Shown here: positions 1 to 64,000 of the stretch, one piece after another
Layout: each line of letters starts with the position of its first letter
How positions within the stretch are numbered: position 1 is the first letter of the stretch
DNA from: a virus
Lineage: Duplodnaviria > Heunggongvirae > Uroviricota > Caudoviricetes
Reading direction: 5' to 3' (one strand)
Virus record (IMG/VR): IMGVR_UViG_3300032294_002926
Length of the DNA stretch: 64,000 nucleotides
The notes under the pieces: model-generated
What the model saw: only the letters and a program-made list of their open reading frames with translations
Database searches by the model: none
What the model was told of the DNA's origin: nothing
Translations under genes and position numbers: made by a program

Positions 1-2046
1 ACTCCAGGAATGGGGTATGCGCCTCTTGTAGGCGCTTCGGTAACAGCAACCATATCAGGTGGTTCTATCACTTTAATCGGCATTGGAACCTCAGGAAACT
101 GGGGATCAGGATATAGAAATCCGGTATCAATAGCAGTTACTGAAAAAGGACATACTGGAACGGCAGCGACAATCACAGCAAATGTTGGAGCGGGTGGTAG
201 TTTATCTTTTAATATTGTTGGTGGTGGAACTGGTTATATCAACCCAACGATTAATATTTCTCCACCAAATTATAGCAATTTACCCGTCGTAGGAGTCTCA
301 AGAATTGGTATTGGTACTACAACAAAAACTGGTACTGGATTATTACTTAACATTTCTGTAGGTAGTATTTCGACTACTGGAATTGGATCCACTTTATTTC
401 AAGTTACAGATTATAAAATTACTAGAAGTGGATATGGATTTCAACGTGGCGATGTTCTTAAAGTTGTTGGATTAGTTACTGATTCCAAACTATCTCAACC
501 AATATCTGAATTCAATTTAACAGTAATTGATACATTTACAGATTCATTCTCTTCTTGGCAATTTGGTGAATTATATTATATTGATGATGTTAAAAAATAT
601 CAAAATGGAGTACGAAAGAAATTTCCATTGTATTATAATTCCACATTATTAAGTTTTGAAAAAAGTAGTACTGTTGTAGATTCGCAGTTTATAGATCTTA
701 ATGATTTGTTAATTATTTTTATAAATGGAATACTACAAAAACCCAGAGAAGCATATGAATTTAATGGTGGTAGTTCATTTATTTTTACAGAGGCGCCAAA
801 GTCTGTAGACAATATTTCAATATATTTCTATAGAGGGAGTACATTAGATAGCGTAAAAGTTACGGGTATAAACGAAACTATTAAAGTTGGAGATTCTGTG
901 CAAGTATTCAGCAATAATAATTTCTTAGACATTACAGAAACTCAAAATTCTAGGACTATTACTGCAATTAATTCATCCGACACTTTACAGACAATTAATT
1001 ACTCATCTGAGGGGATAGATATTGACACATTTAAACCATTAAGTTGGACAAAGCAAAAAACAGATAGTATTATTGATGGTGATACGATTTCAAAATCAAG
1101 AGATTCAATAAAATCACAGATTTTTCCAACTTCAAGAATTATAAGAAATTTAAATTCATCAGATACAGAATTATTCGTAGATGATGTATCCTTATTTGAC
1201 TATGAAAATCCAGAAACTTTTGATGGATTAATTGTTTCCGGACTAGTTGATCCAATTTCCGCCAAAATAAATGCAGTGGTATCAAGTGGTGGCACAATTA
1301 GTTCTTTATCGATTATAAGTGCAGGTAGTGGATATACAGGTTCATCAATAAATGTAAAAATATCCGCACCAAGAGTAATTGGAGTGGGAATTGGAACTAC
1401 AGCAACAGCGACAATAAGTGTGATCAATGGTTCTTTATCTACACCCATCACCATTACAAATCCTGGCTTTGGGTATACTACATTAAATCCACCCCAAGTT
1501 ATAGTCCCTCTACCAAATCCAATCTATGAAAATATTCGCGGAATTGCCAATGTTCAAGGTTTTTCTGGAAGTGTAGTAGGAATACAAACAGTAACTGGTA
1601 TTGGAACAAATCTTGCAATTAGATTCACATTAGTTTCTGACACATCATCTTTCACAGGACTTTCTGTGGGATATCCAATTTATATTTTTGATACCAAAGT
1701 AGGAAATGGTGTAACAAGTATCATCAATACTAACTCAAACTCAATTGGAATCGGAACAACATTTTTAGATAATATCTATTATATAAATGCATTCAATGCA
1801 TCTACAGGAATCATGACATGTAATATCCACTCCGGTTCTAATATTTCAAATGTTCCGGTAGTAGGTACTGGCGTAACTTTAGGGAGATTTTCATGGGGGA
1901 GATTGTCTGGATTTAATCGATCGTCTTCACCCATTTCTATTGGAGTTTCTGGATTCACAGTAAATTCTGGATTAACTACTTTCCCAACAATTCAAAGAAG
2001 AGGGTATGGTTTAAGGCAAAATGGATCTATTAAGAATACACTCTAA
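1..2046 (+). CDS. C-terminal part of a large baseplate wedge/structural protein (gp7-like), 5'-truncated
   Basis: Frame is open from base 1; Gly/Ser/Thr-rich beta repeats (GxGY..P); lies directly upstream of gp8 as in T4-like cyanophages. Confidence 0.6.
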   Translation, partial: TPGMGYAPLVGASVTATISGGSITLIGIGTSGNWGSGYRNPVSIAVTEKGHTGTAATITANVGAGGSLSFNIVGGGTGYINPTINISPPNYSNLPVVGVSRIGIGTTTKTGTGLLLNISVGSISTTGIGSTLFQVTDYKITRSGYGFQRGDVLKVVGLVTDSKLSQPISEFNLTVIDTFTDSFSSWQFGELYYIDDVKKYQNGVRKKFPLYYNSTLLSFEKSSTVVDSQFIDLNDLLIIFINGILQKPREAYEFNGGSSFIFTEAPKSVDNISIYFYRGSTLDSVKVTGINETIKVGDSVQVFSNNNFLDITETQNSRTITAINSSDTLQTINYSSEGIDIDTFKPLSWTKQKTDSIIDGDTISKSRDSIKSQIFPTSRIIRNLNSSDTELFVDDVSLFDYENPETFDGLIVSGLVDPISAKINAVVSSGGTISSLSIISAGSGYTGSSINVKISAPRVIGVGIGTTATATISVINGSLSTPITITNPGFGYTTLNPPQVIVPLPNPIYENIRGIANVQGFSGSVVGIQTVTGIGTNLAIRFTLVSDTSSFTGLSVGYPIYIFDTKVGNGVTSIINTNSNSIGIGTTFLDNIYYINAFNASTGIMTCNIHSGSNISNVPVVGTGVTLGRFSWGRLSGFNRSSSPISIGVSGFTVNSGLTTFPTIQRRGYGLRQNGSIKNTL

Positions 2047-2051
2047 TAAAG

Positions 2052-2059
2052 TATAAATA
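2052..2059 (+). promoter_or_regulatory. T4-type late promoter TATAAATA
   Basis: Exact gp55 late consensus 19 nt upstream of the gp8 ATG. Confidence 0.8.
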
Positions 2060-2078
2060 TAAAAAAAACTATATTAAA

Positions 2079-3656
2079 ATGCCGGCATTTGTAACAGATC
2101 AATTTAGAATTTTCAATGCATCTAATTTTATAGAATCAGTAGAAAATTCTTCAAATTCTTATTATGTATTTTTAGGTTTATCTAACTCCACGACTCCTGT
2201 ATCGGGATTTGGTAGAAATGCTAATTGGGATACAAGTACCCCCAATCCAATTGATAGTTTTGATTATTTAAATCATTATAAATCCACTATTTTATTTGGT
2301 AAAAAAATCACAAGTGCAAATATTAGAAGAGTAATTAAAAGAATTGATTGGGTATCTGGTAAACAATATGAAATGTATAGACCAGATTATAGTATTATAA
2401 ATCCATCTCCTAAAACTGGATCAATGAGATTATATGATACAGATTATTACGTAATCAATTCAGACTATAGAGTATACATTTGTATAGATAATGGGTCTTT
2501 TGAAGGTAATGTAGTAGGAAATACATCTCAAATAGAACCAAAATTTACAGATTTAGAACCAACAAAATTTTCAGACGGATATGTATGGAAATATCTTTAT
2601 ACGATTCCTCCAAGTGATATCATTAAGTTTGATTCTATTGAATACATACCAATTCCCAATAACTGGCAAACTTCCACTGACCCTCAAATAGTAGCAGTGA
2701 GAGAAAACGGAGATTCGGAATTAAACGAAAATCAAATTAAAAAAGTATACATCAAAAAACAAGGACTTGGATATTCAACAGGAACTATATCTTGTGATCT
2801 GGTGGGTGATGGGTCCAATGGAACTGCCTCAGTAACTATAGATTCATCGACTAAAATCACAGATGTAATCGTAACATCTGGTGGGAAAAATTATACTTTT
2901 GCCACGGTTAATTTAGGATCTACTTCAGGAATTTCAACATTTGCTGAATTAGTTCCTATTATACCACCTTCTAAGGGGCATGGATTTGATGTGTATAAAG
3001 AACTTGGTGCAGATAAAGTTCTAATTTATATTAGATTTGATGATTCATCTAAAGATTTCCCAATTGATACTAAATTTGCTCAAGTAGGTATTTTAAAGAA
3101 CCCTACTATTTTCAATTCAAGTAATTTATTCAGTTTGGGTGAATTTTCTGGAGTTTATTCCATGAAATTAAATGCTACTCCTACAGGAACTATAACTGTA
3201 GGAGATAGAATTCAACAAACTGTAAATGGTGGAACTGCATATGGATATGTAGTTTCTTATGATAAAGAAACTTTTGTATTAAAATACTCTCAAGATCGTT
3301 CGCTCTATTATAACGGATTTAATGGAGGTGCTGGTGGATCAAATAATCAAGATTTTTATGGAATGTCATCCTTGGCAAATTCATCTGGAACAGTACTACC
3401 ATTTACTTCGGGGTTAAATAGTTCAGAAGTATCAAAAGTTGGTGGAGGATTTAATGCCACAATTGACAGTACGTTTAATGAAAATAAAGTCACAATTTTA
3501 AACAAAATAGTTAATTTAGGTGTTACATTTAATAATGGTCTCGCTAATCCGGAAATAAATAATAGGTCTGGAGATATAATTTATATTGATAATAGATCTA
3601 CTGTTACCAGGAGTTCTAGACAAAAAGAAGACGTTAAAATTATTCTGGAATTTTAA
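2079..3656 (+). CDS. gp8: baseplate wedge subunit
   Basis: N-terminus MPAFVTDQFRIFNA, DGYVWKYLYTI motif, C-terminal RQKEDVKIILEF; synteny. Confidence 0.85.
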   Translation: MPAFVTDQFRIFNASNFIESVENSSNSYYVFLGLSNSTTPVSGFGRNANWDTSTPNPIDSFDYLNHYKSTILFGKKITSANIRRVIKRIDWVSGKQYEMYRPDYSIINPSPKTGSMRLYDTDYYVINSDYRVYICIDNGSFEGNVVGNTSQIEPKFTDLEPTKFSDGYVWKYLYTIPPSDIIKFDSIEYIPIPNNWQTSTDPQIVAVRENGDSELNENQIKKVYIKKQGLGYSTGTISCDLVGDGSNGTASVTIDSSTKITDVIVTSGGKNYTFATVNLGSTSGISTFAELVPIIPPSKGHGFDVYKELGADKVLIYIRFDDSSKDFPIDTKFAQVGILKNPTIFNSSNLFSLGEFSGVYSMKLNATPTGTITVGDRIQQTVNGGTAYGYVVSYDKETFVLKYSQDRSLYYNGFNGGAGGSNNQDFYGMSSLANSSGTVLPFTSGLNSSEVSKVGGGFNATIDSTFNENKVTILNKIVNLGVTFNNGLANPEINNRSGDIIYIDNRSTVTRSSRQKEDVKIILEF

Positions 3657-3661
3657 AAAAA

Positions 3662-6600
3662 ATGGCTCAAAAAACGAATCTTAATATAAGTCCTTATTTT
3701 GATGATTTTGCTGAAAAAGATACTGGAGCAAAAGATAAAAATTATTATAAAGTATTATTTAATCCTGGCAGATCAATACAAGCTCGTGAATTAAATACTT
3801 TACAATCTATTCTTCAGAATCAAGTAGAGACTTTTGGTAGTCATTTTTTCAAAGAAGGTTCTGTAGTTATTCCAGGAAATATTGTATATGATAATCAATT
3901 TCATGCTGTAAAGTTAAATTCTTTACAATACGGTGTAGATATTTCAAAATATTTGAACAATTACATAGGCAAAAAAATTACAGGTCAAGTATCTGGAATT
4001 ACTGCCACAATAAAATTAATTGAATTCTCAAATTCAGAAAATGATTCACCTACAATTTATGTCAAATATCTGAATTCCGATTCTAATTTTGAAATTAATT
4101 CATTTCAAGATAATGAAGAATTATTTGCTGATGATAATATTGTTTATGGGACGACAACAATATTTGCAGGTTCTCCTTTTGCAACAACAATTTCTTCAAA
4201 CGCAACATCAATTGGATCTGCTGTATCTATTGGGGAAGGTGTTTATTTTGTAAGAGGATTGTTCGTTAAAGTTCCTCAACAAACAATAATTTTAGATAGT
4301 TATACAAATACACCATCTTATAGAATAGGTCTTCGAGTTGATGAAAAGATTATTACGGCTAAAGACGATACCTCTTTAAGTGATAATGCTAAAGGTTTTA
4401 CAAATTATGCCGCTCCAGGTGCAGATAGATTTCAAATTTCTTTAGTCTTATCTAAAAAAAGTTTAACTGATATCGTTGATGTTAACTTTATTGAACTTTT
4501 AAGAATTGAGAATGGTGCAATTCAAAAAGTAGAAGTAAAATCTAGTTATGCTTTAATTAGAGATTATCTTGCTCAAAGAACATATGATGAATCTGGTGAT
4601 TATTCTATAGTTCCATTTCAATTTACATTAAATAACTCATTAAACAATAGATTGGGTAATGACGGTGCTTTTTTCAGCAATGAAAGAACAGAAATGGGCA
4701 ACATTCCTTCAGATGATCTTATGTGTATTAAGATGTCGCCAGGAAAAGCATATGTAAGAGGGTATGATATAGAAAAAACAGGAATTGAAATTCTAGATGT
4801 AGACAAACCAAGAGAAAAACAATCCGCACCTCTTACAAGTATACCTTTTGAGATGGGTAACTTACTAAGAATTAATAATCTAAGTGGTGCAGCTAAGCAA
4901 AAAAGAGTAATTTATTTCCAAAACTCAAGAAAAAATAGTACAGTGATATCTGCGGGATCTACAATTGGATCCGCAAGAATTTACACTCTTAATGTAACAG
5001 ATGCTGCATATAGCAATGCTACAACAAATTGGGATTTGTATTTATATGATATTCAAACATACACTAGATTAGTTTTAAATAAATCTCTTTCATCCACTGA
5101 ATTACCTGCAAGTTCTTATATTAAAGGAAAAAGTAGTGGTGCAAGCGGATATGCCGCTTTCGCTGGAAATAATTCAGATACAATTTTAATTAATCAAACT
5201 TCTGGAAATTTTTCTACAGGTGAACAAATTTTAATTAATGGAATAGAATTATACCCTAGATCTATATCGTCAATTAGATCTTATAGTATCGAAGACATCA
5301 AATCAGTTCATCAACCAACATCAGTTTCCGGATTTAGCACTGCTTTTATTGCGGATACCCAGTTAGAAAAAGTTATAAGAAATGAGACAATTCAAATTAC
5401 TTCCTCTGGCGGAATTAGTACTGCACGAGTAAATTTTCCTGAATCTTTTACAGGAATTTCTACGGATAATATTATTAGATATAATCGTTCAGGTAGCACC
5501 AGCGAAATCTATAACAAAGTAGTATCCATCTCCACATCAAATACTTCCATGACTTTGGAAGCGGTACCAACTGTAAATGGAATTTGTGATGGTTCATTAT
5601 CCACTTCATTTACTGGTAGTTATACTCTTGGTGTTCCGAAAATTAAAAATAGTCAAGAAGGATTTTTGTATACTAGAATACCAGATTCAAATATTGCTTC
5701 AGTAGATTTAAATGAATCTATTCTGACTTTTTCCGCTCAATCTAACTCATCTTTTCCAGCACCAGTCTCAAATACAATAACTTTAAATTCCAGTAATTTT
5801 AATCTAGGAATTAATACCGGGTTAGTTAAGTTCCAATCTTTCGACGAAGAAAGATATTCTATATTTTATTCCGATGGAACAATTGAGAATTTGACGCCAG
5901 ATAAAGTCATAATTAATCCAAGTTTAAATCAAGTAACTTTTTCAAATATCAGTAATAAAGAAATATCTGCCGTAAATGCAACTTTTATTAAAAATTCAAT
6001 TCAGAGCAAAGTTAAGAAATTTGTTCAGAGTAAAACAATTGAAGTAAATTTATCTAATATTCCACAATCAGGAAATGGAATTAGCACATCTATTAATGAC
6101 GGATTAATTTATAATCAATTTTATGGATTAAGAGTTCAAGATGAAGAAATTTGTTTAAGATATCCAGATGTTGTTAATATAATTGCGGTTTATGAGTCTT
6201 TAGATAATAATTCTCCTGTTTTAGATCAATTGACATTTAATTCAACACCAAATGTAGATTCAAATGCGATTATTGGAGAAAATATCGTAGGTAAAGTAAG
6301 TAATTCAATTGCTCGAATTGTTTCTAAAGTATCTACAAATACTTTAGGAATCGTATATTTAAATAACAATGTTTTTAGTCCTGGTGAAAATGTATTTTTT
6401 GAAAAATCTAATATAAACACAGAAATTTTAAATATTATTTTCGGTAGATATTCAAATATTACTCAAAAATTTGCACTCGATAAAGGGCAAAAAGAACAAT
6501 ATTATGATTATTCGAAAATAATAAGAAAAACAGGTGAAGTTGCACCCGCAAAAAGATTATTAATTGTGTTTGATTATTATTCAATCCCTGAAAGTGATAG

Positions 6601-9600
6601 TGGAGATTTATTCACTGTCAATAGTTATGAGAATGAAAGATTTGGATCAGATATTCCTATCTTAAAAAATAATGTAAGAGCAACAGATACTTTAGATTTT
6701 AGACCAAGAGTTCCGATTTTTACAGGAATTTCTTCATCTCCATTTGATTTTTCATCTAGAGTATTTGGCGATGAACCTAAAGTTGTTGTGACACCCAATG
6801 AAAGTTCATTAATAGGATATGAGTTTTATCTCGGTAGAATTGATCAATTATATCTCGACAAATCTGGTTCATTTGTTGTAAATAAAGGAATTTCATCGAT
6901 TAATCCAAAAGCACCAGACAAACCATTTGATGTGATGGAATTGGCAACAATCACTCTTCCACCATACCTCTATAATCCAAAAGATGCACGAATTTCTATA
7001 AGAGATAATAGAAGATATACTATGCGTGATATCGGTAAAATTGAAGATAGAGTTGAAGATCTTGAAAAAGTTACATCATTATCTTTACTTGAACTTAAAA
7101 CCCAATCATTACAATTCCAAGATGCTCAAGGTTTATCACGTTTTAAAACAGGGTTCTTTGTTGACGACTTTAAAAACACTGATTTAATTGATTCAATCTC
7201 TACAATTGAAGTAGATAGAACAAATGAAGAATTAATAACAAAAGTTTCTAGAAATAGTTTAAGTTTAAAACCAGTATTTTTTGATGATTCAACTGATGAG
7301 AATTTAGATTTATCAAGAGATCTTCCTTTATTTGATTCAAATGTCCAAAAAACTGGAGATTTAATTACATTAAAATATAATTCTGTTGAATGGATAACTC
7401 AAGGATTGGCAACAAAAACTGAAAATGTAAATCCATTTCATGTAGTTTCATACAATGGAACAGTTAAATTAAACCCAGAAAGTGACAGTTGGATAAGAAC
7501 AATTCAATTACAAGATATTAACGTTAATAAAACTTCATGGGTTTGGTTAAGAGATAATGGAGGAAGAGCTTTAATTGTTGACACACAAAGAACGTCTTCT
7601 GTTAAAAATAATTTACTTTCCTCTGGGATTGAACTTTACATGAGATCCCGAAATACAGGATTTAATATTTTTAATTTGAAACCCTTGACTCGTTATTATC
7701 AATTTTTAGATGGGAATAGTGGAGTAGATTTTATTCCAAAACTCATAGAAATTGCAACTGACTTCTCTTTAGAAAACTATGGCGCATCTAGTTCTTTTAT
7801 CGTAGGTGAAAAAGTGACTGGGTGGTTAACTTCAAATTCCGGTGATTTTATCAAATGCATTACTTTCAGAGTTGCCAAATCAAATCATAGAGAAGGTCCA
7901 TATAATAATCCATCGGCAACTTACTCTGTAAATCCATATTTTGCTTCAGAGAATATTTCAGAATTTTATAGTCCTTCATCTAAAATTTTAAATATTGATA
8001 TTGATTCTTTGTGTGCAGAAGCACAGGGATTATATTCGGGGTATTTAACGGTTGGCATGAAATTAATTGGAGAAACAAGTAATTCAGTTGCATATGTTAA
8101 AAATTTAAGATTAATTAGTGATTTTAATGGATACTTATCTGGTTCATTTTTCTTAAGAGATCCAAATACAAATCCACCACCTTCAATTAGAATTGCAACT
8201 GGATCCAAAGTATATAAAATATCTTCCAGTTCAACAAATGAAACATCTAAGGCTGGAAGTCCTTTAATCTCTAGTGCAGAAACAATTTATAAATCTGAAG
8301 GAGTTTGGGAGCAAAGGCAACGTACAACTACATCAACCACAACTTTTTATTACGTAGATCCTTTAGCCCAGTCATTTACTGTTGGAGGAGTAACTGAAAT
8401 TGATAATGGTAACGTACCAAATGAAGATGCAAATGGTGCATATTTGACTGCTGTAGACCTTTTCTTTGCTAGAAAAGATCCAAATAATGCTCCATTGACA
8501 GTAGAGATTAGAACTGTAGAACTTGGTACACCTACAAGAACAATTTTAGGTAAATCTGTAGTTTTAAATCCAAGTGATATTGTAACATCAACAAATGGCA
8601 CAATTCCAACAAAAGTTACTTTTGATTATCCTATCTATTTGGCGCCAGGATTACAATATGCAATTGTTTTACTTGCACCACAATCAGACAAATATGAAGT
8701 TTGGATTGCTGAAATGGGTGAAAAAACAATTCAAACTGCAAATCTACCAGATTCTCAAGCAGTTAGATATTCGAGGCAATTTGCAATTGGTAGATTGTAT
8801 AAATCTCAAAATGGTGCAGAATGGTCTCCAAATGATTATCAAGATCTTAAATTTAAACTTTATAAAGCAAGATTCACTTCAACATCCGGAAGTGTACTTC
8901 TTCATAATCCAACTTTAGATGAAAGTAATGGATTTGTTTCTAAATTAAATTCTAATTCTATTTCAATTGTTCCAAGAAAAGTAAAAGTTGGAATTGCAAC
9001 AACGACCAATTCTAGTGTTATCAATATATTAACTCCTGGTAAAAAAATATCGATTCAATCTGCTACTTACAATTATGGATACATTGTTTCAACTGGAAGT
9101 TCCGTTTCAAATGTAACTATTTTAAATAGTGGAACAAACTATTCAAATGGAACCGTCTCGACTTATGCTATTAATGGAAATGGTACTGGACTAACTTTAA
9201 GTTTAACGACAACTAATAGTGCAATTACATCAGCGGCAGTAGTAAATCCCGGTAATGGTTATTCTGTCGGGGATATTGTTGGAATTGTCACGTCTACAGT
9301 ATCATCCACAACAGGTAGAAATGCTAGAATTACTATTAATCAAATAACTGGAATTGATACACTCTACCTTTCAAATGTACAAGGATCTAATTTCAATGTA
9401 GGAATTTCAACTTTAGTATATTATGATGTAAATAATCAATCTCAAAGCATATCATCCATTCGAGTTCAAAGTTCAGTTCCATTTGGAGGAATATATGGCG
9501 GAAATTACTTCAAAGTAAATCATTTTAATCATGGAATGTATTCCAACATAAACAAATTGACTTTATCTAATGTAAAATCAAATGTAATTCCAACAACTTT

Positions 9601-10876
9601 GGTGGATTCATTGACAGATTCTAGTACATTTGTTAGCGTAGCATCAACAGAAAAATTTGGTGTTTTTGAAGGTATACCTGTAAGTGGTACTAATCCTGGA
9701 TTTATAAAAATCGAAAACGAAATTATTAAATATACTACAGTTAATGTAGGAATTTTAGAAGATATTGTAAGAGGTGTTGATTCAACTAAAATTACAGATC
9801 ATGATGCAAACTCTTTAGTTCATAAATATGAACTTGGTGGTGTTTCTCTAAGACGAATAAACAAGACTCATGATATTAATGATTCAAATATTGATATTGA
9901 TAGTTATTATATTCAATTTGATAGATCTAATTTTGATTCAAGTTCGAATACCACAGATAGATCTAATGATCAAGATGTATCAGAAATTAACATTCTGAAA
10001 AACACTCCTCAACTCTCATTCGCAGAAGAAATTTCTTGCGGTGGAAGTGAAATATTTGCAACAGAAAACATTCAATTTAATAGCATAACTCCAGAAATTG
10101 CGATTATAAATCCTGGTTCATCTACTAATGTAAATGGACAGATCAAAACTGTTAGTGGAACAAGTGTTGATGGTGACGAAATTTCATTCGTTGAATATCC
10201 ATATGAATCTGTTGAACTTGGAACTGAAAATAGATTAAATACACCTAGAATTATTTGTTCTAGTATAAATGAACAAACATATTTGACAACTCTTTTTAGA
10301 AGAAAATCTTTTACATTAAAACTTGATTTATCCACAACAAATTCAAACTTATCACCAGGAATTTTATGGAAAGACTCTTCTGTAAGATTGAATAGTAATA
10401 GATTAAATCGACCGATTGTTGATTTTTCAAATGATAATAGAGTCAATAGTATACTTGATGATCCACATGCAGCAATCTATATTTCAAATACCGTAAGACT
10501 TACTCAAGTAGCAACTTCACTTAAAGTATTGATTAGTGCTTATAGACATGCAAGTGCAGATTTTAGAGTATTGTATAGTTTAATTAGACCAGACTCAAGT
10601 GAAGTAAATCAGTCATTTGAATTGTTCCCAGGTTATGATAATCTTACACTTGATAATAATCAAGATGGATATTTTGATGTGATCGATCTATCTAAAAATA
10701 GTGGATTACCAGATAAAATGGTACCTGCAAGTCTAGAAAACCAATTTTTGGAATATGAATTCAGTGCAAATAATCTTGGAACTTTTACTGGTTATACTAT
10801 CAAGATTGTGATGTCTGGAACAAATCAAGCACAATCCCCACGTTTTCAAGATTTGAGAAGTATTGCATTAGCATAA
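3662..10876 (+). CDS. large virion structural protein, VrlC/DUF4815-like
   Basis: N-terminus TNLNISPYFDDF..YYKVLFNPG..QARELNTLQSILQNQ; DPLAQSF motif; 2404 aa; follows gp8. Confidence 0.75.
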   Translation: MAQKTNLNISPYFDDFAEKDTGAKDKNYYKVLFNPGRSIQARELNTLQSILQNQVETFGSHFFKEGSVVIPGNIVYDNQFHAVKLNSLQYGVDISKYLNNYIGKKITGQVSGITATIKLIEFSNSENDSPTIYVKYLNSDSNFEINSFQDNEELFADDNIVYGTTTIFAGSPFATTISSNATSIGSAVSIGEGVYFVRGLFVKVPQQTIILDSYTNTPSYRIGLRVDEKIITAKDDTSLSDNAKGFTNYAAPGADRFQISLVLSKKSLTDIVDVNFIELLRIENGAIQKVEVKSSYALIRDYLAQRTYDESGDYSIVPFQFTLNNSLNNRLGNDGAFFSNERTEMGNIPSDDLMCIKMSPGKAYVRGYDIEKTGIEILDVDKPREKQSAPLTSIPFEMGNLLRINNLSGAAKQKRVIYFQNSRKNSTVISAGSTIGSARIYTLNVTDAAYSNATTNWDLYLYDIQTYTRLVLNKSLSSTELPASSYIKGKSSGASGYAAFAGNNSDTILINQTSGNFSTGEQILINGIELYPRSISSIRSYSIEDIKSVHQPTSVSGFSTAFIADTQLEKVIRNETIQITSSGGISTARVNFPESFTGISTDNIIRYNRSGSTSEIYNKVVSISTSNTSMTLEAVPTVNGICDGSLSTSFTGSYTLGVPKIKNSQEGFLYTRIPDSNIASVDLNESILTFSAQSNSSFPAPVSNTITLNSSNFNLGINTGLVKFQSFDEERYSIFYSDGTIENLTPDKVIINPSLNQVTFSNISNKEISAVNATFIKNSIQSKVKKFVQSKTIEVNLSNIPQSGNGISTSINDGLIYNQFYGLRVQDEEICLRYPDVVNIIAVYESLDNNSPVLDQLTFNSTPNVDSNAIIGENIVGKVSNSIARIVSKVSTNTLGIVYLNNNVFSPGENVFFEKSNINTEILNIIFGRYSNITQKFALDKGQKEQYYDYSKIIRKTGEVAPAKRLLIVFDYYSIPESDSGDLFTVNSYENERFGSDIPILKNNVRATDTLDFRPRVPIFTGISSSPFDFSSRVFGDEPKVVVTPNESSLIGYEFYLGRIDQLYLDKSGSFVVNKGISSINPKAPDKPFDVMELATITLPPYLYNPKDARISIRDNRRYTMRDIGKIEDRVEDLEKVTSLSLLELKTQSLQFQDAQGLSRFKTGFFVDDFKNTDLIDSISTIEVDRTNEELITKVSRNSLSLKPVFFDDSTDENLDLSRDLPLFDSNVQKTGDLITLKYNSVEWITQGLATKTENVNPFHVVSYNGTVKLNPESDSWIRTIQLQDINVNKTSWVWLRDNGGRALIVDTQRTSSVKNNLLSSGIELYMRSRNTGFNIFNLKPLTRYYQFLDGNSGVDFIPKLIEIATDFSLENYGASSSFIVGEKVTGWLTSNSGDFIKCITFRVAKSNHREGPYNNPSATYSVNPYFASENISEFYSPSSKILNIDIDSLCAEAQGLYSGYLTVGMKLIGETSNSVAYVKNLRLISDFNGYLSGSFFLRDPNTNPPPSIRIATGSKVYKISSSSTNETSKAGSPLISSAETIYKSEGVWEQRQRTTTSTTTFYYVDPLAQSFTVGGVTEIDNGNVPNEDANGAYLTAVDLFFARKDPNNAPLTVEIRTVELGTPTRTILGKSVVLNPSDIVTSTNGTIPTKVTFDYPIYLAPGLQYAIVLLAPQSDKYEVWIAEMGEKTIQTANLPDSQAVRYSRQFAIGRLYKSQNGAEWSPNDYQDLKFKLYKARFTSTSGSVLLHNPTLDESNGFVSKLNSNSISIVPRKVKVGIATTTNSSVINILTPGKKISIQSATYNYGYIVSTGSSVSNVTILNSGTNYSNGTVSTYAINGNGTGLTLSLTTTNSAITSAAVVNPGNGYSVGDIVGIVTSTVSSTTGRNARITINQITGIDTLYLSNVQGSNFNVGISTLVYYDVNNQSQSISSIRVQSSVPFGGIYGGNYFKVNHFNHGMYSNINKLTLSNVKSNVIPTTLVDSLTDSSTFVSVASTEKFGVFEGIPVSGTNPGFIKIENEIIKYTTVNVGILEDIVRGVDSTKITDHDANSLVHKYELGGVSLRRINKTHDINDSNIDIDSYYIQFDRSNFDSSSNTTDRSNDQDVSEINILKNTPQLSFAEEISCGGSEIFATENIQFNSITPEIAIINPGSSTNVNGQIKTVSGTSVDGDEISFVEYPYESVELGTENRLNTPRIICSSINEQTYLTTLFRRKSFTLKLDLSTTNSNLSPGILWKDSSVRLNSNRLNRPIVDFSNDNRVNSILDDPHAAIYISNTVRLTQVATSLKVLISAYRHASADFRVLYSLIRPDSSEVNQSFELFPGYDNLTLDNNQDGYFDVIDLSKNSGLPDKMVPASLENQFLEYEFSANNLGTFTGYTIKIVMSGTNQAQSPRFQDLRSIALA

Positions 10877-11076
10877 TGATAAAAGTAGAAGGACATTTTA
10901 ATCTTTATAGAGACCCAAAAAGTGGAGCAATTATTAATTGTGATGAACATGCTTATAATCAATACATGAATATTATTCGTAATAGAAAAATTCAAAAAAA
11001 TGAAATTGAAACAATTAAAAATGATATTGAAGAAATAAAAGATTTATTAAAAGAACTTATAAAAAACAAAAATTAA
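10876..11076 (+). CDS. small coiled-coil hypothetical protein
   Basis: TAATG overlap with the upstream gene; LYRDPKSGAIINCD motif; usual cyanophage position. Confidence 0.7.
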   Translation: MIKVEGHFNLYRDPKSGAIINCDEHAYNQYMNIIRNRKIQKNEIETIKNDIEEIKDLLKELIKNKN

Positions 11077-11084
11077 ATTTATTG

Positions 11085-11092
11085 AATAAATA
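11085..11092 (+). promoter_or_regulatory. late promoter variant AATAAATA
   Basis: One mismatch to TATAAATA, upstream of the 11117 ORF. Confidence 0.6.
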
Positions 11093-11116
11093 TTATGAGG
11101 CCCTTAATTTAAACAA

Positions 11117-11455
11117 ATGGCAGCAGTATATGTCAATAATTTAGTAATAAATTCTGGAGTTGATTTTAGTCAATCATTTTTTTTAGAAGCATCCAATTCT
11201 TCTACATTTAATCTCACCAGTTATACTGCAAATTCCCAATTGAGAAAATGGTCTGGAAGTATTTCTTACGTATCATTTACTACAGAAATTTCAGACCCGT
11301 CTAGTGGAGAAATTGTGATTTCCTTGACATCACAACAAACTACAGCAATCAAACCAGGAAGATATATCTATGATGTAGTAATTACAGATAATTTTGGAAC
11401 TAAAAGTAAAGTGATAGAAGGTATGGTCCTTGTTAGAGAAGGTGTAACAAGATAA
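11117..11455 (+). CDS. small virion structural protein (Ig/BppU-like beta fold)
   Basis: LTSQQTTAIKPGRYIYDVVI motif; late promoter upstream. Confidence 0.65.
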   Translation: MAAVYVNNLVINSGVDFSQSFFLEASNSSTFNLTSYTANSQLRKWSGSISYVSFTTEISDPSSGEIVISLTSQQTTAIKPGRYIYDVVITDNFGTKSKVIEGMVLVREGVTR

Positions 11456-11913
11456 TGGATAATATTAAAATTAAAGTAGATTCACAAACAACAAAAGTTA
11501 GAATCGGTCAGCAAAATGCACTTAAAGTTATATCATCTTCTTCAGGAGGAGGTAAAGCATCGTTTGCAAACGTTGCAGATAGTGTAATAGGTGGAATTGC
11601 ATCTGTAACTAAACTAACAGTAACTGGCAATGCAGAAATTACTGGAATTAGTACATTCGGCGATAATGTCTATATAAGTGATAATAGTTTATTTGTTAAA
11701 AATGTAATTATTGATGGAAATGTTTCTGTATCTGGCACATTTTTCTATGCCAATTATGAAGAAAATGGCATAGCATATTTCAATAGTGCCGGAATTTTAT
11801 CATCTACGAATAGTCCAAATTATTTACAACTAGATTATAGCAATAACATTTTAACTGTAAACAATAGTGGTGTTCCATCCTGGACGGATACAATAGACGG
11901 AGGAGATTATTAA
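11455..11913 (+). CDS. hypothetical structural/fibre-like protein
   Basis: Start/stop overlaps with both neighbours; C-terminal IDGGDY motif. Confidence 0.6.
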   Translation: MDNIKIKVDSQTTKVRIGQQNALKVISSSSGGGKASFANVADSVIGGIASVTKLTVTGNAEITGISTFGDNVYISDNSLFVKNVIIDGNVSVSGTFFYANYEENGIAYFNSAGILSSTNSPNYLQLDYSNNILTVNNSGVPSWTDTIDGGDY

Positions 11914-12755
11914 TGTCAAAACCATCAAGTAGACAAGAACTAGTAGATTATTGTTTAAGACAATTGGGTGCGCCAGTGTTGGAAATTAACTTGGCAGATG
12001 AACAAATCGATGATTTGGTAGATGATGCATTACAATATTTTTATGAAAGACACTTTGATGGAGTTGAACGAATGTATCTTAAATATAAAATTACAGAAAA
12101 TGATTTAAAAAGAGGTTCTGCGCAATATACGAGTGGAGTTGGAATTGTAACAACCACAGGAAATTCAAATATTTCAGGAATTGGCACAGTTTCATTTAAT
12201 TTTTATGAAAATTCCAATTTCATTCAAGTTCCAGATACAGTAATAGGTATCGAAAAAGTATTTAAATTTGATACAAGTTCTATTTCTGCTGGTATGTGGA
12301 GTATTAAATATCAATTATTTTTAAATGATTTATATTATTTTAACTCTGTAGAGTTATTACAATATTCAATGGTAAAAACTTACCTTGAAGACATTGATTT
12401 TCTATTATCGACAGACAAGCAAATTAGATTTAATAAAAGACAAAATAGACTTTATCTAGATATTGATTGGACTGCAAAATCAAAAGACACTTTTATTGTA
12501 ATTGATTGCTATCGTATTTTAGATCCAAATACTTTCACAAAAGTTTATAACGATAGTTTCTTAAAAAGATATTTAACAGCATTAATGAAGCGTCAATGGG
12601 GTGCAAATTTAATTAAATTTAGAGGTGTTAAATTAGCAGGAGGAATTGAATTAAATGGAAGAGAATTATATGATGATGGCGAAAGAGAACTAGAGAGTAT
12701 TAGACAAAGAATGTCTATGGATTATGAATTACCCCCATATGATTTTATTGGATAA
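11913..12755 (+). CDS. gp13: neck protein
   Basis: SSRQELVDYCLRQLGAPVLEINLADEQIDDLVDDALQYF, typical of gp13. Confidence 0.9.
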   Translation: MSKPSSRQELVDYCLRQLGAPVLEINLADEQIDDLVDDALQYFYERHFDGVERMYLKYKITENDLKRGSAQYTSGVGIVTTTGNSNISGIGTVSFNFYENSNFIQVPDTVIGIEKVFKFDTSSISAGMWSIKYQLFLNDLYYFNSVELLQYSMVKTYLEDIDFLLSTDKQIRFNKRQNRLYLDIDWTAKSKDTFIVIDCYRILDPNTFTKVYNDSFLKRYLTALMKRQWGANLIKFRGVKLAGGIELNGRELYDDGERELESIRQRMSMDYELPPYDFIG

Positions 12756-14146
12756 TGGCACTTAATCCTTTTTTTCTTCAAGGTTCACCAAATGAGCAAA
12801 AATTAATTCAAGAATTAATTAATGAACAGTTAAAAATATATGGTATAGAGGTTATCTATATACCGAGAAAATTTGTAAGAAAAGAAACCATTTTGAAAGA
12901 GGTTTCTTCATCAAAATTTGATGATAATTTTGCAATCGAAGCATATTTAAATACTTATGATGGATACACTGGACAAGGTGATATTTTATCTAAATTTGGA
13001 GTTAGTTTAAAAGACGAAATAAATTTAGTTATTTCTAGAGAACGATTTGAAGATTTTATTTCTCCATTTCTCAATGATGAGATCTCCGATGTAGAATTAT
13101 CAACAAGACCAAGAGAAGGTGATTTAATCTACTTCCCTTTAGGACAAAGATTATTTGAAGTTAAATTTGTTGAACATGAAAGTCCTTTTTATCAATTAGG
13201 TAAATTATATGTCTATCAACTAAGTTGTGAATTATTTGAATATGAAGATGAAGTGATCGATACTACAGTTAACGAAATTGATGAAACTATAAAAGAGGAA
13301 GGTTATATAACAACTTTAAGTTTAATCGGAACAGGAACTACTGCAACTGCTAGCGTTATTAGAAACACTGGTTATATTAGAAAAATTCTATTAAATAACG
13401 ATGGATACGGATATACAACTACACCAATAGTTTCAATATCATCTGCTCCATCTGGTGGAATTAATGCATCTGCAGTTGCAATCACTTCTACTTCTGGTGG
13501 AATGAAATCTATAAATCAAATTTTACTTATTAATTCAGGTGCAGGTTATACAGTTGCACCAAAAATTCAAATTATTGGTGGAGGTGGATATGATGCATCT
13601 GCTACATGTGTGATAGAAAGAACATATCAAGGAATTACTAGTTTTATAATAACAAATCCCGGAAGTGGATATAAAGAAATACCACAAGTTACAATTACTG
13701 GATCTGTTGGGTCGGGAGAAACTGCTGTTGGAATTGCTTCAATTGGATCAGATGGATTATTAAAGGCAATAAGAATTTCAAATTCTGGTTTCGGATATAC
13801 ATCAAATCCAGTGATAACTATTGAAAGTCCTTCAATTATATCTGGTAGTGGGGATTATATTTTCAATGAATTAGTGACTGGAACAAAATCGAATACAACA
13901 GCAAGAGTTAAATCTTGGGATAAACCTACACATTCATTAAAAGTTTCTATAGTTAGCATAGGGACAACAATAAAAGGTTTTTATCCAGGAGAATTGATTG
14001 TAGGATCTGCTTCATCTGCAGTATACGCTGTATCATCTTTTGAACAATGGGATAATACTGATAAATATGGTGATAATAAGATTATTCAAACAGAATCAGA
14101 TTCATTTTTAGATTTCTCAGAATCAAATCCTTTTGGATATTATTAA
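12755..14146 (+). CDS. gp14: neck protein
   Basis: MALNPFFLQGSPNEQKLIQELINE; FEVKFVEHESPFYQLGK; C-terminal FLDFSESNPFG. Confidence 0.9.
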   Translation: MALNPFFLQGSPNEQKLIQELINEQLKIYGIEVIYIPRKFVRKETILKEVSSSKFDDNFAIEAYLNTYDGYTGQGDILSKFGVSLKDEINLVISRERFEDFISPFLNDEISDVELSTRPREGDLIYFPLGQRLFEVKFVEHESPFYQLGKLYVYQLSCELFEYEDEVIDTTVNEIDETIKEEGYITTLSLIGTGTTATASVIRNTGYIRKILLNNDGYGYTTTPIVSISSAPSGGINASAVAITSTSGGMKSINQILLINSGAGYTVAPKIQIIGGGGYDASATCVIERTYQGITSFIITNPGSGYKEIPQVTITGSVGSGETAVGIASIGSDGLLKAIRISNSGFGYTSNPVITIESPSIISGSGDYIFNELVTGTKSNTTARVKSWDKPTHSLKVSIVSIGTTIKGFYPGELIVGSASSAVYAVSSFEQWDNTDKYGDNKIIQTESDSFLDFSESNPFGYY

Positions 14147-14151
14147 GTAGA

Positions 14152-14159
14152 CATAAATA
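14152..14159 (+). promoter_or_regulatory. late promoter variant CATAAATA
   Basis: In the gp14-gp15 intergenic region. Confidence 0.6.
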
Positions 14160-14198
14160 TCTAAAGAATAAAATTTTTGAATAATTGGGTATAGGACA

Positions 14199-14996
14199 AC
14201 GTTAGGAACTTATTTTTATCACGAAATTATTCGAAAGACTGTAATTTCTTTTGGAACATTGTTTAATGACATAAACATTCGCCATAAAGATTCGTCTAAT
14301 GAAAGTATTAGTCAGATGAAAGTTCCAATAGCTTATGGTCCTACGCAAAAATTTCTTGCGAGAATTGAGCAGCAACCGGAATTAAATAAACCAATTGCAA
14401 TGACTCTACCTAGATTGTCATTTGAAATGACTTCTATTCAATATGATCCATCAAGAAAAGCAAATATAACTCAAAGTTTTAAAGCATCTGATGGTACTAA
14501 CTTAAAGAAAGTTTTTCTACCAGTTCCTTATAACATAGGATTTCAACTAAACTTAATGAGTAAATTGCAAGAAGATGCCCTACAAGTAGTAGAACAAATA
14601 CTACCATATTTTCAACCTTCTTTTAATTTAACTATCGATTTAATCGATTCAATCGGTGAAAAAAGAGATGTTCCTGTTATTTTAGATCGCGTTTCTTTTA
14701 CAGATGACTATGAAGGAGATTATTCAACAAGAAAAATTTTAATCTATACATTTGATTTTACCGTAAAAACATTCCTCTTTGGCCCAATTTCTGATACTAC
14801 AGAAGGACTCATTCGTAAAGTACAAGTCGATTATTATACTGGTACTGATACAAAGACCAATAAACGAGAAATGAGATATACTGTAACTCCAGATCCAATT
14901 GATGCAGATCCAAGAGATGATTTTGGATTTGATGAATCATTAGAAATGTTTTTTGATGGAAGAGAGTACAGTCCCCCTCAACAAAAAGACGTGTAA
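14199..14996 (+). CDS. gp15: tail sheath stabiliser/terminator; probable non-ATG (ACG) start
   Basis: Frame extends 20 codons upstream of the tracked TTG as (ACG)LGTYFYHEIIRKTVISFGTLF, the conserved gp15 N-terminus; LPRLSFEM and PVPYNIGFQL motifs. Confidence 0.85.
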   Translation, partial: TLGTYFYHEIIRKTVISFGTLFNDINIRHKDSSNESISQMKVPIAYGPTQKFLARIEQQPELNKPIAMTLPRLSFEMTSIQYDPSRKANITQSFKASDGTNLKKVFLPVPYNIGFQLNLMSKLQEDALQVVEQILPYFQPSFNLTIDLIDSIGEKRDVPVILDRVSFTDDYEGDYSTRKILIYTFDFTVKTFLFGPISDTTEGLIRKVQVDYYTGTDTKTNKREMRYTVTPDPIDADPRDDFGFDESLEMFFDGREYSPPQQKDV

Positions 14997-15001
14997 GAAA
15001 T

Positions 15002-15439
15002 ATGAAACCAAAGTATAAAAATTTAGATTCTGCTCTTAATATTGAAAGTAACACTGAAAGTGATATTGTTGAAGTTGAAAATTTTAAAAATGAATTAGAA
15101 GTTACTCCTTTAAAACCAGATGATATTAAAAAAGATTATGAATATACAAGGGCAAATTTATATTCATTAATTGAAAAAGGGCAACAAGCAATTAATGGAA
15201 TTATGGAATTTGCAGGTGAAACTGAATCACCTAGAGCATATGAAGTTGCGGGTCAATTAATTAAAAATGTTGGAGACGTAACTGATAAGTTAATAGATTT
15301 ACAAAAGAAACTCCGAGACATTGATGAAGAGAAGGTAAAACCACAAAGTAATAATATCACAAACAACGCTGTTTTTATTGGATCAACTTCAGAACTTTCA
15401 AAAATATTAAAACAAGGATTCATAAATAATAAAGAGTAA
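15002..15439 (+). CDS. gp16: terminase small subunit
   Basis: DYEYTRANLYSLIEKG, ESPRAYEVAGQLIK, NNAVFIGSTSEL. Confidence 0.9.
   Translation: MKPKYKNLDSALNIESNTESDIVEVENFKNELEVTPLKPDDIKKDYEYTRANLYSLIEKGQQAINGIMEFAGETESPRAYEVAGQLIKNVGDVTDKLIDLQKKLRDIDEEKVKPQSNNITNNAVFIGSTSELSKILKQGFINNKE
15421..15428 (+). promoter_or_regulatory. late promoter variant CATAAATA
   Basis: 21 nt upstream of the GTG at 15450. Confidence 0.6.
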
Positions 15440-15449
15440 TTTTTATTCT

Positions 15450-16976
15450 GTGAATAATTTAAAGTCTCATAAAACAGTTGAATCTATAGCAAAAAAGCAT
15501 CGTCTCGAAGTTAAATTCATTCAGAAACAACTTCGAATGGGAATTCCTATTGAACATGAACATACCAAGGACAAAGACCTTGCGACTGATATTGCTCTTC
15601 AACATTTAGAAGAGATTCCAGATTATTATACACGTTTGAAAAAAATGGAGTCTGATGCAAAAAAAGATCATAAAAGATTCAAAGATGTAAATGAGGGAAC
15701 ACTACATCATTGGTTTAAAAGTTCAAAATCTAAGGATGGTAAACCTGGATGGGTTCAAGCAGATGGATCTCCTTGTGCAAATGAACCAGGAGAAACTAAA
15801 ACACCAAAATGTTTTAGTAGTGGGAGATTAAATTCTTTAAAAAGAAAAGGTGATAAAGGTTTATCCTTAATTAATTCTGCGATTCGTAGAAAAAGAGATA
15901 AGGATAAATATCAACAACAAAAGACTAATGCATCTTCACCAACAAATGTTCCTACTTTTGCTAAGGGTAAAAAAGATAAAAATTACGTAAAATCGGAACC
16001 AGGTCTTAAAGAACATATGGACTTATACGAATCCAAAAAGGATAAACCAGGTAAAGGAAGTGGCAAAAAGGATGCCTGTTATCAAAAAGTAAAAAGTAGA
16101 TATGATGTCTGGCCATCAGCTTATGCTTCAGGTGCACTAACACGCTGTAGAAAAGTCGGATCTTCTAATTGGGGAACAAAAACGGAGGAAATTCAAATGA
16201 AAAGATACTGTCCAAAATGTAAAAAAGATGAAACTCGTGAAGAATGTAAGTATGGGGTAAAGTATTGGGATGTTTTTTCTTTGCCAATTCAGTTGAAAGG
16301 ATATACACCAAATACACCACATCCAGGAAATTTTCCAGAATCTTATGATCATGAACATTCCATGGCTAGAATTGAACTCTCTACAATTGTATCTGCTGCA
16401 AAAAGACTTCGAAAAAAACTAAAAGGGGAAGGTGAAATAACGGCGTGGGTCCAATCTAAAATTACAAAAGCGGCGGATTATATCGATACTGCCGCAGATT
16501 ATATGGATAGTGGAGAGGTAAAAGAGAATATAAGTTTTGAAATTGGACATACGAGTGCAGACGCAAGAAAAGCTGTAAAAGACGATAAAATAAGAAAAAG
16601 AGCACAATCTGGGCAACAAGGTGCAGATGTTGCAAAAAAGAAACTTACTGGAATTAAATTACCTCTAGCAGATTCTTATGAATATTCAAACTGGAGAGAA
16701 GATTTTGGATTATCAGAAGATTGGCAAAAAGTTAACCGTAAAGATAGAACTGATGGATTAAGTCAGAAAGCCGTGAATGCTTATCGTCGAGAAAATCCAG
16801 GTTCAAAACTTCAAACAGCGGTAACTGAAAAAAATCCAAAAGGAAAAAGAGCAGAAAGACGTAAAAGATTTTGTAGTCGTATGAACGGTGCAAAGGAAAA
16901 ATTAACTTCCGCAAAAACTGCGAGAGATCCAGATTCAGAAATTAATAAAGCACTACGTCGTTGGAGATGCAATTAA
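15450..16976 (+). CDS. mosaic multi-module basic hypothetical protein
   Basis: 508-aa ORF of short modules (EHEHTKD..IALQHLEE; CYQKVKSRYDVWPSAYASGAL; DWQKVNRKD..) of the kind found between gp16 and gp17 in cyanophages. Confidence 0.75.
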   Translation: MNNLKSHKTVESIAKKHRLEVKFIQKQLRMGIPIEHEHTKDKDLATDIALQHLEEIPDYYTRLKKMESDAKKDHKRFKDVNEGTLHHWFKSSKSKDGKPGWVQADGSPCANEPGETKTPKCFSSGRLNSLKRKGDKGLSLINSAIRRKRDKDKYQQQKTNASSPTNVPTFAKGKKDKNYVKSEPGLKEHMDLYESKKDKPGKGSGKKDACYQKVKSRYDVWPSAYASGALTRCRKVGSSNWGTKTEEIQMKRYCPKCKKDETREECKYGVKYWDVFSLPIQLKGYTPNTPHPGNFPESYDHEHSMARIELSTIVSAAKRLRKKLKGEGEITAWVQSKITKAADYIDTAADYMDSGEVKENISFEIGHTSADARKAVKDDKIRKRAQSGQQGADVAKKKLTGIKLPLADSYEYSNWREDFGLSEDWQKVNRKDRTDGLSQKAVNAYRRENPGSKLQTAVTEKNPKGKRAERRKRFCSRMNGAKEKLTSAKTARDPDSEINKALRRWRCN

Positions 16977-17287
16977 TGAAAAGTTTTCAGGAGTTTATTT
17001 CAGAAAGTATCAATATTGCTGGAGATTTTAATGGAAATCTTTATTTAAATTCTTCAAATCAATCGGAACAAAGACAAGAATCTTTTCTTGCAGATATTGT
17101 ATGGGAAGGAAAAATTTATCGACTAGAAGTTGAAGGCGAAATTCGATCTAAAACTGAACTTGCTGAACAACTTCAAAGTGAGTATCCAGGTGCAATTGTC
17201 CATAACATTTACCCAAATTCAAATAACTCTATAAAAATTAAAAATTCACAAAGATATAGACCAGAAAGTTTATCATGGAGTGATTAA
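16976..17287 (+). CDS. hypothetical protein with T4 capsid-targeting-like N-terminus MKSFQEFISE
   Basis: ATG at 16976 overlaps the upstream TAA (TAATG); N-terminus resembles T4 CTS MKTYQEFIAE. Confidence 0.7.
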   Translation: MKSFQEFISESINIAGDFNGNLYLNSSNQSEQRQESFLADIVWEGKIYRLEVEGEIRSKTELAEQLQSEYPGAIVHNIYPNSNNSIKIKNSQRYRPESLSWSD

Positions 17288-18591
17288 TGGCTCAGTGGAA
17301 TAAGAACAATCAAGATTATTTAAATCAAGAGCGTACACTCTTTGAAGTGTATATGCAAGCAGATAAATATGGAAAAATCTTTGATCCTGTAGGGCAAGGA
17401 TTTAATGGTGATCTTTTCGGAAGAATAAAGGTTTCAAATCCTTTTACTATTTTTGATTCCACTCATAGATATTCTCAAGATGGAGATTTTGATGATGTAA
17501 TTCTTGGTGCTGGTTCTACTGTGGGAATTATAACATCACAAAGCACTGCAACATTGGGCATTGGGACAACTGCAAGATGTTCTATTATCAGAGAAAGTAA
17601 AAGAGTATTTCCATATCAACCTGGTAAAGCATTGCAAATTTTTCAAACATTTGTTTTTAATCCTGCAAAAGAAAATTTAGTTCAAAGAGCTGGATATGCA
17701 TCATCTGAAAATGGTGTAATGATAGAACTTAATGGAACTCAACTTAATATTATTAAAAGAACTGCAATTTCTGGAGTAGGAACAACAATAAGTGTTTCTC
17801 AATCTAATTGGAATACAGATACTTTAGATGGAAGTGGTCCAAACGAATCTAATCCAAGTGGAATTGCTTTAGATATGACTAAAGCACAACTTATGTTCAG
17901 CGAATATGAATGGTTAGGTGTAGGTTGTGTCAGAGTTGGATTTGTAAATTCAAATGGAATTTTTCATATAGCACATATTTTTAATCACACAAACATATTA
18001 GATAGTGTTTACATAACCACCGCATCTTTACCTATTCGTTATGAAATTATGAATACTGGAATTACAACTTCTGTTTCCACAATGAAACAAATTTGTGTAT
18101 CAATTCAGTCTAATGGAGGATATGAGAAAAAACAGGTAGAAAGTATTGTAAGAAGAGAAACACAAATTTCTATTGGAACAACTAATTTCGTTCCTATTGT
18201 CAGTATTCGTCTTAGACCAGGAAGAGAAGACGCCATAATTCTTCCACATCAGATCTCATTTATTCCAGAGTCTGGTGCTTCTGCAACAATGGAAGTTGCT
18301 TTAATTAGAAATGGTTCCATATCAACACCATCATGGATAACATCAAGTTCTCCAAACGTTCAAATGGATATTTCGGCAACATCTATTTCTGGTGGAGAAA
18401 TAGTTCGTAATGATTACGTTTCTTCTGCAAATAAGACAAGCGTTTCTCTTGGAGTAGATCAAGAATATAATCTTGATCTACAAATTGGAAGAACACAAGG
18501 TAAGATAAGTGATATATACACTTTAGCGGCAAGAGCAATATCGGGCAGTGCCTCATGTATAGGTTCTTTAGGTTTTTACGATTTGACATAA
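17287..18591 (+). CDS. probable virion structural protein
   Basis: 434-aa beta-rich ORF coupled to its neighbours in the late cluster. Confidence 0.6.
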   Translation: MAQWNKNNQDYLNQERTLFEVYMQADKYGKIFDPVGQGFNGDLFGRIKVSNPFTIFDSTHRYSQDGDFDDVILGAGSTVGIITSQSTATLGIGTTARCSIIRESKRVFPYQPGKALQIFQTFVFNPAKENLVQRAGYASSENGVMIELNGTQLNIIKRTAISGVGTTISVSQSNWNTDTLDGSGPNESNPSGIALDMTKAQLMFSEYEWLGVGCVRVGFVNSNGIFHIAHIFNHTNILDSVYITTASLPIRYEIMNTGITTSVSTMKQICVSIQSNGGYEKKQVESIVRRETQISIGTTNFVPIVSIRLRPGREDAIILPHQISFIPESGASATMEVALIRNGSISTPSWITSSSPNVQMDISATSISGGEIVRNDYVSSANKTSVSLGVDQEYNLDLQIGRTQGKISDIYTLAARAISGSASCIGSLGFYDLT

Positions 18592-18594
18592 ATT

Positions 18595-18984
18595 ATGGGA
18601 ATTCAAGACATTCAACTTAGTCAGAAAGATGCGTATCTTTCTAATCCAAATTTAAAAAGAGCAAATACTCAGATCGAATGGTCTGAGGATAAGATCATCG
18701 AATTTTTAAAATGTAAAGATGATCCTGTTTATTTTGCAAAAAATCACCTCAAAATTGTGTCTTTGGATCATGGTTTAGTTCCTTTTAACTTATATCCTTT
18801 TCAGGAAAAGTTGATTCAGAACTTTCATAGGCATAGATTTAATATCTGTAAAATGCCCCGTCAGACTGGGAAATGTTTTAATAAAGATACAATAGTGAGA
18901 ATAAAAAATAAAAACACTGGTATAATACTGGAACTTACAATTGAAGAACTTTATGAAAAACTCAAGGAAGAAAACAGTAATTGA
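18595..18984 (+). CDS. gp17: terminase large subunit fragment 1 (to Walker A RQTGK) + IntN
   Basis: YLSNPNLKRAN..KCKDDPVYFA..KMPRQTGK followed by CFNKDTIVRI and a stop. Confidence 0.92.
   Translation: MGIQDIQLSQKDAYLSNPNLKRANTQIEWSEDKIIEFLKCKDDPVYFAKNHLKIVSLDHGLVPFNLYPFQEKLIQNFHRHRFNICKMPRQTGKCFNKDTIVRIKNKNTGIILELTIEELYEKLKEENSN
18874..18981 (+). mobile_element. split intein TerL-1, N-fragment (36 aa, Cys1)
   Basis: Block A C-F-N-K-D-T-I-V directly after the Walker A Lys; ELTIEELYE helix; ends at a stop. Confidence 0.9.
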
Positions 18985-19984
18985 ATGTATTGAATGTGGA
19001 GAAGTAATTCTTGGGGGTTCCCACATGTCAAGGCATGTTCAGAAAAAACATGGTTATAATTCTTATGATGAGTATAAAATAACTCATAAATTAATAAAAA
19101 CAAAAGAAACTCTTATTGATCAAGGTGCAGTATGTTGCAAAATTTGTGAACTAGTTTCACATGATTTGACATCCCATATAATAAGAACTCATAAAATAAG
19201 CGTAAATACTTACAAAAATCTTTATGGTGGTGAAATAAGAAGCACTAAATATCGCTCAGAACAATCTGAAAGAATTAAAGGTAACAAAAATCCTGCATAT
19301 AATCATGAAGGAAAGTACTCGCCATTTTCTGAAAAATTTATCTATGCTGATACTATAGATAAAAAAGAACTTTGTCAAAAAGTAAGTGAATCAAATAAAA
19401 ATAATGGAAATAATTCAACTACAGTAAAATATTGGTTAAAACGTGGTTATAGTTTAGAAGAATCTATTAAACAAATTTCTATAAGACAAACTACATTTAG
19501 TTTAAATCATTGTATTCAAAAATATGGTGAAGAAAATGGGAGAAAAAGGTGGTTAAAACGACAAGAAAAATGGATTGAAAGTCACAAAAAAAGTAGAAAG
19601 AATAAATTTTCAAAAATCTCCCAAGAGATGTTTTGGGAGATATATAATATTATAAAATTAGATAAGAATTTTATATTTTTTGCAGAACTTGATTCCGATA
19701 AAAAAATGGATCTTAGTGGAATAAATCACGAATACAAATTAAATCTTCCAGAAAGAATTCTTTTGCCGGATTTTATTAATATAAAAACTAAAAAAATAAT
19801 AGAATTTGATGGAACCTATTGGCATAATGAATATATTATAAAAAGTACAAATAGATTAAGGGATTTTGAACGAGATCAAATATTGATGTCAAACGGATTT
19901 AAAGTATTACATATAAAAGAAGAGAAATACAGAAAAGATAAAGAAAATATAATAAAAGAATGTTTGGAGTTTTTAAATGGCTAA
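18953..19984 (+). mobile_element. free-standing homing endonuclease (Zn-finger + Vsr/PD-(D/E)XK-like)
   Basis: CxxC..H..H fingers, YWLKRG repeat, LPDF..IIEFDGTYWH..RD nuclease motif; sits between the intein halves and overlaps both. Confidence 0.8.
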
Positions 19985-20321
19985 AATCATTGAAGAATTT
20001 AAAAATAATGAATGGGAAATAGAAACTCCATCTGGTTGGCAGTCATTTTCTGGTGTCGGTAAAACCATAGAATATGATGAATTTGAAATTCTCACAGAGA
20101 ATGGAAAAAAATTATATTGTGCTGATAAACATATTTTAATAGATGAATTTTGGGGTCAAATATTCTGTGATGAATTATTCACAGGAAGCAAAATTCAAAC
20201 AAAAGATGGAATAGAGAAAATAAAAACAATTAAGAAAACATCTAATATTTGCAATATGTATGATATCCTAGATGTTGAAAATGGAAATATTTTTTATAGC
20301 AATGATATTGTATCACATAAT
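19977..20321 (+). mobile_element. split intein TerL-1, C-fragment (115 aa, ends SHN, Ser+1)
   Basis: Block B CADKH, block F MYDI, block G IVSHN/S. Confidence 0.9.
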
Positions 20322-22259
20322 TCCTCCACAACTGTTGCTTATTTACTACATTACGCTCTATTCAATGATAGTGTAAATATTGCAATTCTTGCAAATAAAG
20401 CGACAACTGCCAGAGATCTTCTACAAAGACTCCAACTTGCATACGAAAATCTTCCGAAATGGATGCAACAGGGAGTTCTTCAGTGGAACAGAGGAAGTTT
20501 AGAACTAGAGAATGGATCTAAAATTATGGCCGCTTCCACATCAGCATCAGCAGTGCGTGGTGGATCTTATAATATCATATTCTTGGATGAGTTTGCATTT
20601 ATTCCAAATCATATTGCAGATGATTTCTTCGCTTCAGTTTATCCAACAATCTCATCTGGTAAAACAACTAAAGTTATCATAGTTTCTTGTGTCACAGACG
20701 ATACTTTTGTTCTTACTCCAAAAGGAATCTATGAAATGTCAGATTTTATAGATTATAATCAAGAAGAGAATCCAGTCAAAGGATATGAAGTCATTGATTA
20801 TCAGGTTTATGGACATGGAGGAATAAAAAACGGAAATATTTTAGTAAATAGTGGATATCATGACACTAAAGTCATATATTCACAATCATCTTTTGTTGAA
20901 TGTTCTTTAAGACATCCATGGTTTGTTTGTGATAATGGTATCTATGATTGGAAAAAAACTTCAGAATTAAACGGAAATGAGTATATTGCAGTTGAATATG
21001 GACATGATGTTTGGGGTAATGATAATCAAATAGAAGAAATAGAAATAACTCCAGATTTTGCGTATTTTCTTGGACTTTATATCTCAAAGGGATCTTCAAT
21101 TTACGAAATTAATGATGAAAATGAAATCAAATATAGAGGAATCGCAATAATTTGTAATGAAAACATTAGATCTACATTAAGGTCATTAAATTTAAATTAT
21201 AATTATGTTAATAACATAAATTATATAATTTCATCACCATCTCTTTGTGAGATTATGATAAATCTTGGATTTAATTTATCGGATAAATCTAAACAAAAAG
21301 AAATCCCCAAAAGACTTTTTAGAATGTCTAGAGAAAATATAATTTCTTTAATTCAAGGTATTATGGATGGTAATGGAACAGCTCAAAAAAGTAATGGAAT
21401 TGTTTCAATTACTTCAAAGTCACAGAAACTCATTAAACAAATTAGATTTTTATTAAACAATTTTGGAATATTGAGTAGTTATTATAAAATAGCAATAGAA
21501 AAGTCTCCAGAAGTAAAAGTCCATTCTTACAAATATAAAATTGAATTAAGTGGTGAAATGTCAAATTCCTATTACAATCTTATAGGATTTAAGTTTCAGA
21601 GAAAACAATTTAATGAAAAATATTTGATAAAAAATAATACAAAAAACAGTCATGATGTAGTTCCTTATAGTAAAAATGTTATTTTTTCTTTAAAAAATAC
21701 GCATCCAGAAGATTATAATAAAATCGTTAAATCAAAAATTTTAATAGGACATTATAAAAAAACTCCTCATTTTAGTAGAAAATTTTTATTGAAACATAAG
21801 AAGTTCTTTTTAAGTTTAAATAATGAAGTAATTAATCAATTATACAATTTTGTAGATGAGAGTATTAAATGGGAAAAAATTGATAAAATTCAAGATTCTA
21901 AAAATAAAGTATATGATTTCTCTTTAAAAGAAACAGGTGATAAATGGTGCCATAGTGTATTATTTAATAATATTTTAGGATCTAACACGCCACGAGGTAT
22001 GAATCATTTTTATCGTATGTGGCATGATGCAGAGAGAGGTAAAAATGGTTATGTTCCCACTGATGTTCATTGGTCAGAAGTTCCTGGAAGAGATGAAAAA
22101 TGGAAAGCAGAAACTATTGCGAACACTTCGGCAGAACAATTTCGAATCGAGTTTGAAAGTGTTCAGCATGACACATTAATAAATGTAGAAATGGATGGAG
22201 TATTACAAAAAATTTCAATAGGCGATTTATATAAGAACTTATACAATAAAAGTTGTTAA
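19977..22259 (+). CDS. gp17: terminase large subunit fragment 2: IntC - ATPase core (with cis intein) - IntN
   Basis: VSHN|SSTTVAYLLH, LDEFAF Walker B, VIIVS|C...SN|TPRGMNHFY, QFRIEFE|SVQHDT. Confidence 0.92.
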   Translation: MAKIIEEFKNNEWEIETPSGWQSFSGVGKTIEYDEFEILTENGKKLYCADKHILIDEFWGQIFCDELFTGSKIQTKDGIEKIKTIKKTSNICNMYDILDVENGNIFYSNDIVSHNSSTTVAYLLHYALFNDSVNIAILANKATTARDLLQRLQLAYENLPKWMQQGVLQWNRGSLELENGSKIMAASTSASAVRGGSYNIIFLDEFAFIPNHIADDFFASVYPTISSGKTTKVIIVSCVTDDTFVLTPKGIYEMSDFIDYNQEENPVKGYEVIDYQVYGHGGIKNGNILVNSGYHDTKVIYSQSSFVECSLRHPWFVCDNGIYDWKKTSELNGNEYIAVEYGHDVWGNDNQIEEIEITPDFAYFLGLYISKGSSIYEINDENEIKYRGIAIICNENIRSTLRSLNLNYNYVNNINYIISSPSLCEIMINLGFNLSDKSKQKEIPKRLFRMSRENIISLIQGIMDGNGTAQKSNGIVSITSKSQKLIKQIRFLLNNFGILSSYYKIAIEKSPEVKVHSYKYKIELSGEMSNSYYNLIGFKFQRKQFNEKYLIKNNTKNSHDVVPYSKNVIFSLKNTHPEDYNKIVKSKILIGHYKKTPHFSRKFLLKHKKFFLSLNNEVINQLYNFVDESIKWEKIDKIQDSKNKVYDFSLKETGDKWCHSVLFNNILGSNTPRGMNHFYRMWHDAERGKNGYVPTDVHWSEVPGRDEKWKAETIANTSAEQFRIEFESVQHDTLINVEMDGVLQKISIGDLYKNLYNKSC
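20688..21986 (+). mobile_element. contiguous intein TerL-2 (433 aa) with degenerate LAGLIDADG domain
   Basis: CVTDDTFV start, SLRHP block B, VYDF block F, ends LGSN/T; removing it restores VIIVSTPRG. Confidence 0.9.
22158..22256 (+). mobile_element. split intein TerL-3, N-fragment (33 aa, Ser1)
   Basis: SVQHDTLINV..ISIGDLYK after EFE; stop at 22257. Confidence 0.85.
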
Positions 22260-22268
22260 AAATTTAAA

Positions 22269-22613
22269 ATGAATTTACCATCAACAGTAATTAAAAATAA
22301 TTCAAATATTAAAATAGAAACTCCATATGGATTTGAGAATTTTTATGGAGTGAATAAAATAGAGAAAGATAGTTATATTCATCTATATTTCACAAATGGT
22401 GAAGAACTTAAATGTTCATTAGATCATCCTTTATCCACAATCGAAGGTATTATAAAAGCAAAAGATTTAGATAAGTACACTGAAGTTTATACAAAAAATG
22501 GTGGATGTTTTTTAAAAAAATCAAAAGTCATTAATAAACCAATTGAACTTTATGACATTGTAAACTCTGGAATCAAACATTTATATTACACAAATAATAT
22601 AATATCTCATAAT
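22269..22613 (+). mobile_element. split intein TerL-3, C-fragment (115 aa, ends SHN, Cys+1)
   Basis: Block B CSLDHP, block F LYDI, block G IISHN/C. Confidence 0.9.
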
Positions 22614-23531
22614 TGCGAATTCTTAGGGTCAATGAATACCCTAATAAATGCAGCAAAATTAAAGAACTTTGTATATGATGATCCGATACAAAGAAATGCC
22701 GGTTTAGATGTTTATGAAGATCCAAAAGAAGATAATAATTATTTAATTACTGTTGATGTTGCGCGTGGTCTCGGAAATGATTATTCTGCATTTATTGTAT
22801 TCGATATCACAAATTTTCCATATAAAGTCATAGCAAAATATAAGAACAATGAAATTAAACCAATGCTGTTTCCCAGTATTATACATGAAGTTGCAAAAGG
22901 ATACAATAATTCATGGGTACTAATTGAAGTTAATGACATTGGGGATCAAGTAGCAAATATTCTACATTTTGATTTGGAATATGACAATATTCTCATGTGT
23001 GCAATGAAAGGTCGAGCAGGTCAAATTGTTGGATCTGGATTTAGTGGTAAAAGATCTCAATTAGGTGTGAGAATGACATCTTCTGTTAAAAAGTTGGGAT
23101 GTTCAAATCTTAAAACACTAATGGAAGATGATAAATTAATTACAAACGATTATGATATCATTTCAGAATTAACAACATTCATTCAAAAACATAATTCATT
23201 TGAAGCAGAAGAAGGAACTAATGATGATCTGGCCATGTGTTTGGTCATTTTCTCTTGGTTGGTTGCACAGGATTATTTCAAAGAAATGACTGATAATGAT
23301 GTAAGAAAAAGAATATATGAGGAACAAAAAAATCAAATAGAACAAGATATGTCACCATTTGGATTTATTTTAGATGGAATAGATGATTCTGAAATATTTG
23401 TAGAAAAAGCAACCGGAGATACGTGGATGAATGCAAATAAAAAAGACCCTAATCAATTATTAGAAGTATGGAATTTAGATGAATATGGTGATGTATCAAA
23501 TGAATGGAATTATATGTGGGATTATAATTAG
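22269..23531 (+). CDS. gp17: terminase large subunit fragment 3: IntC + nuclease domain
   Basis: IISHN|CEFLGS; TVDVARGLGNDYSAF; NDDLAMCLV nuclease motifs. Confidence 0.92.
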   Translation: MNLPSTVIKNNSNIKIETPYGFENFYGVNKIEKDSYIHLYFTNGEELKCSLDHPLSTIEGIIKAKDLDKYTEVYTKNGGCFLKKSKVINKPIELYDIVNSGIKHLYYTNNIISHNCEFLGSMNTLINAAKLKNFVYDDPIQRNAGLDVYEDPKEDNNYLITVDVARGLGNDYSAFIVFDITNFPYKVIAKYKNNEIKPMLFPSIIHEVAKGYNNSWVLIEVNDIGDQVANILHFDLEYDNILMCAMKGRAGQIVGSGFSGKRSQLGVRMTSSVKKLGCSNLKTLMEDDKLITNDYDIISELTTFIQKHNSFEAEEGTNDDLAMCLVIFSWLVAQDYFKEMTDNDVRKRIYEEQKNQIEQDMSPFGFILDGIDDSEIFVEKATGDTWMNANKKDPNQLLEVWNLDEYGDVSNEWNYMWDYN

Positions 23532-23548
23532 TTACAACATACAAAAAT

Positions 23549-23556
23549 TATAAATA
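23549..23556 (+). promoter_or_regulatory. late promoter TATAAATA
   Basis: Exact consensus upstream of gp18. Confidence 0.8.
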
Positions 23557-23589
23557 ATTTTAGAATGTTGGAATTGTAGGAGAATAAAG

Positions 23590-25737
23590 ATGCCGCTAAA
23601 TTTAGCATCTCCTGGATTAGTAGTAAGGGAAATCGATTTAACTGCCGGAAGAGCTACTCCTTCGTCAGATAAAGTTGGTGCTATTGTAGGACCCTTCACT
23701 AAAGGCCCAGTAAATGTACCAGTTTTAATCGAAAACGAAAATGATTTATTAAAAAATTTCGGTGAACCATATTCTACAGATAAGCAATATGAAACATGGC
23801 TTGTAGCCTCATCATATCTTGCATATGGTGGATCACTCATGGTCGTAAGATCTAATGATAGTGGAATGAGAAATGGTTTCACTGGGAGTGCAAATAATGT
23901 TAAAATTGATAGTTTAGATCATTACAACGCTTTAGGTTATGATGAAAATACTCTAACCGATGTTGTTGTTGCTGCAAGAAATCCAGGTTCTTGGTCAAAT
24001 GGAATAACAGTTGCCATCATTGATTCCAAAGCAGATCAAATTATTGGAATAGCTACTACTGGAATTTCAATCGGAATGGGTGTCACTCAATCTGTAACTG
24101 GTAGAGTTAATCCTGGTGCAGGTGTAACTTCAGCATTAAATGGTTACTTGAAAGGTGTTGTTACGGGAGTTGGAGTAGAAACTATTGATGTTAAAGTGTT
24201 AGATTATGTTTCTAACGGAACTGTAACTCCGGTAGAATATCAACAAGAAAGCATTTTTACTTTCTATGATTCTCAAAATGTTACTATTTTTAATAATAGT
24301 AGTGTTGGAATTGCTACTACAACTGCACTTACTTCGACTGATTGGTTTGATCAGCAATCAATTCCATTAGGATCAACAAACATTAAATGGAATAATATTG
24401 CAACTAGACCTGGAACTTCTGAATATGCTGAAGCTAGAAATTCAAGATTTGATGAAGTCCACGTAGTCGTAATCGATGCACTTGGTAAAATTACTGGAAA
24501 TAGTGGAACAATTTTAGAAAAACATCTAAGTCTTTCTAAAGGTTCTGATGCACAGTTTTCTGTAGGAAATCCTTCTTATTGGAGAAAGTACTTAGCAAAT
24601 AATTCAAGTTATATTTTCGGTCTTGGTGCACCTGCAGGAATTGTAACTACTGGATTTTCAGCAAATTATTCTCTTGAAACTGATGTTGGATGGGATCAAG
24701 AAGTTGAAGGAATTACATTTGCAGCTACAGGATCATACTCAAGTCCATTGACTGGTGGATTAGATTATGCTGGAAGTCCAAATGTCAATTCAGGTGGTGC
24801 TTTAACCGCATCATTATCACAACTTTCTGCTGGTTATGATTTATTTGAATCTCCTGAAGATATAAAAGTAGATTTCCTTCTAATGGGATCTGCTGCTTAT
24901 GATATTTCTACAGCACAAGCACTTGCAAATAAACTTATTTCGGTTGCAGAATTGAGAAAAGATGCGATTGCATTCATTTCCCCATATAGAGGAGCAAGTT
25001 TAAGTGATACTTCAAATCAAACCGAAGTTACAATTAAATCTACTGCTGATATTACTGAAAATCTTTTAAGATTCTATTCTTCAGTTGCATCTTCATCCTA
25101 TGCAATATTTGATAGTACCTATAAGTACATGTATGATAGATTCTCGAATACATTTAGGTATGTGCCTTTGAATGGTGATATTGGTGGTATTTGTGCTCGT
25201 AACGATATTAATAACTTCCCATGGTATTCACCTGCCGGAACAACTAGAGGCGCAATCTTAAACGCTGTAAAACTTGCTTATAATCCAACACAAACCCAAA
25301 GAGATAAACTCTACTCAAATAGAATTAATCCAGTAGTTCTTTCTCCTGGAGCAGGAATCATTCTATTCGGTGATAAAACTGGATTAGGAAAGGCCTCTGC
25401 ATTTGATAGAATTAATGTACGTAGACTATTCGTCTACCTTGAGAATGCAATTTCTCAAGCAGCGAAAGATTCTCTCTTTGAATTCAACGACGAAATTACA
25501 AGAACTAATTTTGTAAACACGATTGAACCTTTCCTTCGTGATGTTCAGGCAAAGAGAGGTATTTTTGATTATGTGGTGGTTTGTGATGAAACCAATAATA
25601 CTGCTGCAATAATTGATAACAATGAATTCGTTGCAGATATTTACATCAAACCCTCAAGATCAATTAACTTCATTGGTCTCAACTTTATCGCCACTAAAAC
25701 TGGTGTTTCTTTTGAAGAAGTAATCGGTACATTCTAA
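23590..25737 (+). CDS. gp18: tail sheath protein
   Basis: LASPGLVVREIDLT; WYSPAGTTRG; FDRINVRRLF; YIKPSRSINFI. Confidence 0.95.
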   Translation: MPLNLASPGLVVREIDLTAGRATPSSDKVGAIVGPFTKGPVNVPVLIENENDLLKNFGEPYSTDKQYETWLVASSYLAYGGSLMVVRSNDSGMRNGFTGSANNVKIDSLDHYNALGYDENTLTDVVVAARNPGSWSNGITVAIIDSKADQIIGIATTGISIGMGVTQSVTGRVNPGAGVTSALNGYLKGVVTGVGVETIDVKVLDYVSNGTVTPVEYQQESIFTFYDSQNVTIFNNSSVGIATTTALTSTDWFDQQSIPLGSTNIKWNNIATRPGTSEYAEARNSRFDEVHVVVIDALGKITGNSGTILEKHLSLSKGSDAQFSVGNPSYWRKYLANNSSYIFGLGAPAGIVTTGFSANYSLETDVGWDQEVEGITFAATGSYSSPLTGGLDYAGSPNVNSGGALTASLSQLSAGYDLFESPEDIKVDFLLMGSAAYDISTAQALANKLISVAELRKDAIAFISPYRGASLSDTSNQTEVTIKSTADITENLLRFYSSVASSSYAIFDSTYKYMYDRFSNTFRYVPLNGDIGGICARNDINNFPWYSPAGTTRGAILNAVKLAYNPTQTQRDKLYSNRINPVVLSPGAGIILFGDKTGLGKASAFDRINVRRLFVYLENAISQAAKDSLFEFNDEITRTNFVNTIEPFLRDVQAKRGIFDYVVVCDETNNTAAIIDNNEFVADIYIKPSRSINFIGLNFIATKTGVSFEEVIGTF

Positions 25738-25760
25738 TCAACTCAAAGGTTTAAAAAACT

Positions 25761-26351
25761 ATGGCAACTAGAAATCAACTTAATAATATCCCTGTAAGAA
25801 AAATTACAGATTTTAAAAGCAGACTAACTGGTGGTGGCACAAGAAGTAATCTTTTTGAAGTTGAACTTTCATTCCCCGCAGGAATTGCTGTTGACTCGAA
25901 TACTTTAGATAAAACAAGATTTCTTGTAAAATCTGCTGCGATTCCTGCATCAACTATTGCTCCTGTACCAGTTGCTTTTAGAGGAAGAGTTTTAAATGTG
26001 GCTGGTGAAAGATCTTTCGAAAGTTGGACTATTACAGTTATCAACGATACAGATTTTTCAATTCGTTCTGCTTTTGAAAAATGGAGCAATTACATCAACA
26101 GACTCTCAAACAACACTGGAGTCACAAACCCAGCATTGTATCAAACAGATGCAATTGTGCATCAATTAAATCGTGATGGTAGCATCTTAAGAGCATATAG
26201 AATGTATGATCTCTTTCCAACAGAAGTCAGTCGAATTGAATTAGCTTATGATTCAGAAGGTATTCAAGAATTTACTGTAGAATTACAGGTTCTTTGGTGG
26301 GAAGCTATTAGAGGTTCTTCTTCAGTAGCAGGTGGTCAAAATATCAACTAA
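25761..26351 (+). CDS. gp19: tail tube protein
   Basis: GGGTRSNLFEV; FRGRVLNVAGERSFESWTITVINDTDF. Confidence 0.95.
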   Translation: MATRNQLNNIPVRKITDFKSRLTGGGTRSNLFEVELSFPAGIAVDSNTLDKTRFLVKSAAIPASTIAPVPVAFRGRVLNVAGERSFESWTITVINDTDFSIRSAFEKWSNYINRLSNNTGVTNPALYQTDAIVHQLNRDGSILRAYRMYDLFPTEVSRIELAYDSEGIQEFTVELQVLWWEAIRGSSSVAGGQNIN

Positions 26352-26381
26352 ATAATAATTATTAATAAATTTATATAAAAT

Positions 26382-29321
26382 ATGGCAAAACTTTTTGGGT
26401 TTTCTATTGAGGATAATGAAAAAAAATCCAAATCAATAGTCTCCCCCGTTCCTCAGACAGATGAGGACGGGGTTGATTATTTTGTACAATCAGGATTTTA
26501 CGGACAGTATGTTGATATTGAAGGTGTTTATAGAACTGAATTTGATTTACTACGTAGATACAGAGAAATGGCGTTACACCCTGAGTGTGACTCAGCCATA
26601 GAAGATGTCGTAAATGAAGCAATAGTAAGTGACTTATACGATTCTCCAGTAGAAATTGAATTATCTAATTTAAATGCAAGTGATAAATTAAAATCTATTA
26701 TTAGAGAAGAATTTAAAATCATCAAAGAGATGATGGATTTTGATAGAAAATGTCATGAAATTTTTAGAAATTGGTATGTGGATGGGAGAGTTTATTATCT
26801 AAAAGTCATTGATGTAAAAAATCCTCATGAAGGAATCAAAGAATTGAGATACATTGACCCCATGAAGATGAAACATGTGCGTCAAGAAGTACCACAAAAA
26901 CAGAAGAATAACAGAAAAAACACAATTAATAGATTAAATCTAAACAATAATTTCACAAATACAGAAGTAGTAAGCACAGATATTGAAGAATATTTCATAT
27001 ATTCACCTATGCCGAATTATCCTTTATCATCTTTAAGTAGTGCAGCAAAGGGTAGTATTAAAATTTCTAAAGATGCGATTACTTATTGTACCTCGGGTCT
27101 TGTTGATAGAAATAAAGGAACAATACTTTCATATCTTCATAAAGCAATTAAAGCACTCAATCAACTTCGAATGATTGAAGATTCTCTTGTAATTTACAGA
27201 TTATGTTTAGTTGGAAATACAAGAGTAAAAACTAAAAATGGATATTCTTATATTAAAAATATAAAACCTGGAGATATTGTTTATAGTTATGATAATAGAG
27301 TAAATCATTTGTTAGAAACTAAGGTTTCTAACAAATGGATGACAGGTATTAAACAAACATTTAAAGTCACATCAAAACATCACAATATTATTGGAACTGA
27401 TACTCATCCAATTCTTGTTTATGATACTGTAACTAAAGATGTAAAGTATGTGCCAATTAAAGAATTGGAACCTAAAAGACATTGCTTGACTTATATTAAA
27501 CCGAATGAAACTAATATTCTCACATCTTTCCCAAAAATTAGAGAAAAAGCATTTTCCATTAAAAGTAATTCTTTTTGGTCTTCTTATAATATTAAAGGAA
27601 AGGAAAATATAATTAAAGAAATTTCTAAATCAACAAAAATAAAAAAACATAGAATTCGTAATTTTCTTTATGGTAATCAATCATTAGAGGATGCAAGCGT
27701 ACAACTTTTAGAGGAAAAACTTCCACTTTTAAAAAATACAGAATATGAAGAAAAATATGAAGGTTTATGTAGAAATAAATTAGATCTCCCAAATTATATT
27801 GACGAAGAATTTTCTAGATTATTTGGATTTCTTTTGGGTGATGGATCCATTGGAAAGTATGGAGTATCATTTGCGGAAGGTGAAGATGAAATTCAAAACA
27901 TTTACTATTCAAAATTAATGAAAAAGTTTTTTGGAAATTGTAAAAGAATAAATTCAAAAAGAAAATATAGTAATTATTCTTCATCGAATACACTTGCTTC
28001 AGAATTATTATCAAAGTTGGGATTCGTAAATGGGTCAAAGAAAAAAAGGATTCCATCATGGTTATTCACATCTTCAGACTCGATTAAAAAAGAATTTATT
28101 TTAGGTCTTTTAGATGCAGATGGTCATTACAGAGATTTAGTAAATGGATTTTCTTGTGAGATATCACTGGCAAATAAAGAACTCATTGAAGATATTAAAG
28201 AAATTTGGACTTCAATTGGACTCTGCTCTGGTCATATCCGACATAGAATTAGACCATCAAAAACTAGAATAGTTGGATATGAGACCACACCAAGAATAAT
28301 GCCAGAATCTGAATCTTGGGATTTATATTTAAGTGAATATGAACTACCCAAATTTGAAAAAATTCAAAAAATTGAAATTGATCAAATTGAAGAAGTTTAT
28401 GACATTGAAGTTGAACACGAAAAACATAATTTTGTTGCTAATGGAATTATAGTTCACAATTCAAGAGCTCCTGAACGTCGTATTTTTTATATTGATGTTG
28501 GAAATCTCCCTAAAGTAAAAGCAGAACAATATCTTAAGGAGGTTATGAGTCGTTATAGAAATAAACTTGTTTATGATGCCTCAACAGGTGAAGTAAGAGA
28601 TGATAGGAAGTTTATGAGTATGTTAGAAGATTTTTGGTTACCTCGTCGAGAAGGTGGTAGAGGAACAGAAATCACTACTTTACCTGGTGGTCAAAATCTC
28701 GGAGAACTTTCAGACATTGAATATTTTCAAAAGAAACTTTATAGATCATTAGGTGTACCGGAATCAAGAATTGCTGGGGGTGGTGATGGATTTAATTTAG
28801 GAAGATCTTCAGAAATTTTAAGAGATGAACTCAAGTTTTCAAAATTTGTAGGACGCCTCAGAAAACGTTTCGCAAGAATGTTCAATGACATTCTTCGCAC
28901 ACAATTACTATTAAAAAACATAGTATCAGTCGAAGATTGGAAACAAATGGAGGATCATATTCAATATGATTTTCTTTATGATAATCATTTTGCGGAACTT
29001 AAAGAGGCAGAATTAATACAGAATAGAATAGGTTTAATGACTCAGATAGAACCATATATTGGAAAATATTATTCTACAGAATATATCCGTAAAAAGATTT
29101 TGCGACAGACTGATTCAGAAATTGTTGAATTGGATCTACAAATTGAAGATGAAATTTCAAAAGGAATATTACCAGATCCAAATCAACCTACAGATGAGAT
29201 GGGAAATCCTATTCCAACAGAAAATCCATCTGAACAACCTGCTTTAGGAGAAATTCCTACAGAAGAACCTGCACCAGAAGCACCAAAAATTATCGCAGAA
29301 CCTAAAGGTGGTAAAATATAA
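26382..29321 (+). CDS. gp20: portal protein with contiguous intein
   Basis: LRRYREMALHPECDSAIEDVVNEAI; LVIYRL|...|SRAPERRIFYIDVG; EDFWLPRREGGRGTEITTLPGG. Confidence 0.95.
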   Translation: MAKLFGFSIEDNEKKSKSIVSPVPQTDEDGVDYFVQSGFYGQYVDIEGVYRTEFDLLRRYREMALHPECDSAIEDVVNEAIVSDLYDSPVEIELSNLNASDKLKSIIREEFKIIKEMMDFDRKCHEIFRNWYVDGRVYYLKVIDVKNPHEGIKELRYIDPMKMKHVRQEVPQKQKNNRKNTINRLNLNNNFTNTEVVSTDIEEYFIYSPMPNYPLSSLSSAAKGSIKISKDAITYCTSGLVDRNKGTILSYLHKAIKALNQLRMIEDSLVIYRLCLVGNTRVKTKNGYSYIKNIKPGDIVYSYDNRVNHLLETKVSNKWMTGIKQTFKVTSKHHNIIGTDTHPILVYDTVTKDVKYVPIKELEPKRHCLTYIKPNETNILTSFPKIREKAFSIKSNSFWSSYNIKGKENIIKEISKSTKIKKHRIRNFLYGNQSLEDASVQLLEEKLPLLKNTEYEEKYEGLCRNKLDLPNYIDEEFSRLFGFLLGDGSIGKYGVSFAEGEDEIQNIYYSKLMKKFFGNCKRINSKRKYSNYSSSNTLASELLSKLGFVNGSKKKRIPSWLFTSSDSIKKEFILGLLDADGHYRDLVNGFSCEISLANKELIEDIKEIWTSIGLCSGHIRHRIRPSKTRIVGYETTPRIMPESESWDLYLSEYELPKFEKIQKIEIDQIEEVYDIEVEHEKHNFVANGIIVHNSRAPERRIFYIDVGNLPKVKAEQYLKEVMSRYRNKLVYDASTGEVRDDRKFMSMLEDFWLPRREGGRGTEITTLPGGQNLGELSDIEYFQKKLYRSLGVPESRIAGGGDGFNLGRSSEILRDELKFSKFVGRLRKRFARMFNDILRTQLLLKNIVSVEDWKQMEDHIQYDFLYDNHFAELKEAELIQNRIGLMTQIEPYIGKYYSTEYIRKKILRQTDSEIVELDLQIEDEISKGILPDPNQPTDEMGNPIPTENPSEQPALGEIPTEEPAPEAPKIIAEPKGGKI
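27204..28460 (+). mobile_element. contiguous LAGLIDADG intein in portal (419 aa)
   Basis: CLVGNT start, GTDTHP block B, FGFLLGDG and ILGLLDADG motifs, VYDIEV..VHN/S end. Confidence 0.92.
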
Positions 29322-29336
29322 ATAATCTTATAAATA
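29317..29336 (+). promoter_or_regulatory. tandem late promoters TATAAATA x2
   Basis: Exact copies at 29317 and 29329. Confidence 0.75.
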
Positions 29337-29349
29337 TAAATTACTTTTC

Positions 29350-29511
29350 ATGAACGAACTTATAGATTTGATTGCAACTGATGGGTCATCATCTGATATT
29401 TCAGATAGAATTAAAGAAATACTTTATGCTAAAACTGCAGATAGAATAAGTTCTATTCAACCTGAAATTGCATCTACAATTTTTAATTCAAACGAAACAG
29501 AAGGTGAATAA
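29350..29511 (+). CDS. small hypothetical protein (53 aa, missing from the ORF track)
   Basis: MNELIDLIATDGSSSDISDRIKEILYAK..; late promoters upstream; TAATG overlap with the next gene. Confidence 0.7.
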   Translation: MNELIDLIATDGSSSDISDRIKEILYAKTADRISSIQPEIASTIFNSNETEGE

Positions 29512-30053
29512 TGGCTTTAAAAATTATTCAAGATAGTACTATACCAAGAATAGAACCTTTAGTTGGAGTTGCTTTCACAAGTGTCCCAATTACACTAAAA
29601 ACTGGATATTTGAGAATTACAATTGGATCCAGTGTAGAAAGTTCAGGAGGATATGTTTCAATAGGAACTAATCCAACTGTAACTAAAAATCATCTTCATA
29701 TTGTTCCTTATAGTACAGACGTAATCAAAGAAGTGATGAAAAGGCAAACAATTGCCGGAATTGTAACTGGAACAACGACGAAAATAATTTTTTCTGAAAA
29801 TACTGGAAATCCTTTTATAAATTCAGATTATGTAAGTATTGAAAATGCACCAACTGTAGGATTAAATACAGTTCATAATTCTATTGTGAGTTCTAATGAT
29901 TCTTCAGTAACAATTAATTTCAATAGTTCATCTATTGTATCACCAAATTTCAGTGGAGCAACATTGGCAAAAAGCGTTAAAGTTGCATGTTTAACTTATG
30001 ACCCAGGCACATTTTTTAACATTTCAGAAGTAGTAACTTTAGTCTCAGAGTAA
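29511..30053 (+). CDS. conserved hypothetical protein of the head module
   Basis: Coupled ORF between portal and protease. Confidence 0.65.
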   Translation: MALKIIQDSTIPRIEPLVGVAFTSVPITLKTGYLRITIGSSVESSGGYVSIGTNPTVTKNHLHIVPYSTDVIKEVMKRQTIAGIVTGTTTKIIFSENTGNPFINSDYVSIENAPTVGLNTVHNSIVSSNDSSVTINFNSSSIVSPNFSGATLAKSVKVACLTYDPGTFFNISEVVTLVSE

Positions 30054-30055
30054 AA

Positions 30056-30703
30056 ATGAAATTAATCACAGAAGAAGCTCAAAAAGTAAAATTTATTACT
30101 GAAGGAACAGGATCTCAAAAGAAAATGTATATCGAAGGAATTTTCCTTCAAGGTGATATCTGTAATCGCAATGGAAGAGTATATCCTATTCAAACTTTAT
30201 CAAGAGAAGTGAAAAGATATAATGAAGAGTTTATTAAAAAAGGTAGAGCATTAGGAGAACTTTCTCATCCTCCTACTCCTTCAATTAATTTAGATCGAGT
30301 TTCCCATAAAATTACTTCTTTAAAACAAGAGGGAAATAATTTTAAAGGCAAAGCTCAAATTTTAGAAACTCCTATGGGGAAAATTGTAAAATCTCTAATT
30401 AATGAAGGTGTAACATTAGGAGTATCTTCTCGTGGTGTTGGATCTTTAAGAATGACTAATGAAGGTCATAAAGTTGTTGGTGAAGATTTCATGTTAGCAA
30501 CTGCTGCAGATATTGTTGCAGATCCATCAGCACCTGATGCATTTGTCGAAGGAATACTCGAAAGTGTCGATTGGTTTTATGATTCATCCAAAAATGATTG
30601 GTTGGTAGAAAATACAAAAAGAAAAATCGATCGCCTAGTTGAATCTAGAGAATATCAAGAAAAAAAACTAAAATTATTTAATGATTTTATTTCTAGTTTA
30701 TAA
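30056..30703 (+). CDS. gp21: prohead protease
   Basis: MKLITEE; RALGELSHP; GVSSRGVGSL; DIVADPSAPDAFV. Confidence 0.95.
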   Translation: MKLITEEAQKVKFITEGTGSQKKMYIEGIFLQGDICNRNGRVYPIQTLSREVKRYNEEFIKKGRALGELSHPPTPSINLDRVSHKITSLKQEGNNFKGKAQILETPMGKIVKSLINEGVTLGVSSRGVGSLRMTNEGHKVVGEDFMLATAADIVADPSAPDAFVEGILESVDWFYDSSKNDWLVENTKRKIDRLVESREYQEKKLKLFNDFISSL

Positions 30704-30719
30704 GTATAAATTCATAAAT

Positions 30720-30731
30720 TATAAATAAATA
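30720..30731 (+). promoter_or_regulatory. late promoter TATAAATA with overlapping AATAAATA
   Basis: Upstream of gp22. Confidence 0.75.
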
Positions 30732-30756
30732 TAGATTATAAAACAAAGAATCTAAA

Positions 30757-32001
30757 ATGTCCGTTGGTAGAAATTTACAAGAAATGGAAAATGTAGTAAC
30801 CAAAGGGGCAGCTCCTGCCGAACCAATGCATACAATTGCAAAAAATGCATCCAGTGTTTCCACTCCTGGTCAATCTGCTGGTTGGGAAGATTTAGGCGGA
30901 CCTACTCCAGATAATTATCGTCCGGATGATGATTCGGCAAAGTTAAATACTCCAGGCAAAACTCTCGCTCAAGTTAGAAATGTTGTAAATGCTAAGGCAT
31001 CCTCTGCTGAAGCATCTCATACTTCCGCAACTTCTGTTTCAACTCCTGGTCAAGGTGTAAGAAAAGAAGATGCCGAATACGATGAAGATGATGAACTTCT
31101 AGAAGAAGTTGATGAAGAAGATGATGAAGATGAAGATGAGGATGAAGATGAAGACAAAAAATCTAAGAAAAAAGTAGAAGAAGCGAAAAAAGAAGACGAC
31201 GAAGAAAAAGAAGATGAAGATGAAGAAGATGATGAAGATGAAAAAGGTGATAAAAAGAAAAAAATGGAAGAAGACTTTGATATTGAAGAAGATGTAAATG
31301 CACTTCTTGAAGGTGAAAATCTTTCTGAAGAATTCCAAGAAAAAGCACGTACTATTTTCGAAGCGGCAATTCGTTCTAAAGTAACTGAAATCAAAGAGTC
31401 TCTTCAGACTGCTTATGAAGAAGCACTTTTAGAAGAAGTTGAAGCACTTAAAGAATCTTTGGTCGATAGAGTTGATTCATATCTTGAATATGTTGCTGAT
31501 GAGTGGATTCAAGAAAATGCACTTGCAGTTGAACATGGATTAAAAACTGAAATAACCGAATCATTCCTTGCTGGAATGAAACAACTTTTTGAAGATCATT
31601 ATGTAACTATACCTGAAGATAGATATGATGTTGTAGAAAGCATGGTAGATAAACTTGATGAAATGGAAGAAAAACTCAACGAGCAAATTGAAAAAAATGT
31701 TGCTCTGAATAGAAGATTAGCAGAATCAGTTGCTGATGTAATTTTTGCAGATGTCTCTGAAGGTCTTGCACTTTCACAAAAAGACAAATTCGCTTCTCTT
31801 GCTGAAAATGTTGAGTTTGATGGTGAAGAAAACTATCGTGAGAAACTGGTAACTCTGAGGGAATCATACTTCCCAAATGTTAATGCTGGTGCTCAAAGGC
31901 ACTTATCTGAGAATCTTTCAGAAGAAACTAATTCATCTGAATCATTGACTCCAATGATGGAATCATATCTTCAAGTTCTCAGTAGAGTCGCTAAAAAGTG
32001 A
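30757..32001 (+). CDS. gp22: prohead core scaffold protein
   Basis: LSEEFQEKARTIFEAA; VDSYLEYVADEWIQEN; precedes gp23. Confidence 0.9.
   Translation: MSVGRNLQEMENVVTKGAAPAEPMHTIAKNASSVSTPGQSAGWEDLGGPTPDNYRPDDDSAKLNTPGKTLAQVRNVVNAKASSAEASHTSATSVSTPGQGVRKEDAEYDEDDELLEEVDEEDDEDEDEDEDEDKKSKKKVEEAKKEDDEEKEDEDEEDDEDEKGDKKKKMEEDFDIEEDVNALLEGENLSEEFQEKARTIFEAAIRSKVTEIKESLQTAYEEALLEEVEALKESLVDRVDSYLEYVADEWIQENALAVEHGLKTEITESFLAGMKQLFEDHYVTIPEDRYDVVESMVDKLDEMEEKLNEQIEKNVALNRRLAESVADVIFADVSEGLALSQKDKFASLAENVEFDGEENYREKLVTLRESYFPNVNAGAQRHLSENLSEETNSSESLTPMMESYLQVLSRVAKK
31081..31290 (+). repeat. GAA/GAT low-complexity tract encoding an Asp/Glu/Lys-rich linker in gp22
   Basis: Runs of GATGAA giving EDDEDEDEDEDEDKK. 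Confidence 0.85.
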
Positions 32002-32051
32002 TATTTAAATTATAACTATCAAACTAAAACTTTTTAAAGAGGTAAAAAAAA

Positions 32052-33437
32052 ATGCAAATGTTCAATGCAGAACAATTGCAGGAGAAGTGGGCTCCCATCC
32101 TTGATTTTCAAGGATTCGATGAAATCAAAGATTCACATCGTAGAGCCGTAACTGCCATCCTGTTAGAAAATCAAGAAAAAACTATTCGTGAAGAGCGTGA
32201 ATTTCTCTACGAATCTCCAACCAACAGTACTGCTTCTGGCACTTATGCAGGTTTCTCCGGAAGTTCTGCTGCTGCTGGTCCTGCTGCTGGTTTCGACCCC
32301 GTACTGATCTCACTGATTCGTCGTTCTATGCCGAATCTTATTGCATATGATCTTTGTGGTGTGCAACCAATGAATGGTCCTACTGGACTCATTTTCGCAA
32401 TGCGCTCCCGTTATAATAATCAGTCTGGAACTGAGACCTTCTTCAATGAAGTTGATTCCGCATTTTCAGGTCAAGATAGTGGATTCAACAATACCGCTGG
32501 TTGGACTAACGGCACTGTTGGTATGGGTACCACTTCTCAATCTGGTACAAATCCTTCAATTCTTGATGCAACCAATGCAAATCAGCAAGCATATAATGTA
32601 GGTCAGGGGATGAGAACTGATCTTGCAGAATCTCTTGGAGAATCTGATCAGTTTAATCAAATGGCGTTCTCAATTGAGAAAGTCACTGTAACTGCAAAGT
32701 CTAGAGCACTTAAGGCAGAATACAGTTTAGAACTTGCTCAGGATCTTAAGGCTATTCATGGTCTGAATGCTGAAGCAGAACTTGCTAATATTCTTAGCAC
32801 AGAAATTCTTGCTGAAATCAACAGAGAAATCATTCGTACCATTATGAAGATTTCTGAACCTGGTGCGCAAGTAAATACTGCAACTGCTGGTACATTTGAC
32901 CTTGACGTTGATTCCAATGGTCGTTGGTCTGTTGAGAAGTTCAAGGGTCTGATCTTCCAGATCGAGCGTGATGCGAATGCTATCGCTCAAAGGACTCGTA
33001 GAGGGAAGGGTAACATGATTCTCTGCTCTGCTGACGTTGCTTCGGCACTCACTATGGCAGGTGTCCTGGATTATACTCCTGCACTTAACGCTAATCTTAA
33101 CGTTGATGATACTGGTAATACCTTTGCTGGTGTTCTTCAAGGTAAGTATCGAGTCTATATTGATCCATATTCTGCCAACGTTCAAGCGAATCAATTCTAT
33201 ATTGTTGGTTATAAGGGTTCTTCTGCATATGATGCAGGATTATTCTATTGCCCTTATGTTCCACTTCAGATGGTTCGTGCCGTTGGTGAGAATACTTTCC
33301 AACCAAAAATTGGATTTAAGACTCGTTATGGTATTGTTGCAAATCCATTCGCGGAAGGAACTAGTCAAGGACTTGGTGATCTTACTACGAACTCCAATAG
33401 ATATTATAGAAGAGTTAGAATTCAGAATCTTATGTGA
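32052..33437 (+). CDS. gp23: major capsid protein
   Basis: LQEKWAPIL; FDPVLISLIRRSMPNL; KSRALKAEYSLELAQDLKAIHG; FQPKIGFKTRYG. Confidence 0.97.
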   Translation: MQMFNAEQLQEKWAPILDFQGFDEIKDSHRRAVTAILLENQEKTIREEREFLYESPTNSTASGTYAGFSGSSAAAGPAAGFDPVLISLIRRSMPNLIAYDLCGVQPMNGPTGLIFAMRSRYNNQSGTETFFNEVDSAFSGQDSGFNNTAGWTNGTVGMGTTSQSGTNPSILDATNANQQAYNVGQGMRTDLAESLGESDQFNQMAFSIEKVTVTAKSRALKAEYSLELAQDLKAIHGLNAEAELANILSTEILAEINREIIRTIMKISEPGAQVNTATAGTFDLDVDSNGRWSVEKFKGLIFQIERDANAIAQRTRRGKGNMILCSADVASALTMAGVLDYTPALNANLNVDDTGNTFAGVLQGKYRVYIDPYSANVQANQFYIVGYKGSSAYDAGLFYCPYVPLQMVRAVGENTFQPKIGFKTRYGIVANPFAEGTSQGLGDLTTNSNRYYRRVRIQNLM

Positions 33438-33461
33438 TTCAAAGAAGTCTTACTTCAAATC

Positions 33462-33488
33462 AGAGGGTCCAAAAGACCCTCTTTTTTA
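33462..33488 (+). terminator. rho-independent terminator after gp23
   Basis: AGAGGGTC-CAAAA-GACCCTCT followed by a T tract. Confidence 0.9.
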
Positions 33489-33492
33489 TTGT

Positions 33493-34995
33493 TTATTCTA
33501 AACCATAACAAAGAGTTCCACAATCAAAGATTTTATTATATCCTAATTCTCTTGCTTTTTCATATTCAGTGCAATCGTATGCGCCAATATATTTCTTTTG
33601 AAATTTCATTCGATTAAATCTTTTTAGAAAATGTTTATCCACATAATAATAAGATGGAGAATTTACATGAATTAATTTGAATCCGTTTTTCAAATAAACA
33701 TTTCCTTTCGAGTATCTTCTATCTGCATAAGAAACTATATTTCCAGAATAATTCTGTCTAAACCATTTTAATAATTTACTAAATCCTCCAATTACATTAA
33801 TTCCAATTTTACTAGAAAATCTGGAAAGTTCCCATTCATATTTGGAATTAAATCTAGATTTACAAAAAGTCATTACACACATTAATTCATTTTGATATCT
33901 TAATCCAATTTTTACTTTACTTTTATCCTCACCTTGTATATGATTTTCATTTAGGAACTTATTTTTTTCATAGGTATCTAAAATTACTTTTTGACAATTT
34001 CTTGCATAAATTTTTTGATTTAAATGAAGTTTACTTTTAATAATTGATTTGATTATTTCTTTTTTTAAATTCCATTCATCACTGTAAAACTGTAGCAAAT
34101 CAACTCCTTTTTGTTCACATTCTAATGTTTTCTTTAAATGATATTTTTTATTCTTAATTAAACATTCTTTAGTCTCATACGGTCTGTAGTAATGATAATA
34201 AAGACCATTATATTCAATTGCAAATTTTTTTTCTGGAAGATATATATCTAATTCTTTACCATTTAATAAAGATCTATTTGATTGAATAATTGGACCATCA
34301 TAAAAAGAAGATATAAAATCAAATATCTCTATTTCACTTTTACTTGTTTTTTTAATTTTTCTTTCATATGAATTTGGGTTTTTAGTTTCTATTTTATGAA
34401 TATTAATCCATCTTGAAACTGTAGATTTACTTACGTTTAATTTTTCTGCAATAGTCTCACAAGTGAGTCCACTGTCATAAAGATATTTTAGTTGTTTTTC
34501 GTCATTTAGAATAGTTACACTTAAACTATTTTTTCTTCTTCCATCAAAAAGATCATCTATTTGATGAATTTTTAAATATTTAACAATTGTAATTGTAGAA
34601 ACATCTAATTCTTCTGCAATTTTTTCTATAGATTTTTGAAGAGTAATTCTTTGTTCATATAACCAATCATAATTTTGAAGATCTTTTTGAATTTCCTTTT
34701 TTATCGTTTTATCTTTTCTAGAACAATCTGAGTTTGCATATAATCTAAATCCATTAATAGAATAGGTTTTATCGATGGCACACACTTCTCCACATCCGCA
34801 TTTACACTTAGGTATCTCATTCTCATGAATGTCATGAAGAATTACATATGCTCTGGTTCTTAATGGAATATCTGAATAATAAGAATTCAGAAAAGAAGTA
34901 TTTTGTTCAATTTGATTTCTAATTTCATAATTTAAAGAAACTCGAATAAAATCCGATTTACTCCAATTTTCAGAAATATATTCTTTTAAATTCAT
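33493..34995 (-). mobile_element. free-standing Hef-like/PD-(D/E)XK homing endonuclease with HTH repeats
   Basis: Only long minus-strand ORF; HTH segments (IAEKLNVSKSTVSRW); ELDIYLPEKKFAIEYNGLYYH nuclease motif. Confidence 0.75.
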
Positions 34996-35046
34996 ATTAG
35001 AAAGAGATTAAATTGACTAATGGTCATCTAAATAAAAATAAAACTC

Positions 35047-35592
35047 ATGGCAACTGCTTTTGGTAAACAACTTAAAAATAAGAATTTTTTATCTCCTGTT
35101 GGATTTAAATTTTCTTTAGCGAAAGAACCAAAGATTGCCTTTTATTGTAATAGTGCAAAAATTCCCGAAATTTCATTATCTTTAACTGAACAACCAACAT
35201 ATTTAAAAACGATAGATATACCTGGTGGAAAAATTACATATGGAGACTTAGTTTTGACCTTTTTGGTGGATGAGGATATGGAGAATTATATCACAATTCA
35301 TAAATGGTTGACTGGGTTAGGATTTCCTGAAAGTACAGAACAATACAAAGATTTAGTTACAAATGAAGATAATTTACAAGATGAAAAACGTGCATTCAGC
35401 GATGGAAGTTTATATATTTTAGATAATAATTTTAATACAAATATTATTGTTAAATTTAAAGACCTTTTCCCAATTTCATTAAGTGCTTTAGATTTTAACG
35501 CAACTCAAACTGATGTACAGTACTTTACATCAGAAGTAACTTTACGTTATACTATATTCAATATATTGAATAAAAATGGTCAACCTTTATGA
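35047..35592 (+). CDS. gp3: tail completion/sheath stabiliser
   Basis: NKNFLSPVGFKF; YGDLVLTFLVDEDMENY; FKDLFPISLS. Confidence 0.9.
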   Translation: MATAFGKQLKNKNFLSPVGFKFSLAKEPKIAFYCNSAKIPEISLSLTEQPTYLKTIDIPGGKITYGDLVLTFLVDEDMENYITIHKWLTGLGFPESTEQYKDLVTNEDNLQDEKRAFSDGSLYILDNNFNTNIIVKFKDLFPISLSALDFNATQTDVQYFTSEVTLRYTIFNILNKNGQPL

Positions 35593-36020
35593 ATTTAGAT
35601 GAAATTGAAAAAATGTGGGAGAAAGATTCAACAATCAATATTGATAATCTGCATGAAGAATCTTTAAAAATCCCTCAACTTCATTCTAAGTATTATAACA
35701 TATACAACATGATTACGCTACTTCGAGAAAAAGCAAGAGAATCCTATCATAAGAAGAAGTTAGAACGTCATAATTACTACACTGGAAAGGCGCCACAAGA
35801 GGTTTATGTGGAATATCCATTCCCATATAGGGTTAGAGATAAAGACGCCATACAGATGCACCTGGACGCCGATGAGGGACTAAATAAGATCAGCATGAAG
35901 ATTCGATATTATGACGCAATTCTAAAATTTGTAGAAGAGATTATTCGAACTATAAATAATCGATCTTTTCAGATTAAAAATAGTATAGATTTCATGAAAT
36001 TCACGTCTGGTTCCATTTAA
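35589..36020 (+). CDS. uvsY: recombination mediator
   Basis: LHEESLKIPQLHSKYY; NNRSFQIKNSIDF; synteny. Confidence 0.85.
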   Translation: MNLDEIEKMWEKDSTINIDNLHEESLKIPQLHSKYYNIYNMITLLREKARESYHKKKLERHNYYTGKAPQEVYVEYPFPYRVRDKDAIQMHLDADEGLNKISMKIRYYDAILKFVEEIIRTINNRSFQIKNSIDFMKFTSGSI

Positions 36021-36030
36021 ATTTTTGATA

Positions 36031-36086
36031 GACACTTTTATAACTGTCTAAACCTCCTCCATTCATTCTTTTTTATAAGTTAAATT
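36031..36086 (+). promoter_or_regulatory. palindromic box GACACTT-TTAT-AACTGTC plus -10-like TAAATT
   Basis: Copy 1 of 5; 32 nt between box and -10. Confidence 0.55.
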
Positions 36087-36115
36087 AATCTCAATTCCAT
36101 CAATCAAAGAGTTAG

Positions 36116-36484
36116 ATGAAAACGTATAAGAACTTCTCCAATCACTTATATACAGAAGGTTTTATGAAATGGTGGAATAAAGGAAGAGATACTCGTATTC
36201 CAAATGAAAATAAAGCATCCTGGAAAGACTTGATGAAAGATGATTGGAAGCAAAGGCAAGGATTAAAGGGACCAGGTGGAAAGGGTGGATGGGATCCAAC
36301 CAGAGGATTTCGTGTAATAGATGCAAATAAAGGTGGTTTAAAATCAGGACCCACTCCTGCAGTGCGTCAATCTGTAGAAAGACCATTAAGGTCTGCATCT
36401 AAAACAATAAAAAGAATTGGAAAAATCGCAAGTATAGCAGGATCTGTTGGATCAACGATTCTGGGAATGGATAGATTTAAGTGA
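36116..36484 (+). CDS. basic Gly-rich hypothetical protein
   Basis: 122-aa ORF between uvsY and uvsW, N-terminus MKTYKNF. Confidence 0.65.
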   Translation: MKTYKNFSNHLYTEGFMKWWNKGRDTRIPNENKASWKDLMKDDWKQRQGLKGPGGKGGWDPTRGFRVIDANKGGLKSGPTPAVRQSVERPLRSASKTIKRIGKIASIAGSVGSTILGMDRFK

Positions 36485-36492
36485 AATAAATA
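36485..36492 (+). promoter_or_regulatory. late promoter variant AATAAATA
   Basis: Upstream of uvsW. Confidence 0.55.
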
Positions 36493-36513
36493 TTCATAAC
36501 TGATATGTTATGA

Positions 36514-37977
36514 ATGTCACATTTGACGATCTCAAAAAAGAATGAAGTCTTTCTTCACATTGAAGCAGAACCATTTGTTTATTATGAATTGAGAGATACG
36601 TTTCAATTTGATGTTCCAAATGCAAAATTTTCACCTGCTTATAAGAATAAATGGTGGGATGGAAAAATATATCTGTTTAATGTAACGACAAAAGAAATTT
36701 ATATCGGACTTCTTGATAGAATTATTCAATTTTGTAAAGATCATAATTATACTTACGAGTTCAAAGATAATAAGTATTATGGACTTCCATTTGAAGTCAA
36801 TAAAATGGTATCAAAAGAAGGTGTAAAAGATTACATTACATCTATTTCAAAATATGCTCCAAGAGATTATCAGATCGATGGAGTTTATGAAGCACTTCGT
36901 TACAACAGAAAAGTTATAATTTCTCCAACATCATCTGGTAAATCTTTAATGATTTACTCTTTAATGAGATATTATTTTGCAAAACAAAAAAACATTTTAA
37001 TCATTGTACCTACAACATCTTTAGTTCTACAATTATATAAAGACTTTCAGGATTATGGATGGGATGCCGAAAATCATTGTCATTTAATTTATTCTGGAAA
37101 AGAAAAAGAAACAAACAAAGAAGTATACATTTCAACTTGGCAAGCTTTATATAAGATGCCCAAAAAATATTTTGAGAAATTTGAGTGCGTAATTTGTGAT
37201 GAATGTCATATATCAAAAGCTAAAAGCCTTGTTTCAATACTTTCTAAGTTATGTGACGCAAAATATCGTTTTGGATTTACAGGAACTTTAGATGGAATTG
37301 AAGTGAATAAGTTGGTCTTAGAGGGATTGTTTGGACCATCTTATAAGATTATTCGTACAGATGAACTAATGCAGAAAGGTCACATAGCATTATTAAATAT
37401 TCAGATTCTTTTATTAAAACATTCACCAAATAATTTTGAAACATATGAAGATGAAATTCAATATTTAATTAATCATGAAAAAAGAAATAAGTTCATTAAA
37501 AATTTAGCTTTAGATTTAAAAGGAAACACATTAGTCTTATTTTTAAGAGTTGAAAGTCATGGTCAACTGTTATTTGATCTCATAAATAATAGCAAACATG
37601 ATGATCGTAAAGTTTTCTTTGTTCATGGTGGTATTGATACTCAAAACCGTGAAGAAATTAGAGAAATTACTGAAACCGAAAGCAATGCTATTATTGTTGC
37701 TTCGTATGGAACTTTTTCTACAGGAATTAATATTAAAAATTTACATAATGTAATTTTTGCATCTCCTTCAAAATCTAGAATTCGAAATCTTCAATCTATT
37801 GGTAGAGTACTTAGGAAAAGTGATAGTAAAAATAGAGCAACATTATATGATATTTCTGATGACATAAGTACTAAATTTAGAAAAAACTATACTTTAAATC
37901 ATTTAGTTGAGAGAATTAAAATTTATTCAGAAGAAAATTTTAATTATGACATCGTAACTATACCTTTTCAAAATTAA
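36514..37977 (+). CDS. uvsW: SF2 DNA helicase
   Basis: SPTSSGKS Walker A; ICDECH; RFGFTGTL; LQSIGRVLR. Confidence 0.95.
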   Translation: MSHLTISKKNEVFLHIEAEPFVYYELRDTFQFDVPNAKFSPAYKNKWWDGKIYLFNVTTKEIYIGLLDRIIQFCKDHNYTYEFKDNKYYGLPFEVNKMVSKEGVKDYITSISKYAPRDYQIDGVYEALRYNRKVIISPTSSGKSLMIYSLMRYYFAKQKNILIIVPTTSLVLQLYKDFQDYGWDAENHCHLIYSGKEKETNKEVYISTWQALYKMPKKYFEKFECVICDECHISKAKSLVSILSKLCDAKYRFGFTGTLDGIEVNKLVLEGLFGPSYKIIRTDELMQKGHIALLNIQILLLKHSPNNFETYEDEIQYLINHEKRNKFIKNLALDLKGNTLVLFLRVESHGQLLFDLINNSKHDDRKVFFVHGGIDTQNREEIREITETESNAIIVASYGTFSTGINIKNLHNVIFASPSKSRIRNLQSIGRVLRKSDSKNRATLYDISDDISTKFRKNYTLNHLVERIKIYSEENFNYDIVTIPFQN

Positions 37978-38393
37978 TGGAAGAAGAATTTTATTGCATA
38001 TTAAAACTTATATCAGGTGAAGAAATTTTATCTATTATTATGATAGATGATAATGATGGTGATCCTGTAATTGTATTACAAAATCCAGTTGTGATTAAAA
38101 TGACACAAACTAATCAAGATGTTTATTTGAAAATAAAACCTTGGATTGAATTATCTGATGAACACTTTTTTATTATAAAAAAAGATTCAGTTATAACAAT
38201 GACTGAAGTTTATAATAAAAAACTTATTGAACTTTATGATGATTATATTATAAATGTTACTAATTCAGTTCTTAGTACTTTAGAAGATTCATCTTCCCAT
38301 CAAGAGAAAGTGAAACCTTCTTTGAATATGGGTTATATCACTTCCGTAAAAGAAGCTCGTGAAAATCTCGAAAAGATCTTTAAAGAGCTTTGA
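37977..38393 (+). CDS. conserved hypothetical (Sm-like) protein
   Basis: FYCILKLISGEEI..LQNPV..IKPWI; usual position between uvsW and gp55. Confidence 0.7.
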   Translation: MEEEFYCILKLISGEEILSIIMIDDNDGDPVIVLQNPVVIKMTQTNQDVYLKIKPWIELSDEHFFIIKKDSVITMTEVYNKKLIELYDDYIINVTNSVLSTLEDSSSHQEKVKPSLNMGYITSVKEARENLEKIFKEL

Positions 38394-38429
38394 AGCTTTA
38401 GCTATACTGCCTTCAACGGCGACAAACCT

Positions 38430-38458
38430 ATCATAATGATATTTTAAAGTACTGTCAA
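38430..38458 (-). promoter_or_regulatory. sigma70-type promoter, antisense orientation
   Basis: Minus strand TTGACA-17 nt-TATGAT. Confidence 0.7.
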
Positions 38459-38471
38459 GCCCCTTGAAATG

Positions 38472-38480
38472 TGTTATAAT
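38472..38480 (+). promoter_or_regulatory. extended -10 promoter TGTTATAAT for gp55
   Basis: TGn-TATAAT 25 nt upstream of ATG 38506. Confidence 0.6.
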
Positions 38481-38505
38481 TCTTGAAAGTAAAAATGAAT
38501 ACCTC

Positions 38506-39024
38506 ATGAAGAAAAAACCAGAACACTACGTAAACAATAAAGAGTTGCTTCAAGCTTTGATAGTATATAAAGACAAACTTTTTATAGCAGAGAGGAAATA
38601 TATCGAAAAAAATGGAGTCCGCCCTCCAAAAACTGGTAACTGGGATGGAAAACCTAGAATTCCAGATTATCTTGGTGAATGTTTTTTAAAAATTGCAACA
38701 CATCTTTCCTATAAACCGAACTTCGTGAATTACATGTTTCGTGAAGACATGATTTCAGACGGTATTGAGAATTCGGTTCAATATATTCATAACTTTGATC
38801 CAGAAAAATCTAGTAATCCTTTTGCATATTTTACTCAAATTATTCACTATGCTTTTTTAAGAAGAATTCAAAAAGAGAAAAAACAATTAGATATTAAAAA
38901 CAAGTTAATTGAAAGAAATGGATATGATGAAGTTATGATGATTGATGAAAAATTACTTTCTGGTACTACTTCAGATTTCAATACAATTAAAGATAATATT
39001 TCTTATCGAAATAGTAATAGATGA
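38506..39024 (+). CDS. gp55: late sigma factor
   Basis: HYVNNKELL; YLGECFLKIATHLSYKPNF; FDPEKSSNPFAYFTQIIHYAFLRRIQKEK; ATG 38506 preferred over the tracked TTG. Confidence 0.93.
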   Translation: MKKKPEHYVNNKELLQALIVYKDKLFIAERKYIEKNGVRPPKTGNWDGKPRIPDYLGECFLKIATHLSYKPNFVNYMFREDMISDGIENSVQYIHNFDPEKSSNPFAYFTQIIHYAFLRRIQKEKKQLDIKNKLIERNGYDEVMMIDEKLLSGTTSDFNTIKDNISYRNSNR

Positions 39025-39036
39025 ATTTGTTGAATA

Positions 39037-39091
39037 GACACTTTCAACAGTGGCATATTGTTTTGTTTTTGAGAGGGATTTTTATTAAACT
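39037..39091 (+). promoter_or_regulatory. palindromic box GACACTT-TCAA-CAGTGGC plus -10-like TAAACT
   Basis: Copy 2 of 5 (most degenerate); 31-nt spacing. Confidence 0.5.
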
Positions 39092-39133
39092 GGAATTAAG
39101 TTAATCTTTAAATTTAAATTCTGAAATTAAATC

Positions 39134-39469
39134 ATGACTCCCCAACAGAAAATTGATCTTGCCTGGAATCTCAACACTCCATCAAAGACTCTAGAAACTC
39201 TAGCGACTGATAAGAATTCTTATGTTCGTATGATAGTTTCTCAAAATCCCAACACACCATCAAAAATTCTAGAATCTCTAGCGATTGATGGGCATTATTA
39301 TGTTCGTTGGGCAGTTGCTGAAAATCCCAACACATCATTAAAGATTCTAGAATCTCTAGCGACTGATGAGAATTCTTATGTTCGTGAAGCAGTTGGTGAA
39401 AATTCAAACTCAACAGAACTTGCACGAAGATTGGTACTTATGACAAACAATAAATCAAATAATAAATAA
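39134..39469 (+). CDS. LRV/HEAT-like repeat protein
   Basis: Three 26-aa units NTPSKxLExLAxD..xYVR..VA.NP. Confidence 0.8.
   Translation: MTPQQKIDLAWNLNTPSKTLETLATDKNSYVRMIVSQNPNTPSKILESLAIDGHYYVRWAVAENPNTSLKILESLATDENSYVREAVGENSNSTELARRLVLMTNNKSNNK
39173..39406 (+). repeat. 3 x 78-nt imperfect tandem repeat
   Basis: Recurrent TCTAGAATCTCTAGCGA and TTATGTTCGT at 78-nt period. Confidence 0.85.
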
Positions 39470-39501
39470 CGATATAATACTTTAAAATTTTAAATAAAAC
39501 A

Positions 39502-39531
39502 TTGACTTTTAAGAATTTTTGGTGTTATAAT
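39502..39531 (+). promoter_or_regulatory. sigma70-type promoter
   Basis: TTGACT-18 nt-TATAAT with TG extension, upstream of gp47. Confidence 0.75.
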
Positions 39532-39554
39532 TAAAAGAACAGTGTAAAAATAAT

Positions 39555-40592
39555 ATGAAAATAGGAGTGATCACAGACACCCATTGGACTTTTAAAAAAT
39601 CCTCTAAACATATACATGATTACTTTGAACTTTTTTATAGAGATATTTTCTTTCCAACTCTAGAAAAATATAATATTAATATAGTCATTCATATGGGTGA
39701 TGCCTTTGATAATCGTAAAAGCATCGATTTTTGGGGATTGGATTGGACTCGTAGAATTGTTTTAGATCCTCTTTCAAAGTATGATGTTCACATGATTATA
39801 GGAAATCATGATATTTTTCTTCGAAACTCCACTCAAATTAATTCTCCAAATCTTTTATTAAAAGATTACCCAAATATTAAGGTTTATTTCGAACCAACGA
39901 ACACAAAAATTCATGATTTAGATGTTACATTTATTCCTTGGATTTGTGATGATAATTACAATCAGACAAATAAAATTATTCAAAATTCAAGAGCAAAAGT
40001 TGTTTTCGGTCATTTAGAACTACAAGGATTCAATGTAAATAGAAATTTGGTAATGGATGATCATGGAATGAATCCAAAGATTTTTGAAAAATTCGAACGT
40101 GTATATTCCGGTCATTATCATACTCGTTCAAATAATGGGAAAATATTTTATTTAGGGAATCCATATGAAATGTTTTGGAATGATATTAACGATCCAAGAG
40201 GATTTACTATATTTGATACGGTAACACTCACTCATACGCCAATCAATAATCCTTATAAATTATTTTATAACATTTACTATGAAGATACTCCATATCAAAC
40301 TTTTAATGCATCTGAATATAAAGATAAAATTGTAAAAGTGATTGTTCGTAAAAAATCAAATCCAAAAAACTTTGAAAAAGTTATTCATAAACTTTATGAT
40401 GTTGGAGTAAATGATTTAAAAATTATTGAAAATTTTAATCTTATTGAAGATGAAGATTTTAAAGTTTTTGAAGAAGAAAATACTTTAGGAATTTTAAATA
40501 GATATATTGATGATTCTGAATTTCAATATGATAAAACGGTTCTTAAAAATGTTTTTCAAAACCTTTATAAACAAACTTCACAATTAGAATAA
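39555..40592 (+). CDS. gp47: recombination endonuclease (Mre11/SbcD-like)
   Basis: ITDTH; HMGDAFDNRK; IGNHD; SGHYH phosphoesterase motifs. Confidence 0.93.
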   Translation: MKIGVITDTHWTFKKSSKHIHDYFELFYRDIFFPTLEKYNINIVIHMGDAFDNRKSIDFWGLDWTRRIVLDPLSKYDVHMIIGNHDIFLRNSTQINSPNLLLKDYPNIKVYFEPTNTKIHDLDVTFIPWICDDNYNQTNKIIQNSRAKVVFGHLELQGFNVNRNLVMDDHGMNPKIFEKFERVYSGHYHTRSNNGKIFYLGNPYEMFWNDINDPRGFTIFDTVTLTHTPINNPYKLFYNIYYEDTPYQTFNASEYKDKIVKVIVRKKSNPKNFEKVIHKLYDVGVNDLKIIENFNLIEDEDFKVFEEENTLGILNRYIDDSEFQYDKTVLKNVFQNLYKQTSQLE

Positions 40593-40593
40593 C

Positions 40594-40869
40594 ATGTTTA
40601 TTCATACTCTTAAAAACAAAAAAGAAGATGGTGTATATGCTGTTAAAGATCAGTATGGACGTAAAGTTTTATTCTTCTTTGAAGAAGAAGATGATGCAGT
40701 TAGATATGCTTTAATGATTAAAGATGAAGAAGATATTGACATGGATATTGTAGAAGTAAATGATGAACTTGCAATAAAAACTTGTAGAATTTATAATTAC
40801 AAATATGCAGTTATTACACCTGATGATATTGTAATTCCACCTAAAAATTCTGATAATTTAAAAAAATAA
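40594..40869 (+). CDS. conserved hypothetical protein
   Basis: FEEEDDAVRYA..ITPDDIVIPP; between gp47 and gp46. Confidence 0.7.
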   Translation: MFIHTLKNKKEDGVYAVKDQYGRKVLFFFEEEDDAVRYALMIKDEEDIDMDIVEVNDELAIKTCRIYNYKYAVITPDDIVIPPKNSDNLKK

Positions 40870-40879
40870 AAATCAATCA

Positions 40880-40908
40880 TTGACTACAGAAAAATTTTCT
40901 GTTATAGT
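40880..40908 (+). promoter_or_regulatory. sigma70-type promoter
   Basis: TTGACT-17 nt-TATAGT with TG extension, upstream of gp46. Confidence 0.75.
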
Positions 40909-40993
40909 ATTCTAGAAAGAAAGAAAGTTCAATGCGTGATCATAGAATAAACTTTTTGAACTTAATTATAATAAAACAGTCTCTTACATTAAA

Positions 40994-42718
40994 ATGATTA
41001 TTTTTAAAAAAATTAGATATCGAAATTTTTTGAGTTTTGGTAATCATTTTACTGAAATTGATTTTACAACACATAATACTAATTTGATTATTGGTAAAAA
41101 TGGAAAAGGTAAATCAACCTGCTTAGATGCACTAACTTTTGTACTTTTTAATAAAGCATTTCGTAAGATTAATAAAAATCAATTAATCAATTCTACAAAT
41201 GAAAAAGATTGTCTTGTTGAAATTGAATTTTCTATAGACAATACAAATTATTTTGTTCGTAGGGGCATCAAACCTAATATTTTTGATATTGAAGTTAATG
41301 GTGTCCCTTTGCACAAAGAAGCAGATGAACGTGCAAATCAAAAAATTCTAGAAGATAATATTTTAAAATTAAATTATAAATCTTTTACTCAAATTTGCAT
41401 AATGGGATCTAGTACATATATCCCATTTATGCAACTTACTGTTGCAAACCGTAGAGAAATTATTGAAGATTTATTAGATATAAGAATTTTTTCTGCAATG
41501 AATATTATTCTAAAAGATAAAATCAAAACAAATAAAGAAAAGATTAAACTCTTAGAATTGAAACGGGAAGTGATTGACGATAAGATAAAAATGCAGAAAA
41601 AATTTATTGAAGAACTTGATAATCGTGGTAATTCAAAGATTAAATCAAACAAAGAAAAGATTAATACATTGAATTTAGAAGTAGATTCTTATATGATAGA
41701 AAATTCTCAGAATGAAGAGAGAGTTTTTTCTTATATCAAAGAGCAGGAAGAAGTATCTAATGCTGGAGATAAGTTAATTAAATTAAATAATTTAAAAGGA
41801 AAAATATCACAAAAGATATCTACAATTACTAAAGACCACAAATTCTTTATAGAAAATACCGTTTGTCCTACTTGTACTCAGACAATAGAAGAGGATTTTC
41901 GTGTAAATAAAACCACAGAAACTCAAGATAAAGCAAAAGAACTTCGAGAAGGTTTTCGTGAACTTGAAAATACTATTAAGTTAGAACAAGAAAGAGAGCG
42001 TCAATTTATAGTTCTTTCTAGAGAGATCACAAAACTCAATCATGAAAATTCTAAGAACAATACTAAGATTTCACTCAACCAAAGACAAATTCAAGATCTT
42101 GAATCGGAAATTCAAACTATTACCGAACAACTTAAAAACAGAAATTCTGAACATCAAAAATTAAAAGAATTTGAAGATAGCATTCAATCATTAATTGATA
42201 ATATTTCAAAGAAAAAGGAAAGACTTATTTATTACGACTTTGCTTATTCATTATTAAAGGATGATGGAGTGAAAACAAAGATTATTAAAAAATATCTGCC
42301 ACTCATAAATCAACAAGTAAATCGTTATCTCCAGATGATGGAATTTTATATTAATTTTGAATTTGATTCTGAATTTAATGAATGTATTAAATCTCCTATT
42401 CATGAGAATTTTTCATATAGTTCCTTCAGTGAAGGGGAAAAAGCGAGAATTAATCTTGCGATTATTTTTGCCTGGAGAGAAGTTGCAAAATTTAAAAATT
42501 CAGTAAATTGCAATCTTTTGATATTTGATGAAGTATTTGATGGTGCTCTTGATAACATGGGCACAGAAGAATTTCTTAAAATTATTCGTTATTACATTAA
42601 AGATTCTAATATATTTGTTATCTCTCATAAAGATGGTTTACAAGATAAATTCGATAGAATAATTCAATTCGAAAAGAAAAATGGATTTTCACATAAAGTT
42701 GATCAAATTCATAAATAA
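40994..42718 (+). CDS. gp46: recombination ATPase (Rad50/SbcC-like)
   Basis: GKNGKGKST Walker A; CPTC hook; FSEGEKARI signature; IFDEVFD. Confidence 0.95.
   Translation: MIIFKKIRYRNFLSFGNHFTEIDFTTHNTNLIIGKNGKGKSTCLDALTFVLFNKAFRKINKNQLINSTNEKDCLVEIEFSIDNTNYFVRRGIKPNIFDIEVNGVPLHKEADERANQKILEDNILKLNYKSFTQICIMGSSTYIPFMQLTVANRREIIEDLLDIRIFSAMNIILKDKIKTNKEKIKLLELKREVIDDKIKMQKKFIEELDNRGNSKIKSNKEKINTLNLEVDSYMIENSQNEERVFSYIKEQEEVSNAGDKLIKLNNLKGKISQKISTITKDHKFFIENTVCPTCTQTIEEDFRVNKTTETQDKAKELREGFRELENTIKLEQERERQFIVLSREITKLNHENSKNNTKISLNQRQIQDLESEIQTITEQLKNRNSEHQKLKEFEDSIQSLIDNISKKKERLIYYDFAYSLLKDDGVKTKIIKKYLPLINQQVNRYLQMMEFYINFEFDSEFNECIKSPIHENFSYSSFSEGEKARINLAIIFAWREVAKFKNSVNCNLLIFDEVFDGALDNMGTEEFLKIIRYYIKDSNIFVISHKDGLQDKFDRIIQFEKKNGFSHKVDQIHK
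42710..42717 (+). promoter_or_regulatory. late promoter variant CATAAATA
   Basis: 23 nt upstream of ORF 42741. Confidence 0.6.
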
Positions 42719-42740
42719 AAATATAGATTTTTAAAAAAAA

Positions 42741-43598
42741 ATGGAAGTAAATAAATTAAAGTTTTTGTCTGAAGCATATGTAGGAATTTATGAAGATAAA
42801 AATTCTTATGAAGACTATAATTCGGAATATTCGAATGAAGATGATTTAGATCAAATAATGGAAGAATTAGTTTATGAACTTATTGATGATGGACTTGATA
42901 TAGATAGTGTAGAGGACATTTTTGAGACAGTTTTACTTGAATTGAATCCTTATGCTCCTGCTGGTTCTAGAGAGGCAAAAGCATATAATAAATCGACTAC
43001 TAATACGAAAAGAAAATCTGAAAGACAAAAGCAACGTGATGTAAATGTTGCAAAGGTAAAAGATTCCGTTAAAACTGCTATTGATAAAGCGAAAAAAACC
43101 AAAAAATCGGTAGATTCATCTATAAAAAGTTCAAAACAAAAGTCTCATGTTTCTTTGGCGAAATATGCATCAAAAAGAGAATTAATGCCAGGTGCTGGTC
43201 TTAAAACACAATCAAGTAAAGGTAGAGGTGAACTTCGTTCCGCAGTTGCGAAAGATGTTGCATCTAGAACAAAAGAAAAAGTTAAAAGTGCTGGTAAAAA
43301 AGTAACTTCTAGTGCACAAAAAGCAGGTCAAGCGGTTCAGAGTGCATCAGATAGAACCAGAGAGAAAATTCAAAATGTAGCGGCATCAACAAAGTCTGGA
43401 ATTAAAAAAGGACTTCGTGGATTAGCTTTAGGTGTTGCAAGAAGAATGAAAGAAGATGTTGATCAGGATGTCTATGATATCATTCTTTCTCATCTACTTG
43501 ATGAAGGTTATGCAACAACTATAGAATCTGCGGGAGCAATTATGGTAAATATGAGTGAAGAATGGAAACAAAGTATTCTTGAAGGAGAGTACTCATAA
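42741..43598 (+). CDS. hypothetical protein: acidic modules flanking a Lys/Ala-rich tract
   Basis: LSEAY start; C-terminal VYDIILSHLLDEGYA..MVNMSEEWK module. Confidence 0.75.
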   Translation: MEVNKLKFLSEAYVGIYEDKNSYEDYNSEYSNEDDLDQIMEELVYELIDDGLDIDSVEDIFETVLLELNPYAPAGSREAKAYNKSTTNTKRKSERQKQRDVNVAKVKDSVKTAIDKAKKTKKSVDSSIKSSKQKSHVSLAKYASKRELMPGAGLKTQSSKGRGELRSAVAKDVASRTKEKVKSAGKKVTSSAQKAGQAVQSASDRTREKIQNVAASTKSGIKKGLRGLALGVARRMKEDVDQDVYDIILSHLLDEGYATTIESAGAIMVNMSEEWKQSILEGEYS

Positions 43599-43638
43599 AA
43601 AATATCATTATATAATGTGTTGAATATAGTGCCTGATA

Positions 43639-44076
43639 ATGTTTGATATCAGAATCATAGGTGATAAAATTCTCACCCAAAAAGCAAAAAGAGTTGCGAA
43701 AATAGATGATACAATTCGTACTTTGTGTGCATCTATGGCCAATGCCATGATCAAAAACAATGGTATTGGACTCGCAGCAAATCAGATTGGGATACTTAAA
43801 AGAATTATTATAGTTTTAAATAAAGAAACAATTATTACAATGATAAATCCAGAAATCATTGATTTCTCTGAAAAAACCTGTAATTTGAAAGAGGGATGTT
43901 TAAGTATTCCAAACACTTATATTTTAATTAATCGACCAGAAACAGTTACAGTTAAATATAGAGATACAAGAGGAAAACCTCATTTAGAAACTTATAGTGG
44001 TCTTACCTCAAGAGTAATTCAACATGAAATAGAGCATTTAGATGGAATTCTAATGACAAAAAATATAAATAACTAA
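43639..44076 (+). CDS. def: peptide deformylase
   Basis: GIGLAANQIG, EGCLS and QHEIEHLDG motifs. Confidence 0.93.
   Translation: MFDIRIIGDKILTQKAKRVAKIDDTIRTLCASMANAMIKNNGIGLAANQIGILKRIIIVLNKETIITMINPEIIDFSEKTCNLKEGCLSIPNTYILINRPETVTVKYRDTRGKPHLETYSGLTSRVIQHEIEHLDGILMTKNINN
44064..44071 (+). promoter_or_regulatory. late promoter TATAAATA
   Basis: Exact consensus 23 nt upstream of ORF 44095. Confidence 0.75.
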
Positions 44077-44094
44077 AAAGTATTTAATAAAAAA

Positions 44095-45258
44095 ATGAGA
44101 GATCAGGAAATTGTTAGTTTAGCTGAAGCATATACTTCTATTTACGAACAAGAAGAAATTACTTCAGAAATCGAATCTGCAGCTGAATACTTTTGTTATC
44201 TCGGTTTAAATGAGGAAGGAGTTCGTATTGTAAGTGAACAATTGGGTGATGAAGAATTTTTAAATTTCATTTCAGATATAAATGAAAATTTAAATACTGA
44301 AGAATTATATTTTAATGAAGCAAGAAGAGGTGGAGTAAAAATTGAACCTAAAACTGCAAAGGGTAAAGAAATTAAAGGTAAACCAACTGCGGCATCTTTA
44401 AAGAGATTACGTGCAAAAAAAGAAGAAAGAAGACGATCAGAAGAATCATCTTCTGAATCTAAACCATCTGGAATGAAGGCATCTCTTTCTAGACAATCTG
44501 CTGCAGTCGAGACTGCAAAGAAAAATCAACCAAAACATCGTCCAGTATTAGACACTGTAGCAAGAGGTGTTATGGGATTGGTTTCTTCTGCTCAAAAAAG
44601 ATCTAAAAAAGATGTGGAAAGAAGAAAAGAATTTATGAGTGCTGCCCGTGAGACCGGAAAAACAATTCGTAAGGCCTCTGGGCATCTTGGAGGAGTTGCA
44701 AAAGAAGTTGGAAAAGGTATGTCTGGTACTGCTAAATTGGCAGGTCATTTAGTGACTAAAGGACTCAAAGAGAGATTTGAGAATTGGTTGGAAGAACTCA
44801 TCGAAGAAGGATATGATTTGAGTGAATATACTTTGGATGAAATGTTTGATTTTTATCTCTCTGAAGATACAAATCTTTTTGACTACATTGTAGAATATTT
44901 GATTTCGGAGGGTCATGCAGATGATGAAGAATTTGCAATTGAAATTATGGCAAATATGGATGAAGAATTGATTTCTGAACTTATTCCTATGCCTAATTTC
45001 GGTAAACCATCTCCACCTAAAAAACCATTGACTCCTTTGCAGCAAAAATTTCAATCTGCCGGAAAAGAATCTAATCTTGGTATCTTAAAATCTATGGGGA
45101 GATCTTTGATTCAAGGTCAACCTAGACCGCAAGGAAGTACTCCTGAGTTAAGGAGACTTGAAGGTGAACGTAGACAAGGTTTAGGTCCACAACAATCTAC
45201 TGCTGCAAAACAAGAACGACTTCGCTTACAAACTCAGGCAAAACTACCAAAAATGTAA
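44095..45258 (+). CDS. hypothetical protein related to 42741 (acidic/basic modules)
   Basis: LAEAY start; LIEEGYDLSEYT and LFDYIVEYLISEGHA..IMANMDEE modules. Confidence 0.75.
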   Translation: MRDQEIVSLAEAYTSIYEQEEITSEIESAAEYFCYLGLNEEGVRIVSEQLGDEEFLNFISDINENLNTEELYFNEARRGGVKIEPKTAKGKEIKGKPTAASLKRLRAKKEERRRSEESSSESKPSGMKASLSRQSAAVETAKKNQPKHRPVLDTVARGVMGLVSSAQKRSKKDVERRKEFMSAARETGKTIRKASGHLGGVAKEVGKGMSGTAKLAGHLVTKGLKERFENWLEELIEEGYDLSEYTLDEMFDFYLSEDTNLFDYIVEYLISEGHADDEEFAIEIMANMDEELISELIPMPNFGKPSPPKKPLTPLQQKFQSAGKESNLGILKSMGRSLIQGQPRPQGSTPELRRLEGERRQGLGPQQSTAAKQERLRLQTQAKLPKM

Positions 45259-45284
45259 GAATACAAAAATACATCATTCATTTT

Positions 45285-45310
45285 AAAGAGGGTATATACC
45301 CTCTTTTTTT
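45285..45310 (+). terminator. rho-independent terminator
   Basis: AAAGAGGGT-ATAT-ACCCTCTTT followed by Ts. Confidence 0.9.
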
Positions 45311-45331
45311 ATGAAAGGAAATGACTGGTAT

Positions 45332-45386
45332 GACAGTTTCACAACTGTATGAAAGGCATAGTGTTTTTTCTTCCTCTTGATATGAT
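45332..45386 (+). promoter_or_regulatory. palindromic box GACAGTT-TCAC-AACTGTA plus extended -10 TGaTATGAT
   Basis: Copy 3 of 5; 31-nt spacing. Confidence 0.65.
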
Positions 45387-45409
45387 GGCAGCATATTTGA
45401 GGAAAACTA

Positions 45410-47581
45410 ATGACTGTCAATTACGAAATTAAAGGAATGCTCGCCAAACTTTTGGCAACAGAAGATATTATTGTCGAGTGTCAGAATGTTCAAACTGCTT
45501 CTTTTAATGTTAAAACTCGCGTACTAACTCTTCCAATCTGGGAAGCAAGTGATACTGTCGTTGATCTTCTTGTTGCACATGAAGTAGGGCATTCCAGAGA
45601 AACTCCCAGTGACGATTGGTCTAAAGGAACTATAAAAATTCCTGCTCACTTTATGAATGTGGTTGAAGATGCCAGAGTTGAAAAAAAGATGAAGCGTCGT
45701 TATCAGGGTCTAGCAAAAACTTTTATCAATGGATATAAAGAACTATTTGATCAGGATTTTTTCAAAATCGGTGACAAAGATGTAGGAAAGTATAACTTGG
45801 CTGATCGTGCAAATCTTTATTTTAAGATTGGTCATCTTATTGATATTCCGATTAAACAAGGAGAAGAATCCGATATTGTTAAAAAAATTGCAGATTCTGA
45901 AACTTTTAAAGATGTTATGTATGTTTCGGAATTACTTTATAATTACTGTAAACGTGAGATAAATCAATCCCCTACACCTTCTCAAAGTGAATTTGATTTT
46001 TCACAAATTACAGTTGGCGTACAATATATTGATGATGATAGTAATCAACAGGATGTGAATTCTGAATCAAAAACTGAAAATGATGAACAAGAAAAAATTG
46101 ATAAACTCTCACTCAACGATGATTCGAAAAGTGAGTCTGATGAAAATCAAGAAAAATCTGATAAAGATTCTGGGGAATCGGATCAAGATTTTGATAAAGA
46201 ACCTGAAGTTGAAACAATGAATTCATATGAAGAATCATTAGAAAAATTATTGAATACAAGTGGAATTAAAAGTAATTATCTTGAACTACCTCAAGATCTT
46301 GATTTGCAAAAACTGATTATCCCCAATTCAGAAATACATTCTTATTGTGAAAAATTTTGGAAATCCAATGCCAATCCTGAGAATTTTCAAAAATATTCTA
46401 GTAGTTCAGAACAAAATTTTAATGAATTTAAAAGATCTGCTCAAAAAGAAGTAAATTATTTGGTAAAAGAATTTGAGTGTCGCAAATCAGCTGATTCTTA
46501 TTCTAGAACAATGGTATCAAATACAGGAGTTCTTGATTGTAATCAATTACATACATACAAATATAATGATGATCTTTTTAAAAGAATATCTATTACACCA
46601 GATGGTAAAAATCATGGATTGATTTTTGTCTTGGATTGGTCTGGATCTATGTCTAAAACATTACTACCTACAATTAAACAACTTTATAACTTGATATGGT
46701 TCTGTAGAAAAGTATCCATTCCATTTGATGTTTATGCTTTTTCTGATGGATATGGGAAAAAGGACACTTCGGATAGATATCAAATTAAAGATAAAGTGAT
46801 TGAGATTACACCAGATTTTTATATGTTGAATATTCTTACCAGTAAGGTGAATAATTCTGTTTTAAATCAACAATTGAAAAATATCTTTAGAATTGCTGAA
46901 TTTTTTAATCCAGAATATCTGAGTGGACTTCCATTTGATATTGCTAGACAATTAATTCCAAGAAAACTTTTTCTTCATTCCACACCTTTGAACGAGGCAA
47001 TTATTTCATTGCACAAAATAATTCCAGACTTTAAAAATAGAAATAAACTTCAAAAAGTACATTGTATAATTCTTACAGATGGGGAATCAAACGAATCTTG
47101 TTTTCATAAAAAAATAGTTAAAAATGATGTTGAGCAATTTGAAAGACACTCCATTAGATATTATGCTCATTCTAATTATATTCGAGACCGAAAAACGGGG
47201 GCAACATATCTTTTAGATTATAGTAAATCTCCTACAGATGTTTTTCTTAGAAATATTAGAGATAATTTTCCAGATGTGAATTTTATTGGAATTAGATTAT
47301 TAGAAGGTGGTTATATTGGTCATGTTATTAATTCTTATTTGAATCGATCAGAATTAAGTACTGCTTTATCTTATTGGAGTAAAAATAAAACTTTTACTTT
47401 ATCGAATTCAGGATATCACTCATACTTTTTTATTCATTCTTCTCTTCTTTCTAGTGTAGTAAAAACAGAAGATAAAAAAGAAGCATCTAAATCTGAAATT
47501 AAAAATTCATTTATGAAAAATTTAAATGTCAAAAAAATGAACAAAAAGATTTTGAATGATTTTATCAATTTGATTATCTAA
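45410..47581 (+). CDS. CobT-like vWA protein with N-terminal HExxH motif (partner of the CobS-like AAA)
   Basis: AHEVGH; NVVEDARVE; MIDAS VLDWSGSM; ILTDGE. Confidence 0.8.
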   Translation: MTVNYEIKGMLAKLLATEDIIVECQNVQTASFNVKTRVLTLPIWEASDTVVDLLVAHEVGHSRETPSDDWSKGTIKIPAHFMNVVEDARVEKKMKRRYQGLAKTFINGYKELFDQDFFKIGDKDVGKYNLADRANLYFKIGHLIDIPIKQGEESDIVKKIADSETFKDVMYVSELLYNYCKREINQSPTPSQSEFDFSQITVGVQYIDDDSNQQDVNSESKTENDEQEKIDKLSLNDDSKSESDENQEKSDKDSGESDQDFDKEPEVETMNSYEESLEKLLNTSGIKSNYLELPQDLDLQKLIIPNSEIHSYCEKFWKSNANPENFQKYSSSSEQNFNEFKRSAQKEVNYLVKEFECRKSADSYSRTMVSNTGVLDCNQLHTYKYNDDLFKRISITPDGKNHGLIFVLDWSGSMSKTLLPTIKQLYNLIWFCRKVSIPFDVYAFSDGYGKKDTSDRYQIKDKVIEITPDFYMLNILTSKVNNSVLNQQLKNIFRIAEFFNPEYLSGLPFDIARQLIPRKLFLHSTPLNEAIISLHKIIPDFKNRNKLQKVHCIILTDGESNESCFHKKIVKNDVEQFERHSIRYYAHSNYIRDRKTGATYLLDYSKSPTDVFLRNIRDNFPDVNFIGIRLLEGGYIGHVINSYLNRSELSTALSYWSKNKTFTLSNSGYHSYFFIHSSLLSSVVKTEDKKEASKSEIKNSFMKNLNVKKMNKKILNDFINLII

Positions 47582-47591
47582 AAATCATTGG

Positions 47592-47647
47592 ACCACTTTT
47601 TAAACTGATCTAAGACTCAGATTTCCCCCACTATTTCATTTTATAAT
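47592..47647 (+). promoter_or_regulatory. palindromic box ACCACTT-TTTA-AACTGAT plus TATAAT
   Basis: Copy 4 of 5; 32-nt spacing; precedes the cobS N-half. Confidence 0.65.
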
Positions 47648-47678
47648 TATCTCAGTTCACAAAAACACCGAATTTATT

Positions 47679-48572
47679 ATGACTAATTTGACTTCTGTTC
47701 TTGATGAAACCTCTATCAAAGAACTTATCACTTACTATGGCACTAAAATTACATCTTCTGATATTAAAGGTTATTGTGCCTCTCGCAGTTTGAGTTATCA
47801 GACTATTACTAAAAAACTAGAACCTTTTAAAACCTCTCGTGGATGTTGGAATCTTGAAGTGACTCCAGAACAAATTGAAAGTCTTGAAAAATCATACAAT
47901 GCACCAACGGAAGTTTTGGATTCAATTAAAATCTTGGATGCAGAACAAGATAATCTGATACCTCGTAAAGATCCAAACTTTGTTGCCTTTGGAAATTTTT
48001 CAGATATTAAGAAAGTTATTAAATCTAATTTGTTTTATCCAACTTTCATTACAGGTCTTTCTGGAAATGGTAAAACATTTAGTGTCGAACAGGCATGTGC
48101 TCAGTTGAAACGTGAAATAATTCGAGTCAATATTACAATTGAAACCGATGCCGATGATCTTTTGGGTGGATTTCGAATGATTGCAGGTGAAACTGTTTGG
48201 TCTAATGGACCTGTGGTAGAAGCGATGCAACGTGGTGCGATTCTTCTATTGGATGAATGTCTTGATGAAAATCAAGAAGTTCTTGTAGGGACAGTTGATA
48301 ATTATGTTTCAATGAAACTTTCTGATATGGAATTTAATAAACAATATCCAGTGGTTAGTTTCAATATGAAAACTGGTGAATTGGAGAATGACTCTGGTTT
48401 CATTATTTCCGATAAGGATGATGATATCTACGAAGTTGAACTTGAGGATGGTCGCACAATTAGACTTAATTCAAAACATCCATTCATTGTGCATAATGAA
48501 GATGGTACATTTTCAGAAAAAACAATTTCTGATGGTCTTAGTATTGGACAGAATGTAGTATCTTTCACTTAA
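47679..48572 (+). CDS. cobS: CobS/MoxR-like AAA ATPase, N-half + IntN
   Basis: GLSGNGKT Walker A; ETDADDLLGG; AILLLDE then CLDENQEVLV. Confidence 0.88.
   Translation: MTNLTSVLDETSIKELITYYGTKITSSDIKGYCASRSLSYQTITKKLEPFKTSRGCWNLEVTPEQIESLEKSYNAPTEVLDSIKILDAEQDNLIPRKDPNFVAFGNFSDIKKVIKSNLFYPTFITGLSGNGKTFSVEQACAQLKREIIRVNITIETDADDLLGGFRMIAGETVWSNGPVVEAMQRGAILLLDECLDENQEVLVGTVDNYVSMKLSDMEFNKQYPVVSFNMKTGELENDSGFIISDKDDDIYEVELEDGRTIRLNSKHPFIVHNEDGTFSEKTISDGLSIGQNVVSFT
48258..48569 (+). mobile_element. split intein CobS, N-fragment (104 aa, acidic)
   Basis: Block A CLDENQEV; VVSFN..TGELE; block B LNSKHPF; stop at 48570. Confidence 0.9.
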
Positions 48573-48601
48573 GATTGAATCGCATAATTATAATGCTCTT
48601 T

Positions 48602-48628
48602 ACCGAAGTTATTCTAAATAACTTCGGT
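48602..48628 (+). promoter_or_regulatory. perfect 12-bp hairpin containing late-promoter-like CTAAATA
   Basis: ACCGAAGTTATT-CTA-AATAACTTCGGT, 11 nt before the endonuclease ATG. Confidence 0.6.
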
Positions 48629-48639
48629 TATTTATACAT

Positions 48640-50076
48640 ATGGAATTCACATTTATAAAAACTTCTAAAACTTTTACAAACTTTAAGTCCTTTTTAAATC
48701 ATGTAAGATGTTACTCTAAAAAACATAATATTGATCTTAATTTTTTATTGAAAGAAAATTATGATCACTATTGTCCAATAAAAAACAAAATATGTAAACA
48801 TTGTTATTCTGAATGTCCATATAACGGTTATTATAAAGGTTACGAAAATCCTTGCTTCTCTTCAGAGTGTTATAAAAAATTCGTCTCATATAATAGAGAT
48901 TATTATTCCAATAAAATTAATTCAGGGTATTATGATCTTTATGATGATAAAAAATATAAATGTTTTTTCAGTAAAAGATATTTTGATATTACTAATGAGA
49001 AAATAACTACAAATAACATTTTTTTTGTGGATAAAAAATGCGTTATATGTAATTCTTTAATGTCAAATATATCATTATTTTCAAGAGATGTTAATAATCA
49101 AACTTGTTCTAATAAATGTAAACATAAAATAATATCTTCAAAAACAAGAAAAAGATGTTTATACAATTTAGAAGAAAATATATTCAAAAGCGATAATGAG
49201 TTAAATCATTATATCTTTAAGAATAAAAAATACCCTTTTAATGATAAGTATGAGATGAATAATACTTTGATTGAAAAATTTAAAAATAAACCTGAATTTC
49301 AAATACCACCAAAAAAAAGTATTGTATATTTTTCTAAAAAATATAATTTATATTTTTTTAATTTAAAAGGATCTAAGATAAGGAGTAGTCTCTATAGATA
49401 TCTGGGTAGTGATTCTGAATATTTAAATTATCATATTGAAAATAATTTAGGTAAAACTGAATGCCCTGGATGCAAAAAGAAAATTTTATTTCAAGACGTT
49501 TTTGGTAAAAAATATATTGATACTAAATATTGTTCATCTTCTTGTTATTGGGATTCGTCTGTCGGGAGAGTTATACCCGAAAATGTAAGAAAAAAGCATT
49601 CTGAATCAATGAAAAAAATTATTTTTGATGGTAAGTATACACCTACTATCACAAATAGTTGGTGTAAATCAAAAACAAAGGTTATAATTAATGGAAAAGA
49701 TGAATTTGTTAGATCCTCTTGGGAAGCTGTTTTTTGGGCACTTAATCAAGATCTTATGTATGAAGTTGTTAGAATAAAATATGTCGATATCAATAAAAAA
49801 CAAAGAAATTATATTGTTGATTTTTATTCAAAAGAAAGAAAATGTTTATATGAAATAAAACCTAAAAGTGAGAAACAGAAACCAAATAACATATTAAAAG
49901 AAAAATATGCTTTAAAATACTGTAAAGAAATGAACATGAGTTATGTTATTATTGATGAGAATTATTTTATTGAAAAAATTAAAGAAGTGGATTGGAATAA
50001 TATGAACCAATTTATTTCCGAAGAAACTATTGTAAAATTTAAAAAAGGAATCGGACCATTTCAAAAACTGTCATAA
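48640..50076 (+). mobile_element. free-standing endonuclease (CxxC repeats + TnsA-like PD-(D/E)XK domain)
   Basis: Several CxxC/CSxxC motifs; RSSWE..YE..IKY..RNYIVDFY..LYEIKP; sits between the intein halves. Confidence 0.78.
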
Positions 50077-50110
50077 CACCCTCCCCTCAGTAAAATCTGA
50101 ATGATATACT
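50055..50110 (+). promoter_or_regulatory. palindromic box ACCATTT-CAAA-AACTGTC plus extended -10 TGaTATACT
   Basis: Copy 5 of 5; 32-nt spacing; precedes the cobS C-half. Confidence 0.65.
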
Positions 50111-50137
50111 TTAATAGTAATCAAGTTATTTCTCAAC

Positions 50138-50260
50138 ATGAAAAATTTTAAAACATCTGAAATTAAGTCAATTCGTTTTGTTGGTAAAGGTCGTGTTCGT
50201 AATCTTACTGTAAATAAGAATCATACATTCCTTACTGCTAATGGAATTGTGACTCATAAT
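50138..50260 (+). mobile_element. split intein CobS, C-fragment (41 aa, basic, Cys+1)
   Basis: IKSIRFVG..NLTVNKNHTFLTANGIVTHN/C. Confidence 0.9.
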
Positions 50261-50836
50261 TGCGATCTAGCGAGTAATAAGATTTTGTGCCTTCAATCGG
50301 TTTTAGAAGGGAAAGGTGTTTATCTGAAAAAAATTAATAAATTTATTCAACATTCTGATGGATTCAATATTTTTGCCACAGCAAACACGAAAGGTAAAGG
50401 TTCTGAGGACGGTAGATTTATTGGTACAAACGTCCTGAACGAAGCTTTTCTTGAGCGTTTCTCCATTACTCTGGAGCAACAATATCCTTCGATTACAATT
50501 GAACAAAAAATTCTAGAAAAATTTATTCCTGAAGATTCTAGAGATGAAGCATTGATCTTCTCTCAAAGACTTGTCGATTGGGCCGACATTATCAGAAAGA
50601 CATTTTATGATGGTGGAATTGACGAGATTATTAGTACCCGTCGTCTAGTTCATATAATGAAGGCATATTCTATTTTTGGGAATAAAGAAAAAGCGATCAA
50701 AATTTGTATTAATCGCTTTGATCAGGAAACAAAAGAATCATTTTTGACTCTCTATGATAAAATAGATGCTGATTTTAATCTCTCAAGTGATCAAACGCCC
50801 GAACTCGAAAATCCAACTCCTGATCTTCCATTTTAA
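50138..50836 (+). CDS. cobS: IntC + CobS/MoxR-like AAA ATPase, C-half
   Basis: IVTHN|CDLASNKILCLQ; ATANTKGKG; NEAFLERF; ISTRRLV. Confidence 0.88.
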   Translation: MKNFKTSEIKSIRFVGKGRVRNLTVNKNHTFLTANGIVTHNCDLASNKILCLQSVLEGKGVYLKKINKFIQHSDGFNIFATANTKGKGSEDGRFIGTNVLNEAFLERFSITLEQQYPSITIEQKILEKFIPEDSRDEALIFSQRLVDWADIIRKTFYDGGIDEIISTRRLVHIMKAYSIFGNKEKAIKICINRFDQETKESFLTLYDKIDADFNLSSDQTPELENPTPDLPF

Positions 50837-50850
50837 TGTGCTATAATAAA

Positions 50851-50881
50851 GATCGAGATTAAAATCAAACTAATCTCGATC
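50851..50881 (+). other. perfect 11-bp stem-loop just downstream of TGcTATAAT
   Basis: GATCGAGATTA-9 nt-TAATCTCGATC; no T tract. Confidence 0.7.
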
Positions 50882-50906
50882 TTGACCTATATCATAAACC
50901 ATTAAA

Positions 50907-51263
50907 ATGAATAATTCAAATTTTAATCAAGAGAGTATTCCAGAAACCAAAAATCATTTATGGAAATATAGCGAAGAACCTATTTTAAAAGATCTTAAAG
51001 AGTATTTAATATCGACCTACGGTAGTCACTATTGCGGAGATGTTGAAGGTTATACTGATATTCAAACAATTGATCTACTTGCTTCTAAAGGACTAGCACC
51101 ATCTTTTTGTCAAGGTAATGTCATAAAATATGGATCTCGTTACGGCAAAAAAAGTGGAAGAAATAAAAAAGATCTCCTCAAAACAATTCATTATGCTATG
51201 CTTCTTTTACATTTTGATGGGCACTACTCTAATCAAAACAACGGTCTCAACGAATTTAGGTAA
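50907..51263 (+). CDS. DUF3310/SaV-like protein
   Basis: HY..IQTID..FCQGNVIKYGSRYGKK..DLLKTIHY pattern. Confidence 0.65.
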   Translation: MNNSNFNQESIPETKNHLWKYSEEPILKDLKEYLISTYGSHYCGDVEGYTDIQTIDLLASKGLAPSFCQGNVIKYGSRYGKKSGRNKKDLLKTIHYAMLLLHFDGHYSNQNNGLNEFR

Positions 51264-51272
51264 TTCTTAACT

Positions 51273-51956
51273 ATGAAAAATAAAAATCACAATATTAAAA
51301 TTTCTGAAACCACTCTCGCGCTTCTAAAAAATTTTGCATCCATTAATAATTCGATTCTTGTGAAACAAGGTAATCGTCTTAGAACCATTTCTGTTGGCAA
51401 GAATATCCTGGCGGAAACAGAGGTTCCTGAATGTTTCCCCAGGGATTTTGCAATTTATGATCTAAATCAATTTCTAAATGGATTAAATCTTTATCAGGAT
51501 CCAGAATTTGATTTCTCGGAAGAAAAATATCTTTCTATCCGAGAGGGTAATCGTAGAGTCAAATATTTCTTTGCAGAACCTCATGTAATTATTTCTCCAC
51601 CAGATAAAGAGATGCAATTACCATCAAGTGATATATCTTTTAAATTAGATAATGTCACCTTGGAGAAACTATTGAAAGCATCGTCTGTCTATCAACTGCC
51701 GGATCTTTCTGTGACTGGTGAATCAGGAGTCATTCGATTGTTGGTAAAAGATAAAAGAAATGATACATCAAATGAGTATTCAATTGTTGTAGGTGAAACA
51801 GATAAACAATTCACTTTTAATTTCAAAGTTGAGAATATTCGAATTATTCCAGGATCTTATGATGTAAATATTTCAAATAAACTTTTGTCTAAATTTACAA
51901 ATTCGCAATATAATCTTTCTTATTGGATTGCACTAGAACCAGATTCTATTGTTTAA
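51273..51956 (+). CDS. gp45: sliding clamp
   Basis: TLALLKNFASINNSI; FPRDFAIYDLNQFL; YWIALEPDS. Confidence 0.93.
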   Translation: MKNKNHNIKISETTLALLKNFASINNSILVKQGNRLRTISVGKNILAETEVPECFPRDFAIYDLNQFLNGLNLYQDPEFDFSEEKYLSIREGNRRVKYFFAEPHVIISPPDKEMQLPSSDISFKLDNVTLEKLLKASSVYQLPDLSVTGESGVIRLLVKDKRNDTSNEYSIVVGETDKQFTFNFKVENIRIIPGSYDVNISNKLLSKFTNSQYNLSYWIALEPDSIV

Positions 51957-51958
51957 TT

Positions 51959-52387
51959 ATGGAATTTCTTCTTTATTTGAATTTGCAAGGAAAACAAATT
52001 ATTCATGATCTTATATCCGCAAAATTTCATATTCATGAAAATGTGAATGAATGTAAAAATCCTGATATCTTGTCTTATGTAGCATCACCCAAAAAATTTG
52101 TCATTTGCACCGAAAATATTAAAAGAAGTAATTTAAGTTTAAATAAACATATACCTGAATCAGTTTATCATGAAGCAATTCATGCAGCACAAATTTGCAA
52201 TAATCATGAACCTCTGGGGGTCCCATCAAAAGCGATGAATCTTTCTCAGAGCAAATATGAAGATGTTAAACAAAGCGTTAAAATTTTTCCAAATTCGTAT
52301 AAAGTAGTTCAAAAAGAGCATGAAGCATACTTCTTCGAAGATAAACCAGAAAAAGTTCGCTTTTATGTAAGAAAGTTTTGTTTCTAA
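51959..52387 (+). CDS. hypothetical protein with HExxH motif
   Basis: ATG 51959 after the gp45 stop; VYHEAIHAAQIC..EHEAY. Confidence 0.65.
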   Translation: MEFLLYLNLQGKQIIHDLISAKFHIHENVNECKNPDILSYVASPKKFVICTENIKRSNLSLNKHIPESVYHEAIHAAQICNNHEPLGVPSKAMNLSQSKYEDVKQSVKIFPNSYKVVQKEHEAYFFEDKPEKVRFYVRKFCF

Positions 52388-52441
52388 ACAGAAAACTCTT
52401 TTGAATCTATTTAATTATTACACAATTTTGAGGAATTAACT

Positions 52442-52972
52442 TTGAATATATTTGTAACTTCTTTATGTCCTGCTAAAAGTGCAATTGTGCTCCCTGATCG
52501 TCATATAACAAAAATGCCAGTTGAATCTGTTCAAATGCTCTCAATAGTGGCATCATCAAAGTGGGGATACGGATATGGAAATCTTCATAAAAAAGATGGC
52601 ACACCTTATTCAACTCAAAAAGGTGCATTTAGGAATCATCCCTGTACCAAATGGGTTTCAGAATCAATTCACAATGCCTTTTGGTTGATTCAACATGGAA
52701 TGCACCTATGCAATGAGTTTGAATTGCGCTATAATAAGAAACATGCCTGTTTAGACCCTTTAGAAGAGGCATATCACATTTTCCCAAAAGGCAAAATCGA
52801 AGAAGTTACTTATTTTACTCGTGCAATGCCAGATCAATGGAAAATGGATAAAAGTATTGATACCTTTGAAGCATATAAAAGATATATTTCATCTAAACCA
52901 TGGGTGAAAAATAATTATCTTCGGATCACTTCAAGAAAACCAGATTGGATAAATTATTATGGAACTAATTGA
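52442..52972 (+). CDS. pyrimidine-dimer DNA glycosylase (DenV-like) family protein
   Basis: MNIF..D.HITKMPVESVQML; NHPCTKW; FELRYNKKH. Confidence 0.6.
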   Translation: MNIFVTSLCPAKSAIVLPDRHITKMPVESVQMLSIVASSKWGYGYGNLHKKDGTPYSTQKGAFRNHPCTKWVSESIHNAFWLIQHGMHLCNEFELRYNKKHACLDPLEEAYHIFPKGKIEEVTYFTRAMPDQWKMDKSIDTFEAYKRYISSKPWVKNNYLRITSRKPDWINYYGTN

Positions 52973-53918
52973 ACCTAAACCCTTTCTATGGGTAGAGCGT
53001 TGGGCACCAGAATCTGTTGAAGATTTAATTTTAACTAGTAATGTTAAAGACTTTTTTTTGAATGTTGCCCAACAAGGACAACTCAATCAGAATTTAATTC
53101 TTCAAGGAACTCAGGGGTGTGGTAAAACTCAAACAATTAAAACTCTTTGTAAAATCACAAAACAAGATGTTTTATTTTTAAATGGATCTTCTGAAGGAAG
53201 ATATTTGGATACAATTCGAAATCAAGTAATTAACTTTGGAACTACTGTTTCAATGTTTAATGATAAGAAAAAAGTTGTATTTTTTGACGAATTTGATGGC
53301 ACAACTAACGATGTAATGTTATGTCTTCGTGGCGTCATTGAACAACTTCATAATAATGTATCTTTTATTTTTACCTGCAATAACTTAAACAAAATTATTG
53401 AACCAATTCAATCTAGATGTGTGATTCTAAAATACACACCTATTTCAAAGAATGACAAACCTCAAATGATGTCAGATATCTTTAAAAGAGTATCTTATAT
53501 CTTAAATCAAGAAAATATCGAATTTGATAAGAAAATCATTTTAGAATTAATCAAGAGTACATTCCCAGATACAAGAAAACTGATAAATATACTTCAAAGA
53601 TATAGTTTATCTGGAAAAATTGACTCTGATATTCTTTCATTGCATTCTGATGTTTCTATAGATAAACTTATTAAATTTTTAAAAGATAAAAATTTTACAG
53701 AAGTTCGTAAATGGGTTGTTGAAAATTTAGATAATGATTCTTCTTTAATTTTGCGTAAAATTTATGATGCTTGCTACGAGTATCTTTTACCTCAGTCTAT
53801 TCCTCCTGCTGTTCTTATTATCGCTAAGTATCAGTATCAGTCATCTTTTTGCTCGGATCAAGAAATAAATACATTAGCTGCATTAACTGAAATTATGGTA
53901 GAATGCGAATGGAAATAA
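52959..53918 (+). CDS. gp44: clamp loader large subunit
   Basis: FLWVERWAP; GTQGCGKT; FFDEFD; PIQSRC; DQEIN. Confidence 0.92.
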   Translation: MELIEPKPFLWVERWAPESVEDLILTSNVKDFFLNVAQQGQLNQNLILQGTQGCGKTQTIKTLCKITKQDVLFLNGSSEGRYLDTIRNQVINFGTTVSMFNDKKKVVFFDEFDGTTNDVMLCLRGVIEQLHNNVSFIFTCNNLNKIIEPIQSRCVILKYTPISKNDKPQMMSDIFKRVSYILNQENIEFDKKIILELIKSTFPDTRKLINILQRYSLSGKIDSDILSLHSDVSIDKLIKFLKDKNFTEVRKWVVENLDNDSSLILRKIYDACYEYLLPQSIPPAVLIIAKYQYQSSFCSDQEINTLAALTEIMVECEWK

Positions 53919-54085
53919 AAGATAAAATGGACGAAATAAAAACAATGTATCAAATAAAATCAAAGTGGTACTATGTTTTTTGGGGTATCATGGCTTTCTG
54001 TGTAGTTTCCGGTCAAATTTATGTTGGACTTGGTTATAGAGAAATGGTAGATACAATAAAAAATATTCAATTGAATTCAAAATAG
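53903..54085 (+). CDS. small membrane protein (true start may be a downstream ATG)
   Basis: Hydrophobic WYYVFWGIMAFCVVSGQIYVGLG segment. Confidence 0.55.
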   Translation: MRMEIKDKMDEIKTMYQIKSKWYYVFWGIMAFCVVSGQIYVGLGYREMVDTIKNIQLNSK

Positions 54086-54112
54086 TTCAAAAATTGAAAA
54101 TAAAATATTATT

Positions 54113-54727
54113 ATGATTATTGAAAATAAAAATTTTGAAAAATTAACTAAAAAACAACAATCAAGAATCATTGATTATGCTGAAGTTGTTTTTACAGATC
54201 TAAATGCGCAATCTTTAAATTGGAATTTAAAAAGAAATAATCCAAATAATGTAAGAGCAGTTACTCATGGTAATTATGATCGAATACATACATGTTCCGT
54301 CCCATCTGGACTTGTTAGTGGAAATGCTATAAAGGCAAAATCAGAAGACCAGAGTTTTTGTTTTTGTAAAGATCACTGTTATAGACCTCAATTTATGTTG
54401 ATGATGTTTATGGATAATTCTGAATTCTTTTTAAAAGATTTTAATTTATTTTTAGAATATATTATTCTATCTTGTACTACAATCTTAATTACACCAGAAG
54501 AAAATGAAGTTCTGAAGAAATTTACTCAAAATAAAAACGGTAAAATAGAAATAAAAGTGCCTGTAGATCTGACATATCAGGAAGCAAATATTCAATTATT
54601 TGAGCGTGTTAATGGTAAAAAATGGTGGCAAAAAGAATTGAACACAGTTTCCAATTATTTAAAAACTCCTAAACTTTATATTGATTATGAGAAACAGTTT
54701 CTAGTTGAACAACATGATATCAAATAA
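54113..54727 (+). CDS. hypothetical protein
   Basis: 204-aa ORF; KDHCYRPQ..LITPEEN weakly HNH-like. Confidence 0.65.
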   Translation: MIIENKNFEKLTKKQQSRIIDYAEVVFTDLNAQSLNWNLKRNNPNNVRAVTHGNYDRIHTCSVPSGLVSGNAIKAKSEDQSFCFCKDHCYRPQFMLMMFMDNSEFFLKDFNLFLEYIILSCTTILITPEENEVLKKFTQNKNGKIEIKVPVDLTYQEANIQLFERVNGKKWWQKELNTVSNYLKTPKLYIDYEKQFLVEQHDIK

Positions 54728-55826
54728 TGATGCTGTATGGGCAGCAGATCACTTTATTCAATATTTTTCTCATATGACAAGTATTGAAGATTACCTAAGA
54801 TTTGTAAAAAAAGAAAGTATTCAAAAAACAAATTCAATTGTATCTTTGGAAGATGAATTCTTTAATGAAGATGTTCATCCTGAAGATATGAATTTTGATA
54901 TTCGTTTTGTGGGGAATAGATTTCAAGGTGGATTACCTCAAGAATATTATACTAATCTTCTCAAGATTGTATCTTCTCTTAACAATGAAGCAAATATACC
55001 AGGAAGAGAATTGCGTTGGATTGTCTTCGAGAAAAATTCAAAAAAAATAGTTGGATTTATTCGATTCGGTTCTCCTATTATTAATTCAAAACCTAGAAAT
55101 AATTGGTTAGGTGAACCACCAAATCTTTCCATTTTCAATCGCCACTCAGCGATGGGATTTGTGATTGTACCGTCTCAACCTTTTGGGTATAATTATCTTG
55201 GTGGTAAACTTCTTGCGTTAATATGTTGTTCTCATTTTGCTAGAGAATCCTTAAATGACGTATTTGAAAAGGACATTGCTCTTTTTGAAACTACATCATT
55301 ATATGGATCAACTAAAAATTCTTCTCAGTATGATGGACTTGAACCATTCTTGAGATATAAGGGATTAACAGAAAGTAAATTTATTCCTCTCTTGCATGAT
55401 GAAATTTTTCATAAACTTCATGATAGATTTACTTATTTAAATAACAATACACCATTGACAGATAATAAGGCATCTTCAAAAAAAATAAAAAGACAAACTA
55501 GAATGATTAAAATCATTCGTGAATCTTTACAAGATGAAGAAAAATTAAAACAATTTAATCGAGTAATAGATCTAGCATTTGATCTCACACAAAAAAAGAG
55601 ATTTTATATCTCAGATTATGGGTATTCCAATGTTCGTGAAGTTATCTTAGGTCAACAGAACAAATTAATTAAAGGTCAAAATTGGGATAAATTTTATCTA
55701 GAGAATATCATTCAAAAATGGAAAACCAAAGCATCTAAAAGATATAAAAAACTAAAGGAAGAAAATAAATTTAGAAATAAAGTAGAATTATGGACTAATG
55801 ATGAAAAAATTCAAATTATAAGATAA
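54705..55826 (+). CDS. DUF4338 (DruA-like) domain protein
   Basis: IPGRELRW..VGFIRFGSP..VPSQPFGYNYLGGKLLAL..ETTSLYG. Confidence 0.65.
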   Translation: MNNMISNNDAVWAADHFIQYFSHMTSIEDYLRFVKKESIQKTNSIVSLEDEFFNEDVHPEDMNFDIRFVGNRFQGGLPQEYYTNLLKIVSSLNNEANIPGRELRWIVFEKNSKKIVGFIRFGSPIINSKPRNNWLGEPPNLSIFNRHSAMGFVIVPSQPFGYNYLGGKLLALICCSHFARESLNDVFEKDIALFETTSLYGSTKNSSQYDGLEPFLRYKGLTESKFIPLLHDEIFHKLHDRFTYLNNNTPLTDNKASSKKIKRQTRMIKIIRESLQDEEKLKQFNRVIDLAFDLTQKKRFYISDYGYSNVREVILGQQNKLIKGQNWDKFYLENIIQKWKTKASKRYKKLKEENKFRNKVELWTNDEKIQIIR

Positions 55827-56206
55827 TGGAACTCAAAGATTGGTTAAATTCAATTAATTTCACTAAAGTAAATTTAATAGATGAAGATTCTCTTTTAGAG
55901 AAGGAATATTCGCCATATGTCATTAATCACTGTTTATCTGCACATATTGATTCAATCATGTTTGTAAATGAATTGAATATGATGCATTTTCTTTCTAAAA
56001 AAATGCAATATGATTTTCTTTTGAATGTTTTAAGGAAGAAGAAGAGATATGCACCATGGATTCGTAAAGAAAAGATGGAAGATATTGAATATATTAAAAA
56101 GTACTATCATTATAGTGATGAGAAGGCAAAGAATGCTTTAAAAATTCTAACAAAACCCCAGATTGATTTTATAAAATCCCAATTTCAAACTGGTGGGAAG
56201 AAATAA
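55826..56206 (+). CDS. gp62: clamp loader small subunit
   Basis: MELKDWLNSIN; YSPYVINHCLS; QYDFLLN; YSDEKAK. Confidence 0.88.
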   Translation: MELKDWLNSINFTKVNLIDEDSLLEKEYSPYVINHCLSAHIDSIMFVNELNMMHFLSKKMQYDFLLNVLRKKKRYAPWIRKEKMEDIEYIKKYYHYSDEKAKNALKILTKPQIDFIKSQFQTGGKK

Positions 56207-56244
56207 TTTCGTTTTATGTATAATTATGCGCAAAAACAAATAAA

Positions 56245-56252
56245 TATAAATA
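56245..56252 (+). promoter_or_regulatory. late promoter TATAAATA
   Basis: Exact consensus upstream of regA. Confidence 0.6.
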
Positions 56253-56281
56253 AAACATATATAACTTAATTTGAGGTAAGT

Positions 56282-56728
56282 ATGTCAGTTGTAAATGAAC
56301 CCAAAGTGAATTGGACTCCGAGCATGATGATCGAAGTTTTATTGAATGAACCTGATGATTTTCTTAAAGTTCGAGAAACCCTAACACGTATTGGTGTAGC
56401 TTCAAGAAAAGAAAAGAAACTGTATCAGAGTTGTCATATTCTGCATAAGCAGGGCAAGTACTTCATTGTAAGTTTTAAAGAACTTTTTGCGTTAGATGGA
56501 AAACATGCAAATCTAACTGTAAATGATATTCAACGTCGAAATAGAATAGCGCAACTAATTGCAGATTGGGGTCTAGTTACAATTTGCAATCCGGAACAAC
56601 TTAATGATATTGCTCCATTGAATCAGATTAAAGTACTTTCTTATAAGGATAAGAATGATTGGATTTTAGAAACAAAATATAATATTGGATCTAAAAAGAA
56701 AAGAGTTGATGAAGAAGGTGAGTTTTAA
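56282..56728 (+). CDS. regA: translational repressor
   Basis: PDDFLKVRETLTRIGVASRK..LYQSCHILHKQGKYFIVSFKELFALDG. Confidence 0.95.
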   Translation: MSVVNEPKVNWTPSMMIEVLLNEPDDFLKVRETLTRIGVASRKEKKLYQSCHILHKQGKYFIVSFKELFALDGKHANLTVNDIQRRNRIAQLIADWGLVTICNPEQLNDIAPLNQIKVLSYKDKNDWILETKYNIGSKKKRVDEEGEF

Positions 56729-56789
56729 GAACAAAAATATTCGGTTTTCCTGACTGGTAATATCTTTTAAAATCGTGCTATATATTTAC

Positions 56790-56836
56790 CGGATGCCTTA
56801 AAGGGTCCATAAAATAAAAACTCGCTTTTAAAGGAG
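56790..56836 (+). promoter_or_regulatory. structured 5' UTR of hsp20
   Basis: GGATGCC-TTAAA-GGGTCC stem and CTCGCTTTTAAAGGAG, which can pair with the SD. Confidence 0.45.
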
Positions 56837-56843
56837 ATTTAAA

Positions 56844-57290
56844 ATGATGAAATCTTTAGCACGATATACTTCGTCTGATCTTTCTGGTTTAATGGAGAGA
56901 ATTTCTCGTAATAGCATTGGATTGGATGAGTATCTAGATCGATTTTTCAATCTAAATTTTTATGATACGTCATCAAATTATCCACCATATAATTTAGTTG
57001 ATGTCAATAATATTGAATCTTATCTAGAAATTGCATTAGCAGGATTTGAAAAATCTGAAGTTCATGTATATACAGAATATGGAAAACTTTTTGTTGAAGG
57101 TAGAAAGGATTCTGAACCAGAGACTTCAAATACATATGTCTATAGAGGACTAGCGACAAGAAGTTTCAAAAAATCATGGATTCTGTTTGATGATACCGAA
57201 GTTAAATCTGTTGAATTCAATAACGGTTTGCTTCGAATTCATCTGACAAAAGTTATACCTGAACATCATTCTAGAAAAGAATATCTATAA
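56844..57290 (+). CDS. hsp20: small heat shock protein
   Basis: NYPPYNL; EIALAGF; YRGLATRSF; NGLLRI. Confidence 0.93.
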   Translation: MMKSLARYTSSDLSGLMERISRNSIGLDEYLDRFFNLNFYDTSSNYPPYNLVDVNNIESYLEIALAGFEKSEVHVYTEYGKLFVEGRKDSEPETSNTYVYRGLATRSFKKSWILFDDTEVKSVEFNNGLLRIHLTKVIPEHHSRKEYL

Positions 57291-57315
57291 ATTAAATAGT
57301 GGTACTTTAAATCAT

Positions 57316-57358
57316 AGAGAAGGATTCACTGAAAATCAGTTGACTCCTTCTCTTTTTT
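57316..57358 (+). terminator. rho-independent terminator after hsp20
   Basis: AGAGAAGGA..TCCTTCTCT stem followed by Ts. Confidence 0.85.
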
Positions 57359-57368
57359 ATGATATACT
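57340..57368 (+). promoter_or_regulatory. sigma70-type promoter overlapping the terminator
   Basis: TTGACT-17 nt-TATACT with TG extension. Confidence 0.75.
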
Positions 57369-57390
57369 ACAACTGTAGTGAGGGATAAAA

Positions 57391-57723
57391 ATGTCAATTA
57401 AACTTGCAAAACTAAAATCAGGTGAAATTATTATCTCTGATATAAAAGAAATATTTTCTGAAGACAGCACTTGTGCATATTTATTTAAAAATCCACAATT
57501 AATTGAAATAAAAAGATCAATTCTTCTGACAGAAGAATTTAATGATTCAAAATCAAATATAGAAGTCTCAATGACGCCATGGATTATCTTAACGAGTGAT
57601 GATAAAATTCAAGTCACACTGGATTCTGTCGTTGCTATAGTAAATCCAATTCAAACCATAAAAGAAATGTATGAGGAGAAAATGAATGACAAAGACAGTA
57701 AAGTGCCTGTTACTGAAAGTTGA
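57391..57723 (+). CDS. conserved hypothetical (Sm-like) protein
   Basis: IKLAKLKSGEIIISDIKE..PWI; usual position upstream of gp43. Confidence 0.7.
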   Translation: MSIKLAKLKSGEIIISDIKEIFSEDSTCAYLFKNPQLIEIKRSILLTEEFNDSKSNIEVSMTPWIILTSDDKIQVTLDSVVAIVNPIQTIKEMYEEKMNDKDSKVPVTES

Positions 57724-57949
57724 TAATGTAATTATTACAGAAATTCAAGAAATTGATGCGGAATTAGGTGATCCAAATTGTAAATTAATTAAACCCTATC
57801 AAATAGATGAGAATGCACATCTATCTCCATGGCCAGATGAAGAGTTGACAGAACAAAAAGAAATGATGATTCACTCTGATAGCATCTTGACTATTGTAGA
57901 CCCCAAACCTGAAATCATTGAAAAGTATTTAGAGTTGACTAAAACATGA
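57686..57949 (+). CDS. conserved hypothetical protein
   Basis: ELGDPNCKLIKPY..LSPWP; overlaps its neighbours. Confidence 0.7.
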   Translation: MTKTVKCLLLKVDNVIITEIQEIDAELGDPNCKLIKPYQIDENAHLSPWPDEELTEQKEMMIHSDSILTIVDPKPEIIEKYLELTKT

Positions 57950-59985
57950 AATTTTATACGAATATAAAAACAATTGGTGATTATATTTTCTACAGAGGTT
58001 ATCAAGATAAAATAGAAATTAAAGACAAAATTAAATATCAACCAACTTTTTTTATTCGTTCTAAAATTAACACAGAATATAAAAACTTGAATGGAGATTA
58101 TCTTGCTCCAATTCAACCTGGAACAATTTCAGAAAGTAAAAGTTTCATTCAAAAGTATAAAGACGTTGAAGGATTTGAGTATTTTGGTAATGAAAATCCA
58201 ATTTATCAATTTATTTCTGAAAATTTCTCAGGTTCAATTGAATATGATATTTCTCAGGTTAAACTGTATATTTTGGATATTGAAACAACCGCAGAAAATG
58301 GTGCAATAAATGCACAAGAAGCGAATGAAGAGATTCTTCTTATTACAATTCAAGATTTTAATAAAAATATTTCTTATACTTGGGGTAGTAGACCATTCAC
58401 AGAAAAAATAGATAACCATGTTTATTATGAATGTGAAAATGAAGTAAAACTTTTACAGAAATTTTTAACATTCTGGGAAAATAATTATCCTGATATTTTG
58501 ACTGGATGGAATTGTATAAATTTTGACATTCCTTATATTATTAATAGAATTTCTAAAAACTTTGGTGAAAATGAAGCAAAAAGACTTTCTGTCTGGAAAA
58601 AAATTTCATGTAGAGAGTTTGTTATTCAAGATAGAGTTGAATATGAATATGATTTATATGGAATTACCACATTAGATTATTTACAATTATTTAAAAAATT
58701 TGCTTTTATTAGTACTGAGAATAATAGATTAGATACAGTAGCAAAAGAAGTTCTAAATGAACAAAAACTAAATCACGATGAATATGATACTTTTAAAGAT
58801 TTTTACACAAATAATTTTGATTTATTTGTAAAGTATAATGTTCAAGATTGTAACCTAATCAGTAGATTTGAAAGAAAATTGAGTCTTATACAACTCGCTT
58901 TTACTCTTGCTTATCAGGCAAAGGTTAACATTCAAGATGTATTCTATCAAGGTAGAATGTGGGATGGTATAATTTATAATTATTTAATTCAAGATAAAAT
59001 TGTAATTCCCTCTAAAAAGAAGACAGGCGAAAAGAAAGAAAAATTTAAAGGGGCACATGTAAAAGAACCTCAGATAGGAAAATTTAAATATGTCTGTAGT
59101 TTTGACCTCGCATCACTGTATCCTTCGTTAATTCGTACTTATAATATAAGTCCGGAGACACTAGTTAAAGATAGAAATATTGAGGTTTCAATTAATTCTA
59201 TTATAGATAATAAATTTGAAAATAAATATCCAGACTATACGATTTGTTCGAATGGGTCCATGTACACCAAAAAAGTGCAAGGATTTCTTCCCAAAATTAT
59301 GGAAAAGATGTTTAATGAAAGAACTGTCTATAAAAAGAAAATGCTTGCGGCACAATCTTTATATGAGACAAATCCATCTCAAAAATTAGAAGAGGAAATT
59401 TCTACATACAAAAACTATCAACATGCACTTAAAATTTGCCTCAACTCTGCTTTTGGTTCTTTAGGTAACGAATATTTTAGATTTTATGATATTCGAAATG
59501 CTGAAGCAATTACTTACTCAGGTCAAACTGTGATTAAATGGATTGAAAAAGATCTTAATTCTTACTTGAATACTGTTTCTGGTACTAAAGATGAAGATTT
59601 AGTCATAGCAATGGATACAGATAGCGTTCTGGGGGGTAGTGTCATTAAAGTAAATAATATAAATATGACAATCTCTGATTTTTATGAGATGATTGATTTT
59701 AATTATTTAAAATATGATGAATTTAATCAAAAATATGTAAAAAAAGTTTCTGAATATATTACACCATCTTTATCTTTTGATAAAAAAATCCAAAATAAAA
59801 GTATTAAATATGTCATGAAACATAAAGTTAAGAAAAGATTATATGAAATTAAAGTAAATGGAAAATCTGTTAAAGTTACAGAAGATCATTCAATTATAGT
59901 TAAAAATAAGAAAACAAATGAAATATATCCAGTGAAACCTCAAGATTTATCACCACAGGATCATTATGTAATTTACATCAAATAA
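57946..59985 (+). CDS. gp43: family B DNA polymerase, N-part + IntN
   Basis: LDIET exonuclease; SFDLASLYPS motif A; KICLNSAFG motif B; AMDTD then SVLGGS. Confidence 0.93.
   Translation: MKFYTNIKTIGDYIFYRGYQDKIEIKDKIKYQPTFFIRSKINTEYKNLNGDYLAPIQPGTISESKSFIQKYKDVEGFEYFGNENPIYQFISENFSGSIEYDISQVKLYILDIETTAENGAINAQEANEEILLITIQDFNKNISYTWGSRPFTEKIDNHVYYECENEVKLLQKFLTFWENNYPDILTGWNCINFDIPYIINRISKNFGENEAKRLSVWKKISCREFVIQDRVEYEYDLYGITTLDYLQLFKKFAFISTENNRLDTVAKEVLNEQKLNHDEYDTFKDFYTNNFDLFVKYNVQDCNLISRFERKLSLIQLAFTLAYQAKVNIQDVFYQGRMWDGIIYNYLIQDKIVIPSKKKTGEKKEKFKGAHVKEPQIGKFKYVCSFDLASLYPSLIRTYNISPETLVKDRNIEVSINSIIDNKFENKYPDYTICSNGSMYTKKVQGFLPKIMEKMFNERTVYKKKMLAAQSLYETNPSQKLEEEISTYKNYQHALKICLNSAFGSLGNEYFRFYDIRNAEAITYSGQTVIKWIEKDLNSYLNTVSGTKDEDLVIAMDTDSVLGGSVIKVNNINMTISDFYEMIDFNYLKYDEFNQKYVKKVSEYITPSLSFDKKIQNKSIKYVMKHKVKKRLYEIKVNGKSVKVTEDHSIIVKNKKTNEIYPVKPQDLSPQDHYVIYIK
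59623..59982 (+). mobile_element. split intein gp43, N-fragment (120 aa, Ser1, basic, no Cys)
   Basis: SVLGGSVI..TISDFY; YVMKHKVKKRLY; block B VTEDHS. Confidence 0.9.
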
Positions 59986-60025
59986 TAATGAGAATGTATA
60001 AAAATACTATTAACGGAGAACTTAA

Positions 60026-60148
60026 ATGAATCTTATATATGATGATACTTTTGAAGTAAATGATTTAGGTGAGCAAGAAGAATGGGTGTATGATATTGAA
60101 GTTGAAGATAACCATAATTTTTTTGCTAATGATATATGTGTTCATAAT
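60026..60148 (+). mobile_element. split intein gp43, C-fragment (41 aa, acidic, Ser+1)
   Basis: VYDIEVEDNHNFFANDICVHN/S. Confidence 0.92.
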
Positions 60149-60964
60149 AGTTGCTTTTTAAATTTTGAACCAATTGTAAACAAAGTATTTAAGGACAAGA
60201 GTGTATCAGAAGAAAAAATCATTCACTTTTTAATTAAAGTCTGTGATGATGCAATGCAAACTTTTATTGATAAATCTTTTAATAAATTATGTGACATTAC
60301 AAATGCATATGAAAATTGTCTTCATATGAAAAGAGAAAAAATATGTTCATCTGCTCTCTGGCGAAGTAAAAAAAATTATATTCTTAATGTATGGGACAAT
60401 GAAGGTGTTTTTTATTCAGAACCAAAAATAAAGATGTCTGGCATCGAAGCAGTAAAAACATCAACGCCATCATATTGTAGAACCGCAATTAGAGATGTAA
60501 TAAAAATTATTATGAACGGTGAACAAGATGAATTAATTGATTTTGTAAATTCTATTAAAAAAGAATTTAAGACTCTCTCCCCAGATCAAATTGCTTTTCC
60601 TAGAGGAGTAACTGATTTACGAAAGTTTTATTCACCAAACGATATCTATGTAAAAGGTACTCCTATACATGTGAGAGGTTCCCTTCTTTATAATTATCAC
60701 ATAGAAAAAAATAATTTGGAAAATAAGTATTCTTTGATAAGAAGTGGGGAAAAAATTAAATATATTTACTTAAAAAAACCAAATACAATAGGAGAAAATG
60801 TTATTTCTTTTATTCAAAAATTTCCAAAAGAACTTAATCTTGACAAATACATAGATTATGATCTACAATTTGAAAAGTCTTTTTTGGAACCAATTAAAAG
60901 TTTAGTTGAAATAATTGGATGGAAAACTGAAAAAGTTGTGGACTTAGAATCATTTTTTATTTAA
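60026..60964 (+). CDS. gp43: IntC + DNA polymerase C-part
   Basis: CVHN|SCFLNF; LHMKRE; KKNYILNV; KMSGIEAVKTSTP; GTPIHVRG. Confidence 0.93.
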   Translation: MNLIYDDTFEVNDLGEQEEWVYDIEVEDNHNFFANDICVHNSCFLNFEPIVNKVFKDKSVSEEKIIHFLIKVCDDAMQTFIDKSFNKLCDITNAYENCLHMKREKICSSALWRSKKNYILNVWDNEGVFYSEPKIKMSGIEAVKTSTPSYCRTAIRDVIKIIMNGEQDELIDFVNSIKKEFKTLSPDQIAFPRGVTDLRKFYSPNDIYVKGTPIHVRGSLLYNYHIEKNNLENKYSLIRSGEKIKYIYLKKPNTIGENVISFIQKFPKELNLDKYIDYDLQFEKSFLEPIKSLVEIIGWKTEKVVDLESFFI

Positions 60965-60974
60965 AGAGGATACA

Positions 60975-61241
60975 ATGAATTTTCTGGAAGATATAATCCA
61001 AGAAATTGGATGTGAGTACGCACAAATCGCAACAGATTTAAAAGAGGGTGAGAATTATGTAGATACTGGGTCTTATATTTTTAATGCACTTGTTTCGGGT
61101 AGTATATTTGGTGGATTTAGTAGTAATAAAATTACTACAATTTCTGGAGCAAGCAGCACAGGAAAGTGTGCCAGAGGGTCGGAAAAAATTATTATCTACT
61201 GTGATGAAGAAACTGCTGATAAAATAAAAAAGATGATTTAA
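60975..61241 (+). CDS. uvsX: RecA-like recombinase N-part + IntN
   Basis: VDTGSYIFNALVSGSIFGG..SGASSTGK then CARGSE. Confidence 0.9.
   Translation: MNFLEDIIQEIGCEYAQIATDLKEGENYVDTGSYIFNALVSGSIFGGFSSNKITTISGASSTGKCARGSEKIIIYCDEETADKIKKMI
61167..61238 (+). mobile_element. split intein UvsX, N-fragment (24 aa, Cys1)
   Basis: CARGSEKIII block A after the Walker A Lys; stop at 61239. Confidence 0.85.
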
Positions 61242-61248
61242 TTTTTTA

Positions 61249-61280
61249 TTGACAGTTACCCTTATAGATAATTATAGATT
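61249..61280 (+). promoter_or_regulatory. possible sigma70 promoter inside the uvsX split
   Basis: Perfect TTGACA at 61249; only imperfect -10 candidates (TATAGA at 18 nt). Confidence 0.4.
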
Positions 61281-61293
61281 TTATTTAAATATC

Positions 61294-61401
61294 ATGGTTA
61301 GAAATCATAGTAATAATCCTAGAATGCCAATATATTGGGAACTTCGTGGATTTTTTCCTGAAGATTCAAAAATTAGAGCAAAAACTGAGTTTAGAAAATG
61401 A
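61294..61401 (+). pseudogene. 35-codon remnant of a homing endonuclease
   Basis: MVRNHSNNPRMPIYWELRGFFPEDSKIRAK resembles KYWLKRGYSLEESIK in the 18953 endonuclease. Confidence 0.5.
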
Positions 61402-61412
61402 GGTAAAACAAA

Positions 61413-61805
61413 ATGGTTGAACTTGAACTTACATATGAACAACTTTATAAAATTTATGGCAATGGGAAACATGAAGAACCTTGTGAAGTTACTGATGAAA
61501 TTTATGTAAAAACTCCTACTGGAATAACTAGAATAAATGAAGTTGTAACAAAACATAACAATGAAGTCATTCGTTTGGATTTTCATGATGGTGATAGATT
61601 TGAATGTTCTGTAAATCACATCTTTCATGATTATAATTCAGGTACCGAAGTAAATGCACTCGATGCTAAAGATATTACATCTACTTACGGTAAAAAAACA
61701 GTAGTTGAAAGAACACCTATTGGATTTGAAAATGTATATGACATTTCTATAGAATATCCTCACTGGTATATTGCAAATTCAAAATCAGGTATCTACCATC
61801 ATAAT
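61413..61805 (+). mobile_element. split intein UvsX, C-fragment (131 aa, Thr+1)
   Basis: Block B CSVNH, block F VYDIS, ends YHHN/T. Confidence 0.88.
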
Positions 61806-62615
61806 ACTTTTTTCGCTTTAGCTGTAATTAAAAATTTCTTGGATCAAAATCCAGAAGGATATTGTTTATATTTTGATACTGAAGCAGCGATTACAAAATC
61901 ATTACTTCAAAGCAGAGGATTGGATATAAGTAGAGTAGTTGTTTTAAATGTTCTGACTATTGAAGAATTCAGAACAAAGGCTTTAAAAGCAGTGGATCTC
62001 TACATGAAAAAACCTGTCAAAGAAAGAAGACCTTGTTTTTTTGTTCTTGATAGTTTAGGAATGCTCTCTTCAAACAAAGAAATTGGAGACGCCTTGGCAG
62101 AAAAAGATACAAGAGATATGACAAAGGCATCTTTGATTAAAGGTGCTTTTAGAATGCTCACTCTTAAGTTGGGACAGGCAAATATTCCAATGATAGTTAC
62201 AAATCACGTTTATGCTAATGTTGGGGGGTATGGCGCTTCTACAGTTCAAAGTGGAGGTTCTGGAGTACTTTATTCATCTTCTACAATCATCGAGTTGTCC
62301 AAATCAAAAGAGAAAGACGGTAAAGAAACGATTGGAGTTATAATCAAAGCAAAAACATTTAAATCAAGATTGAGTAAAGAAAATCAAGAAGTTGAAATTC
62401 GTCTATATTATGATGAAAGAGGTCTAGATCGTTATTATGGTTTACTAGAACTTGGTGAAACTGGTGAATTATGGAAAAGTGTTTCTAATAGATATGAGTT
62501 CCAAGGCAAAAAAATGTTTGCAAAAGAAATTCTGAGAAATCCTGAGCAATATTTTACTCAAGATGTAATGGAAAAATTAGATCAAATTGCAAAAGAACAA
62601 TTTAGTTATGGATGA
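61413..62615 (+). CDS. uvsX: IntC + RecA-like recombinase C-part
   Basis: IYHHN|TFFAL; YFDTEAA; VLDSLGML; IVTNHVY; QSGGSG. Confidence 0.92.
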   Translation: MVELELTYEQLYKIYGNGKHEEPCEVTDEIYVKTPTGITRINEVVTKHNNEVIRLDFHDGDRFECSVNHIFHDYNSGTEVNALDAKDITSTYGKKTVVERTPIGFENVYDISIEYPHWYIANSKSGIYHHNTFFALAVIKNFLDQNPEGYCLYFDTEAAITKSLLQSRGLDISRVVVLNVLTIEEFRTKALKAVDLYMKKPVKERRPCFFVLDSLGMLSSNKEIGDALAEKDTRDMTKASLIKGAFRMLTLKLGQANIPMIVTNHVYANVGGYGASTVQSGGSGVLYSSSTIIELSKSKEKDGKETIGVIIKAKTFKSRLSKENQEVEIRLYYDERGLDRYYGLLELGETGELWKSVSNRYEFQGKKMFAKEILRNPEQYFTQDVMEKLDQIAKEQFSYG

Positions 62616-63165
62616 ACTCAATGATCTGATACACATTTATGAAAATGCATTAGAATCTGAAGTTTGTGATTTTTTAATTTCATTATTTGAACAAGTTCCA
62701 GATAAACATGAAAGATATGAAAATGGAGGAAAACCAAATTTTACACAATTCAATTTAACAGAAAACCGAGAATTATCTTCAGATGTAAATCAAATTCATA
62801 ATCATATTATCAAAAAAATTTTTGAATATCGTGATAAGTATTATGAATTTGTTGATAAAAGAGTTTTTCCAGAAGAACATGCTTTTGAGCAATTTAGAAT
62901 AAAAAAATATAATCATGAACTTGATGATCGTTTTGATACTCATGTCGATGTCATAAATCATGAAACTTCTAGGAGATTTTTATCATTTACTTTTTATTTA
63001 AATGATGTAAAATCGGGTGGTCAAACTGTTTTTAAAGATCTAAGAATTACTCCAAAAAAAGGAAATCTTTTAATGTTTCCTCCACTATGGATGTATCCTC
63101 ATTGTGGAGAATCTCCTTCAAATGAATCGAAATATATTATGACTGCATATTTACATTATAAGTAA
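62608..63165 (+). CDS. 2OG-Fe(II) oxygenase (prolyl-4-hydroxylase-like)
   Basis: FDTHVD (HxD); FYLNDVKSGGQT; LLMFPPLWMYPHCG. Confidence 0.88.
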   Translation: MDELNDLIHIYENALESEVCDFLISLFEQVPDKHERYENGGKPNFTQFNLTENRELSSDVNQIHNHIIKKIFEYRDKYYEFVDKRVFPEEHAFEQFRIKKYNHELDDRFDTHVDVINHETSRRFLSFTFYLNDVKSGGQTVFKDLRITPKKGNLLMFPPLWMYPHCGESPSNESKYIMTAYLHYK

Positions 63166-63170
63166 AAATC

Positions 63171-64000
63171 ATGGAAAAAATTGAAAGAATTATACTACAG
63201 AATTTGATTTTTAATGAAGATTATTCTCGTACCGTTATACATTTTATAAACTCTAATTACTTTGAATTAAAAACCGAAAAAATTATCTTCGAGGAAACTT
63301 TTAAATTTATTTCTAAATATAATTCTTTAATTACTACTGAAGCTTTACATATTGAAATAGAAAAAAGAAAAGATCTGAATGAAAGTGAGATAAAAGATAT
63401 CAGACAAGTTATTTCGACTTTAAATAAATCTGTAACAGATTTTCAATGGTTGGTTGATACTACTGAAAAATGGTGTAGAGATCGTGCAATATATTTGGCT
63501 TTGATGGAGTCCATCTATATTGCAGATGGCAAAAATGATAAAAAAACACCAGATGCAATTCCGAGTATTCTTTCTGATGCATTATCTGTAAGTTTTGATC
63601 GCAATATCGGGCACGATTATTTAAACAATTACCAAGAACGTTATGATTATTATCATAAGAAAGAAGATAAAATTCAATTCGATCTTGATTTTTTAAATAA
63701 AATTACAAATGGTGGTATTCCTAATAAAACATTAAACATTTTAATGTCTGGTCCTAATGTTGGAAAAACTTTGTGTATGTGTCATATGGCATCTTCATTT
63801 TTGCTACAAAATAAGAATGTTTTGTATATTACTTTAGAAATGGCAGAAGAAGAGATTGCCAAACGAATTGATGCTAACATTTTAGACATTCCAATTCATC
63901 AACTTGATGATCTCCCAAAAAATATTTTTGAAAATAAAGTTATGAAACTTTTAAACAAAACAAAAGGAAATCTTGTGATTAAACAATATCCAACAGCATC
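63171..64000 (+). CDS. gp41: replicative helicase, 3'-truncated (missing from the ORF track)
   Basis: MEKIERIILQNL; TEKWCRDRAIYLALMES; SFDRNIGHDY; SGPNVGKT Walker A; YITLEMAEE. Confidence 0.92.
   Translation, partial: MEKIERIILQNLIFNEDYSRTVIHFINSNYFELKTEKIIFEETFKFISKYNSLITTEALHIEIEKRKDLNESEIKDIRQVISTLNKSVTDFQWLVDTTEKWCRDRAIYLALMESIYIADGKNDKKTPDAIPSILSDALSVSFDRNIGHDYLNNYQERYDYYHKKEDKIQFDLDFLNKITNGGIPNKTLNILMSGPNVGKTLCMCHMASSFLLQNKNVLYITLEMAEEEIAKRIDANILDIPIHQLDDLPKNIFENKVMKLLNKTKGNLVIKQYPTA

Follow-up and report, generated by a model that had tools for sequence, protein, structure and literature searches.

Protein engineering relies heavily on split inteins, and sets whose members do not cross-react are scarce. 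The fractured genes described by Dassa, London, Stoddard, Schueler-Furman and Pietrokovski in 2009 (PMC2677866) consist of two open reading frames (ORFs) carrying the N- and C-terminal halves of a split intein (IntN and IntC), with a free-standing Vsr-like or other endonuclease gene on the same strand between them, and among their hosts are gp41, NrdA and a gp17-like terminase whose IntC is unusually long. The same arrangement, in a set of genes that has these hosts in common, occurs in the phage from which the stretch of 64,000 nucleotides analysed here (the window) is derived, an uncultured T4-like cyanophage whose nearest cultured relative is Synechococcus phage S-SRM01.

Seven inteins in five genes

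Translations and Pfam searches reveal seven inteins in the window, five split and two contiguous (cis), in the genes for TerL (gp17), the portal protein gp20, a CobS-type ATPase, the DNA polymerase gp43 and UvsX. The TerL sequence is divided over three polypeptides, that of CobS, gp43 and UvsX over two in each case. The preliminary description had placed five split pairs (two in gp17 and one each in CobS, gp43 and UvsX) and cis inteins in gp17 and gp20 at positions that match ours exactly; its count of five plus two holds inside the window but not for the whole phage, whose intein set is larger than first stated since gp41, just past the window end, is fractured too. It had also proposed that every junction restores a conserved motif and, indeed, in relatives that lack the inteins the extein pieces join with zero gap at all seven sites. 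The split inteins occupy separate ORFs with their own stops, ATG starts and spacers of 9-1565 nt, and their layouts are conserved in related loci (L001, L082-L085, L161-L194). The features, from 5' to 3', are as follows.

18595..18873, + strand: TerL N-extein 1, 93 aa, with the Walker A end ..RQTGK (translation; contiguity in relatives)
18874..18981, + strand: TerL-1 IntN, 36 aa, Cys1, an atypical (S2-type) short N half (translation)
18953..19984, + strand: Vsr-like (DUF559) homing-endonuclease gene, free-standing, located between the two halves of TerL-1 (Pfam DUF559, 3e-8)
19977..20321, + strand: TerL-1 IntC, 115 aa, ending ..VSHN, Ser+1 (phmmer, CatC 6dsl, 3.8e-8)
20322..20687, + strand: TerL extein 2a, 122 aa, Terminase_6N ATPase (Pfam; 94% identical to S-SRM01)
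20688..21986, + strand: TerL-2 cis intein, 433 aa, Cys1...GSN/Thr+1 (Pfam Intein_splicing, LAGLIDADG_3)
21987..22157, + strand: TerL extein 2b, 57 aa, ending ..EFE (comparison with relatives and S-SRM01)
22158..22256, + strand: TerL-3 IntN, 33 aa, Ser1, GOS-TerL type (translation; Ser1 kept in L001)
22269..22613, + strand: TerL-3 IntC, 115 aa, ending ..ISHN, Cys+1 (CEFL) (phmmer, CatC 6dsl, 1.7e-17)
22614..23531, + strand: TerL C-extein 3, 305 aa, Terminase_6C nuclease (Pfam; S-SRM01 comparison)
27204..28460, + strand: gp20 cis intein, 419 aa, Cys1...VHN/Ser+1 (YRL/C...VHN/SRAP) (Pfam)
47679..48257, + strand: CobS-type AAA_5 N-extein, 193 aa, with the Walker B end ..LLLDE (Pfam AAA_5)
48258..48569, + strand: CobS IntN, 104 aa, Cys1, net charge -13 (Pfam Intein_splicing)
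48640..50076, + strand: endonuclease gene between the CobS halves, with a C-terminal TnsA-like nuclease domain (Pfam Tn7_TnsA-like_N, 1e-7)
50138..50260, + strand: CobS IntC, 41 aa, ending ..VTHN, Cys+1, net charge +7 (translation)
50261..50836, + strand: CobS C-extein, 191 aa, CbbQ_C (Pfam)
57946..59622, + strand: gp43 N-extein, 559 aa, ending with motif C ..DTD (Pfam DNA_pol_B)
59623..59982, + strand: gp43 IntN, 120 aa, Ser1, net charge +9 (phmmer, Aes123 PolB1 9hth, 3.6e-18)
60026..60148, + strand: gp43 IntC, 41 aa, ending ..CVHN, Ser+1, net charge -12 (Pfam Intein_splicing, 3e-6)
60149..60964, + strand: gp43 C-extein, 271 aa (Pfam; relatives)
60975..61166, + strand: UvsX N-extein, 64 aa, with the Walker A end ..STGK (contiguity in relatives)
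61167..61238, + strand: UvsX IntN, 24 aa, Cys1, an S1-type ultra-short split (alignment)
61242..61412, + strand: spacer that retains the 5' end of an otherwise deleted homing-endonuclease gene (nucleotide identity)
61413..61805, + strand: UvsX IntC, 131 aa, block B ..CSVNH.., ending ..YHHN, Thr+1 (alignment)
61806..62615, + strand: UvsX C-extein, 269 aa, RecA fold (Pfam RecA)
63171..64000, + strand: first part of the N fragment of the gp41 helicase, whose split intein lies just past the window end (L209, L207/L208)

TerL is spread over three ORFs. ORF A (18595-18984) runs to ..RQTGK and then into the 36-aa IntN with Cys1; ORF B (19977-22259) comprises a 115-aa IntC (..SHN/SSTT), the 433-aa cis intein, ..EFE and the 33-aa IntN with Ser1; ORF C (22269-23531) opens with another 115-aa IntC (..SHN/CEFL). 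At the cis-intein junction (VIIVS/C...GSN/TPRG) inteins are also present in L001 and L002. The exteins are contiguous with zero gap at all three sites in 66 of 74 IMG/VR loci and in S-SRM01, at 82-94% identity. The endonuclease gene of TerL-1, which overlaps the IntN tail and the IntC start, has a copy of 59% identity at the corresponding position in L001 and is called as a 319-aa DUF559 gene in an independent contig, and the TerL-1 IntC also matches VidaL (6vgv) and gp41-1 in phmmer searches. L001 has the same three-intein TerL layout and the same Ser1/Cys+1 pair; its exteins, split-intein IntC halves and endonuclease share 57-75% amino acid identity with those of the window, the short IntN halves and the cis intein being more diverged, and its TerL-1 IntN homologue retains Cys1 and the ..IGELY.. 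helix. In gp20, Pfam detects Portal_T4 in two stretches, together with Intein_splicing (1.3e-13) and LAGLIDADG_3, and the intein keeps two intact LAGLIDADG motifs; its extein of 560 aa (979 - 419) compares with 563 aa for the intein-free S-SRM01 portal.

The CobS junction (LLLDE/C...THN/CDL) has contiguous exteins with zero gap in L195-L199. This is a canonical split, common in metagenomes and nearly absent from sequenced phages; its IntN has 55 related protein clusters, and the layout with the free-standing endonuclease gene (phrog_15427, 'endonuclease') is repeated in six independent assemblies. The gp43 exteins (DTD/S...VHN/S) are likewise contiguous with zero gap in L085, and the intein family counts 34 related IMG/VR loci, with only a 40-nt spacer between the halves in the window versus a 352-355-aa ORF in relatives. 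The gp43 IntN carries a Lys-His motif like the 'NX' motif of Ser1 inteins (His preceded by Lys or Arg; PMC10189870), its ..MKHKVKK.. aligning with ..MKHTVKK.. of 9hth.

In UvsX, the exteins flanking the junction (STGK/C...HHN/T) are contiguous in 74 of 80 related loci (e.g., L087 2527/2528), and, leaving aside L081 (a 99.3% identical copy of the window's phage), five more IMG/VR loci have the gene in split form. The first 11 residues of the IntN are nearly invariant among relatives, and the IntC profile matches intein structures only (best 7.5e-4). The ..LTYEQLY.. helix at the IntC start aligns to the Pab PolC intein from residue 19, which places the split after strand 2 (for the split positions S0, S1 and S2, see PMC13014065). 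A model of the IntN + IntC complex scored 0.83, against 0.00 for the best of three controls, a difference that may reflect likeness to solved split inteins; with at least 86% contact agreement between runs and partner pLDDT of at least 66, it would be in line with binding of the two halves. For comparison, the mark is attained in 58 of 80 solved complexes and in 2 of 110 mismatched pairs.

Residues of class 1 inteins (Cys1 or Ser1, the block B His, the terminal Asn, and Cys, Ser or Thr at +1) are present in all seven; the residue before the terminal Asn is Ser in the TerL cis intein and His in the other six. The residue 1/+1 pairs of TerL-1, TerL-2, TerL-3, gp20, CobS, gp43 and UvsX are C/S, C/T, S/C, C/S, C/C, S/S and C/T, respectively; in gp43 and in the third TerL intein the IntN begins with Ser, not Cys. 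The sequences thus show genuine class 1 inteins lodged at catalytic motifs, seven in number and five of them split, and it is very probable that trans-splicing restores the mature proteins, splicing and orthogonality being the parts that we infer. IntN and IntC would fold jointly into a HINT domain in which Cys1 or Ser1 forms a (thio)ester, Cys, Ser or Thr at +1 attacks and the terminal Asn cyclises. TerL maturation would require one cis-splicing event besides two in trans, a demanding natural case of an essential packaging motor.

Some of the fractured genes might instead be decaying or working unligated, with intein halves that are inactive or mere dimerisation modules. Functional intein-less fractured genes have been cited (NrdA of phage Aeh1 and gp43 of phage 25; PMC2677866), and the TerL cis intein has neither a penultimate His nor an acidic residue in its first LAGLIDADG motif. 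We nevertheless consider this explanation highly improbable: none of the five split inteins has lost residue 1, the block B His, the terminal Asn or the +1 nucleophile, and the same holds in relatives at 57-80% identity; the breaks fall within P-loops, within Walker B and within motif C, places in which a chain left unligated and ~150 residues longer is unlikely to be active; and the close family members GOS-TerL, Aes123 PolB1 and gp41-1 splice in vitro.

Independent assemblies and sister strains

Co-production of the fragments in one infected cell, as anticipated in the preliminary description, is borne out by gene linkage: independent contigs of 25-31 kb link the C-terminal part of CobS, both halves of gp43 and of UvsX and the fractured gp41, and the 64-kb window adds TerL. 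That the multi-intein state could be an assembly artefact, either a strain chimera or a product of erroneous stops, deserves consideration in a sequence assembled from a metagenome, all the more since close strains differ in this region (L081 has no gp41 intein but does have an endonuclease gene at UvsX). We find it scarcely credible. Per-run assemblies from several runs, which come from two studies, again contain the exact proteins in an unchanged ORF order, so the stops, which the preliminary description had named as a possible source of error, are not assembly errors; L209 is 100% identical to the window over 7.2 kb (56777-64000); and the splits do not consist of single-base stops but bring inserted genes, spacers and new start codons. 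From the recurrence in several samples we assume that this exact genome is viable.

The gene table of L209 is the same as that of L207/L208 (99.5%). In these contigs, gp41 consists of a 352-aa extein with an 89-aa IntN, two ORFs, and a 39-aa IntC with a 107-aa extein, so that a sixth split intein, gp41-1-like, is found in contigs 99.5-100% identical to the window. NrdA carries a further intein, a mini-intein that is contiguous in one sister strain, whereas in another an inserted gene divides it into 16 + 135 aa. Sister strains also vary in the presence of homing endonucleases: L081 (99.3% identical) has a full endonuclease ORF at the site of the UvsX spacer, and the spacer itself is, over 89 nt, 72% identical in nucleotides to the beginning of the L083 endonuclease ORF and matches L082 too.

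How a gene survives being fractured is a question raised in PMC2677866. The fractured layout would arise when a free-standing homing-endonuclease gene lodges within an intein gene, and the loci of this phage probably represent different stages, with the endonuclease present (TerL-1 and CobS, where it is free-standing, between the halves and on the same strand), reduced to a remnant (UvsX) or gone (TerL-3 and gp43, which resemble in this the endonuclease-less gp41-7 locus of PMC2677866). The differences between strains (endonuclease present, decayed or deleted; mini-intein contiguous versus split) bear on the origin of split inteins.

Partner fidelity

Mutual orthogonality of the pairs is plausible, judging from their sequences. 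Pairwise identity among the five split inteins is 19-32%, and there are three split positions: S0 (CobS and gp43), S2 after helix 1 (TerL-1 and TerL-3) and S1 after strand 2 (UvsX). The charges of CobS (IntN -13, IntC +7) are reversed in gp43 (IntN +9, IntC -12), and split-intein halves with complementary charges have been described (PMC2677866). Since gp41 is nearly neutral (-4/-2) and brings the S0 pairs to three, charge reversal cannot explain everything. The preliminary description had attributed orthogonality to selection among pairs sharing a cell; we think that low identity, split positions and charges mostly reflect independent origin from old families, not selection in this phage, and that partner fidelity would most likely be for the greater part a by-product of that descent.

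The riskiest pair for cross-reaction is TerL-1 with TerL-3. These are the only same-topology paralogues in one protein, and mispairing would skip or cyclise the middle fragment, so they would most likely have been kept apart by selection. Their IntN are 21% and their IntC 34% identical, and both IntN have the helix ..I(G/E)(E/D)LY.. and a net charge of -1, which leaves their fidelity without a visible sequence explanation. Short-IntN atypical splits are also the class with reported cross-reaction (PMC7090010).

The pairs might not be fully orthogonal, some non-cognate pairing, above all between TerL-1 and TerL-3 or among the short-IntN pairs, being a loss that the phage tolerates; or mispairing might be limited not by intrinsic specificity but by timing (replication genes early, TerL late) and by co-translational or local assembly. 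The common helix and equal charge of the two TerL IntN favour this, as do the interchangeable IntN of GOS-TerL and AceL-TerL (PMC11766414) and the 9 nt between the TerL-B end and the TerL-C start, by which cognate halves are made side by side. We judge it unlikely on balance: the identities of the TerL halves are far below those of the near-allelic GOS/AceL pair, both members of which entered the Cat consensus, the double TerL arrangement persists in the diverged L001, and mispairing would carry the strong cost of a dead packaging motor.

Returning to intrinsic specificity, we would give somewhat less than even weight to the full proposition that the phage has at least six truly orthogonal co-expressed pairs at three split positions, with the specificity of the TerL paralogues readable via a diverged homologue, and that the ~99.5%-identical strains show steps of split-intein evolution. 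If so, a mini-intein could be broken at a non-canonical site and be viable at once. One genome whose five to seven pairs have to coexist in a single cell, including a cysteine-independent pair, two short-IntN TerL pairs and the ultra-short UvsX pair, is a sensible place to seek natural specificity rules, above all for short-IntN inteins, where there is no obvious charge steering. The set has less value as a ready-made toolkit, as it had first been presented, since engineered families already exist to which three of the five pairs belong or which they resemble. The engineered families concerned are GOS-/AceL-TerL/Cat, Aes123 PolB1/CL/CLm and VidaL-type.

Comparison with described inteins

Every intein here falls into or resembles a known kind, and the set is unusually rich. 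TerL-3 shares with GOS-TerL/AceL-TerL/Cat (PDB 6dsl) the ..EFE/CEFL site and the rare Ser1/Cys+1 pair, and its 33/115-aa halves (37/115 in GOS-TerL) lie within the lengths of the S2 atypical family (IntN 25-37 aa, IntC 104-115 aa, ..E/CEFL site); with this likeness in site, length and sequence it is a GOS-TerL/AceL-TerL allele. TerL-1 has the lengths and similarity of the same family at a different site: in contrast with GOS-/AceL-TerL, it is a paralogue inserted at Walker A, with Cys1/Ser+1 and a resident endonuclease gene. TerL-1 and TerL-3 coexist in one protein, whereas the characterised GOS-/AceL-TerL examples have not been studied for coexistence.

The gp43 intein, to go by its sequence features, belongs to the cysteine-independent Aes123 PolB1 family. 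It shares with Aes123 PolB1, CP21 PolB1 and LCGC14 PolB2 (PDB 9hth; PMC12707363, PMC11923092) the T4-like PolB host, and with the Aes123 PolB1 group Ser1, Ser+1, an IntN of ~120 aa and Lys-His upstream of block B; identity with Aes123 PolB1 is about 45%, as judged by eye only. Unlike in that group, its IntC has one non-catalytic Cys and the endonuclease gene between the halves is gone. The UvsX intein resembles a VidaL-like ultra-short split (24/131 aa) in split type, not in sequence, its IntC having no phmmer match to VidaL at E<=1. As in VidaL and PolB16 OarG (S1; PDB 6vgv; PMC10189870, PMC13014065), it is split after the first hairpin into a short IntN (11 of 24 aa conserved) and a long IntC, with Cys1 as in VidaL; its IntN exceeds the 15-16 aa of this type because of a 13-residue tail. 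The gp41 intein of the window's phage is like gp41-1 (PDB 6qaz) in its 89/39-aa canonical split and IntC end ..ANDILTHN/S, but the endonuclease gene between its halves is represented by two overlapping ORFs, probably frameshifted.

Among cultured T4-like phages, Campylobacter phages CP21 and CP220 have an atypical TerL intein 38% identical to TerL-1. Since CP21 has a split PolB1 intein as well (PMC12707363), there are cultured phages that carry more than one such intein. The CobS and UvsX splits were not found in CP21/CP220, in which two such elements are seen, compared with six or more in the window's phage. The fractured genes of PMC2677866 were single loci on short metagenome reads, whereas five (six with gp41) lie here on one genome and TerL alone combines two fractured loci with a cis intein. 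CobS and UvsX fall outside the eight host types of that study, and the CobS endonuclease is TnsA-like, not Vsr-like or GIY-YIG as there.

Inteins of the window and their extein junctions

Translations and Pfam searches bear out every element of the preliminary description, which had listed five split and two cis inteins in this T4-like myophage (~30% G+C), and the extein junctions proposed there are exact, the pieces being contiguous in intein-free relatives. A sixth split intein lies in gp41, the last gene of the window, of which only the start is included.

Table. Intein-bearing genes and associated features (window coordinates where given)
18595-18984: TerL fragment A, ending in RQTGK followed by a 36-aa IntN with Cys first
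18953-19984: DUF559/Vsr-like endonuclease gene, overlapping the end of TerL A and the start of TerL B
19977-22259: TerL fragment B, a 115-aa IntC (ending in SHN) followed by SSTT, with a cis intein within, ending in EFE plus a 33-aa IntN with Ser first
20688-21986: TerL-2 cis intein within fragment B, 433 aa, LAGLIDADG type, VIIVS/C ... GSN/TPRG
22269-23531: TerL fragment C, 9 nt downstream of B, starting with a 115-aa IntC (ending in SHN) followed by CEFL
CobS: split at Walker B, LLLDE/C; IntN 104 aa, IntC 41 aa, +1 Cys
gp43: split at polymerase motif C, DTD/S; IntN 120 aa (Ser first), IntC 41 aa, +1 Ser, 40-nt spacer
UvsX: split at Walker A, STGK/C; IntN only 24 aa, IntC 131 aa, +1 Thr, 171-nt spacer
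L207:13146-16282 (from window 63171, extending past the window end): fractured gp41; 352-aa extein + 89-aa IntN, overlapping ORFs of 213 and 238 aa, then a 39-aa IntC (ending in ANDILTHN/S) + 107-aa extein

The extein pieces of TerL directly adjoin one another, with no gap, at each of the three sites in 66 of the 74 related IMG/VR loci that have all four pieces; the other eight have an insertion at one site or more. The intein-free UvsX, gp43, and CobS proteins of relatives are likewise contiguous at exactly the predicted residues. The nearest cultured relative, Synechococcus phage S-SRM01 (240.8-kb genome), has the same gene order, with 77.5% identity in the portal exteins and 82-94% in those of TerL; among GenBank phages, megablast with the TerL region yielded a sole match of 131 nt. 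Pfam intein matches in the entire S-SRM01 genome numbered zero, which is weak evidence alone since the Intein_splicing model fails to detect atypical IntC halves. We therefore examined TerL colinearity directly and found zero-gap extein pieces at the three sites. Direct examination showed the S-SRM01 TerL and portal genes to be without intein, the portal measuring 563 aa against 560 aa of extein in the window (979 minus the 419-aa gp20 cis intein, which has both LAGLIDADG motifs intact). In the S-SRM01 record (L206:5399-9360; MW015081.1), the gene of 573 aa that is colinear with TerL bears the annotation "tail sheath protein" and the following gene "terminase large subunit", product names that appear to be interchanged between these adjacent genes.

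That the stops interrupting these genes might be assembly errors, a possibility raised at the outset, is ruled out by independent assemblies sharing both proteins and ORF layout. Six independent per-run assemblies contain the exact 297-aa CobS-N protein in an identical arrangement of three ORFs; 25-31 kb contigs from other runs unite CobS-C with both pieces of gp43 and both of UvsX; and a contig from a different study encodes the exact TerL-B protein with its neighbours.

Auxiliary genes of cyanophages in the window are CobS, peptide deformylase, Hsp20, and a 2OG-Fe(II) oxygenase. A 500-aa free-standing HNH homing-endonuclease gene with HTH domains (33493-34995, minus strand; phrog_3339, 9e-95) lies between the major capsid and tail-tube-like genes on the opposite strand, where S-SRM01 has only a 171-nt ORF. 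Two ORFs are found between the clamp-loader genes gp44 and gp62 (54113-55826), one of 204 aa without family and another, phrog_19197, which is 373 aa long and weakly matches a DruA-like Pfam model.

Affiliation of the individual inteins

TerL-3, the intein between fragments B and C, belongs as an allele to the characterised GOS-TerL/AceL-TerL family. Its IntC matches the consensus atypical split intein Cat (6dsl) at 1.7e-17, and its 33/115-aa halves with Ser1/Cys+1 resemble the 37/115 aa and Ser1/Cys+1 of GOS-TerL (PMC11766414). We rejected the combination of Ser1 and Cys+1 as a sign of decay, this being documented GOS-TerL chemistry that is retained in the diverged locus L001. TerL-1, between A and B, is a paralogue of TerL-3 (34% IntC identity; 3.8e-8 against Cat) that differs from it in occupying another site, inside Walker A, and in having a resident Vsr-like endonuclease gene. 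The arrangement of TerL-1 is one that Dassa et al. described for a gp17-like terminase whose IntC is unusually long (PMC2677866). The TerL-1 IntC has relatives in 317 records of sequenced phages, CP21 and CP220 of Campylobacter among them. In the TerL-2 cis intein, Ser instead of His precedes the terminal Asn. Its endonuclease may be inactive, because the first LAGLIDADG motif (LGLYISKGS) is without the usual acidic residue.

The CobS intein is a canonical split intein with a 478-aa gene between its halves that contains a TnsA-like nuclease domain. Relatives of its IntN fall in 55 protein clusters, most of them on AAA_5 (CobS-type) proteins and others on gp44 clamp-loader ATPases; a relative was found in only 1 of 50,697 sequenced phage records. 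A literature search combining CobS, intein, and phage returned nothing relevant, which does not make the CobS intein unreported. Because close relatives of the CobS IntN (46-62% identity) sit in gp44-type clamp-loader AAA+ ATPases (hits P0017, P0023, P0024, P0045, and P0049-P0053), the distribution suggests a single intein lineage at equivalent Walker B sites of differing AAA+ hosts. The gp43 intein, by sequence, is a member of the cysteine-independent family of Aes123 PolB1: it matches that intein (9hth) at 3.6e-18, and the match extends to the Lys-His motif that has been described in Ser1 inteins. Its relatives occupy the same site in 34 IMG/VR loci, and in many of these an ORF of 352-355 aa separates the halves.

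The UvsX intein is split after the first hairpin, that is, at S1, the split position of VidaL and PolB16 (PMC13014065). Its IntC showed no significant match to VidaL, and a literature search for VidaL, UvsX, and intein returned nothing relevant; a profile of six UvsX IntC homologues matches intein structures only. Split UvsX was found in 6 of 80 related loci. The halves are conserved in five loci other than the window and its close strain L081, and the 11 residues at the start of the IntN hardly vary. When the two UvsX pieces were modelled as a complex, the score was 0.83, whereas the best of three controls reached 0.00. This passes a mark that 58 of 80 solved complexes attained, as did 2 of 110 mismatched pairs; contact agreement between the runs was at least 86% and partner pLDDT at least 66. 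Because split-intein complexes have already been solved, this pass may reflect likeness to them and is no proof of binding by this copy. On the 10-kb contig L085, which has three Pfam intein matches, the UvsX C-extein match breaks off at 150 aa, and ~1 kb further on there is a canonical IntC-like piece (L085:2732-4282), a layout that suggests a second intein in that UvsX.

Gain, decay, and loss of endonuclease genes

The fracture of gp41 is recorded in the gene table common to L209, which is 100% identical to window 56777-64000, and L207 and L208, which are 99.5% identical. The intein is gp41-1-like. The two overlapping ORFs between its halves end in a Vsr-like motif and are probably one frameshifted Vsr-like endonuclease gene; the GTG start of the C piece is preceded by GGAGG. 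NrdA, ~10 kb past the window end, has on a 235,951-nt scaffold (L213:7255-9990) a contiguous mini-intein of ~153 aa with a HINT domain after the residues NSC. In a 99.5% identical sister strain (L211, L214, and L215; L214:6149-9990), the same intein is interrupted by a 1.09-kb insertion with a 366-aa ORF, which leaves an IntN of 16 aa and an IntC of 135 aa. Together, the contiguous and divided alleles seem to capture an ultra-short split intein at its origin. Counting the window and about 20 kb past its end, the phage has at least six split and at least three contiguous inteins, and the sister strain at least seven split ones, every individual split being present in a minority of related loci only.

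Within the UvsX spacer (window 61242-61412), ~90 nt resemble the 5' end of an endonuclease ORF in the related loci L083 and L082, and the spacer is the remnant of a deleted endonuclease gene. Strain L081, 99.3% identical downstream, has a full ORF in its place (L081:1-630), together with an intact, intein-free gp41 of 459 aa. Pfam gave no match for the endonuclease-like ORFs between the halves of UvsX (in L081), gp41, and NrdA. At TerL-3 and gp43, any endonuclease gene has been lost. From the full genes, the UvsX remnant, and the absence at these two sites, the loci of the window show stages of endonuclease invasion, decay, and loss; once the endonuclease is gone, the intein stays split permanently.

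Possible partner fidelity and comparison with known systems

The five split pairs are 19-32% identical to one another, and because they use three split positions, most non-cognate combinations of IntN and IntC would lack the middle of the fold or contain it twice. Since the canonical pairs of CobS (IntN -13, IntC +7) and gp43 (IntN +9, IntC -12) are charge-reversed, their non-cognate halves are like-charged, and it is established that the halves of split inteins carry complementary charges (PMC2677866). Charge can account for only part of the picture, the gp41 intein being nearly neutral (-4/-2) while sharing 31-41% identity with these two pairs. We infer that partner fidelity may rest on low identity, split position, and in part charge.

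The critical case is TerL-1 versus TerL-3, which have the same topology, the same host protein, equal IntN charge, and a helix motif in common. If they mispaired, A would be ligated to C with B left out, or B would be closed into a ring; its parts are ordered IntC-extein-IntN, the permuted arrangement employed in protein cyclisation. The persistence of the double arrangement in the diverged L001 argues for separation of the two. Against such separation count the facts that, of all classes, short-IntN splits are the most liable to cross-react (PMC7090010) and that the GOS-TerL IntN is exchangeable with that of AceL-TerL (PMC11766414). Mutual orthogonality of the pairs is plausible from these sequence features, and for most of them independent origins are a likelier source of it than the selection within this phage that had been proposed.

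What stands out is the number of elements in a single genome, an essential packaging motor that would depend on three splicing events, CobS as a host with a TnsA-like endonuclease, and the strain-level snapshots of split-intein origin and endonuclease loss. All of the elements belong to known kinds, namely class 1 inteins, natural split inteins, and fractured genes. Engineering has already reached the families of which three of the five split pairs are members or lookalikes, and a TerL intein is found together with a split PolB intein in cultured phages of Campylobacter such as CP21.

Follow-up and report, generated by a model that had tools for sequence, protein, structure and literature searches.

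The stretch of DNA analyzed here, the 64,000-nt IMG/VR record IMGVR_UViG_3300032294_002926 (hereafter the window), carries at positions 18595-23531 what is, with a probability of roughly 85%, a single large-terminase (TerL) gene of a T4-like, cyanophage-type myovirus that has been colonized by three separate inteins at conserved motifs. The gene would be expressed as three polypeptides, which would be joined into one TerL by splicing, in an order and with a pairing specificity that are predicted from the sequence. The three open reading frames, all on the plus strand, lie at 18595-18984 (129 aa), 19977-22259 (760 aa) and 22269-23531 (420 aa), and their products are referred to below as fragments 1, 2 and 3.

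Results

Four exteins in three reading frames add up to one TerL

The junctions were fixed by BLASTP against the uninterrupted, 573-aa TerL of Synechococcus phage S-SRM01. Residues 1-93 of fragment 1, ending in PRQTGK, correspond to reference residues 1-93, and the next 36 residues (Cys1 to Asn36) are extra. In fragment 2, an extra stretch of 115 residues ending in SHN comes first; residues 116-237 then align with reference 94-215, residues 238-670 form an extra block of 433 aa (beginning with Cys1 and ending in Ser-Asn), residues 671-727 match reference 216-272, and the last 33 residues (728-760, with Ser first) are again extra. Fragment 3 starts with 115 extra residues that end in SHN, and its residues 116-420 correspond to reference 273-573. 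The exteins are the following:

18595 to 18873, plus strand: TerL extein 1 (93 aa), from the N-terminus to the Gly-Lys of Walker A (..PRQTGK); 82% identical to S-SRM01 residues 1-93
20322 to 20687, plus strand: TerL extein 2 (122 aa), which completes Walker A and carries Walker B and the start of the C-motif (..VIIVS); Pfam Terminase_6N
21987 to 22157, plus strand: TerL extein 3 (57 aa), ending ..QFRIEFE; 86% identical to S-SRM01 residues 215-272
22614 to 23531, plus strand: TerL extein 4 (305 aa plus stop), the hinge and nuclease domain (CEFLGS...); Pfam Terminase_6C; 81% identical to S-SRM01 residues 269-572

The four exteins are about 82% identical to the S-SRM01 TerL (81-87% for the individual pieces), colinear and free of frameshifts, and their lengths (93+122+57+305) sum to 577 aa, with zero residues lost or gained at any junction. 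An exact colinear fit of this kind is far beyond chance. The reading frames and intein lengths (36/115, 433 and 33/115 aa) given by an earlier, sequence-only reading of this DNA were thus borne out, as was its description of fragment 2 as a chain that starts with a 115-aa IntC, contains a 433-aa cis-intein and ends with a 33-aa IntN. The same holds for the short-N/long-C split that it had ascribed to both split inteins, whose halves are encoded on separate ORFs. Its further claim, that two trans-splicing events and a cis-splicing event are required for a mature TerL, agrees with the presence of all of the nucleophiles and of the block B, F and G residues.

The S-SRM01 TerL matches the T4 gp17 structure (PDB 3EZK) at 1e-102. 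On T4 gp17, the three insertion sites fall between K166 and T167 in Walker A (placed at 161-SRQLGKT-167 from the 3EZK alignment), between T286 and T287 in the C-motif, and between T353 and A354; the alignment with the RB49 nuclease domain (3C6A) begins at reference residue 279. With the inserts removed, the TerL shows the two domains of a T4-type (gp17) protein in colinear order, an ATPase with its Walker A, Walker B and C-motif and an RNaseH-like nuclease. A separate Logan assembly of run ERR2848542 contains 6075 nt at 100% identity, including the TAA between IntN-3 and IntC-3. No second TerL copy was found in the 64-kb window. None of the INPHARED phage records covers more than about one third of the region, and the matches are confined to the exteins. 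A 236-kb contig carries fragment 2.

A split intein in Walker A with an endonuclease gene between its halves

The first intein is inserted between the Lys and the Ser of Walker A, and its region holds three features:

18874 to 18984, plus strand: IntN-1, the 36-aa N-half of split intein 1 (Cys1) plus stop; these are the extra residues after K93
18953 to 19984, plus strand: gene for a free-standing homing endonuclease (343 aa), located between the two halves of intein 1; ATG at 18953, ORF open from 18941
19977 to 20321, plus strand: IntC-1, the 115-aa C-half of split intein 1; it ends in SHN and is followed by Ser+1 (the Walker A Ser/Thr)

IntC-1 matched CatC (6DSL_B), from the solved atypical split intein Cat, at E = 1.8e-8. 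The top PDB match of IntN-1 was CatN (6DSL_A), but its E value of 0.9 is not significant alone; over 32-34 aligned residues, IntN-1 is 59-65% identical to the IntN-1 of six related viral contigs (L002-L007). The splicing residues Cys1, H52 (the block B His), D96 (the block F Asp) and H114-N115 (the block G His-Asn) are invariant in the alignment, and Ser+1 follows. IntC-1 has Ala at the usual block B Thr position.

The endonuclease gene shares 32 nt with the end of the reading frame for fragment 1 and 8 nt with the beginning of that for fragment 2. Its start codon is uncertain, the start chosen by the gene caller being 24 codons further in. The product combines a CxxC..HxxxH finger at the N-terminus with a Vsr-like/DUF559 nuclease domain at the C-terminus (Pfam DUF559, E = 3e-8; score 33.9 bits, cut-off 20.6), and is 62-63% identical to the ORF at the same position in L002-L005 and L007. 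A sequence search of the PDB gave no meaningful match for the endonuclease, and its family assignment is based on the Pfam DUF559 match together with the description in Dassa et al. (PMC2677866). The arrangement by which a fractured gene was recognized in 2009 by Dassa et al., an endonuclease gene lying between the halves of a split intein, is found at site 1; intein 1 and its endonuclease gene have the 'fractured gene' layout.

A cis-splicing intein in the C-motif

20688 to 21986, plus strand: intein 2 (433 aa; Cys1 to Ser-Asn, then Thr+1), with a LAGLIDADG domain, in the ATPase C-motif (between T286 and T287 of T4 gp17)

Intein 2 matches Pfam LAGLIDADG_3 (8.7e-10) and has 72 homologues in TerL proteins. 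Some of these are 68% identical and lie in contiguous TerLs of about 1000 aa. Its aligned relatives are inserted at the same site, many of them in otherwise uninterrupted TerLs of about 1000 aa. Both motifs of a LAGLIDADG homing intein are present, but they do not end in the catalytic Asp or Glu: Lys and Asn occupy the positions of the catalytic Glu and Asp of the closest relatives, and about 29 aa are deleted. Because of these replacements, the endonuclease is probably inactive. Intein 2 therefore resembles the contiguous LAGLIDADG TerL inteins in site and host protein but differs from them in lacking both catalytic acidic residues and about 29 aa, and in sharing its gene with two split inteins. 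The splicing domain of intein 2 looks intact, with Ser rather than His as the penultimate residue. Variants of the types seen here (Thr to Ala in block B of IntC-1, penultimate His to Ser in intein 2) are present in active inteins and can slow splicing.

A second split intein before the nuclease domain

22158 to 22259, plus strand: IntN-3, the 33-aa N-half of split intein 3 (Ser1) plus TAA; it matches CatN (6DSL_A) at E = 0.0057, and relatives were aligned
22269 to 22613, plus strand: IntC-3, the 115-aa C-half of split intein 3; it ends in SHN and is followed by Cys+1

Intein 3 is inserted seven residues before the ATPase/nuclease boundary (..EFE/CEFLGS.., where the slash marks the site) and has the splicing residues Ser1, SLDH in block B, SHN and Cys+1. 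IntC-3 matched CatC (6DSL_B) at E = 6.8e-18 and is 87-89% identical to its counterparts in L005 and L009-L012. Fragments 2 and 3 share a frame, and the TAA is followed by only 9 nt (three codons, KFK) before the ATG of fragment 3. Unlike some relatives, site 3 in the window has no endonuclease gene within this 9-nt gap. We considered the TAA as a sequencing error or a recoding site and rejected both, as the stop is identical in the independent assembly and relatives are broken at this point in other frames or by an inserted gene. As judged from its residues and site, intein 3 is an atypically split intein of the GOS-TerL type (Ser1/Cys+1) that has lost its endonuclease gene.

Similar layouts in related contigs

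Every presence/absence combination of the inteins and endonuclease genes was seen among related viral contigs, as expected of mobile inteins. Site 3 is empty in L002 and site 1 in L009, whereas L005 carries both split inteins. At site 3, L003, L004 and L018-L021 have an AceL-like Cys1 intein and a GIY-YIG gene, 'AceL-like' and 'GOS-like' being labels given to environmental copies from Ser1 or Cys1, length and site; L008 and L013 have a Vsr-like gene there. The middle fragments that run from IntC-1 to IntN-3 fall in three protein clusters (P0001-P0003), of which P0002 occurs on 7 contigs, from at least 4 samples. Middle fragments of the form IntC-extein-IntN thus recur in independent metagenomes and in several phage lineages. 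The dN/dS values were 0.02-0.19 for IntC-3, 0.12-0.29 for IntC-1 and 0.04-0.16 for the exteins, and the intein halves are under purifying selection (0.02-0.29).

The two split inteins are paralogues with opposite charge patterns

Through 6DSL, both split inteins are homologous to the AceL-TerL/GOS-TerL/Cat family, with IntN-1 not significant alone, and both are split after the first beta-hairpin and helix, as in that family (IntN of about 25-40 aa, IntC above 100 aa). Only intein 3 occupies the family site, ..EFE/CEFLGS..; with its insertion in Walker A, intein 1 is a paralogue, not an allele, of the ..EFE/CEFLGS.. inteins. Site-1 and site-3 sequences are 36% identical in IntC and 21% in IntN, and the two groups of IntC form separate clades with 98/99 support.

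The charge patterns of the two inteins are opposite. The beta-hairpin of IntN-1 is basic (RIKNKNTG) and IntC-1 is very acidic (net charge -9; -12 to -16 in relatives), whereas the hairpin of IntN-3 is acidic (NVEMDG) and IntC-3 is near-neutral. One possible hypothesis, which we put forward tentatively and think somewhat less probable than its negation, is that the paralogues have evolved a charge-swapped recognition code that would make them mutually orthogonal and the gene a natural tandem trans-splicing system. The code was derived from aligned sequences and presupposes contact between the charged IntN hairpins and the oppositely charged IntC strands. For the Cat intein, hydrophobic rather than electrostatic recognition has been stressed (review PMC11766414).

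A proposed route of assembly

Assembly might proceed as follows. IntN-1 at the end of fragment 1 would dock into IntC-1, which fragment 2 carries at its N-terminus, and trans-splicing would restore the P-loop. Intein 2 would remove itself in cis. At the other end of fragment 2, its C-terminus, IntN-3 would dock into IntC-3 at the N-terminus of fragment 3, and a second trans-splicing reaction would join the ATPase to the nuclease, giving the 577-aa TerL as the end product. Correct pairing would be aided by the divergence of the two lineages, by the opposite charge patterns and by the order of synthesis: IntC-1 would emerge about 645 residues ahead of IntN-3, and IntC-3 would be translated right after IntN-3 from the same mRNA.

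The sequence-only reading had called fragment 2 SICLOPPS-like. The SICLOPPS design (split-intein circular ligation of peptides and proteins) takes its two halves from a single intein, so that they pair within one chain. Fragment 2 shares with it the order IntC, target, IntN on a single polypeptide, and to this extent the comparison stands. It fails for pairing within the chain, because the two halves belong to different inteins, from two paralogous lineages (36% and 21% identity, 98/99 clades), and the cognate partner of each is encoded externally, on fragments 1 and 3. The likeness is thus one of topology only. Two atypically split inteins in one gene yield an IntC-extein-IntN middle protein, as any protein made in three pieces with two split inteins will.

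The same reading held that the two split inteins need strict discrimination, which is a fair inference. If they failed to discriminate, IntN-3 could pair with IntC-1 on its own chain and cyclize the ATPase core, or IntN-1 could pair with IntC-3 and join extein 1 to the nuclease, either as a cost or, speculatively, as a regulated output. We consider substantial mis-pairing unlikely, although it is the alternative that fares best. The two split inteins are homologous and share an unusual split point, and the nucleophiles would permit both reactions (Ser1/Ser+1 for the cycle, Cys1/Cys+1 for skipping). The IntN pieces of GOS-TerL and AceL-TerL are reported to be interchangeable (review PMC11766414), and the IntC of their look-alikes here are 40% identical, only slightly above the 36% between sites 1 and 3. 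A predicted fold of the non-cognate pair, IntC-1 with IntN-3, also gave weak support, with a score of 0.55 against 0.00 for the best of 3 controls. Of 80 solved complexes, 58 reached the mark that it passed, as did 2 of 110 mismatched pairs; however, only 7 of the 80 solved complexes, but both of the passing mismatches, scored 0.60 or less. The runs agreed in at least 71% of contacts, with a partner pLDDT of at least 58, from alignments of our own making. Because a like complex (6DSL) has been solved, the pass may reflect likeness only.

Against mis-pairing, IntN-3 is acidic and would have to enter the strongly acidic IntC-1, whose cognate IntN-1 hairpin is basic, and IntC-1 would be made long before IntN-3. 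The charges and the order of synthesis, both as we deduce them, argue against cyclization. In addition, the intein lineages have long been separated, and several lineages retain the three-piece layout of an essential enzyme, with purifying selection acting on it. Such products, a nuclease fusion on its own or a ring that lacks the P-loop, would presumably be useless or harmful.

A second alternative, which we regard as very improbable, is that the pieces assemble noncovalently, with the intein halves serving only as docking domains. Split phage genes that work without splicing do exist, some fragmented phage ribonucleotide reductases being a case in point (PMC3045599). Yet all of the catalytic splicing residues have been kept and are conserved in this gene, and without splicing a 151-residue intein would sit in the P-loop and a 433-residue one in the C-motif. 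Splicing occurs in each of the characterized relatives, GOS-TerL, AceL-TerL and Cat (review PMC11766414).

Read-through of the in-frame TAA, by which fragments 2 and 3 would partly be made as one chain and intein 3 would act in cis, appears just as improbable. The shared frame of the two fragments, with nothing but the TAA and three codons between them, invites this reading, but a shared frame is expected by chance in 1/3 of cases; the same two ORFs are in different frames in L005, and a whole endonuclease gene separates them in other relatives. Moreover, no tRNA, suppressor or other, is encoded within the window. That the gene is the decaying pseudogene of a defective phage is scarcely credible: the endonuclease domain of intein 2 does look inactive, but the exteins are intact, without frameshifts and 81-87% identical to the TerL of a cultured phage, dN/dS is low, and the same layout occurs in many contigs.

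Discussion

The components of this locus are all of known kinds, and we have not found a natural three-piece layout with two split inteins described; in a literature search of incomplete coverage, only engineered systems came up as three-piece or doubly split-intein proteins. The nearest relatives are the naturally occurring, atypically split phage terminase inteins GOS-TerL and AceL-TerL and their consensus, Cat (6DSL). GOS-TerL is tabulated as a 37/115 intein with Ser1/Cys+1 (review PMC11766414). Intein 3 shares with this group the host protein and the short-N/long-C split, and with GOS-TerL the 115-aa IntC and the rare Ser1/Cys+1 combination. Intein 1 shares the split point and fold family but differs in its Walker A site, its Cys1/Ser+1 residues, its own clade and its opposite charge pattern. 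Another precedent is the Lake Gatun 'Terminase' locus of Dassa et al. 2009, with a terminase intein whose C-part has 122 residues and which was noted to be 'fractured at an unusual point' (PMC2677866). There too, a free-standing gene for a Vsr-like homing endonuclease separates the halves of a split intein in a homologue of myovirus gp17. The locus was described as a single fracture, whereas the gene described here has two fractures and a cis-intein, the second fracture being without an endonuclease gene.

In engineered tandem protein trans-splicing, three fragments are likewise joined through a middle one, which has the IntC of one split-intein pair at its N-terminus and the IntN of another at its C-terminus, and the design explicitly requires the two pairs to be orthogonal (PMC7210297, PMC12707363). 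By analogy, the locus would be a natural counterpart of these systems. The engineered versions are man-made from unrelated inteins chosen to be orthogonal; here the system is natural, the product is an essential viral enzyme and the two inteins are paralogues. Nature appears to run the tandem reaction on an essential viral motor, with two relatives of a rare family and a cis-intein.

Split inteins are widely used in protein engineering, and assembly from three segments needs pairs that do not cross-react. If the two pairs are orthogonal, they would be ready-made tools with short IntN pieces for three-segment assembly, already tested by nature inside one protein, and useful in that an IntN of such short length can be produced by synthesis. 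The two pairs would likewise offer a case study of how paralogous split inteins avoid mis-pairing. Finally, the related contigs show empty, split, endonuclease-bearing, endonuclease-decayed and re-fused states in one gene, and so display the life cycle of inteins and their homing endonuclease genes in the terminase of these phages.

Organization of the terminase locus

At the TerL locus (18595-23531), three ORFs (129, 760 and 420 aa) share one strand of the AT-rich window (G+C about 30%), and a fourth, of about 343 aa, lies between the first two. A blastn search of the region against known phages matched 485 records, mostly T4-like cyanophages, through the extein parts only and always as four pieces, and none of the 485 covered more than about one third of the query. 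The closest TerL is the uninterrupted 573-aa protein of Synechococcus phage S-SRM01, and BLASTP of the three ORFs against it set all of the junctions.

Parts of the TerL locus (plus strand), with junctions from BLASTP against S-SRM01 TerL
Fragment 1 (18595-18984, +), extein 1: residues 1-93, ending ..PRQTGK
Fragment 1, IntN-1: the following 36 residues, first residue Cys
Fragment 2 (19977-22259, +), IntC-1: 115 extra residues at the start, SHN end, then Ser
Fragment 2, extein 2: 122 residues after IntC-1
Fragment 2, intein 2 (20688-21986, +): 433-residue insert, Cys1 to Ser-Asn, then Thr
Fragment 2, extein 3: 57 residues after intein 2, ending ..EFE
Fragment 2, IntN-3: last 33 residues, extra, first residue Ser
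Fragment 3 (22269-23531, +), IntC-3: 115 extra residues at the start, SHN end, then Cys
Fragment 3, extein 4: 305 residues after IntC-3

The four exteins total 577 aa, and no residue is lost or gained at any junction. The sequence-only reading had described this three-piece TerL accurately, including its intein lengths (36/115, 433 and 33/115), and the finding is real: a separate Logan assembly of run ERR2848542 shows 100% identity across 6075 nt, a stretch that takes in the stop between IntN-3 and IntC-3, and the 64-kb window holds no second TerL copy. The sequence gives good support to a mature TerL assembled from three polypeptides through two trans reactions and one cis reaction, and from it we infer the splicing itself.

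The endonuclease ORF begins within the last 32 nt of fragment 1, with a CxxC..HxxxH finger directly after the IntN-1 stop (18941-19030), and ends 8 nt into fragment 2, where a GGAG lies 10 nt upstream of the fragment 2 ATG (19960-19984). These overlaps, together with the GGAG, suggest that fragment 1, the endonuclease and fragment 2 are translationally coupled.

Identity of the inteins and the endonuclease gene

The best solved relative of IntC-3 is CatC (6DSL_B; E = 6.8e-18), the C-half of the consensus atypical split TerL intein. CatC is also the best relative of IntC-1 (E = 1.8e-8), with VidaL (6VGV), another atypically split intein, as runner-up. IntN-3 matched CatN with E = 0.0057; the top match of IntN-1 was also CatN, but with an E of 0.9, which is not significant alone. 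Among natural atypical split inteins, GOS-TerL has an IntN of 37 aa, an IntC of 115 aa and the rare Ser1/Cys+1 pair, whereas AceL-TerL is 25/104 with Cys1/Cys+1 (PMC11766414). Because intein 3 (33/115) shares with GOS-TerL both the Ser1/Cys+1 pair and the TerL host, it can be assigned by these features to a GOS-TerL-type allele.

The ORF between the intein 1 halves matched Pfam DUF559 above the cut-off (3e-8). It is of the Vsr-like nuclease type described between split-intein halves by Dassa et al. 2009, who also reported a gp17-like 'Terminase' locus from Lake Gatun in which the split intein, with a C-part of 122 residues, was 'fractured at an unusual point' (PMC2677866).

Intein 2 carries a LAGLIDADG_3 domain (Pfam) and has 72 homologues in TerL proteins, several of which are otherwise uninterrupted TerLs of about 1000 aa (68% identity). 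In the alignments, the splicing residues are kept in all three inteins, with two mild oddities: an Ala at the block B Thr position of IntC-1 and, in intein 2, Ser rather than His ahead of the terminal Asn. More distant relatives of intein 2 end in His-Gln, not Ser-Asn. The endonuclease domain of intein 2 looks dead on sequence grounds. Its motifs 1 and 2 read ..LYISKGS and ..IMDGNG, as against ..LYIAEGS and ..IMDGDG in the closest relatives, which are 68% identical, and it lacks about 29 residues directly ahead of motif 1 that all relatives possess.

Insertion sites in TerL

The sites were mapped by aligning S-SRM01 TerL with T4 gp17 (PDB 3EZK; E = 1e-102), in which the chain index equals T4 numbering. 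Site 1 corresponds to K166/T167, within Walker A (SRQLGKT), and site 2 to T286/T287, within the TTT C-motif. Site 3 corresponds to T353/A354, seven residues N-terminal to the ATPase/nuclease boundary at 360, and the alignment with the RB49 nuclease domain structure (3C6A) begins six residues past it. By these positions, fragment 1 supplies TerL from its N-terminus to the P-loop lysine, fragment 2 the remaining ATPase, and fragment 3 the hinge plus the nuclease.

Recurrence of the layout

DNA-level searches of IMG/VR with IntC-1 and IntC-3 yielded 16 loci, onto which the ten parts of the window were mapped.

Occupancy of sites 1 and 3 in related environmental loci
L002: site 1, split intein and Vsr-like gene; site 3, empty (..EFE/CEFLGS..)
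L009, L016: site 1, empty; site 3, split intein without endonuclease gene
L005: site 1, split intein and Vsr-like gene; site 3, split intein without gene, 37-aa Ser1 IntN
L003, L004: site 1, split intein and Vsr-like gene; site 3, Cys1 'AceL-like' split intein and GIY-YIG gene
L008, L013: locus starts downstream of site 1; site 3, Ser1 split intein and Vsr-like gene
L010-L012: site 1, contiguous LAGLIDADG-type insert; site 3, split intein without gene
L014 (2586-3569): site 1, insert of about 328 aa, not typed; site 3, split intein
L006: site 1, endonuclease gene almost wholly deleted in frame, contiguous ORF; site 3, Ser1 IntN, then another gene and the contig end

L005 is in three pieces, like the window. 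In L006, the in-frame loss leaves the split intein again readable as a single contiguous ORF, which may be a natural reversion from split to cis intein; a short zinc-finger remnant of the endonuclease is fused between IntN-1 and IntC-1 (L006:5542-6963). The contiguous inteins of L010 (374-1357), L011 and L012, about 328 aa long, occupy the Walker A site, and the protein clusters P0021 and P0025 bear a LAGLIDADG protein with a ..HN end before the same extein. Thus, two intein types compete for one insertion site. In a more distant TerL (L017:3337-6798), a third intein of the atypically split kind lies immediately ahead of Walker B (..GKSIN/C.. and ..ISN/CLIIDE). Its IntN hairpin (KIKNKNTG) is nearly identical to that of IntN-1 in the window, a 328-aa ORF lies between the halves, and past CLIIDE the TerL frame is broken over about 240 nt, where a further insert may lie.

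A protein search with the L005 middle fragment identified three clusters that start with IntC-1 and end with IntN-3 (P0001, P0002 and P0003). P0002 occurs on 7 contigs, and the four listed, from 4 samples, show the three-piece gene order in full; in these, site 1 retains a DUF559 remnant of 90 aa and site 3 holds a GIY-YIG gene. At the three-piece loci L018 (3736-4008), L019 and L020, just a 90-aa DUF559 remnant of the endonuclease is kept at site 1, an intermediate stage of its decay, and site 3 carries the GIY-YIG gene at full length. Two further clusters (P0010 and P0012), both ending at contig edges, combine IntC-1 with the cis-intein of the window. Among the best 120 clusters, 92 are uninterrupted at sites 1 and 3, and a further 17 are the N-terminal pieces of TerLs split in two at site 3 alone; the three-piece layout is therefore real and recurrent, but uncommon.

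In a maximum-likelihood tree of 19 IntC sequences, which is unrooted and contains a very long, unstable L017 row, a long branch separates all site-1 from all site-3 copies (support 98/99). In the window, IntN-1 and IntN-3 are 21% identical.

Discussion

One alternative to trans-splicing at site 3, possible in principle, is read-through of the single TAA between fragments 2 and 3. The two share a reading frame, separated by the TAA and three codons (..KSC stop KFK M.., 22257-22271), and read-through would fuse the halves of intein 3 into a contiguous mini-intein of about 152 aa. The matching ORFs of L005, however, lie in different frames, other relatives show the break in another frame or with an inserted gene, and no tRNA is encoded in the window.

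The sequence-only reading had called fragment 2 'SICLOPPS-like'. This holds for the order of parts but not for the pairing: in SICLOPPS both halves of one intein sit on one chain, whereas the halves on fragment 2 belong to different inteins, of different lineages, whose partners are encoded on the neighbouring fragments. The fitting comparison is with engineered tandem protein trans-splicing: there, the middle fragment carries the IntC of pair A and the IntN of pair B, and the design demands orthogonality (PMC7210297, PMC12707363). A need to discriminate between the pairs, also proposed in the sequence-only reading, is reasonable, given that the AceL-TerL IntN is reported to substitute for that of GOS-TerL (PMC11766414) and that the IntC of environmental copies taken as look-alikes of these two are 40% identical, only slightly above the 36% between sites 1 and 3 (IntC-1 and IntC-3 of the window). 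Nothing suggests the regulated side products that were also envisaged.

Mis-pairing could take two forms: IntN-3 with IntC-1, which would cyclise the ATPase core, or IntN-1 with IntC-3, which would skip it. Cyclisation is speculation rather than a finding. A predicted complex of the cyclising pair scored 0.55 (best of three controls, 0.00), with contact agreement of at least 71% and partner pLDDT of at least 58 across runs, a verdict of weak support. Each half was given as an alignment built for this analysis, so the calibration counts hold only roughly: of 80 solved complexes, 58 reached the mark, as did 2 of 110 mismatched pairs, and scores up to 0.60 came from only 7 of the 80 and from both of these mismatches. 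Because the structure of a similar complex (6DSL) is known and near relatives of true partners frequently pass, the fold indicates structural likeness, not binding.

Charge, taken from aligned sequences, would argue against cyclisation. Over its first 22 residues, IntN-1 has a charge of +2 in the window and +5 in relatives, and IntC-1 is at -9 to -16; the values are -1 to -4 for IntN-3 and +2 to -3 for IntC-3. In the HMMER alignments to Cat, the basic IntN-1 hairpin RIKNKNTG aligns with the acidic EILDDDG of Cat, and the acidic IntC-1 strands EWEIETP and IEYDEFE align with basic or neutral positions of Cat and IntC-3. Cyclisation would join two acidic partners; the skipping pair is not obviously disfavoured by charge. 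For Cat, recognition has been stressed as hydrophobic (PMC11766414). Synthesis order would also oppose mis-pairing: IntC-1 emerges first on fragment 2, about 645 residues before IntN-3, with fragment 1 encoded upstream, and translation of IntC-3 follows directly on that of IntN-3, 9 nt further along the same mRNA. Finally, a ring without the P-loop lysine, or a nuclease joined to 93 N-terminal residues, would be useless or harmful, and selection should oppose both.

Non-covalent assembly of unspliced fragments is unlikely, as the catalytic residues are all conserved and the inserts interrupt the P-loop and the C-motif. A pseudogene is also unlikely, given intact exteins and low dN/dS (Nei-Gojobori; exteins 0.04-0.16, IntC-3 0.02-0.19, IntC-1 0.12-0.29). 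The intein halves have been kept by selection, as would be the case if they are needed for TerL maturation.

Each element of this three-piece TerL is of a known kind: atypically split TerL inteins, a fractured-gene layout with a Vsr-like endonuclease, and a LAGLIDADG cis-intein. Our literature search, of incomplete coverage, found no description of an essential gene that holds two paralogous atypical split inteins. This combination yields a naturally occurring middle protein of IntC-extein-IntN order and, with it, a tandem trans-splicing scheme of natural origin.

Follow-up and report, generated by a model that had tools for sequence, protein, structure and literature searches.

Introduction

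The fractured-gene arrangement has been known since 2009, when Dassa, London, Stoddard, Schueler-Furman and Pietrokovski (PMC2677866) reported it with gp41, IMPDH, DnaE, NrdA, NrdJ, ligase and terminase as hosts. The associated nucleases were of the GIY-YIG or Vsr-like type, the latter in half of the fractured genes. A split PolB intein with an HNH endonuclease has since been published for the Pseudomonas jumbo phage MIJ3 (PMC6892783). Moreover, inteins located in or directly after Walker B have been reported for cyanobacterial DnaX (PolIII gamma/tau; PMC4760082) and for mycobacteriophage TerL1-e (PMC5050341).

Here, we describe a fractured gene with a CobS host in the window, i.e., the whole 64-kb stretch of DNA that was analysed, which derives from a large uncultured T4-like marine phage without a close relative in the phage collection searched. 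The order is the same as in gp41-1, NrdJ-1, IMPDH-1, NrdA-2 and the other fractured genes of Dassa et al., which also come from T4-like marine phages: N-extein with N-intein (IntN), short spacer, nuclease gene, and C-intein (IntC) with C-extein, all on one strand. The fractured-gene architecture of the locus is real. We consider it a functional fractured gene, giving rise to a trans-spliced CobS-like ATPase and carrying a homing nuclease cassette, with a probability of roughly 85%.

The fractured cobS-like gene

The CobS-like ATPase of the window is encoded by two genes. The N fragment ORF (47679-48572, plus strand, 297 aa) comprises CobS-like residues 1-193 (N-extein, 47679..48257, plus strand) and IntN, and terminates with TAA. 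The N-extein scored 48.3 bits with Pfam AAA_5 (cut-off 22); Walker A, GNGKT, starts at residue 129, and Walker B, LLLDE, corresponds to residues 189-193 (48243-48257), so that the N-extein ends in AILLLDE and is followed by Cys194, which opens IntN. The C fragment ORF (50138-50836, plus strand, 232 aa) starts with IntC, directly after which the C-extein opens with CDLASN (50261..50836, plus strand; 191 aa including Cys+1, plus stop). On the PHROG 249 (phage CobS) profile, the N fragment covers positions 15-202 and the C fragment positions 202-364, so that the exteins abut at a single profile position. The first-pass annotation had proposed a fractured CobS/MoxR-type AAA+ gene here; this abutment and the colinearity with an uninterrupted relative (P0034) bear the proposal out, and its coordinates and its lengths for IntN, nuclease and IntC (104, 478 and 41 aa) were exact.

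The N fragment, the nuclease gene and the C fragment lie on one strand but occupy three frames and are separated by 67 and 61 nt, which excludes both read-through and a single sequencing error. We labelled the host 'CobS-like' based on PHROG 249 and the AAA_5/CbbQ_C type. Cobaltochelatase CobS proper (TIGR01650 equivalog) was rejected, as the intact P0034 scored 74.7 against a cut-off of 558.55. Directly upstream of cobS lies a CobT-like partner gene (45410..47581, plus strand) with an HExxH metallopeptidase motif and a VWA-type region, matching PHROG 459 over its full length (E 1.9e-233). This synteny is shared with three further contigs, L001, L003 and L004.

The split intein

IntN (48258..48572, plus strand) is 104 aa long, with Cys1 at residue 194 and the block B His at residue 267, followed by the stop codon. 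TIGR01445 (intein_Nterm; residues 194-271) scored 24.1 against a cut-off of 24.5, with the whole profile covered from Cys194. Pfam Intein_splicing (PF14890; residues 207-285) gave 27.7 on the fragment against a cut-off of 35.8, and 46.4 on the contiguous relative P0177. IntC (50138..50260, plus strand) is 41 aa long, contains block F NLTVNKNHTF and block G IVTHN, and reached 35.9 bits with TIGR01443 (intein_Cterm; cut-off 15.6). A split intein placed directly after the Walker B DE, with a cysteine at +1, had likewise been called in the first pass; LLLDE followed by Cys194 on one side, THN followed by CDLASN on the other, and the TIGR01443 score agree with that call.

The class 1 residues are in place (C194, H267, NLTVNKNHTF, THN and C+1) and are kept in 30 family members; the block B Thr is replaced by Asn (NSKH) in the window IntN. 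The net charge is -13 for IntN and +7 for IntC. IntN is homologous to the contiguous mini-inteins of P0200, P0091, P0116 and P0177, and a search of IMG/VR with IntN alone gave no matches. The window also encodes split inteins in PolB, TerL and UvsX, none with a nuclease between the halves.

The nuclease between the halves

The free-standing gene between the halves (48640..50076, plus strand) encodes a 478-aa protein that matched PHROG 15427 ('endonuclease') and, at residues 375-440, Pfam PF08722 (Tn7_TnsA-like_N; 32.9 bits, gathering 26.5). The PD-(D/E)xK domain is C-terminal, at about residues 320-468 (49597-50043). Its residues E362, D394, E405 and K407 are at least 90% conserved, and the E/D/ExK pattern is nearly invariant, in 31 nuclease homologues. 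When the AF2 model (pLDDT 86) was compared with solved structures, TnsA chain 1t0f_B superposed with Z 9.6 and rmsd 2.8 over 123 aa, and a further TnsA match (PDB 1f1z, 1t0f) had Z 8.9. The same model matched Vsr (1cw0) with Z 6.1 and I-Bth0305I (3r3p) with Z 5.5. Searching the PDB with the nuclease, by sequence or by profile, yielded spurious matches only, and TnsA was reached by fold comparison alone. The earlier suggestion of a TnsA-like nuclease between the halves is thus upheld by the PF08722 score and the TnsA Z of 9.6. The N-terminal ~310 aa contain three conserved Cys4 modules (C52/C55/C72/C77, C134/C137/C156/C160 and C275/C278/C298/C302), and this Cys-rich region is presumably DNA-binding. 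Folded alone (310 aa, pLDDT 73), it gave a best Z of 3.2 among 48,161 chains, so that no known fold was recognised in it.

Two other assignments were considered. A Tn7-type transposon with TnsA proper was rejected, as the neighbours of the nuclease gene are the cobS halves, cobT-like, DUF3310 and gp45; there are no transposase genes, TnsB/TnsC-type genes included, among the annotated ORFs of the 64-kb window. As for an EDxHD/Vsr-like nuclease, the sequence lacks ED.HD and had no Vsr or DUF559 Pfam match at E up to 0.1; by fold, I-Bth0305I and Vsr are of the same superfamily, albeit more distant than TnsA. A true DUF559 nuclease is encoded elsewhere in the window (18941-19984), and Pfam separates it from the TnsA-like one.

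In IMG/VR, 55 loci with this TnsA-like nuclease family were examined, nearly all flanked by intein halves, i.e., inside fractured genes. Dozens of fractured cobS genes reside unannotated in the sequence databases, which also contain at least 50 fractured genes carrying a TnsA-like nuclease of this family.

The 5' leader of the nuclease gene contains a 12-bp hairpin (48602..48628, plus strand; fold z-score -5.1), whose outer helix pairs the start-codon region of the gene. The hairpin holds TCTAAATA at 48613-48620, one mismatch away from the T4-type late promoter TATAAATA, and was also scored as terminator-like. In L001, L003 and L004, the perfect late-promoter box is present in the hairpin loop, and the stem sequences differ among the loci. 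A sigma-70 promoter scan gave background level only. Such a hairpin and late-promoter box before the nuclease start would probably confine translation of the nuclease to late transcripts.

Intact, contiguous and fractured alleles

At the sequence level, cobS occurs in three states: intact, with a contiguous mini-intein, and fractured. The uninterrupted CobS P0034 is 92% (N-extein) and 96% (C-extein) identical to the window exteins, has Thr at +1 and is colinear across the junction. In the CobS protein P0200, the same Walker B site is occupied by a contiguous mini-intein. Fractured cobS was found in the window, in the three syntenic phage contigs and in about 15 N-fragment protein clusters. When IMG/VR and the metagenome collection were scanned with P0034, only intact cobS of at most 73% identity was found, and no close empty-site DNA.

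The same intein family is located at Walker B of gp44 clamp loaders, in both contiguous and split form. P0177, a gp44 protein with a contiguous intein, clusters at 90% with P0185 and P0186, which are split products, and the differences are almost confined to the intein around the split point. These gp44 mosaics, like the empty and contiguous cobS alleles, were compared as proteins only, and the target site and the co-conversion tracts are thus described at the protein level. In the intein tree (104 columns), gp44 and cobS interleave, and the well-supported branches are compatible with a single origin each, with a resolution too weak for counting host switches between the two genes.

Selection and alternative explanations

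Over the four syntenic loci, in each of which all three ORFs are intact, dN/dS was 0.10 for IntN, 0.17 for the nuclease, 0.10 for IntC and 0.14-0.20 for the exteins, indicating that all parts of the fractured cobS locus are under purifying selection. The cassettes group as (window, L001) and (L003, L004), with the host genes roughly equidistant. The synonymous difference is smaller for the cassette (0.52-0.57) than for the host genes (0.66-0.80); since synonymous sites are near saturation, this is only suggestive of a cassette younger than its host genes.

The selection data bear first on the idea that the cassette is a fossil, inherited only vertically, with a nuclease that is inactive or domesticated and an intein that still splices because the phage needs CobS. 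In agreement with it, cleavage by the nuclease is a prediction, the nucleases of the two cobS cassette subgroups are just 51-55% identical, the late-promoter box of the window is imperfect, and nuclease-free PolB, TerL and UvsX split inteins reside in the same window. Nevertheless, a nuclease dN/dS of 0.17 over 478 codons with nearly invariant catalytic E/D/ExK would not be expected of a fossil, the intact allele with 92-96% identity to the window exteins suggests that the presence or absence of the cassette changed recently, and the cassette relationships are at odds with the host-gene distances. We regard a fossil cassette as unlikely.

It is considerably less probable that the CobS halves assemble non-covalently, with the intein halves acting as affinity handles without splicing, as in phage Aeh1 NrdA. 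There is a precedent for a phage enzyme that a mobile element has broken up and whose parts come together again without being spliced (PMC3045599), and the block B Asn stands where Thr is usual. However, all loci and N-fragment clusters examined retain Cys1, the His of block B, the penultimate His, the terminal Asn and Cys+1, the intein dN/dS is 0.10, and a 145-aa HINT domain retained at the Walker B strand would occupy the ATP site. Finally, a cobS pseudogene wrecked by insertion of the nuclease gene, the loss of which might be tolerated given that no function has been proven for the CobS-like protein of phages, or a split that is an assembly artefact, is hardly credible and was rejected, as four independent contigs, along with many protein clusters of independent origin, show the same three-ORF layout, both exteins are under purifying selection, and the ORFs have their own start codons in three frames with conserved structured spacers.

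Proposed mechanism

In the functional fractured gene that we favour, the CobS-like MoxR-type AAA+ ATPase would be translated as two polypeptides, of which the acidic IntN and the basic IntC would associate into one HINT domain. Class-1 splicing would proceed through an N-S acyl shift at Cys194, acyl transfer to Cys+1, cyclisation of the Asn in THN and an S-N shift. The predicted product is 384 aa long with the junction LLLDE-CDLASN (predicted junction peptide LLLDECDLASNK), so that Walker B would read LLLDE-C-D; if the halves stayed unspliced, the ATP site would be left broken. The intervening gene encodes a putative homing endonuclease, with its TnsA-like PD-(D/E)xK domain behind the Cys-rich N-terminal region. 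During mixed infection, this enzyme would cut cobS alleles without the cassette, be they empty or occupied by a contiguous mini-intein, and the cleaved allele would then receive IntN, nuclease and IntC through repair from the donor.

A broader scenario, which we put forward tentatively and do not favour over its negation, is that one intein lineage specialised on the AAA+ Walker B (hhhhDE|x-D) and moved among the non-orthologous gp44, CobS-like and other MoxR-like genes. The TnsA-like nucleases might then be a dedicated 'intein-breaking' homing family that reads the coding DNA of the mini-intein, not the host gene, and so converts contiguous inteins into fractured genes. With empty, contiguous and fractured states of one intein family in two host genes, the gene-breaking model of 2009 becomes directly testable.

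Comparison with known systems

In the searchable literature, we found neither a link between CobS and inteins nor one between TnsA and an intein endonuclease. The first-pass annotation had proposed both the CobS host and the TnsA-like spacer as novel, with Vsr-like or GIY-YIG spacers as the main types in fractured genes, and the search agrees on both points: the arrangement is known, and the CobS host and a TnsA-like nuclease in such a role are new to the searchable literature. The range of fractured genes, so far enzymes of DNA synthesis and repair, is extended to a gene that commonly bears the label 'auxiliary metabolic', and the CobS host implies that phage cobS is important enough to shelter a selfish element. 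A branch of TnsA-like PD-(D/E)xK enzymes acting as homing endonucleases would connect the nucleases of Tn7-type transposases with intein mobility and might be a source of new site-specific nucleases. The intein of the window cobS is canonically split, has Cys1 and Cys+1, and shows strong charge complementarity between its halves; as the same phage encodes at least three further split inteins, these form a candidate set for orthogonal protein ligation.

The intein halves of the window are within the ranges given by Dassa et al. (88-105 aa for IntN, 33-54 aa for IntC), and the hairpin with the TATAAATA box before the nuclease start is likewise shared with their fractured genes (PMC2677866). Unlike in that set, a CobS-like MoxR-type ATPase serves as host instead of an enzyme of DNA synthesis or repair, the nuclease is TnsA-like and neither GIY-YIG nor Vsr-like, and its 3' end does not overlap IntC, from which it is separated by 61 nt. 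The case of MIJ3 illustrates that the nuclease type of a fractured gene can vary, although both its HNH nuclease and its DNA polymerase host differ from those in the window.

In terms of insertion site, DnaX and TerL1-e are similar, as their inteins are also at Walker B of a P-loop/AAA+ ATPase. Those inteins are contiguous and reside in other proteins, whereas the window family occurs in phage gp44 and CobS-like proteins; the likeness is one of insertion site. For the nuclease, I-Bth0305I/EDxHD ('Vsr-like') and I-Ssp6803I (PD-(D/E)xK) are homing endonucleases whose fold is of the same broad restriction-endonuclease-like type, with I-Bth0305I and Vsr giving weaker structural matches than TnsA (5.5 and 6.1 vs 9.6). 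The closest solved fold is that of TnsA, the endonuclease subunit of the Tn7 transposase (PDB 1f1z, 1t0f), which shares the E...D...ExK metal-binding pattern. Only the catalytic domain is common to both, the Cys-rich N-terminal region of the window nuclease being unrelated, and the roles differ as well: TnsA acts in transposition, whereas the window nuclease would act in homing inside an intein.

Anatomy of the fractured cobS gene

The cobS gene of the window was divided among three ORFs, exactly as the first-pass annotation had claimed: the CobS-like N fragment with the N-terminal intein half, IntN (47679-48572, 297 aa), an endonuclease ORF (48640-50076, 478 aa), and the C-terminal intein half, IntC, with the CobS-like C-extein (50138-50836, 232 aa). 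The ORFs lay in three different frames, separated by spacers of 67 and 61 nt. In the N fragment, Walker A (GNGKT) started at residue 129 and Walker B (LLLDE) spanned residues 189-193, after which the ORF ran on with Cys194 and 103 more residues to a stop codon. The third ORF opened with 41 residues ending in IVTHN, followed by CDLASN. The profile of the phage CobS family, PHROG 249, matched the first ORF at positions 15-202 and the third at 202-364; the exteins thus abut at a single profile position. Pfam matches were AAA_5 and Intein_splicing in the first ORF, and CbbQ_C and an intein C-end in the third. The NCBIfam intein_Cterm profile scored well over its cut-off (35.9 vs 15.6), and intein_Nterm was covered entirely from Cys194, with a score of 24.1 against a cut-off of 24.5. 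Since the equivalog cut-off for cobaltochelatase CobS is 558 bits and even the intact homologue P0034 scored 74.7, we name the window protein CobS-like only. The fractured cobS gene is real and very probably functional.

Cys1, the block B His (xxKHPF or similar), block F (NLTVxKNHTF), block G (THN), and Cys+1 were kept in all 30 members of the intein family. The block B of the window intein carried Asn in place of the usual Thr. The split point corresponded to the canonical endonuclease-insertion loop. The net charge was -13 for IntN and +7 for IntC; such electrostatic complementarity is an established trait of natural split inteins and was noted for fractured-gene loci by Dassa et al. 2009 (PMC2677866).

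The spacer ahead of the nuclease start contained a 12-bp hairpin (48602-48628, z-score -5.1) with TCTAAATA, which differs by one mismatch from the T4-type late promoter box. Hairpins of like strength were present at the fractured cobS loci L001, L003, and L004 of IMG/VR; their loops hold a perfect TATAAATA, and their stems differ in sequence. An outer helix paired the start-codon region in each nuclease leader. Dassa et al. 2009 (PMC2677866) described this element for 15 of 16 nucleases of fractured genes and also for Aeh1 mobE. By analogy, we infer that the hairpin would block nuclease translation from read-through transcripts and allow it from late transcripts starting inside the hairpin.

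The TnsA-like nuclease

The label "TnsA-like", proposed earlier for ORF 48640-50076, held: Pfam Tn7_TnsA-like_N matched with 32.9 bits (gathering score 26.5), and the fold was closest to TnsA. The AlphaFold model had a pLDDT of 86, and its top three Foldseek matches were TnsA. In VIA-align, TnsA reached Z-scores of 9.6 (rmsd 2.8, 123 aa) and 8.9, whereas Vsr stayed at 6.1 and I-Bth0305I at 5.5. Because the model matches TnsA best, we consider the nuclease a member of Pfam's TnsA-like family and not one of the Vsr-like/EDxHD nucleases found in the original fractured genes. Identity as a Tn7 transposase subunit was rejected. In 10 full-length homologues (48-73% identical), conservation covered three Cys4 modules within the N-terminal 310 residues and, in the C-terminal domain, the motifs SSWE, IVDF, and YEIKP. 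Across 31 more distant homologues, E362, D394, E405, and K407 were at least 90% conserved. We found no recognisable fold in the N-terminal region.

Homologues of the nuclease domain in the phage collection were located beside terminase genes in T4-like coliphages, and others came from Campylobacter phages and Lak megaphages. Scanning IMG/VR with the nuclease family alignment returned 55 loci, and reading their flanks revealed intein halves on both sides of the nuclease in nearly all of them. The hosts were mostly SF2 helicases split at ..SN|CH; others were gp44, cobS, terminase, and a PhoH-like gene. By this survey, TnsA-like nucleases are associated with fractured genes in general. We also observed a middle fragment of an SF2 helicase, P0027 (611 aa; cluster mate P0188, 158 aa), which started with an intein remainder ending ..LHHN|SGKS (a P-loop site) and carried, after VDE|C, an intein N-part continuing in frame into a TnsA-like nuclease domain. 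With intein parts at both sites, this helicase is doubly interrupted and contains an IntN-nuclease fusion.

Empty, contiguous and fractured alleles

An exhaustive HMMER search for relatives of the N fragment gave three kinds of match. The first was P0034, an uninterrupted 385-aa CobS that shares 92% of residues with the N-extein of the window and 96% with the C-extein; it has LLLDE-T-DLASN across the junction, compared with LLLDE-C-DLASN in the window protein after predicted splicing. The second comprised about 15 further 50%-identity clusters of CobS-like N fragments, mostly 290-326 aa, ending in the same IntN. The third consisted of several clamp loaders of 451-469 aa, recognised as gp44 by the Gp44_lid and RFC profiles, with a contiguous 141-152 aa mini-intein of the window family at their own Walker B DE|C. 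Moreover, a targeted search for longer proteins yielded P0200, a 591-aa CobS interrupted at the insertion site of the window by a contiguous mini-intein, in which ~4 residues separate the points matching the IntN end and the IntC start. Given P0034, P0200, and the fractured loci, cobS alleles exist in all three states: empty, contiguous, and fractured. Syntenic fractured cobS genes were found at three IMG/VR loci, L001 (= L002), L003, and L004. The gene was uninterrupted in the best 80 IMG/VR matches and in the best 80 metagenome matches, so the fractured state is a minority one.

In four CobS-like N fragments (P0042, P0043, P0048, and P0051), an intein of the window family lay 2-3 residues off DE: past it in DEVDR|C and EELSA|C, and ahead of it in GIPIV|C and GSVLL|C. 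The insertion point seems to wander within the Walker B strand of CobS-like proteins.

Selection and mobility

Comparison of the window with L001 gave dN/dS values of 0.10 for both IntN and IntC, 0.17 for the nuclease, and 0.14-0.20 for the exteins, so all three products are maintained. Amino-acid identity was higher in the cassette parts (83%, 73%, and 83%) than in the exteins (62% and 68%) and neighbouring genes (42-67%). Synonymous differences were also proportionally fewer in the cassette (0.52-0.57, compared with 0.66-0.80 for host genes), which is suggestive only, as these sites are close to saturation. When the four loci were compared, host genes were about equidistant, whereas the inteins grouped as window with L001 and L003 with L004. 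Together with the 92-96% identical empty allele, this grouping indicates that the cassette was gained or lost after the host lineages split.

In the intein tree, cobS and gp44 inteins were interleaved, with support too weak for counting transfers. Since the two AAA+ hosts are non-orthologous and their inteins nonetheless closely similar, at least one host switch must have occurred. P0177, a gp44 with a contiguous intein, clustered at 90% with two split products, an N part of 214 aa and a C part of 249 aa. These were 97-99% identical to P0177 except for ~35 intein residues preceding the split point and a few that follow it. Such a sequence mosaic would be expected if a nuclease gene had entered a contiguous mini-intein and co-converted its flanks. 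We also observed gp44 genes broken at Walker B by the intein family of the window, together with related TnsA-like nucleases, at IMG/VR loci L007 (1839-4875), L013, L016, and L019; the nuclease leader of L007 had a hairpin of -47 kcal/mol. The gp44 of the window itself (52959-53918) was uninterrupted and reads FFDEFDG.

Genome context and other inteins

The window lies in a larger contig, at least 236 kb long, of an uncultured T4-like myovirus whose G+C content is ~30%. Recognisable genes included baseplate wedge, sheath, portal, major head protein, gp44/gp45, SbcCD, PolB, and UvsX. The phage collection held no close relative. The cobS gene aligned to cyanophage and pelagiphage cobS with ~70% DNA identity, in two pieces skipping the cassette, and the gene upstream was the usual CobT-like partner (PHROG 459). 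A 2404-aa ORF (3662-10876; PHROG 358, unknown function) adjoined the baseplate wedge genes. Directly after the major head protein gene, on the opposite strand, lay a 500-aa HNH/HTH homing-endonuclease-like gene (33493-34995, minus strand), the sole large minus-strand ORF of its region.

Other genes of the window carried inteins as well. The family B DNA polymerase was encoded by two ORFs 40 nt apart (57946-59985 and 60026-60964), the first ending in an intein N-part (Pfam Intein_splicing, residues 570-675; block B TEDH) and the second opening with a 41-aa C-part ending CVHN|S; this intein is split, with Ser+1 and without a nuclease gene between its halves. In the portal protein gp20 (26382-29321, 979 aa), residues ~291-693 formed a contiguous intein that includes a LAGLIDADG endonuclease domain (Intein_splicing 51.4 bits). 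The large terminase (19977-22259 and 22269-23531) was split into two ORFs 9 nt apart and also had, at residues ~255-652, a contiguous intein with a LAGLIDADG domain. As the first ~115 aa of its second ORF carry block B (SLDHP) and ..ISHN|C, the break between the ORFs resembles an atypically split intein whose N-part is short. Just upstream of the terminase was a DUF559/Vsr-like nuclease with a zf-BED finger (18941-19984). UvsX (60975-61241 and 61413-62615) appears fractured at the P-loop: the first ORF (88 aa) ended with ..GASSTGK|C and 23 residues, and in the second (400 aa), ~131 aa with block B (SVNHIF) and ..IYHHN|T preceded the UvsX profile. This intein is atypically split, and the 170-nt gap held no nuclease ORF.

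Comparison with known systems

The cobS layout of the window is that of the fractured genes described by Dassa et al. 2009 (PMC2677866). A later example, with an HNH nuclease, comes from phage MIJ3 (PMC6892783), and Walker B inteins are known from cyanobacterial DnaX (PMC4760082) and mycobacteriophage TerL (PMC5050341). In mostly open literature, with InBase and most subscription journals outside the search, we found no paper tying CobS or cobalt chelatase to inteins in this sense, nor any tying TnsA or TnsA-like proteins to intein or homing endonucleases in phages; both results are weak evidence. The kind of element is already known; what is new here is cobS as its host, together with a family of nucleases not previously described in such a role. 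The added value is that a single intein family displays all evolutionary states across two AAA+ hosts.
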